This document shows, piece after piece, positions 1-64,000 of a stretch of 64,000 bases of DNA. This DNA is from Candidatus Daviesbacteria bacterium (GTDB lineage Bacteria > Patescibacteriota > Microgenomatia > Daviesbacterales > UBA10151). The stretch lies in the NCBI GenBank assembly GCA_028687915.1, contig JAQTZF010000001.1, positions 418,634 to 482,633 on the forward strand. The letters run 5' to 3'. The position numbers and the translations under genes are program-made. A model generated the notes under the pieces. The model was not told where the DNA came from. It worked only from the letters and a program-made list of their open reading frames with translations, and did not search any database. The number at the start of each line of letters is the position of its first letter. Within the stretch, counting starts at the first letter, position 1.

Positions 1-452
1 TATACAGAGTACATCAATTTACTAAAGCAGAAATGTTTATTTATTGTACACCAGAAACTTCAGTTAAAATGCATGAATACTTACTATCTTTAGAAGAAAA
101 AATTTATCAGGAATTAGGAATTCCTTATCAAGTTTTGGAGATGTGTACAGGAGATTTGGGAGCAATGGCAGCCAGTAAATTTGATATAGAAGCCTGGATG
201 CCAGGAAGACAAGAATATGGAGAAGTAACATCTACCTCGAATTGTACAGATTACCAGGCAAGAAATTTAAATATTAAATTTAAACATGAAGGAAAAACTG
301 AGTTTGTACATATGATTAATGGGACTGCTATAGCAACCTCCAGATGTATTATTGCTATCCTAGAAAATTTTCAACAAGAAGATGGTTCGGTTCTTATTCC
401 TGAAGTTTTGCAAAAATATACTGGCTTCGACAGAATAATCCCTAAAAAATAA
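1..452 (+). CDS. serS: Seryl-tRNA synthetase, C-terminal part (5' end lies outside the window)
   Basis: The frame is open from nt 3 ([12 protein letters not shown]...), which matches the class II aaRS motif 2 region RxHQF.K.E.F of SerRS. Downstream [20 protein letters not shown]...[17 protein letters not shown] matches the conserved SerRS C-terminus. Stop TAA is at 450-452. Confidence 0.85.
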
Positions 453-469
453 ATTTATTATAAAAAAAT

Positions 470-499
470 ACACCCTTTTAAGGGGGTGTATTTTTATTC
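470..499. terminator. Rho-independent terminator, likely bidirectional, between serS (+) and a small minus-strand gene
   Basis: ACACCCTTTTAAGGGGGTGT is a near-perfect inverted repeat (~8-10 bp stem) followed by ATTTTTATT on the + strand. An A-run precedes it, so it is T-rich on the - strand as well. It sits between convergent genes. Confidence 0.55.
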
Positions 500-542
500 T
501 CTACTTACTAGAAATAGAGAAGAAGTTTCCTATCAACCTTGT

Positions 543-770
543 TTATGCAACTGGTTGAGTTGGATCTGCGCTTTCTGCAGCTGGTGCGTCTGAAACTGGA
601 GCTTCAGGAGCAACAGGTGCTTCATCTCCTCCCATTACAGGTTCAGGTGTTTGGACTGGCTCTGTTACAGGAGCGTCTGAAGCTGGTGCATCTCCCATAG
701 GAGGCACTGCTGCTGTTTGATCATCTCCTACTACAGGAGTTACTGCTGTTGGATCATCTTGTGGATTCAT
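543..770 (-). CDS. Small Pro/Ala/Asp-rich low-complexity protein (75 aa), hypothetical
   Basis: A 75-codon ORF with ATG at 770-768 is preceded by a perfect Shine-Dalgarno AAGGAGGTGA (rc of 775-784) 4 nt upstream. The PxAP/APxS low-complexity composition has locally elevated GC. Confidence 0.5.
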   Translation of the reverse strand: MNPQDDPTAVTPVVGDDQTAAVPPMGDAPASDAPVTEPVQTPEPVMGGDEAPVAPEAPVSDAPAAESADPTQPVA

Positions 771-774
771 ATTC

Positions 775-784
775 TCACCTCCTT
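775..784 (-). promoter_or_regulatory. Shine-Dalgarno site (AAGGAGGTGA) for the 543..770 ORF
   Basis: The + strand tcacctcctt at 775-784 is the reverse complement of AAGGAGGTGA, 4 nt before the ATG at 770. Confidence 0.5.
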
Positions 785-834
785 TTCTATGTGTCTATTG
801 TCTCTGAGATCAGAAATTAAATCAATAGCTTTGT

Positions 835-2124
835 TTAAGCTCTTCCAATACTGTGATAAATAAAACCTAACTTCCTAACTTCTTGTGGATCATAAATATT
901 TCTTCCATCAAAAATAATTGGCTTTTTCATAAGCCTTTTTATTTCCTCTAAATCCAGTTCTTTAAACTCGTTCCATTCTGTGATTAATAAAGCAGCTGAA
1001 GCATCTGTAACTGCTAAGTAGGGAGTTTCTTCGTATTGGATTTTATCTCCAAAAAGTTTTTTTACATTTTCCATTGCTTCTGGATCATAAACTTTAATTT
1101 TTGCTCCTTTATTAAGTAACATTTCTATAATCTTTATAGAAGGAGCCTCTCTAATATCATCTGTATTAGGTTTAAATGCCAGCCCTAAAATAGCTACTGT
1201 TTCATTTTTAATATTGCCAAGTTCTCTTATTACTTTATCAAAAAGTTTTTTAGGCTGATTATTATTAATTTCTTCAACAGCTTTTAATAACTTAAAATCT
1301 ATTTTTTCTTTTTCTGCAATTTTTATGAAAGCTGAAATATCTTTTGGAAAACAAGAACCACCATAACCTACTCCTGGATATAAAAATGCTCTACCCAGTC
1401 TTTTATCAAGACCTACACCTTTTAATACTGATTCCACATCAGCACCAGTACTCTCACATAAATTGGCAATTGCATTAGCAAAGGATATTTTTGTTGCAAG
1501 TAAACTATTAGCTGCGTATTTTGTCATTTGAGCAGATGTTAAATCACAAATAATTCTTTGTCCGTTAAAATGTTCATAAAGTTTTAATAATATATCAGCT
1601 GCCTTTTTACTATTAGTACCAATTATCACCCGGTCTGGTGTTTTGGTGTCTTCAACGGCTGAACCTTCTCTTAAGAATTCTGGACAGGAAGCAAACTCAA
1701 ATTCAGCGTCACTATTTTTTTTGATTACAGATTCAAGTTCTTTTTCAACTCCGATTGGGACAGTACTTTTAATAGCTATTAGAGTATAGTCTTTTAAATA
1801 TTTAGCTGTGCTTTCTGTTGCCTGGTACAAATACTCAAGGTTTGGTTCACCATTATTTTTTGGTGGAGTTCCAACACAAATAAAGACAACTTGTGAATTA
1901 GGAACTGATTGTTCATAAGAAGTTGTAAAAATTAACCTGCCTTTATTTAAATTCTTTTTTACTAATTCTTGTAAACCTGGTTCAAAAAAAGGAATTTCTC
2001 CCTGAATTAATTTTTCAATTTTTGATTCATCCACATCAACACAACATACTTTGTGTCCGAGGTCTGCAAAGACTGCCCCTGTTACTAGACCAACATAACC
2101 TGTTCCTATAACTGAAATATTCAT
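835..2124 (-). CDS. ugd: UDP-glucose 6-dehydrogenase (TuaD/Ugd family)
   Basis: 429 aa. The N-terminal Rossmann motif VIGTGYVGLVTGAVFADLGH, the catalytic Cys region GGSCFPKD, and LAFKPNTDDIREAP..IDGRN are all collinear with B. subtilis TuaD-type UDP-glucose dehydrogenases. Confidence 0.88.
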   Translation of the reverse strand: MNISVIGTGYVGLVTGAVFADLGHKVCCVDVDESKIEKLIQGEIPFFEPGLQELVKKNLNKGRLIFTTSYEQSVPNSQVVFICVGTPPKNNGEPNLEYLYQATESTAKYLKDYTLIAIKSTVPIGVEKELESVIKKNSDAEFEFASCPEFLREGSAVEDTKTPDRVIIGTNSKKAADILLKLYEHFNGQRIICDLTSAQMTKYAANSLLATKISFANAIANLCESTGADVESVLKGVGLDKRLGRAFLYPGVGYGGSCFPKDISAFIKIAEKEKIDFKLLKAVEEINNNQPKKLFDKVIRELGNIKNETVAILGLAFKPNTDDIREAPSIKIIEMLLNKGAKIKVYDPEAMENVKKLFGDKIQYEETPYLAVTDASAALLITEWNEFKELDLEEIKRLMKKPIIFDGRNIYDPQEVRKLGFIYHSIGRA

Positions 2125-2157
2125 AATCTAATGAATCATATTGTAATAATTGAGGTC

Positions 2158-2186
2158 TTGTCAACCTTAGTTCCAGTGTCTATCAT
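2158..2186 (+). promoter_or_regulatory. Candidate sigma70-type promoter for galE (TTGTCA-17 nt-TATCAT) in the divergent ugd/galE intergenic region
   Basis: TTGTCA at 2158-2163, a 17-nt spacer, then TATCAT at 2181-2186. The first in-frame ATG of galE at 2196 is only ~9 nt downstream, so this would be a leaderless-type arrangement. Confidence 0.25.
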
Positions 2187-2195
2187 AATGTGTAC

Positions 2196-3218
2196 ATGAT
2201 GACTAAAAAGATTTTAGTAACAGGAGCCGGGGGTTATATTGGATCCATCACCACAGATTTATTGTTACAAAGAGGATTTAACGTTGTTGCAGTTGATAAT
2301 TTTTCCAAAGGGTATAAATCTCCTTTAGTTTATCTTCAAAATAAATATGGTAAAAATAAGCTAATTTGGTATCAAAAAGATTTAATTAAAGATAATTTAG
2401 AAGATATTTTTAAGAAAGAGAAAATAGAGTTAATAATTCATTTTGCAGCTTTGTGTAATGTGGGAGAGTCTTGGGATAATCCAGAATTATATTTTGGTAA
2501 TAATGTTGTGGGATTACAAAAATTAGCAGAAGCTGCAATTAAGGCTAAAGTGGATAAAATAATTTTTTCCTCAACTTGTGCAGTTTATGGAGATGCCAAG
2601 TACTTACCAATAGATGAAGATCACCCTTTAGCTAACCCCTCCAGCCCATATGGAGCAACCAAAAAGATGTGTGAGGAAATACTTAATTGGTACTCTAAAA
2701 CCGGAGCAATGAAGTATGTATTTTTAAGATACTTTAATGTAACAGGAGCTACTGCTGATGGTTCTTTGGGTGACTCCAAGAATCCATCTTTTCATCTAAT
2801 ACAGAATGCTGTCAGAGGGGCTTTAGGATTAGCTCCTTTTGAATTAAACTATGCTTCAGTTAACACTCCTGATGGTTCACCTATTCGTGATTATGTTAAT
2901 GTGGTTGACTTAGCAGAAGCACATATTAAAGCTGCAGATTATTTATTAAAAGATGATAGTGAAAGTAATATATTTAATTTGGGAACAGGGGCTGGTAATT
3001 CAGTATTAGAAATTGTTAGTCTTGTTAAAGAAAAAACAGGTGTGGATTTTGAAGTTAATCCTGCCAAAGACAGAAGAAAAGGGGAGGCAGATAAAATGAT
3101 AGCAGACATTACAAAAATTGGAAAAGTTTTAGACTGGAAGCCAACACATACTTTAGAGCAAAGCATTGAGTCATTGATTAAGTGGTATAAAAAATATCCC
3201 AAGGGTTGGAATAATTAA
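2196..3218 (+). CDS. galE: UDP-glucose 4-epimerase (GalE-like NAD-dependent epimerase)
   Basis: VTGAGGYIGS Rossmann motif, the YxxxK catalytic motif (SPYGATKKM), and LRYFNVTGA and NLGTGAGNSVLE collinear with E. coli GalE. The ORF opens at GTG 2190. Start is uncertain; I chose the first ATG at 2196 but ATG 2199 is also possible. Confidence 0.82.
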   Translation: MMTKKILVTGAGGYIGSITTDLLLQRGFNVVAVDNFSKGYKSPLVYLQNKYGKNKLIWYQKDLIKDNLEDIFKKEKIELIIHFAALCNVGESWDNPELYFGNNVVGLQKLAEAAIKAKVDKIIFSSTCAVYGDAKYLPIDEDHPLANPSSPYGATKKMCEEILNWYSKTGAMKYVFLRYFNVTGATADGSLGDSKNPSFHLIQNAVRGALGLAPFELNYASVNTPDGSPIRDYVNVVDLAEAHIKAADYLLKDDSESNIFNLGTGAGNSVLEIVSLVKEKTGVDFEVNPAKDRRKGEADKMIADITKIGKVLDWKPTHTLEQSIESLIKWYKKYPKGWNN

Positions 3219-4717
3219 TTAGTAAAACCCCACAGTGGTAGTAGCTGCCTATCTTTATCAGTACAAATATTTTTATTAGAAATATTATTATGAGGTAAAA
3301 TAACCCCAAACATTCCAAATTTTACTGATACTTCTTTTTCTGAAATAGTCCAAGGGGTAACAATATCATATACAGGGACATCTCCTCCCGGAGTAACAAG
3401 GTTTAAACCATTATGCCAAAAAAGATATCTAAAACCATTCGGAAAGCCCTTATTTCCTTCAATATAATTAATGCCAATACAAGGATAATTATTTAATAAG
3501 GCATCATTTCTTATATATTCAATAGTTAATCTTTTTTGTAGATATCCACCTGGGTCATCTGGTCTATTAATAAGCCATGAAGTTACGATCAATAGATATA
3601 TACCACAAATGACTAAAGCAAGTGGAAGCTTTTTAAAGATACTGTTAATTTTGAATAGGAAAATAGATAAAACTAAAATGAAAATGATAAATAAATTATT
3701 TAAATAATATTCAGAGATAGACCGTTTAGAAAGAAATTGGCTTAGTAATGTAATACCCATCCAGGAAATTAAAATGATTGTTTGATTGCGAGTAAGCACC
3801 TTAATATAACCTGAGTATAAAATATAAATTAGTAAAATAATTGGCAAAAGAACAGTAACATTAAGAGAAAGATTTAAGGCGTTATTGTTTAAAACAAACA
3901 TACCGGATAAAGATTTCCCTGTAGCATCAAATGTTTTAATTAATCGTTCAAATCCTTTTACGTCTCCCCTATCTTCTTGAGTTGCATTAAGTAAGCCTTT
4001 AACTTGTTGAAAATTATGTCTTACTTCAAAAGTGACTAATGGTAAAAGTAAAGAAAATAGAATAAGGCCAGAAATAATTATGTCTTTTAAACTTACTTTA
4101 ATTTCTCTATTTTCTTTAGGGGAAAGCAAAAAACTTAGTGGTAAAAGTGCTAAGAGAGGTATAAAAGCAATGTGTACATGCCAAATAAGACCCAACAATA
4201 TTGAAAGTGGAATTAATGTTTTAATCTTTCCTTTTAATAGGGAAAATAATATATAAAGATACCAGGTAGTCCATAAAATTGTGGGTTGAGTAGGAACAAC
4301 CCAACGGTCTAAGAAAACAATTCCAGGTGAGACTGCATAAATAAATGCTCCAACTAAACCAATTGTTTTATTAAAGAATTTAGAAAAAACAAAATATATA
4401 CTAAAAATTGTTAACAGACTAAAAATTGTGGTAGGTATATTTGCACTCATAGGATCCATGTTAAATAGTGCAAAACAGATTGCTATTAGATAATAAAAAA
4501 TAGGGCCTATAAAGACACCGTTAACACTAGTTTCCTGGCCAATTAATCTGAAGTGGTGATCTGCAACAATATCTTTTGCAACCCAGGCAAAAAGGTCTTG
4601 GTCGTGACCAAATGGATAAAAAATCTCTAGTTTATAAATTCTAAAAAATAACCCCAATAAAAGAATGAATATAAGTAATGCTGTGGAGAGAGAGAAATGG
4701 TCTTTTAATATCTTCAT
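3215..4717 (-). CDS. Polytopic membrane protein, GT-C-like (ArnT/PMT-superfamily-like) glycosyltransferase, paralog family A
   Basis: 500 aa with ~12 predicted TM helices. The first loop has GHDQDLFAW...HHF.LIG....G.F.GP.FYY, which is shared with the ORFs at 4730, 24880, 26390 and 46554 (D-[EQ]-x-R-D-A type motif). Confidence 0.6.
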   Translation of the reverse strand: MKILKDHFSLSTALLIFILLLGLFFRIYKLEIFYPFGHDQDLFAWVAKDIVADHHFRLIGQETSVNGVFIGPIFYYLIAICFALFNMDPMSANIPTTIFSLLTIFSIYFVFSKFFNKTIGLVGAFIYAVSPGIVFLDRWVVPTQPTILWTTWYLYILFSLLKGKIKTLIPLSILLGLIWHVHIAFIPLLALLPLSFLLSPKENREIKVSLKDIIISGLILFSLLLPLVTFEVRHNFQQVKGLLNATQEDRGDVKGFERLIKTFDATGKSLSGMFVLNNNALNLSLNVTVLLPIILLIYILYSGYIKVLTRNQTIILISWMGITLLSQFLSKRSISEYYLNNLFIIFILVLSIFLFKINSIFKKLPLALVICGIYLLIVTSWLINRPDDPGGYLQKRLTIEYIRNDALLNNYPCIGINYIEGNKGFPNGFRYLFWHNGLNLVTPGGDVPVYDIVTPWTISEKEVSVKFGMFGVILPHNNISNKNICTDKDRQLLPLWGFTN

Positions 4718-4729
4718 TTACATATAATT

Positions 4730-6265
4730 CTATCTGAAAGTTAAAGGATCTAAAAGGTCTGGATTAGTAGGTACCTTTATTTCTTCTGTATTTAAATAAT
4801 ATTTTTCAACCTGAATAAAATCCCAACGGAATGTTTGATTCGGGTTACGGTCAATTTTAATATCACTAATCCTCCATGCAAAACTATTAAGTTCTGGCCT
4901 GTCTTTAGCCGGAGCTACTTCAATTAGATAAGTAAGAGACTTTTTGGTAGAGGGAAAAGAATGTATTTGTGGATAAAGTTTTTGAGCATAAATCATAGCA
5001 TATCTTTGTTGATAGCCTAATCGATCAGGGGAATAATTGTAAAATCCAAAATCCTGGGAAGCATCCTGATAAATATTTTTAGCAACTTCTAAGTTGAAAG
5101 CCCAGCTATGAGGTCCTCTTTTATTTATGTTTAAGTCAAATGAACGAATAGCCGCTATTCCTGTATAAAAATTAATTATGTAAAGAACTAAAAATCCGGT
5201 AAAAAATATCTTTTTATTCATGTACTTAGAAAATGAACAAAATATAATGATGGTTAGCGGGATAAAGGGCCAAAAGTAGTTACCAATTTCACCGCTATAC
5301 CCTAAAGATATAATCCAAAAACTACTTAAAAGATAAAAAAATATTTGATATACTCCCCTTTCAAATGCTTGGCTTTTTCTAAAAGAGATAATCGAACCAA
5401 CTATAAATAAAATTGTAAATATTCCTGTAAAAATATTTTTACCTGGGGATAACATATCAAAGAAATTAAAAACAAATGCATTTAGACGGCTTAAAAGTAG
5501 GTCAATAATATTTAGCTTGTCTTGGTGAACAGTAATATATTGTATAACTGCATTAAGTTGTAACCAGTTATGTTTTAAATCAAAAAGTATAAAAGTAGAA
5601 AGAGGAATTATTAAAATTAAATAAGAAACAAAATGCCAAATCTTTTTTCTAATAAATAAGTAATACATTAAATAAAAAGTAGTACTTAAAAGAATTGGAA
5701 TTCCAAAAGCCATTTGGAATTGTATTATTAGACCTAAAGTAAATAAGGATAATAATAAATATTTTATTTTTAGATTTCTTATATAACTAATAAACCAAAA
5801 GAAAAAGAGGGGAGTTAAAAAAACTGCTCCATAGGGATTATAGAAATTTTTTAAACCATATGTAGGGTTCATAATTGAATTTACAGATAAAAGTAATATG
5901 GATAGTAGTGCTACTTTTGTATTGAATATCTTTTTAGAAACCCAAAAAACTAAGATAGTAAAAATAATGGATAATAAAAACCAAAACCAACCAACTGCTA
6001 CGGGGTTACCATTGCTAATAAAAAAGATTGGTGCGTTTATATAAAACCACAAAGGTCCATGAAAAACTCCTTGTATAGCACCAGAACGAGGACCGAGCAG
6101 TGTAAAATGATGGTTCTGAACAATGTCATTAATTACTAAAAAATCACGGGAGACATCCACATCATAATGAATATCTCCATTAATTAACCAATAGCTACTC
6201 AGTAAAATATTGATAGCAATTAATAGAAAGGCTAATTTTGTAAAATTTAGAGGAAATTTTTTCAC
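4730..6265 (-). CDS. Polytopic membrane protein, GT-C-like glycosyltransferase, paralog family A
   Basis: 511 aa, multi-TM. DVDVSRDFLVINDIVQNHHFTLLGPRSG..GVFHGPLWFY is paralogous to the 3215..4717 product. Confidence 0.6.
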   Translation of the reverse strand: MKKFPLNFTKLAFLLIAINILLSSYWLINGDIHYDVDVSRDFLVINDIVQNHHFTLLGPRSGAIQGVFHGPLWFYINAPIFFISNGNPVAVGWFWFLLSIIFTILVFWVSKKIFNTKVALLSILLLSVNSIMNPTYGLKNFYNPYGAVFLTPLFFFWFISYIRNLKIKYLLLSLFTLGLIIQFQMAFGIPILLSTTFYLMYYLFIRKKIWHFVSYLILIIPLSTFILFDLKHNWLQLNAVIQYITVHQDKLNIIDLLLSRLNAFVFNFFDMLSPGKNIFTGIFTILFIVGSIISFRKSQAFERGVYQIFFYLLSSFWIISLGYSGEIGNYFWPFIPLTIIIFCSFSKYMNKKIFFTGFLVLYIINFYTGIAAIRSFDLNINKRGPHSWAFNLEVAKNIYQDASQDFGFYNYSPDRLGYQQRYAMIYAQKLYPQIHSFPSTKKSLTYLIEVAPAKDRPELNSFAWRISDIKIDRNPNQTFRWDFIQVEKYYLNTEEIKVPTNPDLLDPLTFR

Positions 6266-6311
6266 TTATTTATATTAGTATAAATAAGTAGTCTTATAAA
6301 TACTCTATACT

Positions 6312-9041
6312 TTAGTTTGGATAATGACATTTCTTATATTTCTTACCACTTCCACACCAACATGGATCATTTCTGCCTACTTTGTGATGAGAAACTTGTT
6401 GACCATCATCACCTAAAGTTTGTTCAGATACAACCTGGCCACCGCGTTCTATGGTAACTTTTGTTTCTGAGCCTTCTGATTCTAAAACTCTTGATAATGG
6501 TTTTCCTTCTGATTTTTCTTTTTCTTCTTCTACTTCTGTTTGAATTCCTATTTCTATTTCAGGGTGTCTTTCTGTAACTTGAATTTGTGAAGGTGGCTCT
6601 TGTCCCTGAACAGAGATTTTATAGATTCTATGAACTATTTCATAATCAATGTTTTTCATCATTTTTTCAAACAAATCAAAACCTTCTTTTTTATATTCAA
6701 TTAAAGGATCTCTTTGGGCATAACCACGTAGTCCTATACCAGCTCTTAGGTCATCCATGGTATCAAGATGTTCTACCCAAAGAGTATCAATGGTATTAAG
6801 GTAAACAAAAGTTTCCATTTGTCTGGCTACTTCTGCTCCTGTTTGTTTTTCTTTTTCCTCATATAAGTCATGAGCTAATTTTGTTAAAAATTTAGTAATA
6901 TCTTCTGCAGAATTTAGAGAAGAAACCTGAGTTTCTAGGGCTTGTTGTGAATTAGAATCAAAATTTATAATTGTGGAGAATTCTTCTACAATCTTGTTAG
7001 TATTCAATCCTTCTTGGGTATAGATAGTTACAATATCTAAAATTGCTTGGTCTATTTTTTGAAGTAAGTCTGTTTTTAATTGGTTACCAGCTTCTCCTTT
7101 TAAATTAGCTGATGCTTCAAGTACTGTTTTTCTGACACCATAAATAATTTGACGTTGTTGATTCATAACATCATCATATTCAACAGTTGTTTTTCTGATA
7201 TCAAAGTTGTGTCCTTCAACTTTTTTCTGGGCTGATTCAATGGCTTTGGAAACCATGGAATTTTCAATTGGCATATCTTCTGCCATTTTTAGAAAATCCA
7301 TTACTTTAGAAACTTGTTCTCCTCCAAAAATTCTCATTAAATCATCTTCAAGTGACACATAAAAACGGGATGATCCAGGATCACCCTGGCGTCCTGATCT
7401 TCCTCGAAGTTGGTTATCAATTCTTCTTGATTCATGTCTTTCTGTACCAATTACCATAAGACCACCTAGTTCTTTTACATTTTCATCAAGCTGAATATCA
7501 ACACCTCTACCTGCCATGTTAGTAGCAACAGTAACAGCTCCTTTTTGACCAGCTTTAGCAATGATTTCAGCTTCTTTTTCATGGTTTTTTGCATTTAATA
7601 AAGCATGAGAGATACCTTTACGTTTTAGAAGCTCTGATAAAAGTTCATTTTTATCAATTGAAGTAGTACCAATCAAAACTGGCTGGCCGGTTTTATGAAC
7701 TTCTTCTATTTGAGCGGCAACAGCACTGTATTTTGCATTAACTGTTTTGTAAATAAAATCAGGTTCGTCATTTCTAACAAGGGGATTGTTGGTGGGTATT
7801 ACAACCACATCTAACTTATAAATTTTATGAAATTCTTCAGCTTCTGTTTCAGCAGTTCCTGTCATACCAGCTAATTTTTCATACATTCTGAAATAATTTT
7901 GGAAAGAAATTGTAGCCATAGTTTGTGATTCTTGTTGAATTACTACATTCTCTTTAGCTTCAATTGCCTGGTGTAATCCTTCGGAATACCTCCTGCCTGG
8001 CATTAAACGTCCAGTAAATTCATCAACGATTATAACTTCACCATCTTTGACTACATAATCACGGTCTTGTTGAAATAAAGCTCTGGCTTTTAGGGCTTCT
8101 TCAACATGATGTAAAGTAGAGAAGTCTTTTTCATAGAGATTTTCTACACCAAGCATCTTCTCAATTTTTATAACCCCATGATCTGTTAAGTTTGCGGTTC
8201 TTTGTTTTTCATCAATAATATAATCTGTTTCAGATGATAACTTATCAATCATTTTGGCAAATTCGTAATATTTTTTGGTAGGTTCAGCCGCAGGTCTTGA
8301 AATAATAAGCGGGGTTCTGGCTTCATCAATTAAGATGGAATCAACTTCATCCACTACAGCAAAATAATTTCCTCTTTGGACCTGGTCATTTAATGAAAAA
8401 ACCATATTGTCACGAAGATAATCAAATCCAAATTCATTATTTGTGCCATATGTTATATCTGCACCGTAGGCTTCTTTTCGGGGAATTACTTTAAGGTGTT
8501 TTAATCTGGGGTCTGTATGTTCTTTATTAATATACTTAGCATCAAATATAAAAGCTTGCTCATGAATAATAACGGCACAACTGGCTCCAAGGGTTGAGAA
8601 TATTGGTCCCATCCATCCACAATCTCTTTGGGAGAGGTAATCATTTACTGTAACCAAATGTACGCCTTTTCCGGTTATGGAATTTAAGAATAAAGCTGGT
8701 ACAGCTGAGAGAGTTTTACCTTCTCCTGTTTTTTGTTCAGCAATTTTTCCTTCATGTAAAGCAATGGCAGCAATCAGTTGAACATCAAACAGTCTCATTC
8801 CTAAAGATCTTGATCCTGCTTCCCGGACTGCAGCATAAACTTCTGGCAGCATTTCATTTAATCCTTCTGGTGTTGGATTCTTTTGATAAAGTTTTTTGAA
8901 CTGTTGTGATTTTTCAGTTAATTGCTTGTCGGTTAACTTTTTGTATTTACTTTCAAGTTGGTTAATAGAATCAACTATCTTTGTTAATCGAGAGACTTCT
9001 TGTTTATTAGAATCTAAAAACTTTCCTAGAAAATTTAGCAT
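6312..9041 (-). CDS. secA: Preprotein translocase ATPase SecA
   Basis: 909 aa. The DEAD-like motor motifs are present (GEGKTL Walker A, VDEVDSILIDEARTPLIIS, TNMAGRGVDI). The C-terminal zinc-binding tail CWCGSGKKYKKCH is typical of SecA. Confidence 0.95.
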   Translation of the reverse strand: MLNFLGKFLDSNKQEVSRLTKIVDSINQLESKYKKLTDKQLTEKSQQFKKLYQKNPTPEGLNEMLPEVYAAVREAGSRSLGMRLFDVQLIAAIALHEGKIAEQKTGEGKTLSAVPALFLNSITGKGVHLVTVNDYLSQRDCGWMGPIFSTLGASCAVIIHEQAFIFDAKYINKEHTDPRLKHLKVIPRKEAYGADITYGTNNEFGFDYLRDNMVFSLNDQVQRGNYFAVVDEVDSILIDEARTPLIISRPAAEPTKKYYEFAKMIDKLSSETDYIIDEKQRTANLTDHGVIKIEKMLGVENLYEKDFSTLHHVEEALKARALFQQDRDYVVKDGEVIIVDEFTGRLMPGRRYSEGLHQAIEAKENVVIQQESQTMATISFQNYFRMYEKLAGMTGTAETEAEEFHKIYKLDVVVIPTNNPLVRNDEPDFIYKTVNAKYSAVAAQIEEVHKTGQPVLIGTTSIDKNELLSELLKRKGISHALLNAKNHEKEAEIIAKAGQKGAVTVATNMAGRGVDIQLDENVKELGGLMVIGTERHESRRIDNQLRGRSGRQGDPGSSRFYVSLEDDLMRIFGGEQVSKVMDFLKMAEDMPIENSMVSKAIESAQKKVEGHNFDIRKTTVEYDDVMNQQRQIIYGVRKTVLEASANLKGEAGNQLKTDLLQKIDQAILDIVTIYTQEGLNTNKIVEEFSTIINFDSNSQQALETQVSSLNSAEDITKFLTKLAHDLYEEKEKQTGAEVARQMETFVYLNTIDTLWVEHLDTMDDLRAGIGLRGYAQRDPLIEYKKEGFDLFEKMMKNIDYEIVHRIYKISVQGQEPPSQIQVTERHPEIEIGIQTEVEEEKEKSEGKPLSRVLESEGSETKVTIERGGQVVSEQTLGDDGQQVSHHKVGRNDPCWCGSGKKYKKCHYPN

Positions 9042-9118
9042 AGGTTATATTAACTTGGTTATTATATAGGAAAAAGCAATCTTTGTATATTCAAAATAAG
9101 TCATCTTCTTTTCTAGTA

Positions 9119-9147
9119 TTGACTTTGAACTTTGGTTTTTCTACACT
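9119..9147 (+). promoter_or_regulatory. Candidate promoter (TTGACT-17 nt-TACACT) for the 9169 ORF in the secA-divergent intergenic region
   Basis: TTGACT at 9119-9124, a 17-nt spacer, then TACACT at 9142-9147, about 21 nt upstream of ATG 9169. Confidence 0.2.
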
Positions 9148-9168
9148 TAGATAAGTTAAAAACTGCCA

Positions 9169-10029
9169 ATGGACCAAGGAACTACTGACCCAAATAATCC
9201 AAACCCAACTACCCCAGGTCAACCTGTTGTGGCTGGTGCTGCACCTGTTGCTCCTGCTGATAGTCCAACACCTCCTGTTGATCAATTTTTTGCCAATCCT
9301 GCAAATGCAGCTGCTCCAGCTGCTGATCCTTCAAGTGCTCCTGGTAGTGCAGGATCTGCCTGGGCAAACCCATCTACTGAAACTCCTGCTCCGGCTGCAC
9401 CAGTTCAGACACCTGAACCTTCACCAAATGCTTTTGGTTCTGCTCCTGTCGCTCCAGCATCTCCTGCACCTGATGCAGCAGCTGCTCCAACTGCTTTTAA
9501 TCCATTTGCATCACCAACACCAGAACCTGCTGCCCCTTCAGTTACGGGATCTGAAGGTGCTCCAACAGATTTAACCAGTTTAGCTGGTAATTCAATGGAA
9601 GCTACTAACTATGTACCTACACCAACTGCACCAACTGCTGTTCCGGCAGGTGCCCCTGAATCATTAGTGGTTACACCTTCTGCTCCAACAGAAGCAGCAC
9701 AAGCTGTTACAGCCACAGGAGGTGGTGGGGGAATTCCTAAAATTATTTTCATTGTTGGTGGTATTGTTTTATTAATTGTAGTAGGGGCCTCTGCATTCTT
9801 TATTCTTGGAGTGGGTAAGCCTGCTGAGCCTCCTGCAGCTACTTCTGTTCCTGCCACACAACAAGCACCTATAGCTCCTGCTCCACTAATTCCTGCTTCA
9901 ACATCTTCAGCAAGTTTTTCAAATATTCCCGGGTCTACCACATCAGCTAGTCCAACAGCTCCTGCTGGTGGATCTGCTTATGATTTATTAAAGCAAAGAC
10001 AAAATTCTTCAGGATCAGCTAATCGGTAA
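9169..10029 (+). CDS. Pro/Ala/Thr/Ser-rich low-complexity single-pass membrane protein, hypothetical
   Basis: 286 aa. Both flanks are intrinsically disordered and PA/T/S-rich, with one central hydrophobic helix IPKIIFIVGGIVLLIVVGASAFFILGV preceded by GGGGG. The low-complexity sequence explains the overlapping alternate-frame ORFs at 9227-9574 and 9609-9941. Confidence 0.5.
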   Translation: MDQGTTDPNNPNPTTPGQPVVAGAAPVAPADSPTPPVDQFFANPANAAAPAADPSSAPGSAGSAWANPSTETPAPAAPVQTPEPSPNAFGSAPVAPASPAPDAAAAPTAFNPFASPTPEPAAPSVTGSEGAPTDLTSLAGNSMEATNYVPTPTAPTAVPAGAPESLVVTPSAPTEAAQAVTATGGGGGIPKIIFIVGGIVLLIVVGASAFFILGVGKPAEPPAATSVPATQQAPIAPAPLIPASTSSASFSNIPGSTTSASPTAPAGGSAYDLLKQRQNSSGSANR

Positions 10030-10447
10030 TAATAATTTGGCGTGAAGTATCGTTTAAATATTCAAATTGTATTTTGGTAATTTTCGTTTTAGGTAAATTT
10101 GTTAACTTTTCTGCCCACTCAATAAGAAAAATATTTTTAGGATTTAGAAAAAGCTCGTTTAATCCTATTGAGTCTATTTCTTGTTTATCCTCTAATCTAT
10201 AGAGATCAATGTGAAATAATTTAGCCTGTTTTTCGTAAGGCAGATCATATTGCCTCATTAATATATATGTAGGGGAGAGGATTTTGGATTTTATTCCTAA
10301 TTCTTTTGCAAAACCAGCAACAAAGGTTGTTTTTCCTGCTCCCAATGGGCCATCTAATGTAATAATCCCTCCGTTTTTGAACTCCTGGGACAGCTTAGCT
10401 GCTAATTGTTGAGTTTCTTCTGCAGAATTTGTGATGAACTTACGCAT
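10019..10447 (-). CDS. tsaE: tRNA threonylcarbamoyladenosine biosynthesis ATPase TsaE (YjeE)
   Basis: The motif ITLDGPLGAGKTTFVAGFAKELGI....SPTY is the TsaE P-loop signature. I moved the start to the MRKFITN Met (10447), which abuts rather than overlaps the upstream gene that ends at 10455. The ORF track's alternative is 10507. Confidence 0.78.
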   Translation of the reverse strand: MRKFITNSAEETQQLAAKLSQEFKNGGIITLDGPLGAGKTTFVAGFAKELGIKSKILSPTYILMRQYDLPYEKQAKLFHIDLYRLEDKQEIDSIGLNELFLNPKNIFLIEWAEKLTNLPKTKITKIQFEYLNDTSRQIIITD

Positions 10448-10454
10448 TTTCAGA

Positions 10455-11267
10455 TTATAACTTTTTGAATCTATCTTTGGCAATAAAAGTAAGAGCAAAA
10501 ATACCAAGAAGTACTAAAATTATACCTCCGGCAATAAAAACTAAACTTTTGAATGAAAATCCGTCGTCTTTTGTTTTAACAGGAGTGGGGGAAATATCAG
10601 CAGAACCAGTGCTGGATCCCAAAATAGATTCTGGCAAACTTACTTGATTGTCCTGAATTGAAGGAGTTATTGTCGATTTTTGCGAGGAAGTACTTGTTGG
10701 GGTTGTTACTTTTTTGGTAGGTGTGGGGGTTTTAGAAGAAGTAGGAGTAGGGGTTTTGGTGGGAGTGGGTGTATTTGTAGAAGTAGGTACTGTAGTGGGG
10801 GTTGGAGTAGACATTGTGGTAATAGATAATGTGATGTCATTATCAGATGATGTTGGTGTTGTACCTGTTGCAGTGAAGCGATTAATCTTTAAATTATAAT
10901 TACCAGAACCCTGAAATTGACTACTATTAGTATCAAGTTTTACCTTTAATATTCCGCTCCAGCTTCCTTCAGGACTGGTAGTAATAGATTTAAGGTTTTT
11001 ATCACTATTAGAAGATGAATAATTGATCCAACTTGTATCATTCCAGGTTAAGCCAAAATAATTGGTTGCACCTTCTCTTTTAAAAGCACCTTCAAGATAA
11101 TAGACCTTATTTCCTTGATTTTGAATAGACAGGTTAACTAACGCTTCTATTTCTTGGTTCTCATTAATATTGGTTTGGGGAACAGAAAAAGAAAAACCTG
11201 CTTGAGCTAAAGGGGTTAATAAAAACAAACTAACAATAATTCCCAGAATTATAGTACAAGTCTTCAC
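10455..11267 (-). CDS. Secreted or cell-surface protein with a Thr/Pro-rich linker and C-terminal membrane anchor, hypothetical
   Basis: 270 aa. It has an N-terminal signal peptide MKTCTIILGIIVSLFLLTPLAQA, a ~150-aa beta-rich domain, a (TPTPT)n linker, and a C-terminal TM helix followed by KDRFKKL. Confidence 0.6.
   Translation of the reverse strand: MKTCTIILGIIVSLFLLTPLAQAGFSFSVPQTNINENQEIEALVNLSIQNQGNKVYYLEGAFKREGATNYFGLTWNDTSWINYSSSNSDKNLKSITTSPEGSWSGILKVKLDTNSSQFQGSGNYNLKINRFTATGTTPTSSDNDITLSITTMSTPTPTTVPTSTNTPTPTKTPTPTSSKTPTPTKKVTTPTSTSSQKSTITPSIQDNQVSLPESILGSSTGSADISPTPVKTKDDGFSFKSLVFIAGGIILVLLGIFALTFIAKDRFKKL
10690..10830. repeat. Imperfect short tandem repeats encoding the TPTPTxxTPTPTK linker
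   Basis: Reiterated GGTGTGGGNGTT / GTAGGAGTAGG units on the + strand (antisense of the TP-rich codons). They generate the spurious antisense GV-rich ORF at 10714-10899. Confidence 0.4.
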
Positions 11268-11293
11268 TGACTTTTATCGTAACATAACTTTTC

Positions 11294-12496
11294 TTAGAGT
11301 ACATGAAGATAATAACTTTTTGTTCCGTCACTATGGTCGACTCTCTTATAATACAAAGTACCACTGCCACATCTGATTCCTCCTTTGGAGAGGGTACCAT
11401 CTTTTACTGCTTTAACAGCTAAACCTGAACTGGAATACATATCAATTCCAGTGTGGGGTCCTCCACTATAGGCACCTGCCCTGGCATAAGGTGTCATACC
11501 ATAACCCTGGGTAATCATGATTTGTGAGTTAAGCGGCCAGTCCCAGGACCCGTGAGGAGAGATTGGTCCGGCATCTTGTCCACCATCGCCTGCTGCGTAT
11601 TTATAATCAGTATTTGATAAATAATTATTAGGATCCTGAAGGCTATCTCCGTTATGGACTTCAAAATGAAGATGAGTTCCAGAGGAACACGCACTTCTTC
11701 CATTAATAATATAGCCTACTGTAGCGCCTTTACTAATCGGCCCCATAGGAATTTCATTACCTTGTCCATGAAGAATTGCCAGGATTGCGCTTTGTTCTTG
11801 TTGGGCTTCTATTATTTTTTGTTGATAAACTGATTCATCATTTTTGGTAATGCGAAGTAAGTCTTCTTTAGACTTCTTTTGATCATCAAGTTGTGCTTGG
11901 TAGACTTTTAAATCTTTTCTTAATTTTTCCTGAGCAATTTGTCTTGATTGTTTATCAACTTTTTGGTCATTATAAGTTGTCTTGGTGGCTTGTAGCTGAT
12001 AAAGAACTTTTTTATCATTGGCCTGGGCAACAGATATATATTTAACTTTCTCCAGTAAATCAGTAAATCCATTAGTAGAAAAAAGGAGATCAATAGCAGA
12101 ATAATTTCCATATTTGTAAGTCTGAACAATTCTGTTTAATAGCACTTGGCTTAAATCATCAACTGTGGATGATAATCTGGTTATCCGGTTCGCGAGGTCA
12201 TTTATTTCATGGTCAAGTTTAGCTATTTGATTTTCAGCCTCAGTCATTTTTAATTCAGTGACTTTTGCCTGGGTATCAATAAAGGTAAGCTGTGACTTTA
12301 AAGTTTTTTCCTGTCCTTTTGCGTCATTTAATTGTTTCTGATATTTGGCAATTAAATCATTTAGACATTGTGATTTTTGATTTGCATCACCAATACTTGA
12401 GCAATTCTCATCCTCCGCCAAAAGGGGTTTAGCGGGGAGAAGAGCGGATAATAAAAAAATAATTAAGAAGGTCAAGAAAAAAACTGCTTTTTTCAT
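11294..12496 (-). CDS. M23 family metallopeptidase with N-terminal coiled coil (EnvC/PcsB-like FtsEX-associated murein hydrolase or activator)
   Basis: 400 aa. A signal/TM segment is followed by a long Q/K/E/L-rich coiled coil, then a C-terminal LytM domain with HTGIDM (HxxxD) and GTHLHFEVH (HxH) motifs. It sits immediately downstream of ftsEX. Confidence 0.8.
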   Translation of the reverse strand: MKKAVFFLTFLIIFLLSALLPAKPLLAEDENCSSIGDANQKSQCLNDLIAKYQKQLNDAKGQEKTLKSQLTFIDTQAKVTELKMTEAENQIAKLDHEINDLANRITRLSSTVDDLSQVLLNRIVQTYKYGNYSAIDLLFSTNGFTDLLEKVKYISVAQANDKKVLYQLQATKTTYNDQKVDKQSRQIAQEKLRKDLKVYQAQLDDQKKSKEDLLRITKNDESVYQQKIIEAQQEQSAILAILHGQGNEIPMGPISKGATVGYIINGRSACSSGTHLHFEVHNGDSLQDPNNYLSNTDYKYAAGDGGQDAGPISPHGSWDWPLNSQIMITQGYGMTPYARAGAYSGGPHTGIDMYSSSGLAVKAVKDGTLSKGGIRCGSGTLYYKRVDHSDGTKSYYLHVL

Positions 12497-12504
12497 AAGA
12501 AAAA

Positions 12505-13383
12505 TTAGATGTGCAAATAACGTCTTACAGCAATGAATGAGCCGATTGCTCCAATTAAGGCTGCAACAACTAAATTAGATAACAAAAATAACATCATAGT
12601 AATAATAGAGATAGGGAAGATAATTGTGGATACCTCACCTAAGTTATTAAGTAGTAATGGTTCAAAATACCATAAAGTTAAAAAGCTAAATAACCAACCC
12701 AGGAAAGCTCCTGTAGAAGAATAAAAGATACCTTCAAAAATAAAAGGCATTCTGATAAACCAATTTGATGCACCAAGTAGCTTCATTGTTTCAATTTCAT
12801 CACGTTTAATTCTGATTTTAAAACCGATGATCATAATTGTAATTAAAATGGAAAAACCAATTAGGAATAAGACTACGCTACCTCCAACAACCCTAATTAA
12901 TCTGGTAGCTGTACTAAGGGAAGCTACAACATCTTCCGGAAAAACTACTTCCTCAACAACAGGCTCTTTTTTAACAATTTCAGCAATTGGTTTTAAGTCT
13001 TCTGGGGTGTAAGTAGAAATTTCCAGGGAGGAAGGTAATATATTAGCAGTTACCAACTCAAGCAACATGGGATTAGATTTATTTCGATCGCGATAAATTT
13101 GTAGGGCATCATCTTTTGATACGTATTTAAATTTGGATGTTTTCCCTGTTTTTTCTAAGGCGTTTTGAATTGCTTTTACATCATTTATACTGGTTCCATC
13201 CTTAAAGAAGGCAATAGCTTGTGGTTTGCTTTCATAATAATTAAGAATTTGTTGTGAACCAGTAGCGAGAAGTAGAAAAGTAGACAAACTTAAAAATGTT
13301 AAGAACATAATCATCAAAGCAGCTATAGCCTGGTAAGGTGTTCTACGGATATTTCGTTTTGCTAAATTAAAAAAATTCATCAT
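12505..13383 (-). CDS. ftsX: Cell division permease FtsX
   Basis: 292 aa. The topology is one N-terminal TM, a large extracytoplasmic loop, then three C-terminal TMs. The conserved FtsX C-terminal region is present (KLLGASNWFIRMPFIFEGIFYSSTGA). It is adjacent to ftsE. Confidence 0.8.
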   Translation of the reverse strand: MMNFFNLAKRNIRRTPYQAIAALMIMFLTFLSLSTFLLLATGSQQILNYYESKPQAIAFFKDGTSINDVKAIQNALEKTGKTSKFKYVSKDDALQIYRDRNKSNPMLLELVTANILPSSLEISTYTPEDLKPIAEIVKKEPVVEEVVFPEDVVASLSTATRLIRVVGGSVVLFLIGFSILITIMIIGFKIRIKRDEIETMKLLGASNWFIRMPFIFEGIFYSSTGAFLGWLFSFLTLWYFEPLLLNNLGEVSTIIFPISIITMMLFLLSNLVVAALIGAIGSFIAVRRYLHI

Positions 13384-13384
13384 T

Positions 13385-14068
13385 TTAATGAGTAGTATAC
13401 CCTCCTTCTTTGATGTCTTTAATTATTTTTCCTTTTTTTAAAGTAATGACCCTTCTTTTTTGTAAGTCAACAATTTCTTTATTATGAGTAGCCATTAAAA
13501 CAGTAGTTCCCCAGGAGTTGATTTCAACGAGTAATTGTAAAACAGACCACGCAGTTTCTGGATCAAGGTCTCCTGTTGGTTCATCAGCTAATAAAATCTC
13601 TGGTTTTCCAATAATAGCTCTGGCGATTGCTGTTCTTTGGGCTTCTCCTCCTGAAAGTTGCTTAGGAAAAAGATATCGTCTGTCCCAGATATCAAATAAT
13701 TTGAGTGTTCTTTCTACTTCTTTGGCAACCTCTGTGTCGTTTGTACCTCTGACATGTAACGGCAGGGCAACATTTTCCAGTACTGTACGATCATCTAGTA
13801 ATTTAAAGTTTTGAAAAACAAAACCAATCTTTCGTCGGTAAAAGGGAAGTTCATTTGAATTTAGTTTTGTTATATCTTTATCATCAACCAATATTTTACC
13901 TGTAGTTGGTAAATATTCTCTGGCTAATAAGCGAAGAAGTGTGGATTTACCGGCACCCGATGGTCCGACCAGAAACACAAATTCACCATTCTCAACTTCA
14001 AGATTAATATCCTCTAAAGCAGTGATATTAGTGGTAAATTTTTTTGTAACGTTTTGAAATTGAACCAT
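13385..14068 (-). CDS. ftsE: Cell division ATP-binding protein FtsE (ABC ATPase)
   Basis: Walker A GPSGAGKST, Q-loop, ABC signature LSGGEAQR and Walker B ILLADEPTGDLD are all present. The start is probably the Met of MVQFQNVTKKF (14068), matching E. coli MIRFEHVSKAY. The ORF extends to 14089. Confidence 0.85.
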   Translation of the reverse strand: MVQFQNVTKKFTTNITALEDINLEVENGEFVFLVGPSGAGKSTLLRLLAREYLPTTGKILVDDKDITKLNSNELPFYRRKIGFVFQNFKLLDDRTVLENVALPLHVRGTNDTEVAKEVERTLKLFDIWDRRYLFPKQLSGGEAQRTAIARAIIGKPEILLADEPTGDLDPETAWSVLQLLVEINSWGTTVLMATHNKEIVDLQKRRVITLKKGKIIKDIKEGGYTTH

Positions 14069-14108
14069 AATTTTAAAAATTCCGAACACTAGAAAGAAGC
14101 TAGGTGGT

Positions 14109-14546
14109 TTATTGTAACTCTACCTTACCTACATCCATTAACCAACCTTCTTTCATAGCTTTTTGAGTTTCTCCAAAAACCTTAACCTTCTTGCCTTCAT
14201 ATTGACTAAGATCAACAACAGAAGAGGTTAAAGCAACAGGGGTACCACCAATTCTTACTAACAGATGAGTACCTTCTACATAATCATTTGGATTTTTTGG
14301 GGCTGGTTGTTTTTGAATTACACCTTCAGCAAAATCTCTAAAAGTTCTGGTGTCCTGGCTGGCTGCTTTAGCTGGTGTATTAGTTGAACCTGTAGATAGT
14401 GCTTGGGTGCTAGTCCTATTTGAAGTTGATAAAAAATATCCAGAAATTATTCCTAAGATAATTGATGAGACTAAAACTGCTAAAAATATTTTATTGATAT
14501 TTTCAGTTTTTAAATATTTGACTGGAGTTTCGGCAGCAGATTCCAT
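14109..14546 (-). CDS. Hypothetical single-pass membrane protein with a small C-terminal extracytoplasmic domain
   Basis: 145 aa with one TM (IFLAVLVSSIILGIISGYFL). It lies in the prfB-ftsEX operon gap with a 4-nt spacing to prfB. Confidence 0.5.
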   Translation of the reverse strand: MESAAETPVKYLKTENINKIFLAVLVSSIILGIISGYFLSTSNRTSTQALSTGSTNTPAKAASQDTRTFRDFAEGVIQKQPAPKNPNDYVEGTHLLVRIGGTPVALTSSVVDLSQYEGKKVKVFGETQKAMKEGWLMDVGKVELQ

Positions 14547-14550
14547 TAGT

Positions 14551-15648
14551 CTATTTTACCTGTCCTGGTCTTGTTTTGTCCAGTACCCTGACATCCGCTT
14601 CGATAAATGCTTGAAGATCTCCATCCAGAACTGCATCAGTATTGGAAGTTTCCACATCTGTTCGAAGATCTTTAACCATGTGATAAGGGTGTAAAACATA
14701 AGATCTGATTTGTGTACCCCAGGATGCTTGTCTATTTTCACCTTTAAGCTCATCAGTTGCTTGTTTTTCTTGTGATTGTTGTAAATCCCACAGTTTTGCT
14801 TTAAGTAAAGCCATTGCATTTTCCCTATTTTGAAGCTGAGATCTTTCTGTTTGAGCTGTTACCACAATTCCTGTAGGAATATGTTTGACCCGAACAGCTG
14901 TATTAACCTTATTAACATTTTGACCTCCAGCTCCACCAGACCTGAAAGCATCAAATTCTATATCTGCTGGATTAATTACTACTTCTCCCTCATCTTCAAT
15001 AACTGGAAGAACTTCCACTAAAGCAAAAGATGTTTGTCGAAGTTTATCAGCGTTAAAAGGGGATTGTCTTACTAAACGGTGGGTACCTGCTTCACCTTTA
15101 AGATAACCGTATGCAAAAGGTGAGTGGACAATCATAGAAATAGATTTAATTCCTGCTTCTTCGCCCATATCTTCGTTGGTTATTTCAAACTGCCAGCCAG
15201 CCTTTTCAAAAAATCTTTGATACATACGGGATATCATTCCTGCCCAGTCCATAGCCTCTACACCTCCTGCACCGGAATGAATAGATATAATTGCTTCTGA
15301 TTCATCATGAGGATTTGATAAAAATAACTGCATTTCCAGTTCATCCACAGTTTCTTCTAATTCACGGGATTCTTTGGATAAATCATCCTTCATTGATTCT
15401 TCATCTGCTAGCTCTAAAGCATTATTAATTCTTTGTTCTAAGCTTTTTAAACTATTAAGTAATTTTTGTTTTTGAGATAAAGAGCGCGAAACTTTTTGTG
15501 CTTGTTCTGAATCATTCCAAAATCCTGGCAAATTCATTTGATCTTCCAGTTGTTGGATTTCTTCTTGGATTTTATCCCTATCAAATTGCTGAGAAATCTT
15601 ACCAAATTTATTTTTTAGTTCTTGTAAACTATTTTTAATTTCTTCCAT
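14551..15648 (-). CDS. prfB: Peptide chain release factor 2 (RF2), encoded in a single frame with no programmed frameshift
   Basis: 365 aa. The SPF tripeptide (RQSPFNA), which determines RF2 stop-codon specificity, and the GGQ motif ([12 protein letters not shown]) are present. The N-terminal region aligns with E. coli RF2 across the site where E. coli has its +1 frameshift, and the ORF is uninterrupted here. Confidence 0.9.
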
Positions 15649-16048
15649 GGGTGAATTATAACAATAATGGACTAATTAGTAAGATACTTCTACACTTTTC
15701 CGGTGAAAGACTATATATTTTAAATTTTAGAATCTGGGGTAAGGATTGTTTCAGTTGGCCATCCATTTTGATCTCTGTTTTCAAAATCAAAGCTTACTCT
15801 TCCATTTTCTGTTTCCATCGAAACAGTACCATTAATTACACCTGGTGTTCTTAATACTCCATAAAGTGAAGTTAAATAAGTATCTTTGGTTGGATTAAGT
15901 TAGTTTTTAGCAGGAATTACTTCTTGATTGGCATCAGAAGAGGGATCCTTTTTTCTATCCAAGATTCTTTTAAATATTTCCATATTTTCTTACTTATAAG
16001 TTAACATCAGAAATCTAAAAAATCAAGAAAGTATGCTAAAATTTGGGT

Positions 16049-16357
16049 ATGATTCTGCACATTGATACTAAAGACAGAAAAGTTATTACAGTGTCCCTGA
16101 AAAAAGAGGGGGAAATTATAAAAAGTTTGAGTGAAGAAAATGAATATGGTTCACAAGTACTGTTGCCTTTGATTACCAAATTACTGAAAAAAGAGAATAT
16201 AGAATTTAAGGATTTAACTGCAGTAGAAGTGGAGGAGGGGCCTGGTTCTTTTACAGGACTTAAGGTTGGTGCTTCTGTTGCTCAATCTTTAGGTTTTGCT
16301 TTAAATATTCCTGTAAATGGGAAGCTAAATGAACCTGTAACATTGAAATATACCTAG
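16049..16357 (+). CDS. tsaB: TsaB (YeaZ)-like tRNA t6A protein, truncated N-terminal-domain-only version
   Basis: MILHIDTKDRKVITVSL...GPGSFTGLKVGASVAQSLGFALNIPV matches the N-terminal ASKHA domain of TsaB. The ORF stops after ~103 aa, whereas typical TsaB is ~230 aa. The track ORF opens at TTG 16043; ATG 16049 is preferred. Confidence 0.7.
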   Translation: MILHIDTKDRKVITVSLKKEGEIIKSLSEENEYGSQVLLPLITKLLKKENIEFKDLTAVEVEEGPGSFTGLKVGASVAQSLGFALNIPVNGKLNEPVTLKYT

Positions 16358-16376
16358 GTGTAGGTATAAACTATAG

Positions 16377-17294
16377 ATGATGTTTAATAAAATTTCACAT
16401 TATTTCATTCCACATCCTCAAACACATCAAAAAGCAAAACTTTTATCCTGGCAGTTTTTAGTTATTTATATATTATTTTTTATTTTAATTAGAGTTGGTT
16501 TAGATATAGTTGCTATTTATAAGCCAGGAACTTTAGGTGTTAGTGCAGAGTTAAGTGTTGAAAAAATAATTGAAGACACCAACAGAGAAAGACAAAAAAA
16601 TGGGCTTGCACCTGTTACTTATAACAGTGCATTATCAGAAGCAGCTAAAATGAAGGCTCAAAATATGTTTGCTGAAAATTATTGGGCTCATTTTGCACCA
16701 AGTGGTAAAGATCCCTGGGGCTTTATGAGAGATGCTGGTTATAGATTTTCTTATGCAGGAGAAAATTTGGCAAGAAACTTTTCTAATTCAGAAGATGTAG
16801 TAAGCGCCTGGATGGCTTCTCCAACTCATCGTGAGAATCTTTTAAATTCAAAATATCAGGATATTGGTATAGCTATTGAAGATGGAATATTACAAGGTCA
16901 AAAAACTACCCTGGTAGTACAAATGTTTGGACATCCATACCAAGCAATAGCAGCCCAGCCTCAGGCACTCCCTCAACCTAAATCAGAAGTTCAGGTTATT
17001 GCAGATGTACAAATAGAGCCAACTATTGTTCCGCAAGTTCCAAGCAGTAAAGAGATTGCGGTTGCCGGAACTCAAAAAGAACCAGTTTCAAATGCTGTTT
17101 TTGATCCTGCTACAATAATGAGAGTTGCTGGATTCAGTTTGCTTGTGTTTATTTCCATATTACTCTTAATAGATTTCCTGGTACTGCGAAGAAGAGGAGT
17201 GTTTCGCTTATCTTCTGCACATGTTGCTCATCTTAGCTTTTTGGCTTTGACTGGAGCATCAACAATATTTGCTAAGGTAGGAGAAATATTATGA
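16377..17294 (+). CDS. CAP/SCP (PR-1-like, YkwD-type) domain protein with N- and C-terminal TM segments
   Basis: The CAP core motifs are present: ...AENYWAHFAPSGKDPW...YAGENLARNF...WMASPTHRENLLNSKYQDIGIAI. Confidence 0.7.
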   Translation: MMFNKISHYFIPHPQTHQKAKLLSWQFLVIYILFFILIRVGLDIVAIYKPGTLGVSAELSVEKIIEDTNRERQKNGLAPVTYNSALSEAAKMKAQNMFAENYWAHFAPSGKDPWGFMRDAGYRFSYAGENLARNFSNSEDVVSAWMASPTHRENLLNSKYQDIGIAIEDGILQGQKTTLVVQMFGHPYQAIAAQPQALPQPKSEVQVIADVQIEPTIVPQVPSSKEIAVAGTQKEPVSNAVFDPATIMRVAGFSLLVFISILLLIDFLVLRRRGVFRLSSAHVAHLSFLALTGASTIFAKVGEIL

Positions 17295-17551
17295 ACATAT
17301 TAAAATTTATTAAAAAAATAGATCTCAGTTGGTTATTTCTTATTACTACACCAATATTTGTGATTGCCTTATTTTGGTTTAGGTTTACACCAAGTGTGGA
17401 GTTTATTATTTTCTTTATAGCTACATGTTTTTATTTGACTTTAGCTTTAATTCATCATTTTTATCAAAAAACTTTAATATTAGAGATTGTGATAGAATAC
17501 ATTTTAATCAGTGTTTTAGCTTTGATTATTATACAAAGCTTGATTTTATAG
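17291..17551 (+). CDS. Small hydrophobic protein (86 aa, ~3 TM), hypothetical
   Basis: The ATGA overlap with the upstream stop suggests translational coupling. It has no recognisable motif. Confidence 0.35.
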   Translation: MNILKFIKKIDLSWLFLITTPIFVIALFWFRFTPSVEFIIFFIATCFYLTLALIHHFYQKTLILEIVIEYILISVLALIIIQSLIL

Positions 17552-17561
17552 GGCTTAATTT

Positions 17562-18098
17562 ATGGATGATATTTTTCAAAAAACAGGTATCGCAGGAGTT
17601 TATTTAATCAATCGTCCGGTATACCCTGATGACCGTGGATTTTTTCATGAAACATTTAGAAAAAATGAATTAGAAGAAATAATTGGTGAGAAGTTTGATA
17701 TTGTGCAGCAAAATCATTCACGTTCAGTAAAAAATACTTTAAGGGGAATTCATGTGGCACCATGGTCAAAGTTGATCTATGTTCCCCGGGGAAAGGTACA
17801 ACAAGTGGTTGTAGATTTAAGAAAGGATTCACCAGATTTTGGTAAGTGGATTTCAGTAACTTTAGGAGAAGAAAATAAATCTGCATTATTTGTTCCGCCT
17901 GGATGTGGGAATGCATTTTTAGTTTTAAGTGAGGAATGTGATTATACTTATTTAGTTACTGATTATTGGGCACCAGGTAAAGAATTAAGTGTAATATGGA
18001 ATGATAGTGATTTAAAAATTGATTGGCAGGTTCAAGACCCGGTACTCTCAGAAAAAGATCAACAAAATCCAACCCTCAAAGATTTTAAAAATTCATGA
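17562..18098 (+). CDS. rmlC: dTDP-4-dehydrorhamnose 3,5-epimerase-like cupin (RmlC family)
   Basis: 178 aa. The conserved motifs ...DDRGFFHETF...QQNHSRS..TLRGIHV...QQVVVDLRKDSPDFGKW (catalytic His/Lys/Tyr context) are present and the size is typical of RmlC. Confidence 0.8.
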   Translation: MDDIFQKTGIAGVYLINRPVYPDDRGFFHETFRKNELEEIIGEKFDIVQQNHSRSVKNTLRGIHVAPWSKLIYVPRGKVQQVVVDLRKDSPDFGKWISVTLGEENKSALFVPPGCGNAFLVLSEECDYTYLVTDYWAPGKELSVIWNDSDLKIDWQVQDPVLSEKDQQNPTLKDFKNS

Positions 18099-18976
18099 AA
18101 CAAAAGCTTCTAATTTTTGGTGGAGCAGGGCTTATTGGTTCAAAATTTATTGAGAAGTATAAAGATTATTTTGAAATTGATGCTCCAACAATTGATGAGC
18201 TGGATATTTTAAACAAACCCGTTGTTACAGAATACATTAAAAATTCTGGGGCAAACCTATTAATTAATTATGCAGCATATACAGATGTAGATAAAGCAGA
18301 AGCAGAGAAGGGAAATAAAGAAGGGATTGTTTATAGATTAAATTCTGAAATTGTTAAAGATCTTTGTGAAATTTGTAAACCTTTAAATATGCATTATATT
18401 CATTTTTCTACAGACTATGTTTTTGATGGTGAAAAAGCAGACAGCCCTTATACAGAAGAAGATAAACCAAATCCATTAAGCTGGTATGGTGAAACTAAAT
18501 ATTTTGCTGAACAATTTATTTTAGAAAGTAATGTAAAAAGTACCATAATCAGAACCTCAATGCCATTTTCTTCGCATTTTGATTTAAAACAGGATATAGC
18601 TAGGATTTTCTTAAAACTTCTAAAAGACAACCAGGAAATAGTTGCTATCAATGATCAGATGGTAACTCCTGTTTTTGTTGATGATTTGGCAAATGCTTTA
18701 AAAACTTTAATAGAGGAAAAGGAAGAGGGTATCTATCATGTTGTTTGTTCAAACTACACGACACCTTTTGATTTAGCAAAAATAATTGCAGAAAAATTTG
18801 GATTAGACAGCTCCTTAGTTAAGCCTACAGAAATTGCTGAATATAATAAAACAAGAGAAGCAAAAAGGTCTAAATATGGCTGGATGAGTGTTAAAAAGTT
18901 TGAAAATAGGTTTGGTAAGGGAATTTTACACAGTGTTGAAGAAAGTATTGACCTATTCAAACAACAAATAGTATGA
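18095..18976 (+). CDS. rmlD: dTDP-4-dehydrorhamnose reductase-like SDR (RmlD family)
   Basis: 293 aa. The GGAGLIGS Rossmann motif, STDYVFDG, YGETK (the YxxxK motif) and IIRTS are collinear with E. coli RmlD. There is a 4-nt overlap with rmlC. Confidence 0.78.
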   Translation: MKQKLLIFGGAGLIGSKFIEKYKDYFEIDAPTIDELDILNKPVVTEYIKNSGANLLINYAAYTDVDKAEAEKGNKEGIVYRLNSEIVKDLCEICKPLNMHYIHFSTDYVFDGEKADSPYTEEDKPNPLSWYGETKYFAEQFILESNVKSTIIRTSMPFSSHFDLKQDIARIFLKLLKDNQEIVAINDQMVTPVFVDDLANALKTLIEEKEEGIYHVVCSNYTTPFDLAKIIAEKFGLDSSLVKPTEIAEYNKTREAKRSKYGWMSVKKFENRFGKGILHSVEESIDLFKQQIV

Positions 18977-18989
18977 TCTAAAACAGTCA

Positions 18990-20006
18990 ATGAAAAAAGC
19001 TTTAATTACCGGAATTACAGGGCAGGATGGATCTTTTTTAACTGAGTTACTTTTAAAAAAAGGTTATGAGGTAGCAGGATTTATCAGAAGCAATAGTACA
19101 GGAAGTTTGGGAAATGTAACTCACCTTCGTGATGAACTTCAATTTTACCGGGGCAGTTTAGATGATGAAAGATCTATTGAAGAAGCTTTAATGGATTTTA
19201 AACCAGATGAAATTTATAATTTAGGAGCAGAAGCAGCCCCATTTGATTCTTTTAGAAGACCAGTTTATACCTCAGATATTAATGCTTTGGGTCCACTGCG
19301 TGTATTTGAAGCAGCTCACAGATTACAAAAGTCTTTGGATAAAAAAATTAAAATTTATCAGGCTTCTACTTCAGAAATGTTTGGAGCACCTACAGAAATT
19401 CCTCAAAATGAGAACACTTCTTTTAAACCAAATAATCCTTATGGGGTAGCAAAATTATTTGCTCATTATAATGCCAGAATTTTACGTGAAGGCACACAAA
19501 ATATGTTTATTTGTTGTGGAATATTATTTAATCATGAAAGTCCAAGAAGAGGGATGCAGTATGTAACCAGAAAAGTTACAGTAGCTGTGGCTTGTATAGT
19601 TAATAAAGTTAAAGATCCACCATTAAATGAATTAGGGGAACCAATAATTACTTCAGATTGGAAAATCCAAATGGGGAATTTGGATGCCAAAAGAGATTGG
19701 GGATATGCAAAAGAATATGTAGAAGCTATGCAGATCATGATGCAACAAGATAAGCCAGATGATTTTGTGATAGCTACAGGAGAAACTCACAGTATCAAAG
19801 ATTTACTGGAAGCAGCATTTTCTCATGTAGGATTAAATTGGGAGGATCATGTAATAACAAATCCTTCATTAGTCAGACCTTTAGAAACAGGTCCTCTTTG
19901 TGGGAATGCAGAAAAAGCTAAAAAAGTATTAGGTTGGGAACCTAAAACAAGTTTTAAACAATTAGTTGGGTTAATGGTAGACTCAGACCTCGCCAAATTT
20001 TCTTGA
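18990..20006 (+). CDS. gmd: GDP-mannose 4,6-dehydratase
   Basis: KALITGITGQDGSFLTELLLKKGYEV is the Gmd N-terminal signature (GxTGQDGSYL). YQASTSEMFG, NPYGVAKL, GILFNHESPRRG and RDWG.AKEYV are collinear with E. coli Gmd. Confidence 0.88.
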   Translation: MKKALITGITGQDGSFLTELLLKKGYEVAGFIRSNSTGSLGNVTHLRDELQFYRGSLDDERSIEEALMDFKPDEIYNLGAEAAPFDSFRRPVYTSDINALGPLRVFEAAHRLQKSLDKKIKIYQASTSEMFGAPTEIPQNENTSFKPNNPYGVAKLFAHYNARILREGTQNMFICCGILFNHESPRRGMQYVTRKVTVAVACIVNKVKDPPLNELGEPIITSDWKIQMGNLDAKRDWGYAKEYVEAMQIMMQQDKPDDFVIATGETHSIKDLLEAAFSHVGLNWEDHVITNPSLVRPLETGPLCGNAEKAKKVLGWEPKTSFKQLVGLMVDSDLAKFS

Positions 20007-20066
20007 ACCAACTTCTCTTAGAATTTTTTGGTCGAGTATTTTTTTTCATAAACTAATTTAATAAAG

Positions 20067-20072
20067 TATAAT
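20067..20072 (+). promoter_or_regulatory. TATAAT -10 hexamer 6 nt upstream of ATG 20079 (leaderless-type start for the P-loop NTPase gene)
   Basis: The sequence is aaagTATAATaaccgcATG. The same geometry recurs at other unit starts. Confidence 0.25.
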
Positions 20073-20078
20073 AACCGC

Positions 20079-21677
20079 ATGACTATTAAGAAATCTGATT
20101 ATGCTCAAATAATTGGAAATATAAACATAGGAAACTCTATTGCAGAAGACGATTTTTTATTAGAGTCTGCAAGAGTTGAAACGCCGGTGTTTAAAGGTGT
20201 TATTGAAGATAAGTATGATATAGTTTTGGGTAGAAAAGGTGCAGGAAAAACTGCAATATTTAAGTTAGTAAACCTTTTGTCAGAACATTTGTTGAGCAGA
20301 GACAATTTAGTAATATTAAGTGGAGTAAATAGTTCCGGTGAATCATTGTTTAATAAATTTAAAGAACAATTTAAAGATTATAGCGAAGAAGACTTTGAAA
20401 ATTTTTGGAAACTGTACTTTATTAATTTAATTTATAATCAATTTCTTAAAGAGCCTAAATTTGAGAAGAAACTGGAAACTTGCGAGAAGGAGATCAAAGA
20501 TTTTAAAAGTGCTTGCTATAAAGCAGGAATTCCCGATATTAAAAGCATACAAGGAATGCAAGCTATACTGGCTTGGTCTGTAAATGCGTTAAAGTCAGTT
20601 AAGTTAAAAGTTCCTATATCTTATGATGCAAAAAATCAAACATTATTTGCCCTTCCTGAATTAAAGATTGAAAAGGGTGTCAATAAGGAAGATGGTTTAT
20701 CAGAAACTAAATCTTTATATGTGCATGATATAGGTTTTGCTCTTGGGAAAATTCTTCATAAAAGTGGTTTTCATATATGGATTATATTGGATAGACTTGA
20801 TGAGGTTTTTGATAGATACTCTGCAGAGGAATTTAATGGTTTAAGAGGCTTATTAAGAGCTTATAAGAGTTTTGACATCGGAGTTGAAGGTAATTTTCGG
20901 ATAAAACTTTTTTTAAGAGATGACATCAAGTCTTTCTTAACAGATGCTAAGTCATATGAAAAACATTTCCCTAAAAAAGAATTACCTCCTTTGGTAGCAG
21001 CTACGCATATATTTTCAAAGGAATCACCAACACTAAGTTGGTCAGAAGATGAAATTGAGCAGTTAATATTAAATAGGTTATTGCTTGGACTAAATATTCA
21101 GCTAAGAGATTATTTGGGAATTAATGAAAAATATGTCGGTTTAAAAAAGAGTGAGATCGATAAAAAACTAGAAGAAGAATTAAGAAATAAACAATCCCGT
21201 AAAGAATATTGGAACAAGATATTTCCTTCTAAAATATCTTCAACCGATTCCTCTTTAAAGTGGATTTTTTCTCATCTTAAAGATTCAAATGATATAGTTA
21301 CTCCACGTTCAGTGATTGATATGTTAGAAGGAGCAATAAACTTCCAAAAACAAAAAATGCAAACAGATTTTCAGGATTCTTCTGTTGTATTTCCAATTGA
21401 GTCTATTAAAGCAGGTTTAGACATTGCTTCAGAACATAAACTTCTAAAGGATATATATAATGAATTCCCTAAAGAACAAGGATATATTAAACTTTTAAGT
21501 AAAGAAGGTCAGTTTAAGCTTTCTAAATCAGACCTCGAAAGACTTTTTGGAAAAGATTGGGAAAATATTGTTACCACCTTACGAAAGATAGGAATTCTTA
21601 GATATGTGAAAAATTCAGAGGAGTTTAGAATTGTTCACCTATTTCGCCCGGCCTTGGGAGTTAGTTATAGATATTAG
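20079..21677 (+). CDS. Orphan P-loop NTPase with STAND/KAP-like Walker B, hypothetical (possible defense or regulatory ATPase)
   Basis: 532 aa, soluble. Walker A is VLGRKGAGKTAIFKL at ~aa 50-60, and Walker B is hhhhD-x-LDE (IWIILDRLDEVF) at ~aa 236-245, resembling NACHT 'DGLDE' and KAP 'DDLDR'. The long helical C-terminal half has no glycosyltransferase motifs. It is flanked by 70-90 bp gaps. Confidence 0.6.
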   Translation: MTIKKSDYAQIIGNINIGNSIAEDDFLLESARVETPVFKGVIEDKYDIVLGRKGAGKTAIFKLVNLLSEHLLSRDNLVILSGVNSSGESLFNKFKEQFKDYSEEDFENFWKLYFINLIYNQFLKEPKFEKKLETCEKEIKDFKSACYKAGIPDIKSIQGMQAILAWSVNALKSVKLKVPISYDAKNQTLFALPELKIEKGVNKEDGLSETKSLYVHDIGFALGKILHKSGFHIWIILDRLDEVFDRYSAEEFNGLRGLLRAYKSFDIGVEGNFRIKLFLRDDIKSFLTDAKSYEKHFPKKELPPLVAATHIFSKESPTLSWSEDEIEQLILNRLLLGLNIQLRDYLGINEKYVGLKKSEIDKKLEEELRNKQSRKEYWNKIFPSKISSTDSSLKWIFSHLKDSNDIVTPRSVIDMLEGAINFQKQKMQTDFQDSSVVFPIESIKAGLDIASEHKLLKDIYNEFPKEQGYIKLLSKEGQFKLSKSDLERLFGKDWENIVTTLRKIGILRYVKNSEEFRIVHLFRPALGVSYRY

Positions 21678-21765
21678 ATAGTCGAAAGGTATGGTGTTAT
21701 GTATTGTCAAAAGTTATTCCTTCATCTACAATCGATCAAGGTCCTTAAAAATCCAGTAATAGAAA

Positions 21766-22947
21766 ATGAAAAAAGCGGTAATCCTACTTTATACCTATAA
21801 TGAAAAAGAAAATCTTGAAAAATTTGTTGGTGAGGTTTTAAATCAAGAAAAACACTCTGATGGATGGAATTTTGAAATATTAATAGCTGACAGCTCTTCT
21901 CCAGATGGCACATTTGAAATAGCAAAAAGACTTGCTAAAAATAATCCTAAAATTCATGCAATTACTGTAGGAAAGGGATTGGGGGTAGCAGTTATTGAAG
22001 GTCATCAATACTCTATAAAACATTTAAAGCCAGATGCTTTGGTTCAACTTGATGCTGATGGACAAGCTAAAGCTGATGTTGTCCCAAGACTTTTAAAAAC
22101 AATTGATGAAGGTTATAACCTTGCCCTTGGTTCAAGATTTGTTAAGGGTGGAAAAAATGATTTAACACTCTTGCGAAGAATTTTTACCTGGGGGTCTTGT
22201 ACCTTTTCCCGTTTAATAATGGGCCCTTTGGATATACAGGAATTTACAAATTCCGCCAGGGCATTTACCCCGGAATTATTTAATAAAATTAATTTAAAAA
22301 GACTTCCCTGGAGGGAACAATCTTATATTATTCAACCTGCTTTTTTAAATGAAGCAGTTTTGGCTGGTGCAAAATACAAAGAAGTTCCTCTTTATTTTAA
22401 AAATAGGGAAGAGGGGTATTCAAAAAATAAAGTCTTTAACTATACCTATGATGTAATTACTTATTCAATAGATGCTAGACTCCGAAAATGGGGTTTTAAT
22501 GGTAATTTTTTTAGAATGTCCAGAAGGGCAAAGACTTTTATTAAGTTTGGGATTGTAGGAGTTACCGGAACTATTGTTGATTTTGCCTTTTATAAAATAT
22601 TTATCAATGGATTTGATTTTAATCCTGCAACAGCCAAGGGGTTTTCTGCAGAAATTGCAGTAGTTAATAATTTTATCTGGAATAATTTTTGGACTTTTAA
22701 ATATAGAAAAACAAAAACCAATTTAGGGCAAAAATTCCTTATTTTTAATCTGGTCAGTGTAGGAGGAATTGTAATAGGTGTTTTGATTGTTAAATTATTG
22801 GATATGACCTTTGGAAGTGGATATGTTTATATTTTAGGAAGACATATTGCCTATAATAACTTTTATTTCTTTGCCACAATCCCACCTGTGATGATTTGGA
22901 ACTTTGTAGCAAATCACCTTATAACCTGGAAAAACAAAGAAGATTAA
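21766..22947 (+). CDS. GT2 glycosyltransferase (Dpm1-like polyprenyl-phosphate sugar synthase) fused to a C-terminal GtrA-like membrane domain
   Basis: The N-terminal ~230 aa have GT-A features (LLYTYNEKENL, ADSSSPDGT, DXD-like QLDADGQ). The C-terminal ~130 aa have 4 TM with FIKFGIVGVTGTIVDFAFYKIF...WNFVANH, typical of the GtrA family. Confidence 0.75.
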   Translation: MKKAVILLYTYNEKENLEKFVGEVLNQEKHSDGWNFEILIADSSSPDGTFEIAKRLAKNNPKIHAITVGKGLGVAVIEGHQYSIKHLKPDALVQLDADGQAKADVVPRLLKTIDEGYNLALGSRFVKGGKNDLTLLRRIFTWGSCTFSRLIMGPLDIQEFTNSARAFTPELFNKINLKRLPWREQSYIIQPAFLNEAVLAGAKYKEVPLYFKNREEGYSKNKVFNYTYDVITYSIDARLRKWGFNGNFFRMSRRAKTFIKFGIVGVTGTIVDFAFYKIFINGFDFNPATAKGFSAEIAVVNNFIWNNFWTFKYRKTKTNLGQKFLIFNLVSVGGIVIGVLIVKLLDMTFGSGYVYILGRHIAYNNFYFFATIPPVMIWNFVANHLITWKNKED

Positions 22948-24113
22948 TTATATAACTGTAAATTAGAAACTGGAGCTGTATTAGAAATTAAGAAGTTTTG
23001 AGCATAAAGGTAAATCCCCAGGGAAACTATCACCAAAACAATTTTAAATTCCTTTGATGTTAAGAGACGCTCAAATGCAATCAGAACAAAAGGAAAGATT
23101 GGTAAAACATATCTGCTAATATCTCTATGTGCTACAAATATACTTGCTCCAAGATAGGTAAAGACAAAGAAAGCTAATGGATAAAGTTTTTGTTTTATTA
23201 AAAACATTGCCCCCAGGAAGCCTAGTATAAAGGTATAAACAATATCTTCCAGCCAGATATCTCCTACCCAAAATTGATTTTTATTAAATACCTGAAAAGG
23301 GGTAAGTGTAAGATGAATATTATCACCAGAATGAAAGTAAGCAAAAAAATCTTTATAAGCCAGGGAATACCAGTAAAAAACTCCCAGCATAGTTAAAGGA
23401 ATTAAAAATAAAGGGGAATAACTAAAAAGATGAGTTATTTTTTGTGAGATAGTTTGTGTTTTGTTTTTAAAAAAGGTATTCCATAATACAAATAAACCAA
23501 TAGCTATAAATATTAAGATTCCTGGTGGTCTGGTAAATTGGGCCAGCATTCCAAAAAGTGCAGTTGCCCAAATATATTTTTGTTGTTTTAAAGCTTCAAA
23601 CTTCATAAAGAAGTAAAAAGTAAGGATGGTAAAGCAGATAAAAATTGGTTCTGCAGAGCCTACACTATGAACTATTAACCATCTGGCAGGTAAGACTAAA
23701 AACAATGATGATAAAAGTAATGGGTGAGTACTTAATTTAAAATCTTTAACTAAATAATAAAAAGCTAAAACTGATGTGATTGTAAAAAATACTGAAATTA
23801 GTAACATTGCTTTTAAGAATCCAAAAAACGGAGAGATTAAAAGTATTAGCATGGCATAACCTGGAAAGTGGGCTGCATAATAATTAGCAGATAGTGATTG
23901 GGGTAAGGAAGCAATAATATGTGGCTGATATAAGGATTTGGCAATAATTACATATTCCAGGCCATCAAAATTACGATAAATTGATCCTATTCCAGCAGAA
24001 AAATTTAAGCCTAATAAATTTTCCAGGTTCAGGTAAAAAGGTAACCAGATTATGAGGGTGAGAAACAGTGTAAGTCCTGTTAAAATAAAGAAATCTTTTA
24101 TAATGTTTTTCAC
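22944..24113 (-). CDS. Polytopic membrane protein, GT-C-like, hypothetical (family uncertain)
   Basis: 389 aa with ~11 TM. It is convergent with the GT2-GtrA gene (4-nt overlap). There is no clear family motif beyond the general GT-C-like architecture. Confidence 0.5.
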   Translation of the reverse strand: MKNIIKDFFILTGLTLFLTLIIWLPFYLNLENLLGLNFSAGIGSIYRNFDGLEYVIIAKSLYQPHIIASLPQSLSANYYAAHFPGYAMLILLISPFFGFLKAMLLISVFFTITSVLAFYYLVKDFKLSTHPLLLSSLFLVLPARWLIVHSVGSAEPIFICFTILTFYFFMKFEALKQQKYIWATALFGMLAQFTRPPGILIFIAIGLFVLWNTFFKNKTQTISQKITHLFSYSPLFLIPLTMLGVFYWYSLAYKDFFAYFHSGDNIHLTLTPFQVFNKNQFWVGDIWLEDIVYTFILGFLGAMFLIKQKLYPLAFFVFTYLGASIFVAHRDISRYVLPIFPFVLIAFERLLTSKEFKIVLVIVSLGIYLYAQNFLISNTAPVSNLQLYN

Positions 24114-24179
24114 AATTTTATGTTAGCATAACCATATATTCTTGTGCTACACTGGCTAAGACTATATTTATAAACTTTT

Positions 24180-24878
24180 ATGAAAATTGACGAATTATCA
24201 GTATTTTTTCCGGTTTACAATGAGGAGAAAAATATTCCTGTTACAGTTGAAAAAGCAATTGCTGTATTAAAAACGTTGGGTTTAAAAAAATATGAAATTA
24301 TTTTAGTTGATGATGGTTCAAAAGATAAAAGTCCGGAAATTATAGATAATTTAGCTAAGAAATATAATTTTATTAAAGCTATTCATCAAGCTAACGGTGG
24401 TTATGGGTGTGCATTAAGAACAGGTTTAGCAAATGCCTCATATGATTGGATAGTTTACACAGACGCAGACGGACAGTTTGATTTTTCAGAAGTTACTAAA
24501 TTTTTGGAGAAAGCAGAAGAAGCAGATGTTATTTATGCTTATAAGATTAAAAGAAGTGATCCTCCTTTTCGAATGTTTGCAGCAGCAGGTTGGGCTTTTT
24601 CATTATTTTTGGTATTAGGTTTAAGGGTAAAAGATGTAGATACAGGTTTTAAGATGGTAAACAAGAAAGTGTTGCAGAAAATTGCACCTTTGGAATCAAC
24701 CAGAGGGGGGATGATTAATGCAGAGCTGGTGATGAAAGCCAGGAAAGCTGGCTTCAGGTTTGCCCAGGTTAGTGTTAATCATTACCATCGTTTATATGGA
24801 AAGCCATCAGGGGTAAAATTAGAAGTAATTATTCAATCATACCTAGACCTTCTTAAACTTTGGTGGAAGTTGCATTAG
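24180..24878 (+). CDS. GT2 glycosyltransferase, Dpm1-like (polyprenyl-phosphate hexose synthase type)
   Basis: 232 aa with the GT-A fold: VFFPVYNEEKNI, VDDGSKDKS, DXD YTDADGQFD. It is small and soluble-type, as in dolichol-P-mannose synthase-like enzymes. Confidence 0.75.
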   Translation: MKIDELSVFFPVYNEEKNIPVTVEKAIAVLKTLGLKKYEIILVDDGSKDKSPEIIDNLAKKYNFIKAIHQANGGYGCALRTGLANASYDWIVYTDADGQFDFSEVTKFLEKAEEADVIYAYKIKRSDPPFRMFAAAGWAFSLFLVLGLRVKDVDTGFKMVNKKVLQKIAPLESTRGGMINAELVMKARKAGFRFAQVSVNHYHRLYGKPSGVKLEVIIQSYLDLLKLWWKLH

Positions 24879-24879
24879 A

Positions 24880-26406
24880 ATGAAGTCTCTGATTACGTGG
24901 ATAAAACAAAACAAGCTTGAATGCTTAATTTTGACGACTATTTTAGGAGTGGCTGCTTTTTTAAGGTTTTACCGTCTCCCTGATTACATGACTTTTTTGG
25001 GTGATGAAGGCAGGGATGCTTTAATTGTTAAAGATATTCTGGTAAATCATATTATTCCTTCAATTGGTCCCCCATCATCTGTTGGAAATATTTATTTGGG
25101 TCCTTTGTATTACTACATGATGGCTGTTCCAATGGGGATTTTTTGGCTCAATCCTGTGGCTGCAACAGCAATGGTAGCTTTAATTGGGGTAATGGCTGTT
25201 GCTCTAATCTATTATTTAGCAAGAGTGTGGTTTGGTGTTTGTGCAGCAATACTTGCTGCAAGTCTTTATGCTTTATCCTTTGTCACAATCACCTATTCCA
25301 GGTCATCCTGGAATCCTAATCCTGTCCCCTTTTTTACACTTCTTGCTATCTTGGGATTTTATAAAGCAAGGCAAAGTAAAAACTTTTTATGGTTAATACT
25401 AACAGGAATTAGCTTGGCTGCGGCTGTTCAAATGCACTATTTATCCCTTATTTTACTTCCTATTTTTGGTTTGCTCTGGGTTTTTGAACTAAAAGATCAG
25501 GTAATACGTCAAAAATATTCTCATTTTATATTTGGAACAATTTCTGCAATAACAGTATTTATTCTAATGCTAATGCCGCTTATACTATTTGATTTTCGTC
25601 ATAATTTTTTAAATTATCGGGGGATAGTTTCATTATTTACACAAAGTGATAGTAGTGTTGGTTTTAATATATTCACAAGTTTAGGAAAAATCTTGCCGAT
25701 ATTTAATGATAAGCTAATTGGAAGATATTTAGGTGCAGAAAATATTATAGTTACCCTCTTTATATCAATTTTAGTTATTGTGCCTTTGATTTATGGTTTA
25801 TATAAATCTTTTAGACAAAGTAAGGGAGATAACAGTTGGTCAGTATTTGCTTTGGGGATTTGGCTGATTGTTGGTTTATTTGGAATTTCTTTATTTAAAT
25901 TAGAAATATATGATCATTATTTGGGGTTTATTAGCCCGGTACCATTTTTATTATTAGGTGGTTTTGTGGGTATTTTTAAAAATAAAATAGGTTTAATTAT
26001 TACAATAATAATTATATTTATAGTAGGTTTTTTAAATCTACAAAAAACTACTATATTACAACCTGCGAACTATCAACTCGAACGTACTCAGCAAATATCT
26101 AAATATATTATTCAGGAAGTGGGTAATAAACAATTTAACTTTGCTTTACTTTCCGAGAATAACTATGATTCAGCTTATCAATATTTCCTGGATCTTTATG
26201 GAAATAAACCCCGGGTTGTTCCTGTTGATATAACAGACCAATTATATGTGGTTTGTGAGGATAAGGTTTGTAAGCCTGTGGGGAATGCAAAATATGAAAT
26301 AGCGGGTTTTGGTTGGACTTTGATTGAAAAAGAAGAAATAGTTTCAGGTGTTAAAGTTTTTAAGTTAGTTCATAATCCAGCCCAAAAAAATGAAAAAAGT
26401 CTTTAA
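24880..26406 (+). CDS. Polytopic membrane GT-C-like glycosyltransferase, paralog family A
   Basis: 508 aa. FLGDEGRDALIVKDIL...IGPPSSVGNIYLGPLYYY is the family A loop motif. The start codon is 2 nt after the upstream stop. Confidence 0.6.
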   Translation: MKSLITWIKQNKLECLILTTILGVAAFLRFYRLPDYMTFLGDEGRDALIVKDILVNHIIPSIGPPSSVGNIYLGPLYYYMMAVPMGIFWLNPVAATAMVALIGVMAVALIYYLARVWFGVCAAILAASLYALSFVTITYSRSSWNPNPVPFFTLLAILGFYKARQSKNFLWLILTGISLAAAVQMHYLSLILLPIFGLLWVFELKDQVIRQKYSHFIFGTISAITVFILMLMPLILFDFRHNFLNYRGIVSLFTQSDSSVGFNIFTSLGKILPIFNDKLIGRYLGAENIIVTLFISILVIVPLIYGLYKSFRQSKGDNSWSVFALGIWLIVGLFGISLFKLEIYDHYLGFISPVPFLLLGGFVGIFKNKIGLIITIIIIFIVGFLNLQKTTILQPANYQLERTQQISKYIIQEVGNKQFNFALLSENNYDSAYQYFLDLYGNKPRVVPVDITDQLYVVCEDKVCKPVGNAKYEIAGFGWTLIEKEEIVSGVKVFKLVHNPAQKNEKSL

Positions 26407-27916
26407 TAAAGTCCGGTCCTTTTTAATACAAGATATTCAGAAATATAAATTTCATTATTTTTTGGTAGCTGGTTTATTGGTTTGTGCGTTTGTTTTACGA
26501 GTTTGGAGGATTGATCAATTGCTTGGTTTTTACTTTGATCAAGGGAGAGATGCACTTGTAGTTAATGAAATCATCCAGGGGAACTTAACTTTGATTGGTC
26601 CCACAACAGCTATAGAAGGGATTTTTTTAGGACCCTTTTATTATTACATACTTGCTGTTGGTTATCTTATTGGGCAGGGTAGTCCGGTGATTGCCTCGTA
26701 TTGGCAGACCATAATAATTTTACTGGGGTATTTTGTGACTTTTTTGATAGCTCGAATTTATTTTTCGCTTAGAGTTGGTTTAATTACGCTTTTTTTAATG
26801 ACTTTTTCATTTTCACAAATAAAGTTAGATCGTTGGTTATCAAATCCCACACCAACTATGTTATTTTCTCCCCTGGTGGTACTTTCTTTATTGTTAAGTT
26901 TTAAAACACCTCGTATATTCTTGCCTTTGACAGCATTTTTCTCAGGAATATTATTACAGCTTGAAGCCTCAAGCAGTTTTGCTTTAATGCTAATAACACT
27001 AATATTCATCTTTGTTTTTAGAAAAAAATTTACTCTTACTTCGATGTTGCTTTCGGCTTTAGCATTTTTTATAACACTATTACCACAGATTCTTTTTGAA
27101 ATAAAACATAATTTCTTAATTACAAAGTCATTTTTAAGCTTTTTAAGCGGAAAAGTACAAACTGAAGGCCAGTCTACTTTTAGGATTCCTATTGACCTAA
27201 CCTTTCAAAATAGAGTTGATCTTTATTCAATAACTTTTTTAGAGAAGTTAAAGTTAAATTATGATCTTACCTTTAGTTTCGTTTTTGTCATTTTTTTAAT
27301 AGTTTCATTATTTTTTGTAATAAAGAATTGGTCAAATCCGGCAATTAAATTAATTGCATTCTGGTTTTATGGGCTACTATTATTTTTCTTATTTTATAGC
27401 GGTAACTATGGCATAATTAATAATTATTATTTCTTCCCGATATTTCCCTTATTTTTTATCTTGATTGCTCTTATTCTAAATTGGATGTTTAAAAATAGAT
27501 TTTTGAAACCAATTGTAATTATCTTACTGGCCCTCTTTTTATATGATCAATTACCAATGTCTTTAAGCTATATATCCAGTGGGGTAGATGGGCATACAAC
27601 AATTGCTTTGGGTAATCAGGCTAAGGCGGTTGAATATATTATTAATGATTCTGGTGAGCAGGCATATAACTGGGATGCTTATGTTCCTCCTGTTATACCC
27701 TATACATATACTTATTTATTCAAATATTATGGAAATAGGTATAACCGGATGCCATCAGAACAGATAACCGACAATTTGTATACTATTCATGAGGTAGATA
27801 TATCTATACCGGAAAGAGAAAGTGCTTGGTTAAAAAGACAAGATGAAATTGGTACAATAATAGATACAAAAAATTTTGGTGGAATTACAGTAGAAAAACG
27901 GCAAAGAATAAAATGA
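26390..27916 (+). CDS. Polytopic membrane GT-C-like glycosyltransferase, paralog family A
   Basis: 508 aa. FDQGRDALVVNEII...IGPTTAIEGIFLGPFYYY is present. There is a 17-nt overlap with the upstream paralog. Confidence 0.6.
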   Translation: MKKVFNKVRSFLIQDIQKYKFHYFLVAGLLVCAFVLRVWRIDQLLGFYFDQGRDALVVNEIIQGNLTLIGPTTAIEGIFLGPFYYYILAVGYLIGQGSPVIASYWQTIIILLGYFVTFLIARIYFSLRVGLITLFLMTFSFSQIKLDRWLSNPTPTMLFSPLVVLSLLLSFKTPRIFLPLTAFFSGILLQLEASSSFALMLITLIFIFVFRKKFTLTSMLLSALAFFITLLPQILFEIKHNFLITKSFLSFLSGKVQTEGQSTFRIPIDLTFQNRVDLYSITFLEKLKLNYDLTFSFVFVIFLIVSLFFVIKNWSNPAIKLIAFWFYGLLLFFLFYSGNYGIINNYYFFPIFPLFFILIALILNWMFKNRFLKPIVIILLALFLYDQLPMSLSYISSGVDGHTTIALGNQAKAVEYIINDSGEQAYNWDAYVPPVIPYTYTYLFKYYGNRYNRMPSEQITDNLYTIHEVDISIPERESAWLKRQDEIGTIIDTKNFGGITVEKRQRIK

Positions 27917-28656
27917 AAAATATGAAACTATCAATAGTAATACCGGCTTACAATGAAGCTAAAAACTTAAAAAGAGGTGTTTTGGATGACGTTTATGATT
28001 ACCTTAAAAATCAAAACTATAATTATGAGGTTTTGATTGTTGATGATGGTTCCAGTGATTCGACAGTTAAATTGGTTGAAGCCGAGATTAAAAATAAAAA
28101 AGGCATTCGGTTAATTAAAAACCAACATGGAGGTAAAGCTATTACAGTAATTACTGGTTTATTAGAAAGTATAGGGGATATTGTTTTGTTTACAGATATG
28201 GATCAAGCTACTCCTTTAAATCAGATTGAGAAAATATTTCCAAAGTTTGATAATGGTTTTGATATTGTAATTGGTTCAAGGAAAGGAAGAGAAGGCGCAC
28301 CTCCTATTCGAAAATTAATGGGATGGAGTTTTTCTGTGCTTCGTGGATTAATGCTTGGTTTACCATTTACTGACACGCAGTGTGGATTTAAAGCTTTTAA
28401 TAAAAAATCTATAAAAGTAATTTTTCCGGATCTTTTAAAAAGTTGGAAAAACATAAAAGCAAGTGGTTCTGCAGTAAATGCTGGCTTTGATGTTGAGACA
28501 TTATTTATTGCCAGAAAAAAAGGTTTTAAAATCGCCGAAGTTTTAGTTGACTGGAGACATGTTGGTTCGGAAAGAGTTCAGGCAGTTAAAGACTCGCTTG
28601 AAGCATTGAAGGATATGGTGCGTATTAAAGTTAATGATATCCAAGGAAAATATTAA
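27913..28656 (+). CDS. GT2 glycosyltransferase, Dpm1-like
   Basis: 247 aa. SIVIPAYNEAKNL, VDDGSSDST and DXD FTDMDQATP are present. There is a 4-nt overlap with the upstream gene. Confidence 0.75.
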   Translation: MKNMKLSIVIPAYNEAKNLKRGVLDDVYDYLKNQNYNYEVLIVDDGSSDSTVKLVEAEIKNKKGIRLIKNQHGGKAITVITGLLESIGDIVLFTDMDQATPLNQIEKIFPKFDNGFDIVIGSRKGREGAPPIRKLMGWSFSVLRGLMLGLPFTDTQCGFKAFNKKSIKVIFPDLLKSWKNIKASGSAVNAGFDVETLFIARKKGFKIAEVLVDWRHVGSERVQAVKDSLEALKDMVRIKVNDIQGKY

Positions 28657-30022
28657 TCGTCTGTTTGCATATAAAGCAGACATAATAAGTGTTTTGCTAC
28701 TTACTCTTACCCTGCCCCTTTTTTTCTATAATCTCGGTCAAACTTCTTTAGGAAGTTGGGATGAGGCTTGGTATGCAGAAATTGCAAAAAATATAATAAG
28801 AACCGGTGACTTTTTGAATTTAACTTGGAATGGTTCTCCTTATTATGATCACCCGCCTTTTGGCTTTTGGTTAATAGCCATCTCAATGAAGATATTTGGA
28901 TTTAGTGAATTTTGGGTTAGGTTTCCATCTGCATTAGTGGGTTTTATGGGTATTATTGCCACTTACTTTTTAGGTAAAGAATTATTTAATCGGGTAGTAG
29001 GGTTTTCTTCTGCTTTAGCATTAGCCTCTTCGTTTTGGTTTATTTACAGAGCCAGGTCAGGTAATTTAGACGTATTTTTAACTGTGCTTTTTATCAGTAC
29101 AATTTTATTTGCATTAAAAGCTGCTAAGTCTAAATATTATTTAGTGCCATTTGTAATAACTATATCTGCCTTATTTTTAACAAAAACATTGATTCCTTTT
29201 ACAATAATTCCTTCTATTCTATTGATATTTTGGAAAAGTAAGTATTCTTTGAAGGAATTAATTGCTCCAGTTGTATCTTTTTTGATTATAGTTGGTGGCT
29301 GGGTAATCATACAGATGATCAATAATCCAGCTTTTTTAACCAGGTATTTTTCTATAGGTATGCCTGGTGTACAAATAAAAACTTCTTATTTAGACAATTT
29401 AAAGTTAAGTAAGGAATACTTGCATAATGGTATCGGTAAATGGTTTTGGCCAGGATTCTTTTCTGTTTTAGGTACAACATTCTTATTCCAGAAAAGGTTT
29501 TATATCCTAATTATTTTTATAACAATATTTTATATACCGTTTATTTTTTCATCCAAGGGACACATTTGGCATTTGGTGCCACTTTATCCCTTTATGATTA
29601 TGGTTTTCTTTGGTTTTATATTTGTAGTTTTAGAAAGAGTAGTTAGAGTTAAAAATATCATTTATGTGATAATATTTTCTATTGCTTTATATACGTCCTT
29701 GATTCAGATAAGACAACTTTGGTATCAGTTCATAGATATTTCTGCCTATACTTCAGATGAGGAAATTTTATCAGCTAAAGCAGGGGGCTTTACGGAGGAC
29801 TTCTTTATTGATGAGAATTTTGGGCCAGCTGCTGTGTTTTATTCAGGTAAAAATGTTACTAAAGTAGGAAATCCTAATTTGCAGGATTTTTTTAATGAGC
29901 AAAAAAGTTTTATACTTATTACTACTAAAAATCGCCTTGATCAAGCTGACATATCTGGTCCTCAATACCGTATAATAGCAAAGGATCGGGATAAAATTTT
30001 AATTTTAAAACAAGATGAGTAG
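28634..30022 (+). CDS. ArnT/PMT-like (GT39/GT83-type, PMT_2-like) polyprenyl-phosphate-sugar-dependent membrane glycosyltransferase, paralog family B
   Basis: 462 aa. After TM1 comes LGSWDEAWYAEIAKNIIRTGDF...YYDHPPFGFWLIAISMKIFGFSEFWVRFPSALVG. This is the DE-x-x-YA motif plus the conserved loop architecture of ArnT/PMT family enzymes. Confidence 0.7.
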   Translation: MISKENINRLFAYKADIISVLLLTLTLPLFFYNLGQTSLGSWDEAWYAEIAKNIIRTGDFLNLTWNGSPYYDHPPFGFWLIAISMKIFGFSEFWVRFPSALVGFMGIIATYFLGKELFNRVVGFSSALALASSFWFIYRARSGNLDVFLTVLFISTILFALKAAKSKYYLVPFVITISALFLTKTLIPFTIIPSILLIFWKSKYSLKELIAPVVSFLIIVGGWVIIQMINNPAFLTRYFSIGMPGVQIKTSYLDNLKLSKEYLHNGIGKWFWPGFFSVLGTTFLFQKRFYILIIFITIFYIPFIFSSKGHIWHLVPLYPFMIMVFFGFIFVVLERVVRVKNIIYVIIFSIALYTSLIQIRQLWYQFIDISAYTSDEEILSAKAGGFTEDFFIDENFGPAAVFYSGKNVTKVGNPNLQDFFNEQKSFILITTKNRLDQADISGPQYRIIAKDRDKILILKQDE

Positions 30023-31544
30023 GTTTTTGATACATAACAGAAATATTCTTTTCATATTTGGTTTATTGGTTATCGTCTATTTTATTTTAAGATTACCCAA
30101 TTTAACCATACAGCCTATTTTTGCTGATGAGGCAATCTATATTAGGTGGGCGCAGATTATGAAAGCAGAGCCCACACTTCGCTTTATTTCACTTACAGAT
30201 GGTAAAACACCACTATTTATGTGGGCTATGATTCCACTATTTAAGTTTATTAATGATCCTTTAATGGCGGGTAGGCTTTTGTCTGTTTTTTCTGGGTTGG
30301 GCACTTTGCTCGGAGTGATCTTTTTATGTTGGAGGTTTTTTGATAAATCAACTGCTTTTTGGGCAGCATTATTAATTGTAATTACACCATTTGTTGTTTT
30401 TTTTGACCGAATGGCATTGGTAGATTCGATGCTTGCGGCATTTTCTATATGGGCGTTAAATTTTTCTCTGCTTTTAATTAGAAATCCCCGTTTTGATTTA
30501 AGCATGGTACTAGGTTATATATTGGGGGGCGGGATGCTTACAAAAACTCCAGGTTTATTTAACGTAATTATGCTGCCTGTAGCTTTTTTGACATTTATCT
30601 GGTCAGCTGCTAATTGGCAAAAAACATTTTTAAAAACCTTAATGTTTTTTATTATTTCAGCAGCTATTGCGATGGGTGTTTACAACCTGCTTAGATTAGG
30701 AGTAGGTTTTTCGAGTTTGTCTTCCAGGAACCAGGATTATATTTTCCCTTTTAGTAGGTTGCTAAGTACCCCCCTTGATCCTTTTATACCGCATTTAAAA
30801 GATTTAGCAGATTGGTTTCCAAAGTTGTTTACTCCGCCTATATTATTATTTGTTTTTCTAGGCATAGCCTTTGTACTAATTAAAAGAAACAAGGTGGCTT
30901 TGGTGGTTTTATTGTGGCTTTTAGGCCCATTGGTGGCAGAACTATTACTTTTACAAACATTCACAGCCAGATACATTTTATCATCGGTTGCACCGTTACT
31001 TTGCTTAGCTGGCTGGGGAATTAGTCAGCTTACTACGCAAATTAAATTTAAAAAAGAAGTGGTTAACGCAGCAATATTTGCAGTTATAGTGCCAATGGCA
31101 TTAATTTTTAATTATTGGTTAATAACAGATCCAGCTAAAGCTGATTTGCCACGAGAAGAAAGAATAGGGTATTTTGAGGATTGGACAGCAGGTTATGGTT
31201 TTTCAGAAATTGCTAATTTCCTTATGCAGGAGGCTCAAAAAGGCTTAGTTATAGTGGGTACTGAGGGAAGTTTTGGCACACTCCCTGATGGTCTAGCTAT
31301 TTATCTGGATAAATATTCTCATACCTCAGGTGTTAATAAAATCGTAATTTTAGGTGGAAGGCCAGAAATATCTGATGTACTACGTAATGCAGCAGAAGAA
31401 GGACCAGTTTATTTTATTGCAAACAGATCCCGGGTGAGACAAAATCCTACCAATACAGAACTAGTCAAAGAGTATCCAAAAGCAAGTTATCCAGGTGCTT
31501 TTCAGGATGCTATTTTAGTCTTTAAAGTGCTTCCAAGCCAATGA
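30015..31544 (+). CDS. ArnT/PMT-like membrane glycosyltransferase, paralog family B
   Basis: 509 aa. FADEAIYIRWAQIM...TPLFMW...AGRLLSVFSG is present. There is an 8-nt overlap with the upstream gene. Confidence 0.65.
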   Translation: MSRFLIHNRNILFIFGLLVIVYFILRLPNLTIQPIFADEAIYIRWAQIMKAEPTLRFISLTDGKTPLFMWAMIPLFKFINDPLMAGRLLSVFSGLGTLLGVIFLCWRFFDKSTAFWAALLIVITPFVVFFDRMALVDSMLAAFSIWALNFSLLLIRNPRFDLSMVLGYILGGGMLTKTPGLFNVIMLPVAFLTFIWSAANWQKTFLKTLMFFIISAAIAMGVYNLLRLGVGFSSLSSRNQDYIFPFSRLLSTPLDPFIPHLKDLADWFPKLFTPPILLFVFLGIAFVLIKRNKVALVVLLWLLGPLVAELLLLQTFTARYILSSVAPLLCLAGWGISQLTTQIKFKKEVVNAAIFAVIVPMALIFNYWLITDPAKADLPREERIGYFEDWTAGYGFSEIANFLMQEAQKGLVIVGTEGSFGTLPDGLAIYLDKYSHTSGVNKIVILGGRPEISDVLRNAAEEGPVYFIANRSRVRQNPTNTELVKEYPKASYPGAFQDAILVFKVLPSQ

Positions 31545-31563
31545 CTTTCCCTAGTATGATGAT

Positions 31564-33252
31564 ATGAAAAAAATAGTAGATTTATATAAAAGTCCTTTAG
31601 CTATCTTTGTATTATTAATTGTATTCACTGTACCCAGCTTTTTTCCACTGCTTCGCCCAGGATTTTTTCCAATGCAGGATGATTTGCAAGCGTTTAGAAT
31701 CCAGCAAATGGATAAGTGCTTTGCTGATTTTCAAATTCCCTGCCGTTGGGTGCCTGATGCTGGCTATCAGTATGGTTACCCGCAGTTTATATATTATCCG
31801 CCGAGTGTATATTATTTAGGCGAATTCTTTCATTTAATAGGCTTTCAGATTATAGATGCAGTAAAAATATTATTTATTTTAGGATTTGTTTTAGCAGCCA
31901 TCACAATGTTTATTCTTCTTAGGAGCTTGTTTGGTATTTTTCCGGCGTTTGTTGGCAGTCTTTTATATACATATGCTCCGTATCGTGCGGTGGATGTATA
32001 TGTTAGGGGAGCTATGAGTGAATTTTGGTCATTTGTTTTTTTTCCACTAATTTTTTGGTCTCTTTATAAATTAATTAAATCAAACAAGAATAAATACCTT
32101 ATCTGGACAGCTATTTCGATTGGGTTGTTGCTTCTTACACACAATTTGATGTCTCTAATCTTTATTCCAATTTCTGCAATTTGGGGAATATTCTGGATTG
32201 TTTTAGAAAGAAATTGGAAAGTGCTTCCTAGAGTTATTTTTGCAGGGTTATTAGGATTGGTTTTGGCTGCGTTTTTTACTTTACCTGTGGTCTTTGAAAA
32301 ACAATACGCGCATACAGAATCAATGCTAGGGGGGTATTTTGATTATAGGCAGCATTTTGTGGATATTAATCAGCTGTTTTTATCTAATCATTGGGGTTAC
32401 GGTTCTTCCTGGCTGGGGCCAAATGATAACTTAGACCTCTCAACGGGGACTGTGCATGCAGCAGCAGGGCTTTTGGCATTATTTTGTGCAATATATTTTT
32501 ATAAAAAAAATAGAAGAATTGCTTTATTAACTATAGTTTTGTTTGTTGTAGACCTTTTTGTTCTTTTTATGACACATCAAAAATCCAGCTTTATTTGGGA
32601 TTTTTTACCACCACTTTGGTATCTACAATTTCCATGGAGATTATTGGCTAATAGTGTCTTTATTCTTTCAGTGCTTTCTGCCATAGCGATATATTTACTT
32701 AAAAACAAGGAGCTGAAAGTAATATTAGGTGTTCTTCTAATATCCTTAGTGATGGTTATGCACCTAAGTTTTTTTCAACCTTCCAGATGGCTTGAGATGT
32801 CCGATCAGGAAAAATTTTCGGGGAAAAGTTGGGAGAAACAATTAACTGTCAGTATTTTTGATTATCTACCAATCTATGCTAAGCTTCCACCTACTAGTAG
32901 AGCACCTGATTTCCCCGAAATTATGGATGGAAAAACAAACTTTTTAAGTTATAAAAAGGGAAGTGATTTTCAAATTGGAAAAGTAGTAGTAGAAAATAAA
33001 GCAAATTTAAGGCTGCCTTTATTTGATTTTCCTGGTATGGTGGTAACAGTAGATGGGAAAGTGGTTCCTCACTGGCATAATGATTGCAGAAATCAAGAAT
33101 TTTGCTTGGGTCTTATAAGTGTTGATGTCGACTCGGGCGAGCATATAATAGAAGCAAGGTTAAAAAATACTCCAATTAGGGCACTGGGAAATCTGTTAAC
33201 AATTGGTGGAATTATTATCCTGGGTTTATTGTTTTGGAAGAGTAGGGATTAA
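31564..33252 (+). CDS. Polytopic membrane protein, GT-C-like, paralog family C (1 of 3 in tandem)
   Basis: 562 aa. FPMQDDLQAFRIQQMDKCFADFQIPCRWVPDAGYQYGYPQFIYYPP...YAPYRAVDVYVRGAMSEFWSF is shared with the next two ORFs. Confidence 0.55.
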   Translation: MKKIVDLYKSPLAIFVLLIVFTVPSFFPLLRPGFFPMQDDLQAFRIQQMDKCFADFQIPCRWVPDAGYQYGYPQFIYYPPSVYYLGEFFHLIGFQIIDAVKILFILGFVLAAITMFILLRSLFGIFPAFVGSLLYTYAPYRAVDVYVRGAMSEFWSFVFFPLIFWSLYKLIKSNKNKYLIWTAISIGLLLLTHNLMSLIFIPISAIWGIFWIVLERNWKVLPRVIFAGLLGLVLAAFFTLPVVFEKQYAHTESMLGGYFDYRQHFVDINQLFLSNHWGYGSSWLGPNDNLDLSTGTVHAAAGLLALFCAIYFYKKNRRIALLTIVLFVVDLFVLFMTHQKSSFIWDFLPPLWYLQFPWRLLANSVFILSVLSAIAIYLLKNKELKVILGVLLISLVMVMHLSFFQPSRWLEMSDQEKFSGKSWEKQLTVSIFDYLPIYAKLPPTSRAPDFPEIMDGKTNFLSYKKGSDFQIGKVVVENKANLRLPLFDFPGMVVTVDGKVVPHWHNDCRNQEFCLGLISVDVDSGEHIIEARLKNTPIRALGNLLTIGGIIILGLLFWKSRD

Positions 33253-33258
33253 GAAGTT

Positions 33259-34926
33259 ATGAAGAAATTATTTTTGGATTACTGGGTATTTTTATTGTTA
33301 GCTGTTTTTGTGGCCATTATTTCATGGCCACTTTTTCAGCGTGGTTATTTTTCCCATCATGATGATTTACAGGTAATGCGTATTTATGAAATGAGGCGTT
33401 GTTTAACAGATCTTCAAATCCCCTGCCGTTGGGTGCCTGATATGGGTTACGGTAATGGATTTCCACTTTTTAATTACTATAGTGCCCTACCTTATTATAT
33501 AGGAGCACTATTTAGCTTTTTAGTAGGATATATTTGGGCAGCCAAAATTTTATTTTTTATTCCATTGGCTTTGGGTGGTATTTCTATATTTCTATTAGGT
33601 AAAGAATTGTTTGGTAAAATTGCTGGAATAGTTGTTGCAGGATTATTTTTATTGGCTCCTTATAGAGCATTAGAGTTATATGTACGGGGGGCAGTTGCAG
33701 AAAGCTTTGGTCTGGCAATTGTACCATTAGTTTTTTACTTTATTCTTAAATTAATTAGACAAGCGACTTTAAAGAACTTTTTAGGAGTTTCAATTTCTTT
33801 AGCAGCGTTTTTAATTAGTCATAATATTATGACATTGTTTTTTGTACCGATTATTTTTCTTTGGTCAGTATACTTTTTGTATTTAGAAAGACCAAAAAAG
33901 GCATGGCTTTTATTTATAAGTTTAGCATTGGGTTTTGGTTTGGCTTCCTTTTTTATCCTACCGGCATTTTTTGAAAAATTATTAGTCCAGTCAGAAGCTT
34001 TAAAAAGTATGGATCTTAATTATAGGGCGAATTATGTAAGTCTTAACCAAATCTTTTTGGATCGCCATTGGGGATATGGCACCATGATAAATGATAATAT
34101 ATCTTTTCAAATTGGTTGGCCTCACTGGTGGTTAGTTGCAATTACTATTCCATTATTGGGGGTAGGCTTGGTTTTTCGTAAATTAAAGTTCAGGCAGGTT
34201 AGATCAGCACTCTTTCTACTTGTTGTTTTTGTTGCTTCAGTATTCATGACACATAATAGATCTGCCTTTATATGGGAGAGGATCAGTATTTTAGAGTATG
34301 CTCAATTTCCCTGGAGATTTTTATCTTTGATAATTTTTTCTGCAAGCCTAATAGGTGGTTTCTTAATAGCTCTCTTAAAGAATAATAAACAAAGATATTT
34401 TTTAGCACTAGTAATTATTTGTACAACATTACTTCTAAACTGGAGTTATTTTATACCGGAAAAATTTTATCCCAATTTAACTGATCAGGAAAAGTTATCA
34501 GGACGCTTATGGGAAGATCAACAAAAAGCTGCAATTTTAGATTATTTACCCAAAACAGCTTATGAACCCAGAGAGAAGGCTCCTAGTAATCCCATGCTAA
34601 TTTCGGGAAATGCTGAAATTAGTGCATTTTCAAATTATTCAAATAGATGGTCTTTTGAAACAACTGTTAAAAAGCCTTCAACTATTGAGTTGCCTGTTTT
34701 TGACTTTCCTAACTGGCAAGTAAAAGTTAATGGAAAAAATTATCCACATTCAAATCAAAATTATTTAGGTAGGATCAGTATTAATTTGCCTGAAGGAATG
34801 TATAAGGTAGAGGGGTATTTTCATAATACTCCAATTAGAACATTGGCTAATATAGTATCCTTAGTATCCTTATGTCTATTAATTATAATGTCCATTTATG
34901 GTAAATCTAAAAAAATATTTATCTAA
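33259..34926 (+). CDS. Polytopic membrane protein, GT-C-like, paralog family C (2 of 3)
   Basis: 555 aa. FSHHDDLQVMRIYEMRRCLTDLQIPCRWVPDMGYGNGFPLFNYY...APYRALELYVRGAVAESFG is present. Confidence 0.55.
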   Translation: MKKLFLDYWVFLLLAVFVAIISWPLFQRGYFSHHDDLQVMRIYEMRRCLTDLQIPCRWVPDMGYGNGFPLFNYYSALPYYIGALFSFLVGYIWAAKILFFIPLALGGISIFLLGKELFGKIAGIVVAGLFLLAPYRALELYVRGAVAESFGLAIVPLVFYFILKLIRQATLKNFLGVSISLAAFLISHNIMTLFFVPIIFLWSVYFLYLERPKKAWLLFISLALGFGLASFFILPAFFEKLLVQSEALKSMDLNYRANYVSLNQIFLDRHWGYGTMINDNISFQIGWPHWWLVAITIPLLGVGLVFRKLKFRQVRSALFLLVVFVASVFMTHNRSAFIWERISILEYAQFPWRFLSLIIFSASLIGGFLIALLKNNKQRYFLALVIICTTLLLNWSYFIPEKFYPNLTDQEKLSGRLWEDQQKAAILDYLPKTAYEPREKAPSNPMLISGNAEISAFSNYSNRWSFETTVKKPSTIELPVFDFPNWQVKVNGKNYPHSNQNYLGRISINLPEGMYKVEGYFHNTPIRTLANIVSLVSLCLLIIMSIYGKSKKIFI

Positions 34927-36595
34927 TCATCTTTGGATTTTAATTGTACCTTTAAGCTTTTTTGCCATAAGGGCACTTTTAGTACCTGGTTTTTATGGTG
35001 CCTCAGATGATTTACATATTGCATGGTTATTTGAACTTGATCGTTTAGTAAAATTGGGTCAATTTCCACCCCGTTTTGTGCCTGATTTAAGTTATAGTTT
35101 TGGGTATCCTTTATTTAATTTTGTGTTTCCATTGCCTTTTTATCTTGCTGAGGTTTTTCATTTAATTGGTTTTAGCTTGGTGGATAGTATTAAAGCAGTA
35201 TTTTTATTGAGTGTGCCCTTATCCGGAGTGTTAATGTATCAATTCTTAAAAACGTTTACTTCAAAAAGTTTAAGTTTAGCTGGCGCTATTATGTACATGT
35301 ATAGCCCGTACAGATCAACAGATATTTATATTAGGGGAGCCATTGGAGAAATAGTTGCTTTTATCTTTTTGCCCCTTGCCGCATTGTCGATTACAAATCT
35401 TTTTGCAAGGAGTAATGACTCTAAACAATTTATAAATCTTCGTTGGATTGGAATTGGAGCTTTTGCTTTTGCTGGCTTAGTTCTAACACATAATATAGCA
35501 GCTTATATGTTTATGCCACTCCTTTTTATTTTAGCAGTAGCAAAATTAATATCCATTAAAAATTATTTACGCAATTTATTAAACTTATTTGCGGCTTTTT
35601 TTCTTGGATTGATGATCAGTCTATATTTTTGGTTACCTGCTATACAGGATAGCAGTTTAATGAAATATGATACTGTTTTTAATTTTGTTGACCATTTCCC
35701 AACCATAAAGCAATTAATAGTGCCTTATTGGGGATATGGGGCTTCTGTTGCTGGTCCAAATGATGGAATGTCATTCTTTCTGGGGATGCCGACCTTGTTT
35801 ATAATTGTAATCGGAATATTTTTGATAGGTCTAGCGTGGAAAAGATTTTCTGGAGACCAAAAAGTTGTTGTTGGCTGGGCAATAGCCTCATTATTAATAG
35901 CACTTATAATGATGAACTTTAGGTCAATATTAATTTGGCAGAAAGTACCATTAATTCCTTTCTTTCAATTTCCGTGGAGATTTTTGATTATTACTACCTT
36001 TGCAGCACCTATTCTGGTAATAGCTTTTGATAAATTAAGATATCGTAATTTTGTAGCTCTAGTTATTTTAATATTAGTTTTAATTACCAACTTTAGTTCC
36101 TTTCACCCACAAGATTATTTAGGAAGGGGAGATAGCTATTATTTGAATAAATATATTCCATTGTCTATTGCTAGTGAAGAATACTCAAAAACACAAGAAG
36201 AATATCTTAGGTTGCCGCTTGGTACTGTACAAAGGCCGGATAAAATATATCCGAGGGTTTTTCCGCAAACAGGTCAAATTATACAAGTTAAGGAGCTGGA
36301 TAGCTTAACTGCATTAATCGACACTAATTCAAACGAAAAGTTTACACTAAATTATAATAAATATTATTTTCCTGGTTGGTATGCAACAATTGATAACCAG
36401 GATGCTGATATTTCTGCAGGGGCTCCTTTTGGACAAATTCAAGTTGCAGTTCCTTCGGGAAGTCATGTAATAAAGATTGGCTTTGCTGAAACCAAACAAA
36501 AAATATTCTTAGATATAATTTCTGTTGTGGGTATCATTATTGCTGTTTTGTGTTGTATTAATCCAGATATGATCAAAAAGTGGAAGACAACATAG
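34898..36595 (+). CDS. Polytopic membrane protein, GT-C-like, paralog family C (3 of 3)
   Basis: 565 aa. ASDDLHIAWLFELDRLVKLGQFPPRFVPDLSYSFGYPLFNFVFP...SPYRSTDIYIRGAIGEIVAF is present. There is a 29-nt overlap with the upstream paralog. Confidence 0.55.
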   Translation: MVNLKKYLSNHLWILIVPLSFFAIRALLVPGFYGASDDLHIAWLFELDRLVKLGQFPPRFVPDLSYSFGYPLFNFVFPLPFYLAEVFHLIGFSLVDSIKAVFLLSVPLSGVLMYQFLKTFTSKSLSLAGAIMYMYSPYRSTDIYIRGAIGEIVAFIFLPLAALSITNLFARSNDSKQFINLRWIGIGAFAFAGLVLTHNIAAYMFMPLLFILAVAKLISIKNYLRNLLNLFAAFFLGLMISLYFWLPAIQDSSLMKYDTVFNFVDHFPTIKQLIVPYWGYGASVAGPNDGMSFFLGMPTLFIIVIGIFLIGLAWKRFSGDQKVVVGWAIASLLIALIMMNFRSILIWQKVPLIPFFQFPWRFLIITTFAAPILVIAFDKLRYRNFVALVILILVLITNFSSFHPQDYLGRGDSYYLNKYIPLSIASEEYSKTQEEYLRLPLGTVQRPDKIYPRVFPQTGQIIQVKELDSLTALIDTNSNEKFTLNYNKYYFPGWYATIDNQDADISAGAPFGQIQVAVPSGSHVIKIGFAETKQKIFLDIISVVGIIIAVLCCINPDMIKKWKTT

Positions 36596-36619
36596 AATGA
36601 ATGTATTATTATTTATTGT

Positions 36620-37879
36620 ATGAAGATTAACAAATATATATTAATTTTAGTTTTAGGTATTACTTTAAGATTAGTCCTTTCTTTAAGTAGCTATCACTCA
36701 GATGTTGCAGCACTTACTTTTGCAGGTCAGGTAATAACTCAAGGGCACATACTAGATTTCTATGATTACTTACCAAACTTGCCACAGTCTGCAGAAATTT
36801 TAAAGGTATTTCCAACCTCCCTTTTTAATTATCCTCCTTTGGTTTATTTATTAATAAGTGTTCCAGCTACTGCATTTTTATTTTTAATTAATTCGACTTT
36901 TGAACAAACCTTTATTTTCAATATTGCCCAAGCATTTGGAGACCTTAATTTATTCGCCCAGCTGATTTTGTTTAAGTTGCCGTATCTTGTTTATGATTTA
37001 ATAATTGCTCTTCTTATAATGAAGATTTTGCAAACACCAAAGGAGCGTTTATTGGGCTTTGCACTTTGGATGTTCAATCCCGTAAGTTTGTATGCTACCT
37101 ATATGATTGGGCAGTTTGATATTGTCCCAACTTTTTTTGTTGTCATTTCCTTATTTCTTGTTAGTTCTAAAATCCCAATAACAAATAAGAGGTTGTTGTT
37201 TGCAGCTTTAATGCTTGGATTTGGTGCAGCTGTTAAGATTTTCCCGTTATTCTTTTTAGTACCGGTCGCGTCGCTTACTAATAGTTGGAAAACGAGAATC
37301 CAAATATTTATTGTAGGGTTTTCTCCGTATATTTTAAGTCTGCTGCCATTTATTTTCTCGAAAGGATTTAGGTCGAGTGCTCTTGTGGCAAACCAGACTC
37401 TTAAAAGTCTTTATCCTCAAATTCCAGTTTCTGGTGGGGAAAGTATATTACTCTTTGTAACTTTGTTAATTTTTATTTATATTGTTATGTTAAAAAAGAA
37501 AGGGTTGGAAAACATAGTTTGGCAAAGATATTTAATTGCCATCCTACCTTTTTATATTTTTACGCATTTTCATCCACAGTGGTTTATTTGGGTTACTCCA
37601 ATATTGATAATAGAATTAGTTAGAAATAGATTTCAAAACCTTTTTGTAGTATTAATTATGTTATTTAGCTTTATAGGATCGCTTTTCTTTTATGACCCGG
37701 GATTAAATATAAACCTTTTTGCTCCAATTATTCCATCTTTGTATAATGGACCATCAATATGGCAGATACTAAATATAAATATTGATTATAACTTTTGGAG
37801 AAGCATTCTACAAAGTTTATTTGTAGGAGCTGCTCTTTACTATTTGTACCTATATTTCCCTAGAAAAGATGAGCAATGA
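36620..37879 (+). CDS. Polytopic membrane protein, GT-C-like (possibly DUF2029/GT87-like mannosyltransferase), hypothetical
   Basis: 419 aa with ~10 TM. It has a distinct family signature. Confidence 0.45.
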   Translation: MKINKYILILVLGITLRLVLSLSSYHSDVAALTFAGQVITQGHILDFYDYLPNLPQSAEILKVFPTSLFNYPPLVYLLISVPATAFLFLINSTFEQTFIFNIAQAFGDLNLFAQLILFKLPYLVYDLIIALLIMKILQTPKERLLGFALWMFNPVSLYATYMIGQFDIVPTFFVVISLFLVSSKIPITNKRLLFAALMLGFGAAVKIFPLFFLVPVASLTNSWKTRIQIFIVGFSPYILSLLPFIFSKGFRSSALVANQTLKSLYPQIPVSGGESILLFVTLLIFIYIVMLKKKGLENIVWQRYLIAILPFYIFTHFHPQWFIWVTPILIIELVRNRFQNLFVVLIMLFSFIGSLFFYDPGLNINLFAPIIPSLYNGPSIWQILNINIDYNFWRSILQSLFVGAALYYLYLYFPRKDEQ

Positions 37880-39371
37880 TATAGATTCCAGTGAACATTT
37901 TGATGCTACTTCTGAAATAACATTAGACTTAGTAAAAAAACGTGCTATTAAGGGTGTGGCTGCATTAACAGGCCGAACAATCTTTACCCAAGTGGTAGGG
38001 TTAATTGCCACATTCTTGTTAACTCTTTTTCTAACTCCAAATCAATTTGGTGTTTATTTTATTGTTAGCGCTGCGGTTAACTTTTTTAATTATTTTGCTG
38101 ATATAGGTCTGGGAGCAGCAGTAATTCAAAAGAGAGAAACTTTAACCAGGAAAGATTTAGAAACAACTTTTACCATCCAAAGCATTCTTGTTATTTCGCT
38201 TGTTGTAATTATTATATTGATAACTCCCCTTCTTAAAGAGTGGCAGCATTTAGATCAGGAATCTGTTTATTTATTGTGGGCTTTGGCAGCGGGGCTGCTA
38301 CTATCTTCTTTTAAAAGTATACCCTCACTACTGCTAGAGCGGGAGCTGGATTTTAATAAGTTGGTTTTGCCGCAAATAATTGAGTTTCTATTGTTTCAAG
38401 TGATTGCCGTAGTATTGGCCTGGCAGGGGTTTGGGGTAACAAGTTATACAGTCGCAGTTATTGTAAGTAGAATTGCTGGACTGGTAATAATTTTTGTAGT
38501 TCGCCCATGGCGGCCAGGTATTGCTTTTGATATAGATGCACTAAAGGGTTTATTGCGTTTTGGTTTACCATATCAAATAAACATCTTCCTAGCTTCTATA
38601 AAAGATGATGGTATGACAGTTGTATTAGGTGGAATTTTAGGTCCAGCCAATATCGGTTTACTGGGATGGGCGCAGAAATGGGCTACAGCTCCGTTGCGAT
38701 TCTTTATGGACCAGGTCATAAAGGTTACTTTTCCTGCTTTTTCCCGTATGCAGGATTCTAAACAACAGCTTGCCAATGCTGTTTCGAAATCAATTTTCTT
38801 TATTGATGTATTAGTTTTTCCAGCTGTTGTAGGATTGGTATTATTGTCGCCTATTTTGGTTGAAATTATCCCTAAGTATGGTAAATGGCAACCAGCCTTA
38901 TTTGCTTTAGCTGTAATTTCAATAAACACGCTCTTGGCTTCCTGGACTACACCTTTAATTAATGCACTCAATGCTATTGGAAAAATAAAAATAACATTCC
39001 GCTTGATGATTATGTGGACAGTGCTAACCTGGATCTTTGTTCCCGGTCTTGCATACTTTTATCAAGTCAACGGTGCAGCTGTAGGTTATGCTTTGGTTGG
39101 TGTAAGTTCTATGGTTGCTGTGTGGGTAGCTTTTAGATATATTCGGATTAATATTTGGGAATCTATAGGCATACCTTTTATATGTTCGGTTTTGATGGGA
39201 ATTGTTTTATTTTTCGGAAGATCGATCCTGCCTTGGTCTTGGGGGACTGTTATTATCTTAATTATAGCTGCTATATTTGTTTACGCGGTTTCCCTTTTTC
39301 TTTTGGTGGGATCAGTGATTATGGAGGATATCAAGAAAATTTTGCTTAATTCAAAGGAGAAAACTAATTAG
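37869..39371 (+). CDS. MOP-superfamily polysaccharide or oligosaccharide flippase (Wzx/MurJ-like)
   Basis: 500 aa with ~14 TM. The N-terminal cytoplasmic segment is followed by TM pairs with conserved charged residues, typical of 'polysaccharide biosynthesis protein' flippases. There is an 11-nt overlap with the upstream gene. Confidence 0.6.
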   Translation: MSNDIDSSEHFDATSEITLDLVKKRAIKGVAALTGRTIFTQVVGLIATFLLTLFLTPNQFGVYFIVSAAVNFFNYFADIGLGAAVIQKRETLTRKDLETTFTIQSILVISLVVIIILITPLLKEWQHLDQESVYLLWALAAGLLLSSFKSIPSLLLERELDFNKLVLPQIIEFLLFQVIAVVLAWQGFGVTSYTVAVIVSRIAGLVIIFVVRPWRPGIAFDIDALKGLLRFGLPYQINIFLASIKDDGMTVVLGGILGPANIGLLGWAQKWATAPLRFFMDQVIKVTFPAFSRMQDSKQQLANAVSKSIFFIDVLVFPAVVGLVLLSPILVEIIPKYGKWQPALFALAVISINTLLASWTTPLINALNAIGKIKITFRLMIMWTVLTWIFVPGLAYFYQVNGAAVGYALVGVSSMVAVWVAFRYIRINIWESIGIPFICSVLMGIVLFFGRSILPWSWGTVIILIIAAIFVYAVSLFLLVGSVIMEDIKKILLNSKEKTN

Positions 39372-39382
39372 TATATAAAAGA

Positions 39383-42300
39383 ATGTTTAAAAAGCTTGTT
39401 TTTTGTTTAATTGTAGCTATATTTTTTTTCAATACACCAAATATTTTTGCTGCTGAAAATTCTTATGTTACTGTAGTAAATCCCATCAGAGGAAGTGATT
39501 TTTGGGATCAAAAAGGGCAAGAAGTAGAAACTGCGGTTTTGGGACAAATTAAAATATTAGATGAATTCAAAATTCCCGCTACTTTTTTAATTCGTTTTGA
39601 TGCCTTTTCTTCGAATCAGCTTATAGATTCCTTAAAAAATATAACCCATGAAAAGGGTTTATTTCTTGAGGTCACACCTTCATGGGCCACTGCTGCAGGG
39701 GTGAAATACAGACAATCTCCTGTTTGGCATAATGCAGAGAGTGTTTTTTTAACTGGGTATGATATTGAGGAGCGAAAAAGGTTTATAGATAAAGCATTTG
39801 AAGAATTTAAAAAAGCTTTTGGCTCATACCCTAAATCAGTAGGGGCATGGTGGATTGACAGTTATTCTTTAGAATACATGCAAAATAAGTACAATATTGA
39901 TGCTGTATTGATTGTTGCAGATCAATATTCTACTGATAATTATCAGATTTGGGGGCAGTACTTTGGGACTCCATATTATCCAGCTAAGAAAAATGCTTTA
40001 GCTCCTGCCCAAAACACAAAAAATAAAATACCAGTTGTTGTAATGCAGTGGGCAACCAGAGACCCTATTAATGGTTACGGAGAAGGGGTTATGGAAACAA
40101 CCTACAGTTTACAAGCCAATGATTATATTGATTATCATCAACTTGGTTCCAATTATTTTACTAAACTCATTGATCTTTTTACCACCCAACCATATAACCA
40201 GGTTAACCATGTAGTGGTAGGTTTAGAAAATTCCTATAATTGGAAGACGTATCAATCAGAATATAGAAAACAAATAGAGTTACTAAAGAATCGAGCAGTT
40301 CAACGGCAGCTTTCTTTGGTAACAATGGAAGAATTTGCTAAATGGTACAAGTTAAAGTTTCCGGATGTTTCTCCGGCACAAATTATCATAGCAAATGACC
40401 CTTTGGGAACTTCTAAAAAGGTTGTCTGGTTTATGAACCAGTATTATCGAGCAGGGTGGTTTTACAACCGGGATGGAAGTGTTTTTAGAGACATCAGACA
40501 ATATGTGGAAGGACAAGTTGAGCCTTGTTATGAAGTTGCTTGTAAGCAGATTAATTTTGCTACTTTTTCTACACGGGTACTGGATGATGTTACTTATAAG
40601 GAAAAATTAATTTTAGATAAAGGTAAAATAGCAGATTTTATAGTTAAAGAAGATAAGGAGTTTGTTATTAATTATACCAATGAAGCGGGAAGAAGAAGAC
40701 AGATTTCTTTTTTGCCGCGAGATATTTCTATTGATGGTAAGGTCAGTTCTATAGACAGTTTAATTTTACAAGCAAAAGAGTCAATAAGAGATGATAAAAA
40801 AATACAAGTTGAATTTTCACCAGATACTACTAAAAATTTCCAGGAACCACTCTCTGTTTTAGCTTTTAATATTATTAAATTTCTTATATTTATAATTATG
40901 GTTTTATTCATTCCGGGTTTTTCAGTAGTAAGATCACTAAAACAAGAGTCCTTAATTTTAAATATATTTTTATCAATTTGTATAGGTTTTGTTGGTTTAG
41001 TCTTAGTTTCTTTTGTTGCCGGTTATTTAAAATTACCTTGGTTGGTTTTTGTTTATATAGGGAGTGTTTTGATAACCTTTTTCTTTAAAAAGAGATATTT
41101 AGGGTTATCTTTAAAACAAGTATCTTTTTCCAAAAATAATATTTTAATTTTAATTGTTCTAATTTTAGGTACGATTTTTCAGTCGCTTATTATGGTACGT
41201 TCAGGATGGGTGTATGATTTTGGAGTGGGTTTTTGGGGGCCAACAGGTCATGATATGGTTTGGCACCAAGCGTTGGTTAATCAATTAGTCAAGGCGGTTC
41301 CGCCTGAAAGTCCGATTTTGGCTGGAGAGACTTTAAACGGTTATCACTATTTTTTTGATTTGTTAGTAGCAGAAAGTTATAAGTTAACTAATATTTCTAT
41401 ATTAGATTTATTGTATCGATTTTTCCCAGTACTTTTTTCCTTATTATTAGGTATTGGAACTATTGGTTTACTAAATAAATTGACAACTAATAAAATAATT
41501 TCCTTAACCTCATTATACTTTGTTTATTTTGCTGGAAGCTTTGGTTGGATAGTAACTTATTTAAGAGATAAAAGTATTAGCGGAGAATCAGTCTTTTGGG
41601 TGAATCAGCCAGTTTCCATGAATATTAATCCCCCATTCGCCATTTCATTGCTGCTTGTAATTACTATAGTTTTATTGATAAATATACATAGACTTAATAA
41701 ATCCACCTATAGCTATTTTTTATTAGTAATATTAATTGGTGTATTAGTGGAGTTTAAAGTTTATGCTGGTGTGGTGGCGATGGGCGGACTATTAATAATG
41801 GCTTTGTTAGAGGTGATAACAAAAAGAAGCTTTACCTACTTAAAAATCTTTTTACCTGCAGCTATTTTTTCTGCTGTATTATTTATTCCACAAAACAAGA
41901 ATGCAGCAAGTCTGTTGGTGTTTTCTCCATTATGGTTTATTGATTCAATGATGGATTTTGCGGATAGAGTAGGGTGGAGTAAATTATCTGCTGCTCGGTT
42001 AGCGTATTTTGCTCGTGGCGAATGGTTAAAGTATATATCAATAGAAGCTTTATCACTGTTTATCTTTATTGCAGGAAACTTGGGGATAAGAATATTATTG
42101 TTGTTTAAGATGCAAAGCTTGTTTAAAAGAAACTGGTGGCATATTTCTGAATATACATTTATGTTTTTTATGGGGTTAGTTTCTTTGACTATCCCATTGT
42201 TTTTCATTCAAAAAGGTAACCCCTGGAATACTATCCAATTTATCTATTATTTAGTTTACTTCGCAGCAATAGGTGCAAGCTTTGGTTTGTTTGTTATTTA

Positions 42301-42808
42301 TAAAAGTTTACCAAAAGTATTGGGGGTAATTTTATTAGCGATGGTGATGGTAATTGCACCAGTCAATGCGTGGGTTTCTTTCTCTGATAATTTAGGGCAA
42401 ATTCCCCCTGCAGCGCTAAGCCAGAATGAGTTTGAAGCATTGCAGTTTTTAAGCAAGCTTCCGGATGGAGTTGTTCTGACATACCCTTATAATAAAAATT
42501 TAAGTAGAAATTTTACTGAGCCGATACCTTTATTTGCTTATCAAACAACAGGGTATGTGTCAGCATTTTCAGGAAAGCAGTCATTTGTAGAAGATATTAT
42601 GCAAAACGAAATCTTACAAACTGATTATCACCCACGATTAGTGGCCTCAGAAGACTTTTTTATTAGTGGGGTAATACCACCTATTTTAGAGGGAAAGATC
42701 AAATATATATATTTACCAAAGTTTTTTGATGTTACTGTAGATACTAGTAAGCAATGGAAAAAGGTTTTTGAAAACAATGAAGTGTTAATTTATGAAATAA
42801 ATGGTTAG
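39383..42808 (+). CDS. Large fusion protein: secreted N-terminal domain (~500 aa, carbohydrate-processing-like) + C-terminal GT-C-like membrane module (paralog family D)
   Basis: 1141 aa. A signal peptide MFKKLVFCLIVAIFFFNTPNIFA is followed by a soluble domain. The C-terminal ~630 aa have ~14 TM and align with the entire 42820 ORF (WGPTGHDMVWHQALVNQLVKAVPPESPILAGETLNGYHYFFDLL vs WSAQGHDGVRHVAFMEQIKKEFPPSTPLFSEELLYNYHYFIDIF). Confidence 0.6.
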   Translation: MFKKLVFCLIVAIFFFNTPNIFAAENSYVTVVNPIRGSDFWDQKGQEVETAVLGQIKILDEFKIPATFLIRFDAFSSNQLIDSLKNITHEKGLFLEVTPSWATAAGVKYRQSPVWHNAESVFLTGYDIEERKRFIDKAFEEFKKAFGSYPKSVGAWWIDSYSLEYMQNKYNIDAVLIVADQYSTDNYQIWGQYFGTPYYPAKKNALAPAQNTKNKIPVVVMQWATRDPINGYGEGVMETTYSLQANDYIDYHQLGSNYFTKLIDLFTTQPYNQVNHVVVGLENSYNWKTYQSEYRKQIELLKNRAVQRQLSLVTMEEFAKWYKLKFPDVSPAQIIIANDPLGTSKKVVWFMNQYYRAGWFYNRDGSVFRDIRQYVEGQVEPCYEVACKQINFATFSTRVLDDVTYKEKLILDKGKIADFIVKEDKEFVINYTNEAGRRRQISFLPRDISIDGKVSSIDSLILQAKESIRDDKKIQVEFSPDTTKNFQEPLSVLAFNIIKFLIFIIMVLFIPGFSVVRSLKQESLILNIFLSICIGFVGLVLVSFVAGYLKLPWLVFVYIGSVLITFFFKKRYLGLSLKQVSFSKNNILILIVLILGTIFQSLIMVRSGWVYDFGVGFWGPTGHDMVWHQALVNQLVKAVPPESPILAGETLNGYHYFFDLLVAESYKLTNISILDLLYRFFPVLFSLLLGIGTIGLLNKLTTNKIISLTSLYFVYFAGSFGWIVTYLRDKSISGESVFWVNQPVSMNINPPFAISLLLVITIVLLINIHRLNKSTYSYFLLVILIGVLVEFKVYAGVVAMGGLLIMALLEVITKRSFTYLKIFLPAAIFSAVLFIPQNKNAASLLVFSPLWFIDSMMDFADRVGWSKLSAARLAYFARGEWLKYISIEALSLFIFIAGNLGIRILLLFKMQSLFKRNWWHISEYTFMFFMGLVSLTIPLFFIQKGNPWNTIQFIYYLVYFAAIGASFGLFVIYKSLPKVLGVILLAMVMVIAPVNAWVSFSDNLGQIPPAALSQNEFEALQFLSKLPDGVVLTYPYNKNLSRNFTEPIPLFAYQTTGYVSAFSGKQSFVEDIMQNEILQTDYHPRLVASEDFFISGVIPPILEGKIKYIYLPKFFDVTVDTSKQWKKVFENNEVLIYEING

Positions 42809-42819
42809 AATAATACTAA

Positions 42820-44844
42820 ATGGAAATTATACAAACATTTGCTCTTTTCTTGGTTTTTATTCCGATATCCATATTTCTTTTTTATATTCCAGGATTTGCT
42901 GTGCTTTCTATAGTAAAGCGGGATTTAGAAAAAGTCGAGTTAAGTGTATTGTCTTTTAGCACTGGACTTATACTTTTTACACTCCTTGCGATGCTTCTAG
43001 GGGTTTTAAATGTTCGTTTCTTAAGCTTAGTAATATTACTTATTATCAATTTTTGGGTATTGATTAAGTATAAGTTACAACCCTTCAAAGGTTTGACTTT
43101 TTTCCGGGATAAACTACTTGGTGTATTAGTTATTTTGGCTATATTAGTCCAAGGCTTAATCAGCTTTCCGAGTGGCTACATGTATGATGATGGTTTGTAC
43201 TTTTGGAGTGCACAAGGCCATGATGGTGTTCGGCATGTTGCTTTTATGGAACAGATAAAGAAGGAGTTTCCTCCAAGTACCCCACTTTTTTCAGAGGAGC
43301 TTTTGTATAACTATCATTACTTTATAGATATTTTTATGGGGGAAACTCTTAGGTTGTTTCCATTTTTTAATTCCTGGGATTTATATTTTAGGTTTTTCCC
43401 TGTACTTTTTTCTTTTTTGATTACCATCTCAACATTTGCCTTTATTCAGGCTTGGAAAAATAAACAAATTGCGTATTGGGCAATTTTCTTTACAACATTT
43501 ACCGGAAGTTTTGGATGGATGGTTCAGGTGATGAGGGGTAGGGGGCCTTTTGGCGGAGAAACAGTTTTCTGGGCGTCTCAAATAAATACTGTGATTGGGA
43601 ATCCAGCTACGGCTGTTTCTATAATCTTAGTTTTGGTATTTCTGCTTAGTCTTAAGTTTTATCTTGAAAATAGTAATTGGAGGTGGTTTATTATTTGTTT
43701 AATTATAGGATCAATAATTTCTAGTTTTAAAGTTTTCGCTGGAGTGGTTTTATTATCTGGCTTGGCTGTAGCTTCTTCTTTAGACTTACTTTTTAAAAGA
43801 AGGGTTAATTTAGCTTTAATTTCCGGAGCATTGTTTGTCTCTAATTTTATTGCTTTTAAATCCCTTACCTCTGGAGCAGGTAGCTTATTATTATTTGAGC
43901 CATGGTATCTGGTTAGGACTCTAGTCGTTTCCGGGGACAGATTAAATTGGATAGATTTAGAACTTCGTAGGCAGTATTATCTTTCTCTGCACACAGTAAA
44001 GGGTTATCTAAGAGTAGCACAATTTGAAATTATGGCTTTTTCGTTATTCCTAATTGGTAATATTGGTGTTCGTTTTATTGGTTTTTATGATCTGCAAAAA
44101 ACAATAGTTAACCAGATAAAGAATAAGTTTTCTGACAGTATAGCCATAACAATTTTTTTTGCTATGTTGTCTGCATTCTTGATACCACTTCTATTTGTTC
44201 AAAAGGGTTTAGCTTACAACAATATTCAGTTTCTGGAGTATTTTGTGCTCTTTCTAGGATTTTTTACTGCTTCATCAACTTATGTTTTGCTAAAAAGGTT
44301 TCACTCTAACACCATCAAGCTTTTTGTTATTGCAGTAATTATTATTTTTGCTGTACCTACAGTTATAGGAAATTTACTTGAATTCTATGGTCCGGAGTCA
44401 GCACCAAATTCCAAAATTAGCAGGCAGGAGCTTAAAGCGCTATATTATTTAAGAGATAATTCTGATCAAAAAAGCATTGTTCTAAACGCGCCTTTTGACG
44501 CGAATCGTACTAATAGAGAAAGCAAACCTGTTCCTATTTATGCTTGGTACAGTACATCGTATATTGCAGCAACGTCTTTAAGAACCACATATCTATCTGA
44601 TGAAGAGCAGGCAATAACTACCGGATATCCAGCTGAAGAAAGATTGGCTAATATGCATAAATTTTTTAGCCAAGAGGACTTAACTTGGAATCAAAATTTT
44701 TTAAGGTTAAATAAAATTAATTATATTTATTTACCCAAAAAAGAAATACAATCTTTAGATCCTCAAATATTATTAGACAAAGAGGGTAATAGTATAAGAA
44801 CATTTTATGAAAATAGTGAAGTGATTATTTATGAAGTTATCTAA
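42820..44844 (+). CDS. Polytopic membrane protein, GT-C-like, paralog family D
   Basis: 674 aa, stand-alone homolog of the C-terminal module of the 39383 ORF. It has a conserved HD...H...PP..P......NYHYF periplasmic loop. Confidence 0.55.
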   Translation: MEIIQTFALFLVFIPISIFLFYIPGFAVLSIVKRDLEKVELSVLSFSTGLILFTLLAMLLGVLNVRFLSLVILLIINFWVLIKYKLQPFKGLTFFRDKLLGVLVILAILVQGLISFPSGYMYDDGLYFWSAQGHDGVRHVAFMEQIKKEFPPSTPLFSEELLYNYHYFIDIFMGETLRLFPFFNSWDLYFRFFPVLFSFLITISTFAFIQAWKNKQIAYWAIFFTTFTGSFGWMVQVMRGRGPFGGETVFWASQINTVIGNPATAVSIILVLVFLLSLKFYLENSNWRWFIICLIIGSIISSFKVFAGVVLLSGLAVASSLDLLFKRRVNLALISGALFVSNFIAFKSLTSGAGSLLLFEPWYLVRTLVVSGDRLNWIDLELRRQYYLSLHTVKGYLRVAQFEIMAFSLFLIGNIGVRFIGFYDLQKTIVNQIKNKFSDSIAITIFFAMLSAFLIPLLFVQKGLAYNNIQFLEYFVLFLGFFTASSTYVLLKRFHSNTIKLFVIAVIIIFAVPTVIGNLLEFYGPESAPNSKISRQELKALYYLRDNSDQKSIVLNAPFDANRTNRESKPVPIYAWYSTSYIAATSLRTTYLSDEEQAITTGYPAEERLANMHKFFSQEDLTWNQNFLRLNKINYIYLPKKEIQSLDPQILLDKEGNSIRTFYENSEVIIYEVI

Positions 44845-46549
44845 AACTAAAATTTTATTGATATTAATATTGCTATTAGCCATTTTTTTGAGGCTTTATA
44901 AAATTGATGAAAATCCAGTATCTTTGTTTGGTGATGAATTGGATGTTGGTTATCATGCTTTATCAATTTTACAAACAGGAAAGGATTATACAGGACATTT
45001 CTTGCCACAGCATTTTCGTTCGCTGGCGGAGTTACGTACACCACTATATTTATATTCAAGTGTTCCAAGTGTTGCTATTTTTGGTGTCTCACCACTTGGG
45101 GTGAGATTGCCAGCTGTCATTTTTGGGGTTTTATGTGTTTGGTTGCTTTATTTTCTAGTAAAATATATTTCTGGAAATACAGTTATTGCATTAATATCAG
45201 CTTTACTTCTCTCGATTCTACCATGGCATATTCAATACTCCAGAGCAGGTTTTGAAGTAACAGAGTTGATGGCGTTTTATTTAGCAGGAATATATTTTTT
45301 TCTTCGGGGTTTAAAAGAGCATAGATTGATATTTTTATCAGTAATCTTTTTTGGATTTACGCCGTGGATTTATAATATAGCCAAGCTTTATTTACCTCTG
45401 ACAGTCCTAGGGCTTCTTGCGATATTTTGGAACGATATCAAAGTAGTTCCAAAAAAGTTTATTTTTATCTCCTTTGTTATTTTTACACTTATTACAGGAG
45501 CTTTTACCTATAATACTCTTTTTGGTGGAGGTGTGGATCGATTTGAAAGTATCTCTATTGCGTCGGATAATACTATTATTCCTCAAATTGGTTTCTCTCG
45601 TCTCAGGGATGCAAAAATGCGTGATTCTTCTGCCTCAATTGGAGCAGTATTTAGCTTGTCTGATAAATTGTTTCACAATCAACCATTTTTTTTGTTTAAT
45701 GCTTTTATAAAAAACTATCTTCAAGCATATTCAGCTGAATTTTTAACTATTTCTGGCAGTACAAACCTACGTCATTCAGTTCCAGGGGTGGGACAGATAT
45801 ATGCTTTTGAATTTATCTTTATGCTGATTGGAGGCGCTTTTTTCTTCTTTAGTCAAGTTAACAACAAGGTAAAGTTGTTAATGTTATTTTTGATTTTAAC
45901 TACACCAATCCCATCCGCTTTAACAATAGATGGGGGTACTCACCCAACCCGACTTTTTCTTATGATAATACCCATTACCATAATGACGGCTTATGGAATA
46001 TGGTCCGCGGTTAACATTTTAAGCGTAAAAATCCGTAAAGCCTTCATTGGGATAATTGCTTTGGTAATATTATTAAGCTTTGTGTTTTACCAGCATACTT
46101 ATTGGATTCATTATCCCTGGGATTCAGAAAGATGGTGGCAAGCTGGTTATAGCGAGGCAATAAAAGCAACTGTAGAGGAGGGTAAAAAGTATGATCGGGT
46201 AATTATAAGTAATGCTGATGAACCTTCACTGATATTTTTCTTAGGTTACAATGAATATCCACCAGAAAAATTTCAAAAGAATTATCTTTTACCGGAAACC
46301 AATATTCCTGGTTTTGGGAATGTGTCAAATTTAGATAAATATTACTTCCCTGCTATAGGAAAGGGAGTAGGTTTATATGATTTAGGTAAGATTTTACCAA
46401 GCAATACACTTTATTTAGCTACTGCAAAGGAGGTGAATGTAAATTTAATTACTGAGCCAGAGCGTGTACCAAAAGGTATCAACCTGATAAGGTCGATTAC
46501 CTATCCTTCTGGAGCCCCAGCTTTTTACCTGTTGTCTAAGATTGAATAG
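44831..46549 (+). CDS. ArnT/PMT-like membrane glycosyltransferase, paralog family B
   Basis: 572 aa. FGDELDVGYHALSILQTGKDYTGHFLPQHFRSLAELRTPLYLY...GVRLPAVIFG is present. There is a 14-nt overlap with the upstream gene. Confidence 0.65.
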   Translation: MKLSKTKILLILILLLAIFLRLYKIDENPVSLFGDELDVGYHALSILQTGKDYTGHFLPQHFRSLAELRTPLYLYSSVPSVAIFGVSPLGVRLPAVIFGVLCVWLLYFLVKYISGNTVIALISALLLSILPWHIQYSRAGFEVTELMAFYLAGIYFFLRGLKEHRLIFLSVIFFGFTPWIYNIAKLYLPLTVLGLLAIFWNDIKVVPKKFIFISFVIFTLITGAFTYNTLFGGGVDRFESISIASDNTIIPQIGFSRLRDAKMRDSSASIGAVFSLSDKLFHNQPFFLFNAFIKNYLQAYSAEFLTISGSTNLRHSVPGVGQIYAFEFIFMLIGGAFFFFSQVNNKVKLLMLFLILTTPIPSALTIDGGTHPTRLFLMIIPITIMTAYGIWSAVNILSVKIRKAFIGIIALVILLSFVFYQHTYWIHYPWDSERWWQAGYSEAIKATVEEGKKYDRVIISNADEPSLIFFLGYNEYPPEKFQKNYLLPETNIPGFGNVSNLDKYYFPAIGKGVGLYDLGKILPSNTLYLATAKEVNVNLITEPERVPKGINLIRSITYPSGAPAFYLLSKIE

Positions 46550-46553
46550 AATT

Positions 46554-47945
46554 TTATTTAGGAAGTATTAAACCGATATTACCAGAGACAATGTCTAAAC
46601 TCCCGGCAGATAATGATTTTGGGATGACTGTAGTATAAATTGGGGGTTTTGCCTCAATTGTTTGTGGTATCTTACCATAATATTTAAATAGATAATCAAA
46701 CCCAAAATTCCAGCCGAGGTTGCTAATGTATGAAACATAAAACACCTGATTTTGTGGTTGTCTTTTGATGATTTCAGACACAATAAAGTCTTTATGGTAG
46801 AGACTCACTTTGCTGGGATTGTCCCACTCTTTTTGTAAAGAACTAAAGTTTACTATAGTTAAATAAATAAGGATTAGGCCAAGTAATGTTGTGGTGATAT
46901 AGTTTTTTTTCATAATCAGCAGGCTTAAACTTGCTCCAACATACAGAATTACCAAAACTCTTAGAGCTAGAAAATAATATTCTGTTACATTCTTTGGTAA
47001 TAGCAAACCATAATAAATTAAAAAAATAGCGATTACAAGAATAGAAACAGATGCGTGAAACTTATCCTTCCAGAACCCAACACGTTTCCAGACTAAGATA
47101 GAGAAGATGATTAATACAAGTAAACCAATATATTCTTTATGGGCGATATCTATTGTCAAAACACGGGATATCTCCTCAAGGTTAAATTGGGCCCAGTGGA
47201 TAAGATTAGCAATAGTTTTTGGTTCTCCTGATGGTTTCGTAAACAGATCAATGAAACGTTTAGCCTCTAGGAAGTTATGCAAAAATTGGAATATAAGTAA
47301 AGGAGAAATTGCAATAAAGAAGCCAATTACTGAAAGTAGTATATTTTTAAAACCTGGCCAGCTTCTTTTGGCAATAAGAAAGATTGGTACAACTAAATAA
47401 AAAGGCAGGTGAACTGGGTGCATGCTGGTGAATAGTCCAAGTATGATTGCGATTAATATGAGAGCTTTTTTTTGACCATGCCAATACTTATAGAATGCCC
47501 ACCATAACCAAATGACCAGCAGCTCGCTAATTGTTAAGGGGGCAGGGTTTAAATCATTGCTTATTTCTAAGTATGTTATTGTCCTGATAAATGCTGCAAC
47601 TAATCCTGCTTCCTTACTGATAAGCTCTTTTCCAACAAAAAAGTATGAAGCAATGATTAATAGCCCAAAAAAAACTGCCCCAATACTTCCACCTAAGGGG
47701 TGTAGGTTAGTTAATAAATAAAAAGGAGTTAATAGATAGAATCCAATTGGTCCCATAAAAAGACCTTCTACTGACAAACCTTGTCCAATAAACTGAATTG
47801 GATATTCATGAATAATACGGTAAGCAAAGTTAGCAGCCCATGCTTGATCATAATCAAAGGGAGCCATCTCGGGTAATCGATAGAGTCTTAAAAATGCTGC
47901 CAGTAGCAATATTAATATTAATATAAGGTAGCTTCGGTATTTCAC
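46554..47945 (-). CDS. Polytopic membrane GT-C-like glycosyltransferase, paralog family A, the only minus-strand gene in the 24-64 kb cluster
   Basis: 463 aa. FDYDQAWAANFAYRIIHEYPIQFIGQGLSVEGLFMGPIGFY is the family A motif. It is convergent with the 44831 gene, with a 4-nt gap. Confidence 0.55.
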   Translation of the reverse strand: MKYRSYLILILILLLAAFLRLYRLPEMAPFDYDQAWAANFAYRIIHEYPIQFIGQGLSVEGLFMGPIGFYLLTPFYLLTNLHPLGGSIGAVFFGLLIIASYFFVGKELISKEAGLVAAFIRTITYLEISNDLNPAPLTISELLVIWLWWAFYKYWHGQKKALILIAIILGLFTSMHPVHLPFYLVVPIFLIAKRSWPGFKNILLSVIGFFIAISPLLIFQFLHNFLEAKRFIDLFTKPSGEPKTIANLIHWAQFNLEEISRVLTIDIAHKEYIGLLVLIIFSILVWKRVGFWKDKFHASVSILVIAIFLIYYGLLLPKNVTEYYFLALRVLVILYVGASLSLLIMKKNYITTTLLGLILIYLTIVNFSSLQKEWDNPSKVSLYHKDFIVSEIIKRQPQNQVFYVSYISNLGWNFGFDYLFKYYGKIPQTIEAKPPIYTTVIPKSLSAGSLDIVSGNIGLILPK

Positions 47946-48005
47946 TAACTTAAATTATATATTTTTTTCTTGAGCAAAGACAATTATTAATATGTTATAT
48001 TTAAT

Positions 48006-48011
48006 TATAAT
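48006..48011 (+). promoter_or_regulatory. TATAAT -10 hexamer 7 nt upstream of ATG 48019 (leaderless-type)
   Basis: The sequence is aatTATAATttaatatATG in the 73-bp divergent gap. Confidence 0.25.
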
Positions 48012-48018
48012 TTAATAT

Positions 48019-49419
48019 ATGTTTAAATTTTCTTTATTTAAGGTGAAGTTTTTATCAAGTCCTTTAACGAAGACTTGTTTGTGTATAGTAGTCGGGTTGC
48101 TCATTGCTTTGTTGGGGTATCAGATAAGACTCCATCAGTTTAGAGATTTTCCTCCTCTTGGGGATACATTTGATGAGGTAAAAGCTCCTTTTAATGGAAT
48201 TAACCTAATCCAAAAAGGCATTCCTATTTCCTGGTCTTGGTATGATGAATATGGTGAGTTCCCAGTTCAAAAAATTAGAGGAACTGATTTTAGGCTTGTT
48301 CAACCCTGGTTTGACGAACCACCTCTCTTTTCTCTTGTTGCCGGTGCTTATAGTATATCAAAGGGGATGGATACTGAAGAAAAAGTTGATGCTGGAGTTT
48401 TAAGATATCCAATGGTAAAACTTGCAGCATTCAATATTTTTGCATTGTTTTTAATAATATTAATTTTACGAAACTTCATAGAAGCATCACTGGCATCTTT
48501 AATTTATGCTACTGAACCCACAATGGTATTTGGATCAAGGTTACCAGTTTCTGATAATTTCTTAGTCAGTATAATTTTAATTACTTTATTGTTTCTGATT
48601 TTTTATCTGAAAAAACAAAAATGGTATTTATTAGGTGTTTTGGCAATTCTTTCATCATCAGGGCTGTTAATTAAATCTACTGGAATATTTATACCAATGG
48701 CAATTATTTTTCTACTGGGTGCTCATAGAAAATTTAAGCAGGCTCTATTAGTTGCGGGTTTTATGTTTATTGCTTTTGGAGGATGGTTATATTATGGCTA
48801 CTATTATAATTGGGACGTTTTTAGCAAGATTTTTGTAGTTTCAAGTGGGAGAGAGCTTTTTAAGCCGGATATCATAATTCATTTATTCGATACCTTTAGG
48901 ATAGGAGAAAAATCAATGAATTATGATGGTTGGTTAATGTGGGGCTGGATTTCAGTAGTAGCATACTCATTTATAAACAGAGATTCCCATAAAAGTATAC
49001 TAAGCAGGATTACCTTACCTGTGGTTGTTGGTTCTTATTTAGTATTTTTTTCGATTATGTCTGGACATGCAAAAGGTTGGTATCGGTTTCCTTTTTTCCC
49101 TTTCTTATCCTGGGCCTCAGCAGCTTTTTTTATTGAGATAGTTAAAAATCCAAGGTTCCTTTTTACGTTTTTCTTTATCACGATACCGGTTTTTTCAAGT
49201 TATATTTACGGTAATGGTGTTAAAAGATGGAGTAACATGGAGATAAAGATTTATCAGCTAGTATTTGTATTATTAATGTCACTGCCTATGTTATATGAAT
49301 TATTTCAAAATAAATACTTTAAAATGGCTGTTCAAGTAATTTTAATAAGCGCATTTATTATAGCGATTATTTTTAATATTAGAACAATTTACTCTTTCCA
49401 AGATCACTTTTGGTATTAG
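48019..49419 (+). CDS. Polytopic membrane protein, GT-C-like, hypothetical
   Basis: 466 aa with ~12 TM. It has a distinct family signature. Confidence 0.45.
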   Translation: MFKFSLFKVKFLSSPLTKTCLCIVVGLLIALLGYQIRLHQFRDFPPLGDTFDEVKAPFNGINLIQKGIPISWSWYDEYGEFPVQKIRGTDFRLVQPWFDEPPLFSLVAGAYSISKGMDTEEKVDAGVLRYPMVKLAAFNIFALFLIILILRNFIEASLASLIYATEPTMVFGSRLPVSDNFLVSIILITLLFLIFYLKKQKWYLLGVLAILSSSGLLIKSTGIFIPMAIIFLLGAHRKFKQALLVAGFMFIAFGGWLYYGYYYNWDVFSKIFVVSSGRELFKPDIIIHLFDTFRIGEKSMNYDGWLMWGWISVVAYSFINRDSHKSILSRITLPVVVGSYLVFFSIMSGHAKGWYRFPFFPFLSWASAAFFIEIVKNPRFLFTFFFITIPVFSSYIYGNGVKRWSNMEIKIYQLVFVLLMSLPMLYELFQNKYFKMAVQVILISAFIIAIIFNIRTIYSFQDHFWY

Positions 49420-49488
49420 GACTCTTTTTTCTCTCCTAGTTTAAACTTACATTTTACTTACATATAATCAGCTGGTAAGATTAATTAG

Positions 49489-50388
49489 ATGGATACTAAA
49501 ATTTCTGTTGTAATAAATACTTTTAATGAGGCAGAGAATATTGCCAGAGCATTAAAGTCTGTAGAATGGGCGGATGAAGTGGTTGTTTGTGATATGTCGT
49601 CTTCTGATAAAACTGCTGAGATTGCTAAAAAAATGGGTGCAAAAGTTGTCTTGCATAAAGCTCAAAAGTATGTTGAATTAGCCAGGAATTTTAATATTTC
49701 TCAAGCCTCTCATAATTGGGTTTTAATTTTGGATCCTGACGAAGAAGTTCCAGAAGGTTTAGTTAAGAGATTAAAGGAAGTTATAGCTATGGAAGAAATT
49801 TCATATGTTGAAATCCCTCGAAAAAATATTATTTTTGGTAAATGGATGAAGAATGCAATGTGGTGGCCTGATTATAATATTAGATTATTTAAAAAAGGTG
49901 CTGTTGTATGGAGCGAAGAGATCCACAGGCCACCCAAAACAGAAGGTAAAAGTTTTCAAATTGAAGAAATAGAAAATTTGGCAATTATACACCACCATTA
50001 CGAGTCAATCTCACAATTTATTTTAAGAATGGACCGTTATACTACAGCTCAGGCTGACGATCTTACTATCAAGGGATATAAATTTAATTGGACAGATCTA
50101 GTCCAAAAGCCATTACAGGAATTTTTAAGCAGATACTTTGCAAGTCGAGGATTTGAGGATGGATTGCATGGATTGGCTTTAAGTTTTTTACAAGCGTTTT
50201 CTTTTCTAATAATGTATCTGAAAGTTTGGGAAAAGGAAAAATTTGAAAGTAAAGATTTGCCCTATAAAGAAGTTGTTATAGAAGGCAAGAAAGCTGGTAA
50301 GGAAATTTCATATTGGTTTAAATATGCTAATCTCTCGAAAAATAAATTCTACTCAGTATTACAACGCCTTAAAAATAAACTTAGCTAA
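49489..50388 (+). CDS. GT2 glycosyltransferase (paralog of the 53771 gene)
   Basis: 299 aa. ISVVINTFNEAENIARALKSVEWADEVVVCDMSSSDKTAEIAKKMGAKV aligns with ISAIVLTRNEEDRINSCLESIKWVDEIIVVDSNSQDKTVEMAEKLGAKV. DPDE is the DXD motif. Confidence 0.7.
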   Translation: MDTKISVVINTFNEAENIARALKSVEWADEVVVCDMSSSDKTAEIAKKMGAKVVLHKAQKYVELARNFNISQASHNWVLILDPDEEVPEGLVKRLKEVIAMEEISYVEIPRKNIIFGKWMKNAMWWPDYNIRLFKKGAVVWSEEIHRPPKTEGKSFQIEEIENLAIIHHHYESISQFILRMDRYTTAQADDLTIKGYKFNWTDLVQKPLQEFLSRYFASRGFEDGLHGLALSFLQAFSFLIMYLKVWEKEKFESKDLPYKEVVIEGKKAGKEISYWFKYANLSKNKFYSVLQRLKNKLS

Positions 50389-50402
50389 AATCATGAAACA
50401 TT

Positions 50403-52796
50403 ATGAAACCCTTAATATACTTCTTAGATAAATCCTGGCCACTCTTTTTAATTCTGCTATTTGTTTTAGCTGTTTTTCGGGATTTTTTTATTAAAGGGTT
50501 ACTGCCTATTCCTATGGATATTTTAGTAGGTACATATTTTCCCTGGTTAGATAGTAAATGGGGTTATATAGTAGGTGTTTCTTTACATAACCCTCTTCCT
50601 TCGGACATTATTTCAATAATTTACCCTTGGCGTATCTTGGGAATGGAAATGATAAAAAATGGAATATTGCCTCTCTGGGATTCGAACTCCCTATTGGGGC
50701 TTCCTTTATTAGCTAATTTTCAAGCTGCGCTGTTAAATCCGCTAAACCTTTTATTCTTTCTGCTACCTTCATCATATGCATGGAGCATCCAGGTAATATT
50801 GCAACCTGTACTAATCAGTATTTTTACATACATTTTTCTTAGGAATATTAAGTTAAATAAGCCAGCTGCTTTGTTTGGGGCGTTATCTTTTGCTTATTGT
50901 GGATTTTCTGTTGTTTGGCTGGAATACAACACTATTGGATTTACTTTGGCCTTTTTTCCACTAATCTTATTTTTTATTGATAAAATACTGCAAACTAGAA
51001 AAATACTTTTTATCTTTTTGCTTGGTTTATCAGTAGCGCTTCAAATTTTTTCTGGTTATCCACAGGTTAGTATTATATCTTTACTGTTTGCTGCTTTGTA
51101 CCTTTTATATAAACTAGTTCTTGAGGGTAAGTATTTATTTACAAAGGTTATGTATTGTGTAATTGGATTTGTTACGGGGATACTCTTGGCAGCTGTACAA
51201 TTGCTTCCAGGAATAGAAGCGTTAAACTTATCAATTCGCTCCTATGACAGTACTGCTTTGGCTGGGGGTATTCAATTTCTACCAATCCAGCATTTTGTGA
51301 CTTTATTTGTTCCTGATTTTTTTGGAAACCCCGCAACCGGGAACTATTGGAGTGTTGGTAGTTATGATAACTTTGCTTTTTCCCTGCCAGCCGTTACGTT
51401 GTTTTTTGCAGTTATGGCGGTTATTTCAAGATCGTCTTTTACTAAAGCTAATAGCATTTTTTATTTTTTAATCATCTTAAGTTTTATACTTTCAACTAAT
51501 AACCCAATAAGCAATTATTTAATAATAGACCAAAATATATTAGGTTTACGTTCATCTGTAGCTGTAAGAATTCTTTTTGTTTTTGATTTTGCTGTGATTG
51601 TGCTTGCTGCTAGACAGTTAGATGAGGTTCTTAATAGAAGAAAATTTAAATTAGTACCAGGAATTATTCCTTTGTTGGTTTTTATTATAGTTCTTGGGAT
51701 TATTTTATTAGTTACTAAATCAACTTATCAACAAATAGCTTTACGTAATTTTATTTTACCCTTTACAATAACTATAGCCACATTTTTATCTTGTACGTTT
51801 TTGTTAAGATGGTCTGTGAGGTACTTTTTAGGAGCAGTTTATTTGCTTTTATTATTTGGGGTTTTAGTGGTGACTGGTAAGTATCTTACCTTTACTCCTT
51901 TAAAAATTTTTTATCCACCAATGGATGCTATAACTATCTTGCAGGACAATATTAAGTATCATCGGTTTGATAAAGAGCGAGGAGAGATATTGCCTTCAAA
52001 TACCTGGTATCCCTATGCCTTAAAAGCAGCTTCTGGTCAAAACCCACTGGTCCCCCTTTCTACCGCAAAATATATGGGAATTATAAAGAAAGAAAAACCT
52101 GGCCAATATTCAAGGTATATTGATTTATCAGATCCTAATTCCCTGTTGTATGATACTTTGGATATTAAGTACATTGCAGTTCTAAATAGAAATGTACCCT
52201 TGGCTTACCCAGATGAAAAAGGTGAACCATTTGGGAAATTTTTGACCCCTAAGTTAAAAGAATTTAAGAATATCAACACAGTTCGAATTATGGAGAATAC
52301 TACAAATTTAGGGTTGGCATGGTTTGCCCAGAGCAGTAGATGTGGATTTTCTGAAAATGAAGTTTTTGATGAACTTACAAAAATATCGTATGATCCTAAA
52401 AAATTAATGCTGATTAATTGTCTAAGTTCGGAGTCTCTTTCTTTTAAGAATGGCGATAATATTATTGGTGTTGTGGATGTGATACGTGAGTCACCTCTTT
52501 TAACACAGTTAAAAGTTGTTACCCCAGAGGCAAATTTTCTAAATATTTCAAAAGCTTTTTATCCTGGATGGAAAGCTTTTGTTGATGGAAAAGAGGTGTC
52601 CTTATATTCTGCAAATATTGCTTTAACAGCATTGCTGGTTCCTGCTGGAGAACATTTGGTAGAGTTAAAATATCAACCAGTAAGTTTTTTCTTTGGACTA
52701 AAGATTTCCCTTGCTACTCTTGGTATGTGGGTTCTTGTACTGGTAGGTAAGCTTACATTTTCAACTAGAACTATAATCAGGAAAAGCATCAATTAG
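50403..52796 (+). CDS. YfhO-like large membrane protein (putative polyprenyl-phosphate-sugar-dependent glycosyltransferase of the YfhO family)
   Basis: 797 aa. It has many N-terminal TMs, a large C-terminal extracytoplasmic domain and a final TM. The N-terminal region WDSNSLLGLPLLANFQAALLNPLNLLFF resembles the conserved YfhO motif. Confidence 0.5.
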   Translation: MKPLIYFLDKSWPLFLILLFVLAVFRDFFIKGLLPIPMDILVGTYFPWLDSKWGYIVGVSLHNPLPSDIISIIYPWRILGMEMIKNGILPLWDSNSLLGLPLLANFQAALLNPLNLLFFLLPSSYAWSIQVILQPVLISIFTYIFLRNIKLNKPAALFGALSFAYCGFSVVWLEYNTIGFTLAFFPLILFFIDKILQTRKILFIFLLGLSVALQIFSGYPQVSIISLLFAALYLLYKLVLEGKYLFTKVMYCVIGFVTGILLAAVQLLPGIEALNLSIRSYDSTALAGGIQFLPIQHFVTLFVPDFFGNPATGNYWSVGSYDNFAFSLPAVTLFFAVMAVISRSSFTKANSIFYFLIILSFILSTNNPISNYLIIDQNILGLRSSVAVRILFVFDFAVIVLAARQLDEVLNRRKFKLVPGIIPLLVFIIVLGIILLVTKSTYQQIALRNFILPFTITIATFLSCTFLLRWSVRYFLGAVYLLLLFGVLVVTGKYLTFTPLKIFYPPMDAITILQDNIKYHRFDKERGEILPSNTWYPYALKAASGQNPLVPLSTAKYMGIIKKEKPGQYSRYIDLSDPNSLLYDTLDIKYIAVLNRNVPLAYPDEKGEPFGKFLTPKLKEFKNINTVRIMENTTNLGLAWFAQSSRCGFSENEVFDELTKISYDPKKLMLINCLSSESLSFKNGDNIIGVVDVIRESPLLTQLKVVTPEANFLNISKAFYPGWKAFVDGKEVSLYSANIALTALLVPAGEHLVELKYQPVSFFFGLKISLATLGMWVLVLVGKLTFSTRTIIRKSIN

Positions 52797-52873
52797 CCTA
52801 ACGGACGTGATAGTTACTAATTTATAAAGATTTTTACTCAATAAATAGATACAAAGAGAGATCTGATTTAAGG

Positions 52874-52879
52874 TATAAT
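52874..52879 (+). promoter_or_regulatory. TATAAT -10 hexamer in the 126-bp gap upstream of the 52923 GT2 gene
   Basis: The sequence is aagGTATAATtag, with ATG 43 nt downstream and AGGAAG 16 nt before the start. Confidence 0.25.
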
Positions 52880-52922
52880 TAGAAAGTAGTTTTTATATAG
52901 GAAGATAAGAAACAATAAAATA

Positions 52923-53774
52923 ATGAAAAAAGTTTCAGTGGTTATCCTAAATTATAAAGTTAAAGAAGAAACACTTCGGTGCATTCTTTCGCTAAAAAAG
53001 TCAGATTACCAGAATATTGAACTTATTACGGTGGACAATAATTCAGGGGATGGGATAGAAGAAGAAGTTAAGAAAATGGAAGGAGTCACTTTTATTCAAA
53101 CACATTCAAATTTAGGGTATACTGGAGGTAATAATATTGGAATTAAGAAAGCCTTAGAAGGTAAAGCTGATTTTGTATTTATATTAAATCCTGATACTGA
53201 GGTTGAAAAAGATGTTATAAGTAGCCTTGTTAATGTAGCTGAAGCAACACAAGCTGGAATAATAGGACCAAAAATTTTATTTAGTAATAAAAAAACAATT
53301 TGGTATGCGGGTGGTATTATGGATCTTGCTAATGTATTAGGAAAACACAGAGGTGTAGATCTAAAAGATGAAGGGCAATATAACAATATAGAAGAAACTG
53401 AATTTGTAACTGGTGGGGCAATGTTTGTAAGACGTGATGTTTTTGAAAAAGTTGGATTGTTTGATGAAAAATATTTTATGTACTTAGAAGATAGTGATTT
53501 ATGTTTTAGGGCAAAAAAGATGGGATTTAAAATTTTATACAACCCAAAAGCTGTGATTTATCATGAAAATGCTAAATCTGCAGGTTTAGGTTCATCTTTA
53601 CAAGATTATTTTATTACAAGAAATAGAATGTTATTTGCCGCGAAATTTTTGTCATTTAGGACTAAGTTTGCCTTATTTAGAGAAGCTCTGAGACATATTA
53701 CAAATCCTGTTAGAAGATTAGCGTTCTATGATTTTTTAACCGGTAATTTCGGAAAAGGAAGTTTTTTAAAATGA
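52923..53774 (+). CDS. GT2 glycosyltransferase (WbbL/rhamnosyltransferase-like)
   Basis: 283 aa. VSVVILNYKVKEETLRCILSL...VDNNSGDG, DXD NPDTEV and the FDEKYFMYLEDSDLCFRAKKMGFKI motif are present. Confidence 0.75.
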   Translation: MKKVSVVILNYKVKEETLRCILSLKKSDYQNIELITVDNNSGDGIEEEVKKMEGVTFIQTHSNLGYTGGNNIGIKKALEGKADFVFILNPDTEVEKDVISSLVNVAEATQAGIIGPKILFSNKKTIWYAGGIMDLANVLGKHRGVDLKDEGQYNNIEETEFVTGGAMFVRRDVFEKVGLFDEKYFMYLEDSDLCFRAKKMGFKILYNPKAVIYHENAKSAGLGSSLQDYFITRNRMLFAAKFLSFRTKFALFREALRHITNPVRRLAFYDFLTGNFGKGSFLK

Positions 53775-54574
53775 TATCAGCAATAGTTTTAACCAGAAAT
53801 GAAGAGGATAGAATAAATTCTTGTCTTGAATCTATTAAATGGGTTGATGAAATTATCGTAGTTGATTCAAACAGTCAGGATAAAACTGTAGAAATGGCAG
53901 AAAAATTAGGGGCAAAAGTATATAAGCGTGAATTTGATAATTATGTAAATCAAAAAGAATGGGCTTTTTCAAAAACATCTGGGGATTGGGTTATATATGT
54001 AGATGCTGACGAAAGAGTTTTAGAACTACTGAAACAAGAGATTCTGGATTTGATTTCAAAGGATGAATATTCTGCTTATGCAATTTCCCGAAGAAATATT
54101 ATTTTTGGACAAGAAGAAAAGTATGGACCTTTTTGGCCTGATTGGGTTATTAGATTAATCAAAAGAGATAATTTTATTAAGTGGGTTGGTGAAGTTCATG
54201 AACACATGGAATTTAAGGGGAAATTAGGCTACACCAAAAATTCATTATTACATTTAACTCACAGGGATGTGGAACATGTAATTTTAAAAAACTTACAATG
54301 GTCAAAAATAGATGCTGTGTTACGTCTAAAGGCCAATCATCCTAAAATGAGCAGCTGGAGATTTTTAAGAATTTTATTTTCTGAATTATTTAATCAGGGT
54401 ATTATCAGACGTGGGTTTTTTTCCGGTACTGTTGGAACAATTGATGCAATACTTCAAACATTCAGCATGGTTACAACTTATATTAGGCTTTGGGAGGATC
54501 AACAGCCAAAACCTTTGGAAGAAGTTTATAAAGAAATTGATCAAAAATTAATTAATGATAATTTTAAATATTAA
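53771..54574 (+). CDS. GT2 glycosyltransferase (paralog of the 49489 gene)
   Basis: 267 aa. It has the GT-A N-terminus and DXD VDADE. There is a 4-nt overlap with the upstream gene. Confidence 0.7.
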   Translation: MISAIVLTRNEEDRINSCLESIKWVDEIIVVDSNSQDKTVEMAEKLGAKVYKREFDNYVNQKEWAFSKTSGDWVIYVDADERVLELLKQEILDLISKDEYSAYAISRRNIIFGQEEKYGPFWPDWVIRLIKRDNFIKWVGEVHEHMEFKGKLGYTKNSLLHLTHRDVEHVILKNLQWSKIDAVLRLKANHPKMSSWRFLRILFSELFNQGIIRRGFFSGTVGTIDAILQTFSMVTTYIRLWEDQQPKPLEEVYKEIDQKLINDNFKY

Positions 54575-55657
54575 ATGAGAGTTGCCATTTATAGTCCCTA
54601 TTTGGATAGTTTCGGAGGTGGAGAACGCTATATATTAACTGTAGCTGAATTATTATCCTCTAATAATCAAGTTGATTTGTTATTAGACAGTCATCTGCAG
54701 TTATTAATTACTGAAGATATGAAGAATGATTTAGGTAAAAGATTTAATTTAAATCTATCTGAAGTAAAGCTAGTTAAAGCACCTTTAGGTAGAGGAAAAG
54801 GCTTTTTAAGTAAATTCTTTTTTTTAAGAAAATATGATTTAGTTTTCTTTTTAACTGACGGAAGCATTTTTTACTCAACTGCTAAAAGAAATATTATTCA
54901 TTTTCAAGTTCCCTTTAAAAACACTGTTGCAAGGAGTTTATGGGGAAGAATAAAATTATCAAGTTGGAATCTGGCTGTTTGTAATTCTAAGTTTACTCAA
55001 AGTGTAATTGAAAAAGACTGGCCAATTAAATCTCAGGTGATATATCCACCTGTGGATGTAGAAGCAATTAAGCCTTTAAATAAAAAGAAGCAAATATTAT
55101 CTGTTGGAAGATTTGCTTCTTTTTCCAAATTAAAGAAGCATGAAATGATGATTAAGGCCTTTAAAGAGCTTCATCAGGAGAAAAAAATATCTGGTTGGAG
55201 CTTACATCTGGTTGGATCAATTGAAGGAGATAATGGTTATATAGAAGAACTAAAAGAATTGGCAAAAGGTTTACCAATTAAGTTTTATCCAAATTTATCT
55301 TTTACAGGTTTAGTAAAACTTTATGGTGAATCCAGTATTTATTGGCACGCAGCTGGATTTGGAGAGGATAATCCGGCATTGATGGAGCATTTTGGTATTG
55401 CAACAGTGGAAGCTATGGCTGGAGGTTGTGTGCCTATTGTTATTAATAGTGGTGGTCAAGTAGAAATTGTGGAGAATGAATTATCGGGTTATTTATGGAA
55501 TCAAATTAATGAACTAAAAGGCTTTACAACTACTCTTGTAAAAGATAATTCTTTATTGGTTAAATTATCAGCTAATGCTGTAAAGCGAAGTAAGGTATTT
55601 TCTAAAAAGTTCTTTCAAGATAATTTACTTAAATTAGTAAAATCATTAGATGAATAG
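54575..55657 (+). CDS. GT4 (GT-B fold) glycosyltransferase
   Basis: 360 aa. The C-terminal EHFGIATVEAMAGGCVPIV is the GT4 EX7E-type nucleotide-sugar binding motif. The N-terminus MRVAIYSPYLDSFGGGERY is also typical. Confidence 0.75.
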   Translation: MRVAIYSPYLDSFGGGERYILTVAELLSSNNQVDLLLDSHLQLLITEDMKNDLGKRFNLNLSEVKLVKAPLGRGKGFLSKFFFLRKYDLVFFLTDGSIFYSTAKRNIIHFQVPFKNTVARSLWGRIKLSSWNLAVCNSKFTQSVIEKDWPIKSQVIYPPVDVEAIKPLNKKKQILSVGRFASFSKLKKHEMMIKAFKELHQEKKISGWSLHLVGSIEGDNGYIEELKELAKGLPIKFYPNLSFTGLVKLYGESSIYWHAAGFGEDNPALMEHFGIATVEAMAGGCVPIVINSGGQVEIVENELSGYLWNQINELKGFTTTLVKDNSLLVKLSANAVKRSKVFSKKFFQDNLLKLVKSLDE

Positions 55658-56450
55658 AATTAGCATTATTATTGTCACTTTCAATAGTGCTAAAACTATT
55701 AAAGCTTGTGTTGATTCGATAAATAAGTTTGTAACAGATAGTGAAATAATAATCGTAGATAATAATTCACAGGATGATACTTGTAAGATTATCCAGGGTT
55801 TTGGGGATAAAGTTAAACTGATTCAGCCAGGTGGTAATTTAGGTTTTGCAAAAGCAAACAATTTAGGTATTAAGTCTGCATTAGGTGAGTATATAATCTT
55901 CTTAAATCCTGATACCAGAATAATGGAGAAAGATTCTTTGGAGAAGTTGGTTGCAACATTAGAAGATAATACTGAATATGGGATTATTGGACCAAAACTA
56001 GTTTATCCAGATGGTTCTTTACAATCACGAACACGTAACTTGCCAACAGTATTAAGAGCCTTTCAAGAATATATTTTAAATAAAAAAGGATCATATGATT
56101 TTTATACTCCAGTTTGTAAAACACTTTGTGAGGTTGAAAGTGTTATTGGAGCTTGTATTGTTATTAAGAAAAAATTATTTCAAAAAGTCGGAGGTTTTGA
56201 TGAAAAATATTTTATGTATTTTGAAGACCTTGAATTATGCAGAAATGTGAGACTCTCAGGCTTAAAAGTAGGTTACTTACCAGAGGTTAAAATAGAACAT
56301 GCAGAGGGAAAATCCGGAGTAAATCAAAAAACATCAAATATGCTTCATAATTCTGCAAAGTTATATCATGGTTTTGTGAAGTACTATCTTATTGAGGCGA
56401 TGCTAATAGCAATAAGGGTTAGAAATAAGATTAAAAATATTTTAACTTAA
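55650..56450 (+). CDS. GT2 glycosyltransferase (rhamnosyltransferase-like)
   Basis: 266 aa. ISIIIVTFNSAKTIKACVDS, VDNNSQDDT, DXD NPDTRI and FDEKYFMYFEDLELCRN are present. Confidence 0.75.
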   Translation: MNRISIIIVTFNSAKTIKACVDSINKFVTDSEIIIVDNNSQDDTCKIIQGFGDKVKLIQPGGNLGFAKANNLGIKSALGEYIIFLNPDTRIMEKDSLEKLVATLEDNTEYGIIGPKLVYPDGSLQSRTRNLPTVLRAFQEYILNKKGSYDFYTPVCKTLCEVESVIGACIVIKKKLFQKVGGFDEKYFMYFEDLELCRNVRLSGLKVGYLPEVKIEHAEGKSGVNQKTSNMLHNSAKLYHGFVKYYLIEAMLIAIRVRNKIKNILT

Positions 56451-57955
56451 TGTATAGTATGAAATTTAGATATAGAAAAAAATTAATATGGGGATCTCTT
56501 TTAGTAATAGTGTGTATTTTTATCTGGTCTTTTTTTACTTATCGAATAACAGAAGTTCCACCTGGTATTAATTCCGATGAAGCAGCAATAGGATATAATG
56601 CTCTTTTAATATCTCGTACCCTTTATGATGAAAACAATCGTTTTCTACCGGTCTTTACTTTGACTCTTGATAAAAAAGATTGGAAACAGCCAATCACGCT
56701 TTATTCAACAGCTTTAGCATTTCGTATATTTGGACCTTCGTATGAATTACTTCGAGGGGTTAGCGTTGTTTTTATAATTATTAGTTTTGTTTTATTGTTT
56801 TTTTTACTAAAAGAGTTGTTCGATTTAAAAGCTACAATACTTGGCTTAGTGGTTTTTATCACAACACCGATTCTTATGATCCAATCTCATTTAGCTTTGG
56901 AAAATATCGCCCCAGTGCCTTTTATTGTTTTTTGGTTACTGATGATTTTAAAATACCAAAAAACACAACATTTAAAATACCTACTTTTAGCTGGATTTAC
57001 TCTAGGATTGAGTTTTTATTCTTATAATGCAATGCGGCTAATTATACCCGTACTTACTATTTTGACTGTTAGCTATATTTTTTATATTAAAAGAAAAATG
57101 GATCTCAGTAAGGTACTTATTCCCGAGATATATTTTCTTGTTGGCATTACACCTTTTGTAATTATATTGCCTTGGCTAAATACTGCTTATCCTGGTGCAA
57201 TTTTGGGTAGCGGCCGTCCAGCTGAGATTATTTCTTATCAGCAGTTTTTAGCACCTTATTTATCAACTTTTGACCTATCGTTTTTATATCTTAAGGGAGA
57301 TGTTACTTTATTTCATTCAACCGGGAACCAGGGTATGTTTCTATTGGCAACATTACCAATATTCTTTTTAGGATGTTTTAAGGCAATACAAAGTAAGAAA
57401 CCATTCTTTATTTTTGTATTATTAGTATTTTTTTTATCACCCATTTTGTTCGGTTTGGTGGAATCAGTCTATAGAGCGAGTAGGCTTTTAGTTTTATTAC
57501 CACCATATGTTGTTATTTCAGCATTAGGAATATGTAGTTTATTTGAGAAAAAGAGGTATCTTTTTAAGTATGTTTTTACAATGCTAGTGCTATTTTTAAT
57601 ATTCTTAAATTTTCTGGATTTTATTAATGATTATTGGTTTAGCTATCCTTTAAGGGTAAAACAGACTTTTCCTAGTACAGCTCACATAAGCTTTAGGAAA
57701 CTATATGATCAATCTCGTAGATCAGGTTTAGAGCCAGTAGTTCAGTTAGATATTTTTCTAAAAGAAAACATTTCTGCACAATTTTTTCGACAGTTATACT
57801 TTCCTGATGCATTGATTTTGTGGAAACGTGAAGAGGTTTTGCCATCAAAAGCTGTTTTACTAGTGAATTCTATGGACTTGTCGTTTTCTCAAAAAGCAGT
57901 TTTAAATAAGGTTAATACTAAAATGCAGGATTATGATTTATGGGAAACAAAATAA
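56450..57955 (+). CDS. ArnT/PMT-like membrane glycosyltransferase, paralog family B
   Basis: 501 aa. GINSDEAAIGYNALLISRT...NRFLPVF...YSTALAFRIFGPSYELLRGVS is present. Its start shares the last base of the upstream stop codon. Confidence 0.65.
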   Translation: MYSMKFRYRKKLIWGSLLVIVCIFIWSFFTYRITEVPPGINSDEAAIGYNALLISRTLYDENNRFLPVFTLTLDKKDWKQPITLYSTALAFRIFGPSYELLRGVSVVFIIISFVLLFFLLKELFDLKATILGLVVFITTPILMIQSHLALENIAPVPFIVFWLLMILKYQKTQHLKYLLLAGFTLGLSFYSYNAMRLIIPVLTILTVSYIFYIKRKMDLSKVLIPEIYFLVGITPFVIILPWLNTAYPGAILGSGRPAEIISYQQFLAPYLSTFDLSFLYLKGDVTLFHSTGNQGMFLLATLPIFFLGCFKAIQSKKPFFIFVLLVFFLSPILFGLVESVYRASRLLVLLPPYVVISALGICSLFEKKRYLFKYVFTMLVLFLIFLNFLDFINDYWFSYPLRVKQTFPSTAHISFRKLYDQSRRSGLEPVVQLDIFLKENISAQFFRQLYFPDALILWKREEVLPSKAVLLVNSMDLSFSQKAVLNKVNTKMQDYDLWETK

Positions 57956-59346
57956 TGAATAAAAAAACATGGTTTTGGGTTCTGGTGTTATTTTTTGTAG
58001 CTGCTTTTTTTCGAATATTTTTTTTCGATTTAATTGAATTTAAGACTGATGAAGCAATTACTGTTTTTCAAACGGTTCAGTTTTACCTGGATCCCCATAT
58101 AATTCAAAGAGGGTTAATATCTGGTATCGGTGTATATAATTTTCCTTTATTTAATTACTTGGTAATTATTTTATCTGTTTTTTCCCGTAATCCAGAGCAC
58201 ATTAGTTTTGTAATAGCTTTAATAAATACATTATTGGTGCCTATTTTCTTCTTAATTATAAGAAGATACTATGATCAGGTAACTGCTGTATTTGCTTCCT
58301 TGTTGTTAGCGTTTTCTCCTTGGGCAATTATTTATTCACGTAAAATTTGGGCTCAGGATTTAATCTTGCTATTACTTATCCCATTTTTTGCATTATTACA
58401 CGAACTAATTCTTAGGAAAAAGAGTCAAATGACTATGCCAATATTTATTATCCTGGTTTTATTAAGTCAGCTGCATGCATCTGGAATATTTTTGTCTGCG
58501 GCTACTATTTTAATAATTATTCTTTTGCGGGTTAAAATTAATTTTTGGCAGGCTTTAATAGGGATACTAATTGGTTCTATTGTAGCTATACCATATATTG
58601 TTTTTCAACTAACATCAAATCCGCAATGTCCTGATTGTGAAGCATTTTTTAAATACCAAAGCTCTGCTCGCTCATTTGATATTTATAACCTGATCCGCCC
58701 ATTTCAACTGATGAATGGACAAGGATATCACTTTGTTTTAGGGGATAGTTATGATGGATTTATAGCTTCGTTTTCACTGCTAAAGTATTTAAAATATTTC
58801 TTCTTATCGAGCTTTATAATTCCTTTTATAGGAATATTTTTTATCATAACTAAAAAGCGAGAATATCTATTTTTAGTTATGTATTTAGTTATAATTCCAC
58901 CACTTTATTTTGTAACCAGAACAATACCCTATATGCATTATTTTGTGATTTTAATTCCAATAATTGTCACAGTATATGCGCTCTCATTTAGTAGTATCTT
59001 TAATTTATTGAAAGCAAGGCTGTTAAAATCATTAGTAATAGTATCATTTGGAGTGTTTATTAGTGTAAATATAGTTTTTGTGTATTGTTTTTATCAGTAT
59101 TTGTCTATCGCTAAAGTAATTCAAGGGGATTACGGACCAATTTTTTCCTTAACTAAACAAACAGTAGACCAGAGACTTCAAGATTACCGGAATGTACAAT
59201 ATTATAATGAACTTCAAAGTTATACATATGTAATTTTAGGTTCAAAAGATTTTAATGCTAAATTGAGTAATTTTTTTGTCTATCATGGAGACACAGAGTT
59301 TGCTGCCTTAGAGCTAGAAAAACAGACAAAGGAAGTTTTTAAATAA
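57940..59346 (+). CDS. Polytopic membrane protein, GT-C-like, hypothetical
   Basis: 468 aa. EFKTDEAITVFQTVQF..IGVYNFPLFNYL is a DE-containing first loop. There is a 16-nt overlap with the upstream gene. Confidence 0.5.
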   Translation: MGNKIMNKKTWFWVLVLFFVAAFFRIFFFDLIEFKTDEAITVFQTVQFYLDPHIIQRGLISGIGVYNFPLFNYLVIILSVFSRNPEHISFVIALINTLLVPIFFLIIRRYYDQVTAVFASLLLAFSPWAIIYSRKIWAQDLILLLLIPFFALLHELILRKKSQMTMPIFIILVLLSQLHASGIFLSAATILIIILLRVKINFWQALIGILIGSIVAIPYIVFQLTSNPQCPDCEAFFKYQSSARSFDIYNLIRPFQLMNGQGYHFVLGDSYDGFIASFSLLKYLKYFFLSSFIIPFIGIFFIITKKREYLFLVMYLVIIPPLYFVTRTIPYMHYFVILIPIIVTVYALSFSSIFNLLKARLLKSLVIVSFGVFISVNIVFVYCFYQYLSIAKVIQGDYGPIFSLTKQTVDQRLQDYRNVQYYNELQSYTYVILGSKDFNAKLSNFFVYHGDTEFAALELEKQTKEVFK

Positions 59347-60977
59347 TGAAGATATATTTATGTATTATATTAATAATTGCTTTTTTTGTAAGGTTCATTA
59401 ACTTGGAGTCTGTTCCACCTGGTTTAGGTTGGGATGAAGTTAGCCATGGTTATAATGCTTATTCTATTTTAAAAACAGGGCATGATGAATGGGGACAATT
59501 TTTACCCATAGCTAATTTTCGTGCATATGGTGATTATCCGCTGCCTTTATATATGTATATTATGATGCCATTTATTTCGTTATTTGGTTTAAATGAATTC
59601 GCCATCCGTTTCCCATCTGCATTACTTGGGTCGCTTACAATATTAATAATTTATTTATTATCTAAGGAGATTTTTAAGAATGAAAAAACTGCTTTATTAT
59701 CTGCATTTTTGTTGGCATTATCTCCATGGGGAATTTTGCCAAGTCGTCAGGTTATACAATCAACCCCAGCAATTTTCTTTTTATCCTTAGGTTTTTGGTT
59801 GCTTATAAAAAGTATTTCATCAAGGGGTTTATATAGTGTCTTAGGTGCTATAAGTTTAGGATTATCTGCATATGCTTATCATAATACGAGGATTCTTGCA
59901 CCACTTTTACTAATATTTTTTGCTTTTCTTTTTAAAGACAAGATATTTATCAACGTAAAAAAATATGTATTATCTTTTTTAATAATTTGTATATTTTTTA
60001 TTCCACTTATTCCAATTATATTTTCCAGTGAAGGTTCTGCAAGAGCAAATTGGGTAAGTATAATTGATCAAGGTGCAATTAATTATCTTAATGAATCAAG
60101 AACGTTTTCAACATTACCGGATCCTTTACCTCGTTTAATTTTTAATCGGCCTGTGTATTTTATTTCAAAGTTTAGTTTAAATTATTTAGGATACTTCAAT
60201 CCTTTATATTTAGGATTTGAAGGCGGAACACATTATCAATTTAGTATTCCTCATTTTGGTATTGTTTATCCTGTAGAATTACCATTCTTTTATATAGGTT
60301 TAATAATCTTAATATTTAATGTTATTAAACTAGATAATAATAAAAGATTTATTCTGGGATGGTTGATACTTGCTCCTTTACCAGCTGCTGTTACCCGTGA
60401 TCCTTATCAGGTTATTAGAGCTTTTGCCATGATTACTCCGTATTATTTAATAGTTGGATATGGGTTAGTTGTTGTATTTGATTATTTGAAAGATAAATTT
60501 AAAATTTCTCAAAAGCTTTTAATTTCAATTTTCTTGTTATCAATTATAGTTTTATCTTTATTTTATTTACAAAACCTTTACTTTATTTATCCAAAAAAAT
60601 ATTCTTTTGCATGGCAATATGGATATAAAGAGGCTGTTCAATATATCCAGGATAATTCTTCCAAATATTCCAGAGTAGTAATTACAAAAAGATACGGTGA
60701 GCCACATGAATTTCTGCTTTTTTATTCAAAATATGATCCAAAAAGTTATCAAACTGACCCAAATCTAATAAGGTATGAGAAAAGCCAGTGGTTTTGGGTT
60801 GATAGGTTTAATAAGTTTGAGTTTATTAATGATTGGGAGATTAAAGAGAAGATGATTGGGGCAACCAATACGCTATTAGTTACCAGTCCTGGTAATTATC
60901 CTTTGGGCAGTAGGATTGTTAAAAGCATATATTTTTTGAATGGTGATAAAGCTTTTGATATAGTAGCTATAGATTAG
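59346..60977 (+). CDS. ArnT/PMT-like membrane glycosyltransferase, paralog family B
   Basis: 543 aa. GLGWDEVSHGYNAYSILKTGHDEWGQFLPIANFRAYGDYPLPLYMY...NEFAIRFPSALLG is present. It is about 40% identical by eye to the 61044 product. Confidence 0.65.
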   Translation: MKIYLCIILIIAFFVRFINLESVPPGLGWDEVSHGYNAYSILKTGHDEWGQFLPIANFRAYGDYPLPLYMYIMMPFISLFGLNEFAIRFPSALLGSLTILIIYLLSKEIFKNEKTALLSAFLLALSPWGILPSRQVIQSTPAIFFLSLGFWLLIKSISSRGLYSVLGAISLGLSAYAYHNTRILAPLLLIFFAFLFKDKIFINVKKYVLSFLIICIFFIPLIPIIFSSEGSARANWVSIIDQGAINYLNESRTFSTLPDPLPRLIFNRPVYFISKFSLNYLGYFNPLYLGFEGGTHYQFSIPHFGIVYPVELPFFYIGLIILIFNVIKLDNNKRFILGWLILAPLPAAVTRDPYQVIRAFAMITPYYLIVGYGLVVVFDYLKDKFKISQKLLISIFLLSIIVLSLFYLQNLYFIYPKKYSFAWQYGYKEAVQYIQDNSSKYSRVVITKRYGEPHEFLLFYSKYDPKSYQTDPNLIRYEKSQWFWVDRFNKFEFINDWEIKEKMIGATNTLLVTSPGNYPLGSRIVKSIYFLNGDKAFDIVAID

Positions 60978-61031
60978 ATATTCTGGGTATAACCGTCTCG
61001 ATTACATCTCGCGCTTGAAACTCTAGCGAGT

Positions 61032-61037
61032 TATAAT
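61032..61037 (+). promoter_or_regulatory. TATAAT -10 hexamer 6 nt upstream of ATG 61044 (leaderless-type)
   Basis: The sequence is gagtTATAATattaaaATG, preceded by an unusually GC-rich 35-nt segment (ccgtctcgattacatctcgcgcttgaaactctagcgag). Confidence 0.25.
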
Positions 61038-61043
61038 ATTAAA

Positions 61044-62675
61044 ATGAAGATAAAAGCCTCTTATCTTAGGTTGTTTGTAATTTCAATAATTTTTATTCTC
61101 GGATTATTTCTTAGATTAGTGAATATACAAGACGTTCCCCCTGGATTTAATGCTGATGAAGCAGCTTTGGGATATAATGCTTACTCAGTGTTGAATACAG
61201 GAAAAGACGAGTGGGGAGAGGCTTTTCCTTTAACATTTAAATCCTTTTCTGATTACAAACCTGGCCTTTACGTATATTTAGATATACCCTTTGTATGGCT
61301 TTTAGGGTTAAATGAGCTTGCTGTTAGGTTACCTTCAATCATTTTAGGTTCATTTTCAGTTATTTTAATCTATTTCCTTTCAAAGCAGTTTTTTAAAAAT
61401 GAATTAATTGCACTATCAAGTGCGTTTCTTTTAGCCATCTCTCCCTGGCATCTTCATTTTTCCAGAGGCGCTTGGGAAACAAATATTGCTACCTTTTTTA
61501 TGTTGCTAGGTATCTTTGCTTTTATTAAAGGGGTAGAAAAACAAAAATGGTTATATATTAGTGCTTTATCGATGGCTTTTGCCATGTATTCATACCAAAG
61601 CCAGCGTTTGATCATCCCTGTTATGGCTGTATTTCTAATTTTGTTTTACTGGAAAAAATTACTAGTTAAAAAAAATATGGGAGTAATTATTTTTGCAATT
61701 ATTATAATTATTCCTTTTATTTCTATCATGACAAGCCAAACTGGACTGGCAAGATTTCAAGGCATTTCTATTTTTTCTGATGTTGGACCACTAAACAGAA
61801 TTAATCAACTGAGGGGTGAAGATATGGATCCTAATAGCTTTACTGCTAAATTTTTTCATAATAAAGTTATAGAGTACAGTGATAATTTTTTAAGCCATTA
61901 TATGGATCATTTTTCATTTAATTTTCTTTTTCTAAATGGTGATCCACTTGGTAGAAATAAAGTTCCCAATACAGGGCAGTTTTATATGTTTGAAATAATT
62001 ACAATCTTATTGGGAATTTATCTTTTGTGCCGCAAGAGATTTAGCTATATTAGAATACTTTTAGTATGGATTTTAGTCGCACCTGTTGCCGCCTCGTTAA
62101 CTTATCAAACTCCACATGCACTAAGGGCAGAAAATATGGTAATTCCTCTTGCTTTGCTTTCTGGTTTGGGATTAGGGACATTGATCGAGAAAATTTGGCA
62201 ATTTAAAATGGGTATTAAATATATTAGCCTGTTTTTATTTGCTTTGATAATCACTTTTTTTGTAACAAGCTATTTGCATAATTATTATGTACATCTTCCA
62301 AAAGAGTATGCCTTGGAATGGGAACATGGCTTTTCTAAGATGGTACAGTATGTTTTAGAAAACCAGGATAAATATCAAAAGGTAGTAATTACCGATAGAT
62401 ATGACCAAGCATACATCCTGGTGCTTTTTTATTCTAAATATGATCCTGCTAAATATCAGCAAACAGAAAAAACTGTTGGAGATAATAAATTTGGGTTTTC
62501 CACCATCTCTGCTTTCGATAAATATGAATTTAGACCGATTGCAAAAGAAGAGATAGCTACAAATAAAGACACCTTGTTTATTGCAAGTAAGGATGAAGTT
62601 AATGAGGATGCTTCACAGCTGAAAGTGATTAATTTCCCCAATGTAACTCCAGTATTTAGAATATTTGGGAAGTAG
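61044..62675 (+). CDS. ArnT/PMT-like membrane glycosyltransferase, paralog family B
   Basis: 543 aa. GFNADEAALGYNAYSVLNTGKDEWGEAFPLTFKSFSDYKPGLYVY...NELAVRLPSIILG is present. Confidence 0.65.
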   Translation: MKIKASYLRLFVISIIFILGLFLRLVNIQDVPPGFNADEAALGYNAYSVLNTGKDEWGEAFPLTFKSFSDYKPGLYVYLDIPFVWLLGLNELAVRLPSIILGSFSVILIYFLSKQFFKNELIALSSAFLLAISPWHLHFSRGAWETNIATFFMLLGIFAFIKGVEKQKWLYISALSMAFAMYSYQSQRLIIPVMAVFLILFYWKKLLVKKNMGVIIFAIIIIIPFISIMTSQTGLARFQGISIFSDVGPLNRINQLRGEDMDPNSFTAKFFHNKVIEYSDNFLSHYMDHFSFNFLFLNGDPLGRNKVPNTGQFYMFEIITILLGIYLLCRKRFSYIRILLVWILVAPVAASLTYQTPHALRAENMVIPLALLSGLGLGTLIEKIWQFKMGIKYISLFLFALIITFFVTSYLHNYYVHLPKEYALEWEHGFSKMVQYVLENQDKYQKVVITDRYDQAYILVLFYSKYDPAKYQQTEKTVGDNKFGFSTISAFDKYEFRPIAKEEIATNKDTLFIASKDEVNEDASQLKVINFPNVTPVFRIFGK

Positions 62676-62686
62676 AATTTCAAAGT

Positions 62687-64000
62687 ATGAAATTAAAAAT
62701 TAAGATTTTATTTTTTTGTATAATTTTTTTAGCTCTAATCTTAAGAATATATAAAATAGACCAAATACCACCATCTATTTCCTGGGATGAGGCAGCTGTT
62801 GGCTACAATGCTTATACAATTGCTAATTGGGGTAAGGATGAGTGGGGAAAGACGTTTCCTTTAATTTTTACTTCTTTTGAAGATGATAAACATCCAGTAC
62901 ATATTTATTTTACAGCACTCTCCGTTAAGATTTTAGGATTATCAGATTTTAGTATGAGGCTACCAGCAGCTGTTTTTGGTATTTTAAATGTAATAGTTAT
63001 CTTTTATCTTGCGAGGCTCATCTTTTCGAGTTCTTTTGTTGGTTTAATTTCTGCATTATTTTTAGCTGTTTCTCCTTATTCTATTCAATTCTCAAGATTT
63101 AACCATGAAGCTAACTTTGCTTTATTTTTTTGGATGTTTGGTTTATTTTTATTTATTAGTGGAGTTAAGGGTAAAAGAAGACTACTACCTTTTGCTTTTT
63201 TAAGTTTTGGTACTTCTCTTTTTGCATACCATGCTTCAAAAGTTGTAGTACCACCCCTACTTATAATTTTGATTGCATTTTATTGGAGTGAACTATTTAA
63301 AGCAGGCAGGTATTTCTTAATCTCACTGATAATAATAGGTGTGTTTGGCCTTGTGATGATGCTTAATCCGCGATTATTAGGGGTAGCAAGGGTAAACCAG
63401 ACGTCTTTTGGTTCTGATGTGGTCCACAAGACTTTGCTCTATCAAAGGACAAACAACGAAATACTGGGGAGGCTTGAGGTTACATTCAATCAATATTTAC
63501 TGCACCTTGATCCAGGATATTTGTTTTTTACTGGTGGAGCAAATAAGAAGTTCTCTACTCAAGTAGTCGGCGAATTTTATAAGATTGATGCACCACTATT
63601 GGTTTTTGGATTCTTAGGATTATTATGGGGGATAGCTTTTAAGACTGGCAGACGAAAAATATTTTTAATCTTATTGGGATGGATAATTCTAGCACCTATC
63701 CCAGCAAGTTTAGTATCTGAAGCGCCTCATCCTGCCAGAGCACTGTTTATGATGGGAAGCTGGAATATGATTGCAGCATATGGCTTTTATGTAATAAGCA
63801 GGGCTTCCACAAAGCTACCTTATAAAATAATTGTTTCTGTAATTATTTTGTCTGTATTATCTATTCTCTTTTTCAATTATCTTACAGATTATTATAATAA
63901 TTATGCAAAAAGAGACTCCATTGATTGGCAGTATGGCATGAAGCAGATCGTAGAATATACGAAAGAAAACGACTCTTATAGGCAGATTTTTGTAACTGAT
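62687..64000 (+). CDS. ArnT/PMT-like membrane glycosyltransferase, paralog family B (3' end outside the window)
   Basis: This ORF is not in the supplied track because it runs off the window. ATG at 62687 opens MKLKIKILFF...ISWDEAAVGYNAYTIANWGKDEWGKTFPLIFTSFEDDKHPVHIYFTALSVKILGLSDFSMRLPAAVFG, and the frame stays open to nt 64000. Confidence 0.6.
   Translation, partial: MKLKIKILFFCIIFLALILRIYKIDQIPPSISWDEAAVGYNAYTIANWGKDEWGKTFPLIFTSFEDDKHPVHIYFTALSVKILGLSDFSMRLPAAVFGILNVIVIFYLARLIFSSSFVGLISALFLAVSPYSIQFSRFNHEANFALFFWMFGLFLFISGVKGKRRLLPFAFLSFGTSLFAYHASKVVVPPLLIILIAFYWSELFKAGRYFLISLIIIGVFGLVMMLNPRLLGVARVNQTSFGSDVVHKTLLYQRTNNEILGRLEVTFNQYLLHLDPGYLFFTGGANKKFSTQVVGEFYKIDAPLLVFGFLGLLWGIAFKTGRRKIFLILLGWIILAPIPASLVSEAPHPARALFMMGSWNMIAAYGFYVISRASTKLPYKIIVSVIILSVLSILFFNYLTDYYNNYAKRDSIDWQYGMKQIVEYTKENDSYRQIFVTD

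Follow-up and report, generated by a model that had tools for sequence, protein, structure and literature searches.

An Sll1717-family P-loop ATPase gene in a variable slot of a Candidatus Daviesbacteria sugar locus: a possible stand-alone switch in mobile-element conflicts

The gene at 20079..21677 of the window (the whole stretch of 64,000 nucleotides that was analysed) was assigned with high confidence, in family identity and in architecture, to the Sll1717 family of P-loop ATPases. It very probably represents horizontally mobile cargo, occupying a variable slot within a gmd-GT2 locus that is conserved otherwise, and its product plays no part in glycosylation. The reading favoured here is that of a stand-alone soluble AAA+-type switch, borne as mobile cargo and serving as a sensor or switch in phage or mobile-element conflicts, with an estimated probability of about 0.4. 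The features are listed below (positions within the window; residues of the 532-aa product).

20007..21765, no strand: variable cargo slot from the gmd stop to the GT2-GtrA start, here holding the ATPase gene (contents compared with syntenic relatives)
20043..20072, + strand: promoter-like hexamers TTTTCA-18-TATAAT (10/12 match; such matches occur at chance frequency)
20079..21677, + strand: Sll1717-family P-loop (AAA+-like) ATPase gene, complete, 532 aa (ORF with ATG start; NF047389, phrog_14159)
20130..20162, + strand: N-terminal box GNSIAEDDFLL, residues 18-28 (G18, A22, E23, D25 and L28 invariant)
20229..20255, + strand: Walker A / P-loop GRKGAGKTA, residues 51-59 (G51, K53, G54, G56 and K57 invariant)
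20325..20765, + strand: helical insertion from strand 2 to Walker B, residues about 83-229 (from the AF2 model, its secondary structure and its pLDDT)
20775..20807, + strand: Walker B IWIILDRLDEV of the D-x-h-D-E type, residues 233-243 (W234, D238, R239, L240, D241 and E242 invariant)
20895..20924, + strand: strand 4 RIKLFLRDD with putative sensor-1 arginine (strand 273-280 in the model; R280 and D282 invariant)
21039..21518, + strand: helical lid / helical-bundle domain, residues 321-480 (predicted models, pLDDT 95, and invariant residues)
21519..21674, + strand: C-terminal winged-helix-like module (helix 483-504, hairpin 507-518, helix 520-526; net charge +4)

Family membership and domain architecture

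The homologue search found a protein from a Ca. Daviesbacteria MAG with 100% identity to the product. The latter matched NF047389 ("P-loop ATPase, Sll1717 family"; curated NCBIfam cutoff 75 bits) with 135.1 bits (E = 3.8e-39, residues 17-517, profile positions 1-426 of 454) and phrog_14159 with 93.6 bits (E = 2.6e-26, residues 14-528, profile positions 4-482 of 488), a profile matched with up to 413 bits by prophage relatives. The ATPase is a further member of a named, functionally uncharacterised family (NF047389 = phrog_14159, function not assigned in PHROGs). Homologues numbered 92 in a word-indexed search and 4159 cluster representatives in an exhaustive one, so that the orphan status stated in the initial annotation was not upheld; nor, given the two profile matches, was the lack of a family annotation suggested there. 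The family comprises at least 615 clusters at 50% identity across many phyla, and narrow family patterns were matched by at least 322 of 185,579 species genomes in a sporadic distribution, patchy across phyla; E. coli genomes gave no match. Conservation within Patescibacteria extends over the full length (50-67% identity), and the Patescibacteria-centred subclade of the target shares just 22-35% identity with members from other phyla or prophages. Family members are of similar length (about 490-535 aa), have Walker A and the DRLDE Walker B in common with the target and show no structural difference from it. In several genomes the gene is present as disrupted copies, and some relatives carry C-terminal additions (HEAT, R3H or OST-HTH) at the place where STAND sensors sit.

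Searches of Pfam returned no family at E ≤ 10 for the 532-aa protein, and PDB sequence and profile searches returned trivial P-loop matches alone; no effector domain, nuclease, TIR, SIR2 or protease was recognisable in it. The window contains no paralogue of the gene, and a 524-aa ORF near the orthologue P0043, considered as a paralogue, was rejected upon comparison. No mention of Sll1717 or PDC-M28 was found in the papers searched. To our knowledge, Synechocystis Sll1717 is the sole family member studied; a 2006 paper reportedly linked it to the redox state of plastoquinone and to quinol oxidase activity rather than to defence against phages.

Both Walker motifs of the 532-aa NTPase ORF were confirmed as initially read, including their spacing of some 180 residues (181 from K57 to D238). 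The Walker A and Walker B columns are invariant among 37 homologues with identity down to 24%, which is well beyond chance. The N-terminal box, about 29 residues upstream of the P-loop, probably corresponds to the 'GRExE' pre-P-loop helix of ORC/Cdc6/AAA_16. The helical insertion, which includes a low-confidence loop at 177-208 (AF2 pLDDT), appears to occupy the same topological position as the insertion site of the initiator-specific motif, and R280 at strand 4 is likely to be the sensor-1 arginine. Invariant residues of the lid are W321, R333, W395, D402, P409-R410 and E462. The C-terminal half is helical in the predicted models, and no TM-like segment was found in the 532-aa protein (maximum 19-residue Kyte-Doolittle mean 1.07), both in agreement with the initial annotation.

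The AF2 model of the whole protein (pLDDT 88, pTM 0.86) was compared with the PDB using Foldseek. The best match was Aeropyrum pernix ORC2/Cdc6 (1w5t; E = 3e-4, probability 1.0), the ORC/Cdc6 matches having TM 0.3-0.4 and 10-13% identity, and further top matches were ORC1, Apaf-1, BrxC (9zdx, E = 3e-3) and RdrA (8hr8, E = 7e-3), Apaf-1 / NLR folds being matched at TM about 0.2-0.3. A fold comparison had been proposed at the outset; it gave these matches to initiators, STAND proteins and defence ATPases. On this model the ATPase can be placed, distantly, in the ORC/Cdc6-STAND branch of AAA+ (TM about 0.3). The predicted order is NTPase core, helical lid and winged helix. When the C-terminal half was modelled separately (pLDDT 95), its best PDB match fell short of significance (E = 0.4). 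For the terminal module, similarity to MarR/ArsR/IclR wHTH domains, to archaeal ATPase_2 C-terminal domains and to ORC/Apaf-1 was weak and not significant. Among the viral folds of BFVD no significant match was obtained. Profile matches of relatives to ORC-CDC6-like, AAA_16, nSTAND1 and NACHT families were sub-threshold. PF24389 was matched by relatives over the pre-P-loop box and P-loop with 19-31 bits (cutoff 27, mostly below) and left the target unmatched; NACHT was matched by distant relatives over the Walker B segment alone with 16-22 bits against a cutoff of 26.7.

Relation to known ATPase systems

With ORC/Cdc6 the target would have in common, on the predicted model, the succession of AAA+ core, lid and C-terminal winged helix; it differs by a helical insertion (about 145 residues) preceding Walker B, by a far larger helical lid region and by having no tie to origin or replication genes. 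It resembles STAND proteins (Apaf-1, NACHT/NLR, Avs/bNACHT, nSTAND1) in the D-x-h-D-E Walker B, in the arginine ending strand 4 and in the predicted helical and winged-helix-like modules following the core, and also through the C-terminal HEAT repeats of some relatives, whereas it lacks a STAND profile match, an effector at the N-terminus and a repeat sensor at the C-terminus, and ends after the winged-helix-like module. Compared with the NACHT (PF05729) Walker B pattern hhhhD-[GA]-h-D-E, the target reads IILDRLDE, with R in place of G/A and with D238, D241 and E242 invariant. The STAND/KAP-like character assigned to the protein at first was therefore retained for the D-x-h-D-E motif, which fits the NACHT/STAND-type pattern, but not as membership of KAP or NACHT, neither of which was matched in Pfam at E ≤ 10.

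The resemblance to KAP NTPases (PF07693; PifA-type) lies in the long Walker A-B insertion and in the extra acidic residue past Walker B. TM helices inserted in the P-loop domain are typical of many KAP NTPases. In contrast, the insertion helices of the target are modelled as soluble, no KAP match was obtained in Pfam at E ≤ 10, and no KAP proteins occurred among the fold matches; the KAP-like character proposed initially was not supported, there being neither a TM insert nor a KAP_NTPase match. BrxC (BREX) and RdrA (RADAR) are likewise ORC/STAND-like ATPases and themselves contain no enzymatic domain, yet they act within conserved multi-gene systems, and the target has neither a conserved neighbour nor a PADLOC match to either. 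Against PADLOC-DB v2 the sole match at E ≤ 10 was PDC-M28C (39 bits, E = 9e-11, profile positions 165-378 of 480), and no validated defence system of that database was matched; the screen of defence profiles thus yielded a partial candidate hit but no established system. In all 11 family members tested, the stretch between the region of Walker B and the lid matches the PDC-M28C profile (28-73 bits), and PDC-M28C is a sister family of the Sll1717 family. PDC-M28 is an unpublished, unvalidated candidate, and its A or B partners do not adjoin target-family genes.

Genomic setting

The ATPase gene lies, as first described, between gmd and a GT2 gene. The upstream neighbour encodes a Gmd-type dehydratase (PF16363, E = 1.9e-104; N-terminus MKKALITGITGQDGSFL) and the downstream neighbour a GT2 plus GtrA; all are on the same strand within the gmd-GT2-PMT cluster, the gaps flanking the ATPase gene are 72 and 88 nt, and no terminators were predicted around it in this cluster. 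The gene is missing from three syntenic relatives (L137, L138 and L139), whose flanking genes are 77-92% identical. The slot is empty in L138, where gmd and GT2 are separated by 5 nt; it holds a PIN-like ORF in L139 (about 870 nt) and a 958-aa LCAT/PGAP1-like ORF (secreted hydrolase) with two small membrane ORFs in L137 (about 3.9 kb). The functional unrelatedness to the sugar-locus neighbours that had been proposed is upheld by this alternation of empty slot and other cargo. Composition and codon usage gave no sign of recent transfer, the gene being indistinguishable from host genes, and no convincing flanking repeats were detected around it. An 18-nt, 83% inverted repeat brackets the gene and is probably due to chance in AT-rich DNA.

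Neighbour clustering over about 79 genome loci and 26 viral loci revealed no conserved partner gene of the family. The largest neighbour cluster consisted of tyrosine integrases (6 of about 79 loci), and an apparent '+1' neighbour cluster was rejected as a partner, being made up of C-terminal fragments of disrupted copies. Most neighbourhoods of the family consist of housekeeping genes, and no replication-origin or replication-gene neighbourhood is conserved. Among the immediate neighbours on either side the top Pfam families were Phage_integrase, GIY-YIG and DDE transposases; GDP_Man_Dehyd / Epimerase matches among 142 such neighbours came from the window only. The contexts of 12 close orthologues were all mutually different. 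Four of the 12 had R-M or GmrSD-like genes at distances of up to about 8 kb, any R-M enrichment being based on these 12 loci versus an assumed background rate; two contained recombinases (an adjacent tyrosine integrase in one, a nearby serine recombinase in the other), and two had a glycosyltransferase nearby, among them the orthologue P0020 with two GT2 genes upstream, while 10 were without glycosylation genes. The seed search picked out 5 loci with MTases, 6 with recombinases and 1 with a GmrSD-like gene, with 11 of 13 matched ORFs within 5 kb. The association of homologues with R-M or defence genes envisaged initially was thus met with for some, which stand by R-M genes or integrases or in prophage slots, but most lie among housekeeping genes. 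SOS-type neighbours recurred (S24 peptidases, SRAP, UmuC-type and DinB-family genes), and the orthologue P0002 has lexA divergent and uvrB downstream.

Relatives were present on 48 IMG/VR contigs near genes for integrase, CI-like repressor, Ogr and P4-type primase (DUF927/Toprim). One relative is located in an Smp131-like P2-type prophage, with integrase on one side and portal Q on the other; this is an accessory slot and not the replication module, and Smp131 itself carries different cargo there. Neither the target nor a prophage relative had a match in 50,697 isolated phage genomes. On plasmids, few and distant relatives were found, one of them fused to a ParA-family protein.

Proposed function, alternatives and upstream region

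The order of elements (pre-P-loop box, Walker A, insertion of about 145 residues, DRLDE Walker B, sensor-1 arginine, lid, winged-helix-like module) would represent the ORC/Cdc6-STAND body plan without an enzymatic effector or repeat sensor, and the model suggests a nucleotide switch mechanism. ATP binding and hydrolysis may gate oligomerisation or nucleic-acid binding, with the insertion and the C-terminal helical and winged-helix part as the means. Because no effector is fused, the output would be ATPase-driven or would depend on a partner whose gene lies elsewhere. From the genomic context, a role in defence or conflict may be considered plausible, in view of the R-M, GmrSD-like and recombinase genes near some loci, the relatives in prophage slots and the partial PDC-M28C match. 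In the known single-gene defences of the STAND or KAP type, an effector domain or a TM segment is normally present. Against a defence role speak the lack of both in this protein, the missing match to a validated PADLOC system together with the mostly housekeeping neighbourhoods, the absence of the family from isolated phage genomes along with its rarity on plasmids, the distance of the fold matches (TM about 0.3), and the link of Sll1717 to electron carriers reported instead of one to phages.

Among the rival explanations, a role of the ATPase as regulator or accessory factor for the glycosylation machinery encoded around it, as the initial annotation had offered in the alternative, was largely refuted and is very improbable. 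The same-strand arrangement with gaps of 72 and 88 nt and no predicted terminators would suit it, as would the two GT2 genes upstream of P0020, but syntenic relatives do without the ATPase gene (gmd and GT2 lying 5 nt apart in one), the slot is variable, a glycosyltransferase is near just 2 of 12 close orthologues, and GDP_Man_Dehyd / Epimerase neighbours came from the window only; homologues are thus not consistently embedded in glycosylation operons. It is equally improbable that the protein is a genuine NTPase of the KAP or NACHT family, or that it supplies component C of a multi-gene system of the PDC-M28 type. The D-x-h-D-E Walker B with the long Walker A-B spacing, the partial PDC-M28C match and the sub-threshold NACHT and nSTAND1 matches of distant relatives point that way, against which stand the missing Pfam match at E ≤ 10, an insertion without TM helices, a PDC-M28C match that is partial and reaches at most 73 bits in any relative, and the absence of conserved neighbours to serve as A or B.

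A host physiological regulator, i.e. a nucleotide-dependent switch linked to housekeeping, stress or DNA damage and unrelated to phages, is unlikely but has more in its favour: mostly housekeeping neighbours with recurring SOS-type genes, host-like composition and codon usage, strong full-length conservation within Patescibacteria, and the effect of Sll1717 on respiratory and photosynthetic electron flow, which is said to have been reported. It accords poorly with the sporadic distribution, the want of a conserved context or partner, the absence of the gene from syntenic close relatives and the disrupted copies in several genomes; upstream regions of orthologues, moreover, have no LexA-box-like motif (GAAC-N4-GTTC) or other operator in common. 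Considerably less probable is a factor for mobile-element maintenance or replication, either an ORC/Cdc6-like DNA-binding initiator or loader or a partition-type ATPase, in the service of prophages, plasmids or integrative elements; the copies in CPR would then be domesticated forms or remnants. In its favour, the fold is best matched by ORC/Cdc6 initiators, themselves equipped with a C-terminal winged helix, and relatives occur near integrases, P4-type primases and prophage repressors, on plasmids (including the ParA-family fusion) and next to recombinases in some loci. The window and most close orthologue loci, however, are without other mobile-element genes, the ATPase gene is alone in its slot, the P2-like prophage carries its relative outside the replication module, and the family is missing from isolated phage genomes.

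A bolder form of the favoured conflict reading would make Sll1717 / phrog_14159 a new and widespread system against phages or mobile elements, consisting of one gene without an effector and acting by nucleotide-gated oligomerisation on foreign nucleic acid with no fused toxin, with the present copy among the few defence genes active in the ultra-small genomes of CPR/Patescibacteria; this is speculative and somewhat doubtful. If a conflict role is true, a compact effector-less ATPase system would join the defence catalogue, the gene would be a sign of immunity genes in Patescibacteria, a group with few recognised ones, and the gmd|GT2 junction would amount to a minor hotspot for cargo (ATPase, PIN-like ORF, secreted hydrolase or nothing). 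If there is none, the gene is to be annotated as 'P-loop ATPase, Sll1717 family' and would still be neither a glycosylation pathway gene nor a KAP or NACHT protein.

No Shine-Dalgarno sequence was found upstream of the ATG of the ATPase gene. The TATAAT noted initially is present at 20067-20072, ending 6 nt before the ATG, but its significance as a promoter was not sustained: this AT-rich region yields promoter-like matches no more often than shuffled sequence does (38 found versus 38.9 expected), and the TATAAT alone is therefore no evidence. Several orthologues have similar -10-like boxes near the start codon.

The ATPase gene, its family and its predicted fold

The ATPase has these main features:

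20079–21677 (+): ATPase ORF, 532 aa
Residues 51–59: Walker A, GRKGAGKTA
Residues 233–243: Walker B, IWIILDRLDEV
Residues 321–480: large helical region (AlphaFold2 model)
Residues 483–526: helix-hairpin-helix module (AlphaFold2 model)

The initial annotation described a 532-aa ORF with these two motifs about 180 aa apart, with no TM segments in its C-terminal half and flanked by gmd and a GT2 gene, all of which was recovered: K57 and D238 are spaced by 181 residues, no TM-like segment was found in the protein (highest 19-residue hydropathy 1.07), the upstream gene encodes a Gmd-type protein (N-terminus MKKALITGITGQDGSFL; PF16363, E = 1.9e-104), and the downstream gene combines GT2 with GtrA. 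In an alignment of 37 homologues (identity down to 24%), the Walker residues G51, K53, G54, G56, K57, W234, D238, R239, L240, D241 and E242 were invariant, as were an N-terminal box (G18, A22, E23, D25, L28) and R280/D282, H310, W321, R333, W395, D402, P409-R410 and E462; because of this invariance, the motifs are real and under selection.

The protein had been called an orphan, which was not borne out. NCBIfam NF047389 ('P-loop ATPase, Sll1717 family') matched residues 17–517 with 135 bits against a cutoff of 75, and PHROGs phrog_14159, annotated without function, matched over the full length (E = 2.6e-26); a Pfam search with E values up to 10 was empty. NCBIfam and PHROGs have thus already named the family, of which the window copy is a further member. 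A hypothetical protein from a Candidatus Daviesbacteria MAG (Patescibacteria) matches it with 100% identity, and full-length homologues occur at 50–67% identity in other Patescibacteria and 22–37% in many other phyla. An exhaustive profile search yielded 4159 cluster representatives (50% identity) at E ≤ 1e-3, 615 of them at E ≤ 1e-30, and a pattern scan using one genome per species placed relatives in at least 322 species, from phyla including Planctomycetota, Acidobacteriota, Bacteroidota, Nitrospirota, Verrucomicrobiota (Akkermansia), Bacillota (Lysinibacillus) and Cyanobacteria. The gene was split or truncated in L030, L042 and L057 and matched partially in L068, L069 and L072 (loci in other genomes), with C-terminal fragments called as separate ORFs and matches ending at residue 325–409 on long contigs, which suggests that copies of the family decay often.

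Regarding the proposed defence ATPase, PADLOC gave one match, partial and of 39 bits, to PDC-M28C, and none to any validated system. Ten further Sll1717-family members also matched this model partially (28–73 bits, Walker B to lid), so that PDC-M28C is a family sister to this one. The systems listed as PDC-x are candidates that have not been published (PMC11811056).

The AlphaFold2 model, built from the 37-sequence alignment, was confident (pLDDT 88, pTM 0.86) and poor at loop 177–208 only. It runs from an N-terminal box through strand 1 and the P-loop to strand 2; a helical insertion of ~145 residues follows, then strand 3 bearing Walker B, strand 4 with R280 at its end, and the C-terminal modules. 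The best Foldseek match in the PDB was archaeal ORC2/Cdc6 (1w5t, E = 3e-4), besides yeast ORC1, Apaf-1, S. solfataricus Cdc6/Orc1, BREX BrxC and RADAR RdrA; all of these had probabilities ≥0.96, yet TM-scores of only 0.2–0.4. The C-terminal half modelled alone (pLDDT 95) had no significant structural match, its weak matches being lid-plus-WHD regions of Apaf-1, ORC2 and NLRs, MarR/ArsR/IclR winged helices and the archaeal ATPase_2 C-terminal domain. Distant relatives gave sub-threshold matches to ORC-CDC6-like, AAA_16, nSTAND1 and NACHT, the last coinciding exactly with the Walker B segment. We conclude that the ATPase probably represents a separate, distant family within the ORC/Cdc6-STAND branch of the AAA+-like ATPases. 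Assignment to KAP or NACHT was rejected: the NACHT-like Walker B (D-x-h-D-E) had been read correctly at motif level and the KAP comparison found no support. True KAP, NACHT or PDC-M28 membership, for which the Walker B motif and the partial PADLOC match would speak, is highly improbable.

A Pfam scan of 18 extended or distant relatives revealed a C-terminal R3H domain in four, one of them also with OST-HTH/LOTUS, C-terminal HEAT repeats in one and an N-terminal IF2_N in one, with no enzymatic effector fusion among the 18. These C-terminal nucleic-acid-binding or repeat-forming additions occupy the same position as the sensors of STAND proteins. On a Nostoc plasmid, an 890-aa 'ParA family protein' carries the family module as its C-terminal portion, and its gene adjoins a type I hsdR gene:

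L155:5750–8422: ParA-fused family module, Nostoc sp. UHCC 0870 plasmid NZ_CP091916.1

The gmd–GT2 junction

Metagenomic relatives of the sugar locus were picked by closeness to the downstream GT2-GtrA gene and compared by tblastn with the window proteins. The syntenic locus (CAP, rmlC, rmlD, gmd, GT2-GtrA, PMT-like, GT2, PMT and more) was conserved at 65–92% amino-acid identity, and none of three such relatives (L137, L138, L139) encoded the ATPase. For the relation of the gene to the sugar locus, this comparison was the deciding one.

Table. Length and content of the gmd-to-GT2 junction
Window: 1759 nt (slot 20007–21765); ATPase
L138: 5 nt; empty
L139: about 870 nt; 180-aa PIN-like ORF and 66-aa ORF, both on the opposite strand
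L137: about 3.9 kb; 958-aa LCAT/PGAP1-like hydrolase and two small membrane ORFs

Since the junction content differs among the syntenic relatives and none has the ATPase, the gene is cargo of a variable slot, outside the glycosylation pathway. Its suspected functional independence from the sugar genes is upheld by this absence, and the alternative of a regulator of the glycosylation machinery, for which its place between gmd and GT2 would speak, is contradicted by slots that are empty or hold other cargo; we regard it as extremely unlikely. GC content, GC3 and codon usage of the ATPase gene did not differ from those of neighbouring genes, and the insertion therefore either happened long ago or derives from a donor of similar composition.

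In L139 (slot 5152–5812, minus strand; flanking genes about 90% identical to those of the window), the 180-aa ORF begins in PIN-like fashion, with ILLDTNILI in its N-terminal part (a below-cutoff PF01850 match, E = 1.6e-3). The 66-aa ORF overlaps it upstream; the two look like a toxin-antitoxin pair. The alpha/beta hydrolase of L137 (slot 2088–5916) has a signal peptide, and its membrane ORFs comprise 194 and 97 aa. A CAP (cysteine-rich secretory protein) gene lies 3 kb upstream of the ATPase (16377–17294) and a second CAP-domain gene (L158:7493–8851) directly upstream of P0009, a 59%-identical orthologue, which may be coincidence.

20067–20072: TATAAT, 6 nt before the ATPase ATG

This hexamer had been noted as the gene's own; its position is right, and promoter-like matches around the gene in this AT-rich DNA occurred at the shuffled rate (38 found vs 38.9 expected). 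Hexamers of -10 type, some extended (TGn), were located ~0–11 nt from the start codon in the window (20043–20081) and upstream of orthologues in L001, L008, L158, L160, L161 and L162, with no Shine-Dalgarno sequence ahead of these orthologues; the transcripts may thus be leaderless or have a very short leader, and the boxes could also be AT-rich chance. An 18-nt inverted repeat (83% complementary; 20061–20078 and 21775–21792) brackets the gene, its left arm ending at the start codon and its right arm 9 nt into the GT2 ORF, and is probably due to chance in AT-rich sequence.

Contexts in genomes, viruses and plasmids

Clustering of the ORFs up to five genes away from the family gene, at about 79 genome loci, gave no partner that is conserved; the largest cluster, tyrosine recombinases, covered 6 loci at variable positions. 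Nor was a partner conserved in 26 non-redundant viral loci (ORFs within four genes). Among 142 immediate neighbours, the commonest Pfam families were Phage_integrase (4), GIY-YIG (3) and DDE transposases (2 plus 2), the remainder being mostly single housekeeping families; GDP_Man_Dehyd and Epimerase were contributed by the window alone, and PADLOC matched a handful of R-M methyltransferases besides a single restriction enzyme.

Table. Contexts of 12 Patescibacteria loci (≥50% identity, window included)
Window copy: variable slot of the sugar locus
P0002: between lexA and uvrB
P0003: adjoins a block of hypotheticals ending in HTH_17 and a large serine recombinase
P0007: GmrSD/Mrr-like gene, GIY-YIG and Fic nearby
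P0008: DinB-family gene, BipA
P0009: tyrosine integrase adjacent; PLD-like gene, DpnII R-M pair
P0011, P0016, P0043, P0047: housekeeping genes
P0020: two GT2 genes upstream; S24 peptidase, NgoPII R-M plus Vsr downstream
P0042: C5 methylase/HinP1I R-M adjacent

Restriction genes were present within about 8 kb in 4/12 of these contexts and recombinases in 2/12. Relative to a chance rate assumed at roughly 3–5% (16-kb span, 1-Mb genome, 2–3 R-M systems), restriction genes would, on that assumption, be enriched near close orthologues. A seed search of low sensitivity over 80 genome loci detected MTases in 5 loci, recombinases in 6 and, in a single locus, a GmrSD-like gene; 11/13 of the ORFs hit lay ≤5 kb from the family gene, while 43% of flank bases lie beyond 5 kb.

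Genes of SOS/DNA-damage type recur beside family members (L160:624–4989, L161:12024–12656, L003:7486–7980 and viral loci). At P0002, lexA is divergent and 77 nt away, with uvrB directly downstream; other such neighbours are S24 peptidases, SRAP, UmuC-type (IMS) genes and one DinB-family gene. No Cheo-box-like motif was common to the orthologue upstream regions.

In IMG/VR, 48 contigs carried relatives (22–28% identity), with phage integrases (6), Arm-DNA-binding (3), S24 repressors (3), Ogr/Delta (3), SRAP (3), P4-type primase domains (DUF927, Toprim) and Mu- or P2-type structural genes within three genes; these elements are genuine prophages or satellites. The contig L100 is 86% identical to the P2-like Stenotrophomonas phage Smp131 (Peduoviridae) from portal gene Q onwards and has the relative between an integrase-like ORF and Q, where Smp131 has DUF4238, SRAP, hypothetical genes and a DNA methyltransferase; the interval is an accessory-gene slot. 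The family was absent from 50,697 isolated phage genomes. Plasmid copies were rare, one adjoining an AbiEi-domain gene and an N6 methylase, another hsdR.

Possible function and the remainder of the window

The ATPase is a conserved Sll1717-family member with an ORC/Cdc6-STAND-like fold, stand-alone, horizontally mobile and unlinked to glycosylation. It may act as a nucleotide-gated switch, in which the Walker A, DRLDE and R280 site would bind and hydrolyse ATP and thereby control conformation or oligomerisation of the insertion, lid and winged helix. The ligand would probably be nucleic acid, because relatives carry R3H and OST-HTH fusions and the winged-helix-like C-terminus is basic.

The most likely biological role, held tentatively (probability about 0.4), is in conflict or defence. 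It is based on the variable-slot behaviour, integrase and R-M neighbours, the accessory slot in a prophage, relatedness to a PADLOC candidate and fold likeness to BrxC, RdrA and Apaf-1. Against it stand the lack of an effector domain and of a PADLOC match to a validated system, the mostly housekeeping neighbours of the family, and the 2006 work of Kufryk and Vermaas, to our knowledge the sole experimental report on the family, which reportedly linked Synechocystis Sll1717 to plastoquinone redox state. The latter two points would suit a host physiological or stress switch, which we consider rather unlikely. Mobile-element maintenance or an initiator-like role is more doubtful still; the integrase neighbours and ORC/Cdc6 likeness would be compatible with it. 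The effector-less ORC/STAND-like architecture, its occurrence in CPR genomes and the small cargo hotspot are of mild specialist interest; the findings are so far neither surprising nor decisive.

Polytopic membrane proteins with 8–14 predicted TM segments form a nearly unbroken run at 22944–62675 (also 3215–6265). At least 22 such ORFs are present in the window, 11 of them in one paralogue family including the PMT/PMT_2-positive ORF 24880–26406; GT2 genes, three in number, are also present, as are four paralogues that are soluble (49489, 52923, 53771, 55650). This GT-C/PMT-like glycosyltransferase array is unusually large for a CPR genome of roughly 1 Mb. No tRNA genes or Rfam families at gathering threshold were found in the 64-kb window. 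Further paralogues are:

31564–36595: paralogue triplet
39383–44844: paralogue pair
2190–3218: second NAD-dependent sugar dehydratase/epimerase, paralogue of the gmd-like gene

Follow-up and report, generated by a model that had tools for sequence, protein, structure and literature searches.

Actinobacterial Pmt, Streptococcus mutans PgfS/PgfM1/PgfM2 and Pseudomonas TfpW glycosylate proteins from polyprenyl-phosphate sugars, and to our knowledge one to a few GT-C enzymes suffice in the protein O-glycosylation systems that are known. Pairs of GT-A and GT-C genes have been described as csbB-yfhO, ykcC-ykcB and gacI-gacL, the PMT_2 domain occurs likewise in ArnT-like enzymes and in those that decorate teichoic acids or polysaccharides, and both AftD and YfhO possess carbohydrate-binding domains (PMC8035078). 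The surface of CPR cells carries pili and a layer with periodic structure (PMC7906910). Here, we analyzed a stretch of 64,000 nucleotides (the window) from a MAG of Candidatus Daviesbacteria, which belongs to the Microgenomates (CPR). Pfam matches, paralogy, comparison of profiles or a predicted fold allowed 22 of its polytopic proteins to be assigned to the GT-C type.

An earlier note had described a super-locus of GT-C-like proteins with donor synthases and a flippase in a reduced-genome organism. This observation was confirmed, each gene-level call being tested and upheld, and the source, a MAG contig of 1.10 Mb, bore out the reduced genome. The open reading frames were all present at the positions given in that note. 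Twenty of the 22 GT-C genes are located within positions 21766-64000 (42.2 kb), that is, one per 2.1 kb and not one per 2.7 kb as first estimated. Glycosylation genes, separated by intergenic gaps of -29 to +126 nt, account for ∼99% of the DNA in this interval, in which the GT-C genes are interleaved with a Wzx flippase, a GT4 and seven GT2s, three of which resemble polyprenyl-phosphate-sugar synthases. Overlaps and gaps range from -29 to +24 nt between 24180 and 46549 and remain small beyond; the co-directional run proposed from 24180 onward held for most genes but is incomplete, because 46554 lies on the minus strand. The nucleotide-sugar genes were also found in the window, but outside the interval 21766-64000 in which they had been placed: an NDP-sugar (UDP-glucose) 6-dehydrogenase (835..2124, minus strand; UDPG_MGDP_dh N, central and C domains; NCBIfam 477 bits, above cut-off; TuaD-like), the UDP-glucose 4-epimerase GalE (2190..3218, plus strand; TIGR01179 313.6 bits, cut-off 262.3; Pfam Epimerase) and RmlC, RmlD and RmlB of the dTDP-L-rhamnose pathway (17562..20006, plus strand; dTDP_sugar_isom 192, RmlD_sub_bind 212 and GDP_Man_Dehyd 350 bits), RmlA being missing from the window. 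As paralogue identity within the window is merely 21-38%, an assembly or repeat artefact could be ruled out. A small-genome uncultured bacterium thus spends ∼42 kb of unbroken DNA on 20 membrane GT-Cs and their helper genes, which points to an unusually elaborate glycan coat outside the cell membrane.

Sequence comparison and structure models supported the proposed assignment of the polytopic proteins to GT-C enzymes of the ArnT/PMT_2, YfhO/PTPS_related and GT87 types plus a new family D. A crude Kyte-Doolittle scan revealed 7-14 hydrophobic segments in each of the 22 candidates, and for 13 of them a GT-C family of Pfam scored above its gathering threshold. PMT_2/PMT matches were above threshold for 3215, 22944, 24880, 28634, 30015, 44831, 48019, 56450, 59346, 61044 and 62687, and marginally below it for 4730, 46554 and 57940. 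The membership of families A, C and D was reproduced as given earlier. Family A comprises 3215..4717 (minus strand; PMT_2 43 bits; 28-29% identity to 46554), the divergent 4730..6265 (minus strand; PMT_2 22.7 bits; paralogous to 26390/24880 at E 1e-17 to 1e-14), 24880-26406 and 26390-27916 (both plus strand; PMT/PMT_2 39 bits for the former, paralogy at E 3e-26 for the latter) and 46554..47945 (opposite strand, minus; PMT_2 25 bits; paralogous to 3215 at E 4e-29). Family B proved looser than claimed: it has a firm core of 44831, 59346, 61044 and 62687, joined by 56450, but 28634-30022 and 30015-31544 (plus strand; PMT_2 73 and 39 bits) are merely distant PMT_2 relatives with weak ties to this core. 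The first core gene (44831..46549, plus strand; PMT_2 39 bits) is 27-30% identical to 59346, 61044 and 62687. These three belong to a row of five consecutive plus-strand GT-C genes (56450..64000; PMT_2 and/or PMT), together with the B-like 56450 and the orphan 57940; the core members of the row share 31-35% identity, and 62687 is cut off by the window end. Family C (31564, 33259 and 34898; 31564..36595, plus strand) is PTPS_related/YfhO-like, with mutual identities of 25-38%; 33259 matched PTPS_related above threshold (41.6 bits), and 31564 gave weak, sub-threshold matches to PTPS_related, PMT_2 and YfhO. The remaining Pfam-supported proteins were a YfhO-type GT-C of 797 aa (50403..52796, plus strand; YfhO 76 bits), a PMT_2-type orphan (48019..49419, plus strand; 39 bits) and a PMT-like orphan of 389 aa (22944..24113, minus strand; Pfam PMT 23.9 bits, threshold 22.7). 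The last of these also matched the NCBIfam cell-surface glycopolymer family AZOBR_p60025 at 38 bits, below cut-off.

No Pfam match was obtained for 26390, 34898, 36620, 39383 and 42820, which were assigned through paralogy, the GT87/PIG-M domains of homologues, hhalign and predicted fold. The GT87-like (PimE/DUF2029-like) 36620..37879 (plus strand) encodes a product 100% identical to the Daviesbacteria protein PHQ59_02555; its homologues (45-76% identity) carry PF09594 (GT87), accompanied by PF05007 (PIG-M) in several of those with 46-50% identity, and NCBI lists one homologue under the name 'glycosyltransferase 87 family protein'.

A conserved acidic motif in the first extracytoplasmic loop, also predicted previously, was found ∼10-25 residues past TM1 in all PMT_2-type and family C paralogues, for example, HDQD in 3215, GDEGRD and FDQGRD in 24880/26390 and DD in family C. 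In an alignment of 14 PMT_2-type paralogues (∼20% identity), the Asp after TM1 was the sole invariant column; the corresponding profile matched ArnT (5ezm) with E 5e-15 and placed this residue on the DE of ArnT 'PDEGRYAE'. A lone Asp occupies the equivalent position in 50403, 36620 and 22944, and the conserved Asp of family D lies deeper in the chain (∼residue 124-135). The K/R-rich N-terminal tails and acidic first loop follow the pattern expected for N-in proteins with loop 1 outside, in agreement with the proposed topology.

Family D consists of a long and a short form encoded directly downstream of wzx (39383..42808 and 42820..44844, both plus strand), the C-terminal 670 aa of the former being 30% identical to the latter. 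It had no sequence match in Pfam, NCBIfam or PDB. However, a confident model with an STT3/PglB/AglB-like GT-C architecture matched exclusively GT-C folds, and the family D profile aligned with the PMT_2 core over 159 columns (hhalign, 93.6% probability). The predicted fold and this profile-profile match suggest that family D proteins are GT-C enzymes with a catalytic role. The long form additionally has a signal peptide, an extracytoplasmic DUF3863 deacetylase/hydrolase-like domain of ∼450 aa with a beta-sandwich, and a C-terminal soluble domain after the GT-C body. The modelled N-terminal domain (pLDDT 90) was closest to 3lm3 (E 1.4e-15), with CE4, GH57 and GH38 as the next matches. Such a glycoside-hydrolase/deacetylase fold hints at a carbohydrate acceptor, and AftD and YfhO offer a parallel with their carbohydrate-binding domains (PMC8035078).

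It is hardly credible that the polytopic proteins are transporters or other membrane proteins that carry the motif by chance. The lack of an own Pfam match for 5 of the 22, and the failure of single-sequence PDB searches with 59346, 24880 and 33259 to find any match, would fit such a reading; however, the 13 threshold-passing proteins, the ArnT match with its aligned catalytic Asp and the fact that profile searches returned only the expected Wzx as a transporter-family match speak against it. Taken with the family D fold and the hhalign result, these data effectively refute it.

Pfam confirmed the seven GT2s and the GT4, YfhO and Wzx calls (Wzx/MOP-type flippase, 37869..39371, plus strand; Polysacc_synt_3 180 bits, Polysacc_synt 88 bits). 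Three GT2s had been considered Dpm1-type, and these were indeed nearest to DPMS, ArnC, GtrB, PgfS or dolichyl-P hexose transferase, unlike the other four, which showed no ArnC/GtrB/DPMS preference and had rhamnosyltransferase-like or generic GT2 models as their best matches. The first (21766..22947, plus strand) fuses a GT2 domain (Glycos_transf_2) to a membrane domain (GtrA_DPMS_TM), and residues 3-350 of its 393 match the Pyrococcus furiosus dolichol-P-mannose synthase (DPMS) 5mlz (E 3.3e-34), extending into part of the membrane domain. The other two candidates (24180..24878 and 27913..28656, both plus strand; 33% identical) are small GT2s, 24180 being GacI/PpgS/DPM1-like. The closest PDB relatives of 24180 were ArnC (E 2e-15), then GtrB and DPMS, and in NCBIfam it matched ArnC, dolichyl-P hexose transferase and PgfS best, without reaching the equivalog cut-off of any of them. 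Those of 27913 were DPMS 5mlz (E 6.6e-16), GtrB and ArnC, with NCBIfam PgfS at 80 bits and an alignment to dolichyl-P hexose transferase that spans positions 3-210 of 213. Neither protein contains a membrane segment or comes anywhere near an NCBIfam equivalog cut-off, and the two could be ordinary cytoplasmic GT2s. They head the cassettes GT2(24180)-A-A and GT2(27913)-PMT_2-PMT_2, an order mirroring the known GT-A/GT-C pairs. The other GT2s are 49489..50388 (plus strand; Glycos_transf_2 63 bits) and, in a cytoplasmic cassette with the GT4 54575 (52923..56450, plus strand; Pfam), 52923, 53771 and 55650. Two of them, 49489 and 53771, belong to one subfamily (31% identity), and 52923 and 55650 matched the rhamnosyltransferase-like TIGR01556 at 85 bits, below cut-off. 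No priming phosphoglycosyltransferase, Wzy polymerase, WaaL/LCP-type ligase or separate GtrA flippase was found in the window by Pfam/NCBIfam.

On the basis of these results, the locus is probably the main envelope-glycan factory, where a complex envelope glycopolymer is assembled outside the cytoplasm in a process that depends on Wzx and is fed by polyprenyl-phosphate sugars. The cytoplasmic GT2/GT4 enzymes (49489, 52923, 53771, 54575 and 55650) would build a lipid-linked oligosaccharide, and Wzx would move it across the membrane; RmlBCD, GalE and the UDP-sugar dehydrogenase would provide some of the nucleotide sugars needed to make it. Meanwhile, 21766, 24180 and 27913 may charge polyprenyl phosphate with single sugars. 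At the outer face, the ∼22 GT-Cs would each pass one sugar from such a lipid carrier to the growing glycan, using the conserved Asp of the first external loop. Families A, B and C may extend or branch the glycan, each enzyme with its own linkage specificity, and 36620 may work in the manner of PimE or MptC. The two family D proteins might handle the flipped lipid-linked glycan, by polymerisation or en bloc transfer, with the DUF3863-like domain binding or trimming the carbohydrate acceptor. Two known logics would be combined here at unusual scale.

For the previously proposed stepwise, lipid-linked assembly at the outer face, the calls on the individual genes held; for the product, protein O-glycan or lipoglycan/polysaccharide, we infer that the main acceptor is a polysaccharide or lipoglycan. 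It seems unlikely, although conceivable, that the array mainly O-glycosylates secreted or anchored proteins (pilins, S-layer, Ser/Thr/Pro-rich proteins) from polyprenyl-phosphate sugars, with family D as an oligosaccharyltransferase placing the Wzx-flipped glycan on protein. The matching Pfam families are PMT families, 27913 and 21766 resemble PgfS and AglJ, and the C-terminus of 50403 weakly resembles PgfM1 and PgfM2. Two anchored surface proteins with long Pro/Thr/Ser/Ala-rich stretches, typical O-glycosylation substrates, are encoded nearby (9169-10029 and 10455-11267), and these proteins, like the PgfS/PgfM similarities, suit a protein acceptor just as well. CPR cells also have pili and a periodic surface layer (PMC7906910). 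However, PMT_2 is equally typical of the ArnT-like and polymer-decorating enzymes (PMC8035078), and the hydrolase/deacetylase-fold domain of the long family D protein points to a carbohydrate substrate. The WWDxG motif of oligosaccharyltransferases was absent from all 34 family D sequences examined, despite their architecture, and no window protein matched an STT3 Pfam family. In addition, 22 individually conserved GT-Cs suggest many distinct polymer linkages.

The array had been regarded as a striking investment by one genome; its scale was upheld, but it is a conserved Microgenomates trait and not peculiar to this organism. The core block (C, GT87-like, Wzx, D-long, D-short, B, GT2-GT2-GT4, B...) was found in 37 Microgenomates genomes, its order being seen in MAGs of Daviesbacteria, Shapirobacteria, Woesebacteria and further Microgenomates. 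Family C orthologues occur in 10-21 of the 37 related loci, Wzx adjoins a family D gene in 26, the positional orthologue of 44831 comes after family D, and the GT2-GT2-GT4 run is retained in most. Positional orthologues are 40-54% identical, versus 21-38% for paralogues within the window, which marks the array as an old lineage trait.

The many paralogues might instead be interchangeable or strain-variable decorators, a reservoir of side-chain diversity on a simple backbone for phage evasion or host-specificity change with no ordered assembly line, comparable to Gtr serotype-conversion modules or to the way wall teichoic acid is decorated in Listeria. We consider this improbable. The central genes are positional orthologues in Daviesbacteria, Shapirobacteria and Woesebacteria with identities above the inter-paralogue level, which argues for distinct, non-redundant roles; no recent duplicates were detected among the window paralogues (highest identity 38%), and viral contigs contained no family D relatives. 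On the other hand, the GT2-GT-C cassettes are modular, and the 37 loci differ in how many A, B, YfhO and unassigned polytopic genes they have and in how these are ordered. In the two closest loci (L001 and L002), 46554, 50403 (YfhO), 52923, 55650 and 56450 have no counterpart and an extra PTPS_related gene (377-380 aa) is present. Diversification of this kind at the periphery of the locus can be compatible with the assembly of an envelope glycopolymer as proposed above. Both closest loci keep 49489, and the row 56450..64000 has positional orthologues there with 43-60% identity.

A hydropathy scan, Pfam searches, paralogy, a profile match to ArnT and a predicted fold bore out the proposal of the earlier note that the window holds a GT-C-rich super-locus. 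In the hydropathy scan, each of the 22 polytopic candidate glycosyltransferases (GT-C; genes are named here by their first window coordinate) showed 7-14 hydrophobic segments. The window has a G+C content of 30-38% and 46 sizeable ORFs, and the 22 GT-C genes together take up 36.3 kb, which is 3.3% of the 1.10-Mb contig. Twenty of them lie in the 42.2 kb of the array interval (21766-64000), ~99% of which is occupied by glycosylation genes; the computed density in this interval is thus one GT-C gene per 2.1 kb, in place of the one per ~2.7 kb previously estimated. It would be the densest natural GT-C array of which we are aware. The close packing described from 24180 onward was also observed, with overlaps or gaps of a few bases (intergenic distances of -29 to +24 nt from 24180 up to 46549), but the co-direction claimed for this run is broken by 46554, the one gene of the run that lies on the opposite strand. 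The G+C content was uniform throughout the array (0.30-0.34), and on this ground a horizontally acquired island was rejected. Paralogues within the window were 21-38% identical, which implies that they are old, and an assembly or repeat artefact or a recent tandem duplication could therefore be dismissed. Parts of the locus were also present on a 25.9-kb Logan contig (run SRR22315507), and 36620-37879 was 100% identical to PHQ59_02555, a hypothetical protein of a Candidatus Daviesbacteria MAG. The guess that the host has a reduced genome proved right, the source being a member of the Microgenomates group of CPR/Patescibacteria with a contig of 1,096,538 bp.

Among the 15 PMT_2-type proteins, 11 (3215, 22944, 24880, 28634, 30015, 44831, 48019, 56450, 59346, 61044 and 62687) reached the Pfam gathering threshold for PMT_2 and/or PMT. 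Three others (4730, 46554 and 57940) were slightly under it, and 26390, which had no Pfam match, was placed by paralogy alone (BLASTP). The PTPS_related family was found above the Pfam threshold in 33259 and weakly in 31564, and 50403 belonged to the YfhO family of GT-C proteins (76.2 bits; cut-off 28.5). Of the four paralogue families suggested earlier, all-against-all BLASTP recovered A (3215, 4730, 24880, 26390 and 46554), C (31564, 33259 and 34898) and D (39383, or D-long, and 42820, or D-short), together with the core of B (44831, 59346, 61044 and 62687), which 56450 joins; 28634 and 30015, both PMT_2 proteins, have only loose ties to B. In family D, 42820 paired with the C-terminal 670 residues of 39383. 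Family C was weakly linked to the YfhO protein 50403 in the same comparison, and weakly to the YfhO model as well (18 bits for 31564). No Pfam match was obtained for the GT87-like protein 36620, even at E 10. Dozens of its homologues (45-76% identity) bear PF09594 (GT87, PimE/MptC family), several of those at 46-50% identity bear PF05007 (PIG-M) as well, and some are named 'glycosyltransferase 87 family protein' by NCBI.

An acidic motif (for example, DE, DQ or DD) was present ~10-25 residues past the first TM helix in the PMT_2-type and family C proteins. When 14 PMT_2-type paralogues were aligned (~20% identity), the loop-1 Asp was the sole invariant column. The profile built from this alignment matched ArnT (5ezm) across the membrane domain with an E value of 5e-15, placing the Asp on the 'PDEGRYAE' motif, so that the DE-type motif which the earlier note had seen in the first extracytoplasmic loop aligns with that of ArnT. 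ArnT was the only solved structure strongly reached, AglB being next at an E value of 0.002. The paralogue profile was required for this result: single-sequence PDB searches with 59346, 24880 and 33259 gave no match. The N-terminal tails are rich in K/R and loop 1 is acidic, which fits an N-in topology with loop 1 outside. Thus, the proteins of the array are polytopic and carry an acidic residue in loop 1, and their similarity to known GT-C enzymes in profile or fold is significant.

The ArnT match brings to mind the ArnC/ArnT system, in which lipid A is modified from undecaprenyl-P-L-Ara4N (GT83). Further points of likeness are that ArnC is near to 24180 and 27913, two small GT2 proteins, and that a UDP-glucose dehydrogenase gene lies nearby. 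However, ArnA, ArnB and ArnD are lacking in the window, identity is low, and single-sequence searches miss ArnT. CPR bacteria have no outer membrane (PMC7906910). ArnT-type modification of lipid A was rejected on account of this and of the lack of Arn pathway genes in the window.

Family D had no match to Pfam or NCBIfam models, even at E 10, and its profile reached no solved structure, including solved oligosaccharyltransferases (OSTs), among PDB sequences. An AlphaFold2 model of 42820, for which 34 homologues were used, was of high quality (pLDDT 89, pTM 0.91). In a Foldseek search of PDB with this model, the top 25 matches were all GT-C enzymes, headed by STT3, AglB and PglB (E values 1e-9 to 1e-6) and followed by DPY19, AftA, ArnT, AftD and Pmt4, and transporters appeared with a probability of at most 0.1. 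Moreover, profile-profile comparison aligned residues 113-314 of the family with the PMT_2 core of the other paralogues (93.6% probability, E value 2e-7). Judged from the predicted fold and this alignment, family D is a GT-C family.

The architecture of family D, an OST-type TM body followed by a C-terminal alpha/beta globular domain, raised the question of a true oligosaccharyltransferase. The WWDxG motif was found in none of the 34 family D sequences, no WWD occurred in 39383 or 42820, and the Pfam STT3 model did not match either protein up to E 10. We therefore rejected this assignment: a defining feature of OSTs is absent, although the predicted fold is that of a GT-C. In comparison with STT3/AglB/PglB (GT66), TM-scores were only 0.41-0.51, with ArnT, Pmt, ALG12 and AftA nearly equal. 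Family D also differs from GT66 in three extra N-terminal TM helices and, in D-long, a DUF3863-like domain. The family comprises 1,818 representatives (50% clustering, E values up to 1e-3) in a short form of ~560-680 aa and a long form of ~1,020-1,160 aa. Many short members start at profile positions ~95-100, which shows that the first three helices of 42820 are an N-terminal extension. This extension would put the N-terminus outside, in agreement with the long form, in which the same helices come after a signal peptide and a ~450-aa domain. Family D is thus a new GT-C family, with ~1,800 clusters (50% identity), that neither Pfam nor NCBIfam models cover and that matches no solved structure by sequence, though its predicted fold is like that of solved GT-C enzymes. 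No relatives were found in a scan of viral contigs.

The N-terminal domain of D-long was modeled (pLDDT 90) as a barrel with a beta-sandwich. Its best fold match was 3lm3 (DUF3863, 'putative glycoside hydrolase/deacetylase'; E value 1.4e-15), with CE4 deacetylases, GH57 and GH38 next. Conserved residues in an alignment of 26 sequences include R36, D73, E96, D159 and E380, and the same alignment contained no invariant or near-invariant His such as the Asp-His-His site of NodB-type enzymes needs. Thus, the domain is not a canonical CE4 metal enzyme, and a role as CE4 deacetylase was rejected.

Seven small glycosyltransferases of the GT2 type, three of which had been taken for Dpm1-type synthases, accompany the GT-C genes. 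This stood for 21766, which contains Glycos_transf_2 and GtrA_DPMS_TM domains (Pfam) and matched the dolichol-P-mannose synthase of Pyrococcus (5mlz) over residues 3-350 of 393 with an E value of 3e-34; the GT2 domain, the membrane-associated C-terminal part and the closest relatives point to an enzyme of the DPMS/GtrB/ArnC type. The other two, 24180 and 27913 (33% identical to each other), have ArnC, GtrB and DPMS as their nearest solved relatives but lack TM segments, and their best NCBIfam models (ArnC, PgfS, dolichyl-P hexose transferase and PpgS) were all under the equivalog cut-offs. TM-less members of the polyprenyl-phosphate glycosyltransferase group include GacI, PpgS and human DPM1. 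The remaining four GT2 proteins form two pairs, 49489/53771 and 52923/55650, the latter being rhamnosyltransferase-like, and 54575 belongs to GT4. A Wzx/MOP flippase is encoded by 37869 (Polysacc_synt_3, 180 bits; Polysacc_synt, 88 bits; 10 hydrophobic segments). Upstream of the array are genes for RmlC, RmlD and RmlB, for GalE (above the equivalog cut-off) and for a UDP-sugar 6-dehydrogenase. Two small GT2 genes each head two GT-C genes (24180 followed by two of family A; 27913 followed by two PMT_2 genes), an order also seen in known GT-A/GT-C pairs (PMC8035078). The interleaving of three DPMS/GtrB/ArnC-like GT2 genes and Wzx lends indirect support to polyprenyl-phosphate- or -diphosphate-linked sugars as candidate donors of the GT-C enzymes. 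Pfam and NCBIfam searches of the window ORFs revealed no recognizable priming phosphoglycosyltransferase, Wzy polymerase or ligase (WaaL/LCP). Directly 5' of rmlC, an ORF of 86 aa (17291-17551, + strand) is predicted to have three TM helices; it was considered as a GacJ-like helper for the TM-less GT2 proteins and rejected for want of family support. Between the RmlB gene and the DPMS-like gene, 20079-21677 (+) encodes a soluble protein of 532 aa that has no Pfam match, scores 135 bits with the NCBIfam model of Sll1717-family P-loop ATPases (cut-off 75) and only weakly (39 bits) matches the PADLOC candidate defence component PDC-M28C; it has no counterpart among 37 related loci.

These 37 loci, which belong to Daviesbacteria, Shapirobacteria, Woesebacteria and 'Microgenomates group' MAGs, were identified by scanning one genome per GTDB species; family D homologues likewise occur in Daviesbacteria and other Microgenomates. 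Many of the genomes concerned (those of L007, L008, L010 and others) carry the titles 'uncultured Gammaproteobacteria', 'Clostridia bacterium', 'Spirochaetia' or 'Bathyarchaeia archaeon', which we suspect from locus content to be generic or mistaken. When ORFs within 10 kb were classified by BLASTP against the window proteins, nearly all flanking ORFs were GT-C, Wzx, GT2 or GT4 genes; in 26 of the 37 loci, Wzx and a family D gene were neighbors. Unclassified ORFs were mostly polytopic too, without Pfam match. Recurrent among them, in L011-L034 (for example, L012:13763-14920 and L024:7049-8329), are polytopic proteins of ~380-430 aa with 6-12 hydrophobic segments that lie between PMT_2 genes and have neither a Pfam match nor a window counterpart; they may represent further unmodelled GT-C or Wzy-like families.

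Two comparison loci, in GCA_030648435.1 and on a JGI metagenome contig, were examined and shared a core with the window. In both, the order begins with family C, a GT87-like gene (419 aa), a PTPS_related gene (377-380 aa) and Wzx; D-long (~1,140 aa) and D-short (~675 aa) come next, and then PMT_2, two GT2 genes, GT4, a 417-457-aa protein and three PMT_2 genes. Positional orthologues were 40-54% identical, above the identity of paralogues within the window, which indicates that the duplications predate the divergence of the lineages and that each paralogue has been kept. Conservation of individual GT-C genes thus extends to Daviesbacteria, Shapirobacteria and Woesebacteria. The locus periphery is variable, because 46554, 50403 (YfhO), 52923, 55650 and 56450 were found in the window but in neither of the two comparison loci, whose 377-380-aa gene is missing from it. 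D-short shares 75% identity with its orthologue in L001/L006 (JAUSHE010000014.1, a Daviesbacteria MAG), in comparison with 46-56% for the flanking orthologues; 12 metagenomic relatives show 73-78% identity, the next being at 53%. This excess suggests either recombination or transfer of the single gene or an unusually strong constraint on it.

Multi-component transmembrane glycosylation relies on a GT-A enzyme to form a C55-P-sugar, on a flippase to move this lipid and on a GT-C to transfer its sugar on the outer side (PMC8035078, PMC5836110). Among the closest known systems are the Gram-positive three-component ones (CsbB/GtcA/YfhO, GtlA/GtlB, GacI-J-K-L and Lactococcus CsdAB/CD/EF; Rismondo et al., PMC5836110, PMC8035078), which likewise consist of a GT-A, a flippase of the GtrA or Wzx type and a GT-C of the PMT_2 or YfhO type, with GT2 beside GT-C genes and TM-less small GT2 proteins such as GacI. 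A rhamnose pathway lies nearby, as in the rhamnan systems. However, the Gram-positive systems have one to three pairs scattered over genomes of 2-3 Mb, in contrast with 22 GT-C genes, 20 of them contiguous, on a 1.1-Mb contig. Only three candidate donor synthases are available here for these 22 genes, and the window has neither recognizable teichoic-acid or rhamnan backbone genes nor a stand-alone GtrA.

The assembly of mycobacterial and corynebacterial LM, LAM and arabinogalactan (Ppm1, PimA/B, PimE, MptA-C, EmbA-C, AftA-D, PpgS/Rv3779) makes most linkages outside the membrane, with many GT-C enzymes and polyprenyl-P-monosaccharide donors. Shared features are a DPMS/Ppm1-like synthase, a GT87-like protein (cf. 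PimE/MptC), cytoplasmic priming by GT4/GT2 and, as in AftD and Emb, large GT-C proteins with additional carbohydrate-active domains; AftA, AftB, AftD, EmbA and PimE were among the fold matches of family D. On the other hand, there is no match to Pfam Arabinose_trans/Emb, the window holds no genes for decaprenyl-P-arabinose or a mycolic-acid-type envelope, sequence identity to the mycobacterial enzymes is undetectable, and the mycobacterial genes are dispersed instead of forming one array; the organism here is a CPR bacterium.

The best-supported mechanism would combine two established schemes, multi-component transmembrane glycosylation and the Wzx-dependent lipid-linked oligosaccharide pathway. 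GT-A enzymes would make C55-P-sugars, a flippase would move the sugar lipids and the GT-C enzymes would transfer the sugars outside; since 22 GT-Cs are conserved, it is on that side of the membrane that the product would acquire most of its linkages, a logic that resembles mycobacterial LM/LAM/arabinogalactan assembly. The D pair may receive the glycan flipped by Wzx, as gene adjacency and fold resemblance suggest. As acceptor, a polysaccharide or lipoglycan appears to be favored by the carbohydrate-active fold on D-long and the many distinct conserved GT-C genes.

We keep protein glycosylation as a rival role of the array, on the strength of resemblances to PMT, Pgf, AglJ and STT3 and of two neighboring anchored proteins rich in Ser/Thr/Pro/Ala. 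MIR domains were absent from every paralogue (Pfam), at variance with the eukaryotic GT39 protein O-mannosyltransferases, which act on Ser/Thr of proteins and have such domains in loop 5. To our knowledge, they are also missing in bacterial Pmt enzymes, so that their absence here is compatible with protein O-glycosylation. The Pgf system of Streptococcus mutans (PgfS, PgfM1, PgfE and PgfM2) similarly unites a GtrB-like GT2, a 4-epimerase and YfhO-type GT-Cs. PgfS was the top NCBIfam match of 27913, and PgfM1 and PgfM2 matched the C-terminus of 50403, but the scores were far under the equivalog cut-offs (80 vs 500; 27 vs 1400) and Pgf has two GT-Cs compared with 22 here. The two neighbors, 9169-10029 (+) and 10455-11267 (-), are predicted to be surface proteins; each has a membrane anchor at the C-terminus and long stretches of low complexity rich in Pro/Ala/Thr/Ser, to which 10455 adds a signal peptide and a 'TPTPT...' linker. 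Stretches of this kind are the classic substrate type of O-glycosylation, and the two proteins could be acceptors of the PMT-like enzymes. The highest G+C of the window (0.379) was in the 8-12 kb bin, which we suppose to be due to the Pro/Ala-rich gene 9169.

A joint reading, which we offer tentatively and consider rather unlikely as a whole, is that Microgenomates, a large CPR lineage with ~1-Mb genomes, build a lineage-defining, mycobacteria-like complex envelope glycan almost wholly outside the membrane by at least 20 dedicated GT-C steps. The conserved trio of Wzx, D-long and D-short would then be an unrecognized GT-C machine, a sequence-orphan that is STT3-like without WWDxG, carries a fused DUF3863 hydrolase-fold domain and possibly forms a heterodimer in the manner of Pmt1-Pmt2 or EmbA-EmbB. 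Its role would be to polymerize the flipped lipid-linked glycan or transfer it en bloc, replacing the missing Wzy and LCP/WaaL.

All components belong to known superfamilies, and the locus is therefore not categorically new. What is unusual is that so large and contiguous an array lies in a ~1-Mb genome, that it is conserved as a Microgenomates lineage trait and that family D, as predicted from profiles and models, is a sequence-orphan GT-C with STT3-like architecture and a DUF3863-fold fusion. In the part of the full-text literature covered, neither GT-C arrays nor OST-like proteins were found to be described for CPR, Microgenomates or Daviesbacteria. The CPR/Patescibacteria, which account for much of bacterial diversity, grow attached to other cells, and almost nothing is known of the chemistry of their envelope. 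The locus suggests that a surface glycan is central to CPR biology, be it in attachment, host recognition, phage defence or envelope integrity. It also supplies targets, namely a defined gene set for heterologous reconstitution, three candidate lipid-sugar donor synthases and the new family D, and offers glycobiology a compact system in which donor and acceptor specificity diversify within one fold.

Finally, two observations concern the region upstream of the array. The ORF 16043-16357 (+; 104 aa) matched Pfam TsaD (58 bits) at profile positions 30-84 of 264, covering only the N-terminal part of the TsaD/TsaB family, and is a very short TsaB-like protein or a fragment. TsaE is encoded at 10019-10507.
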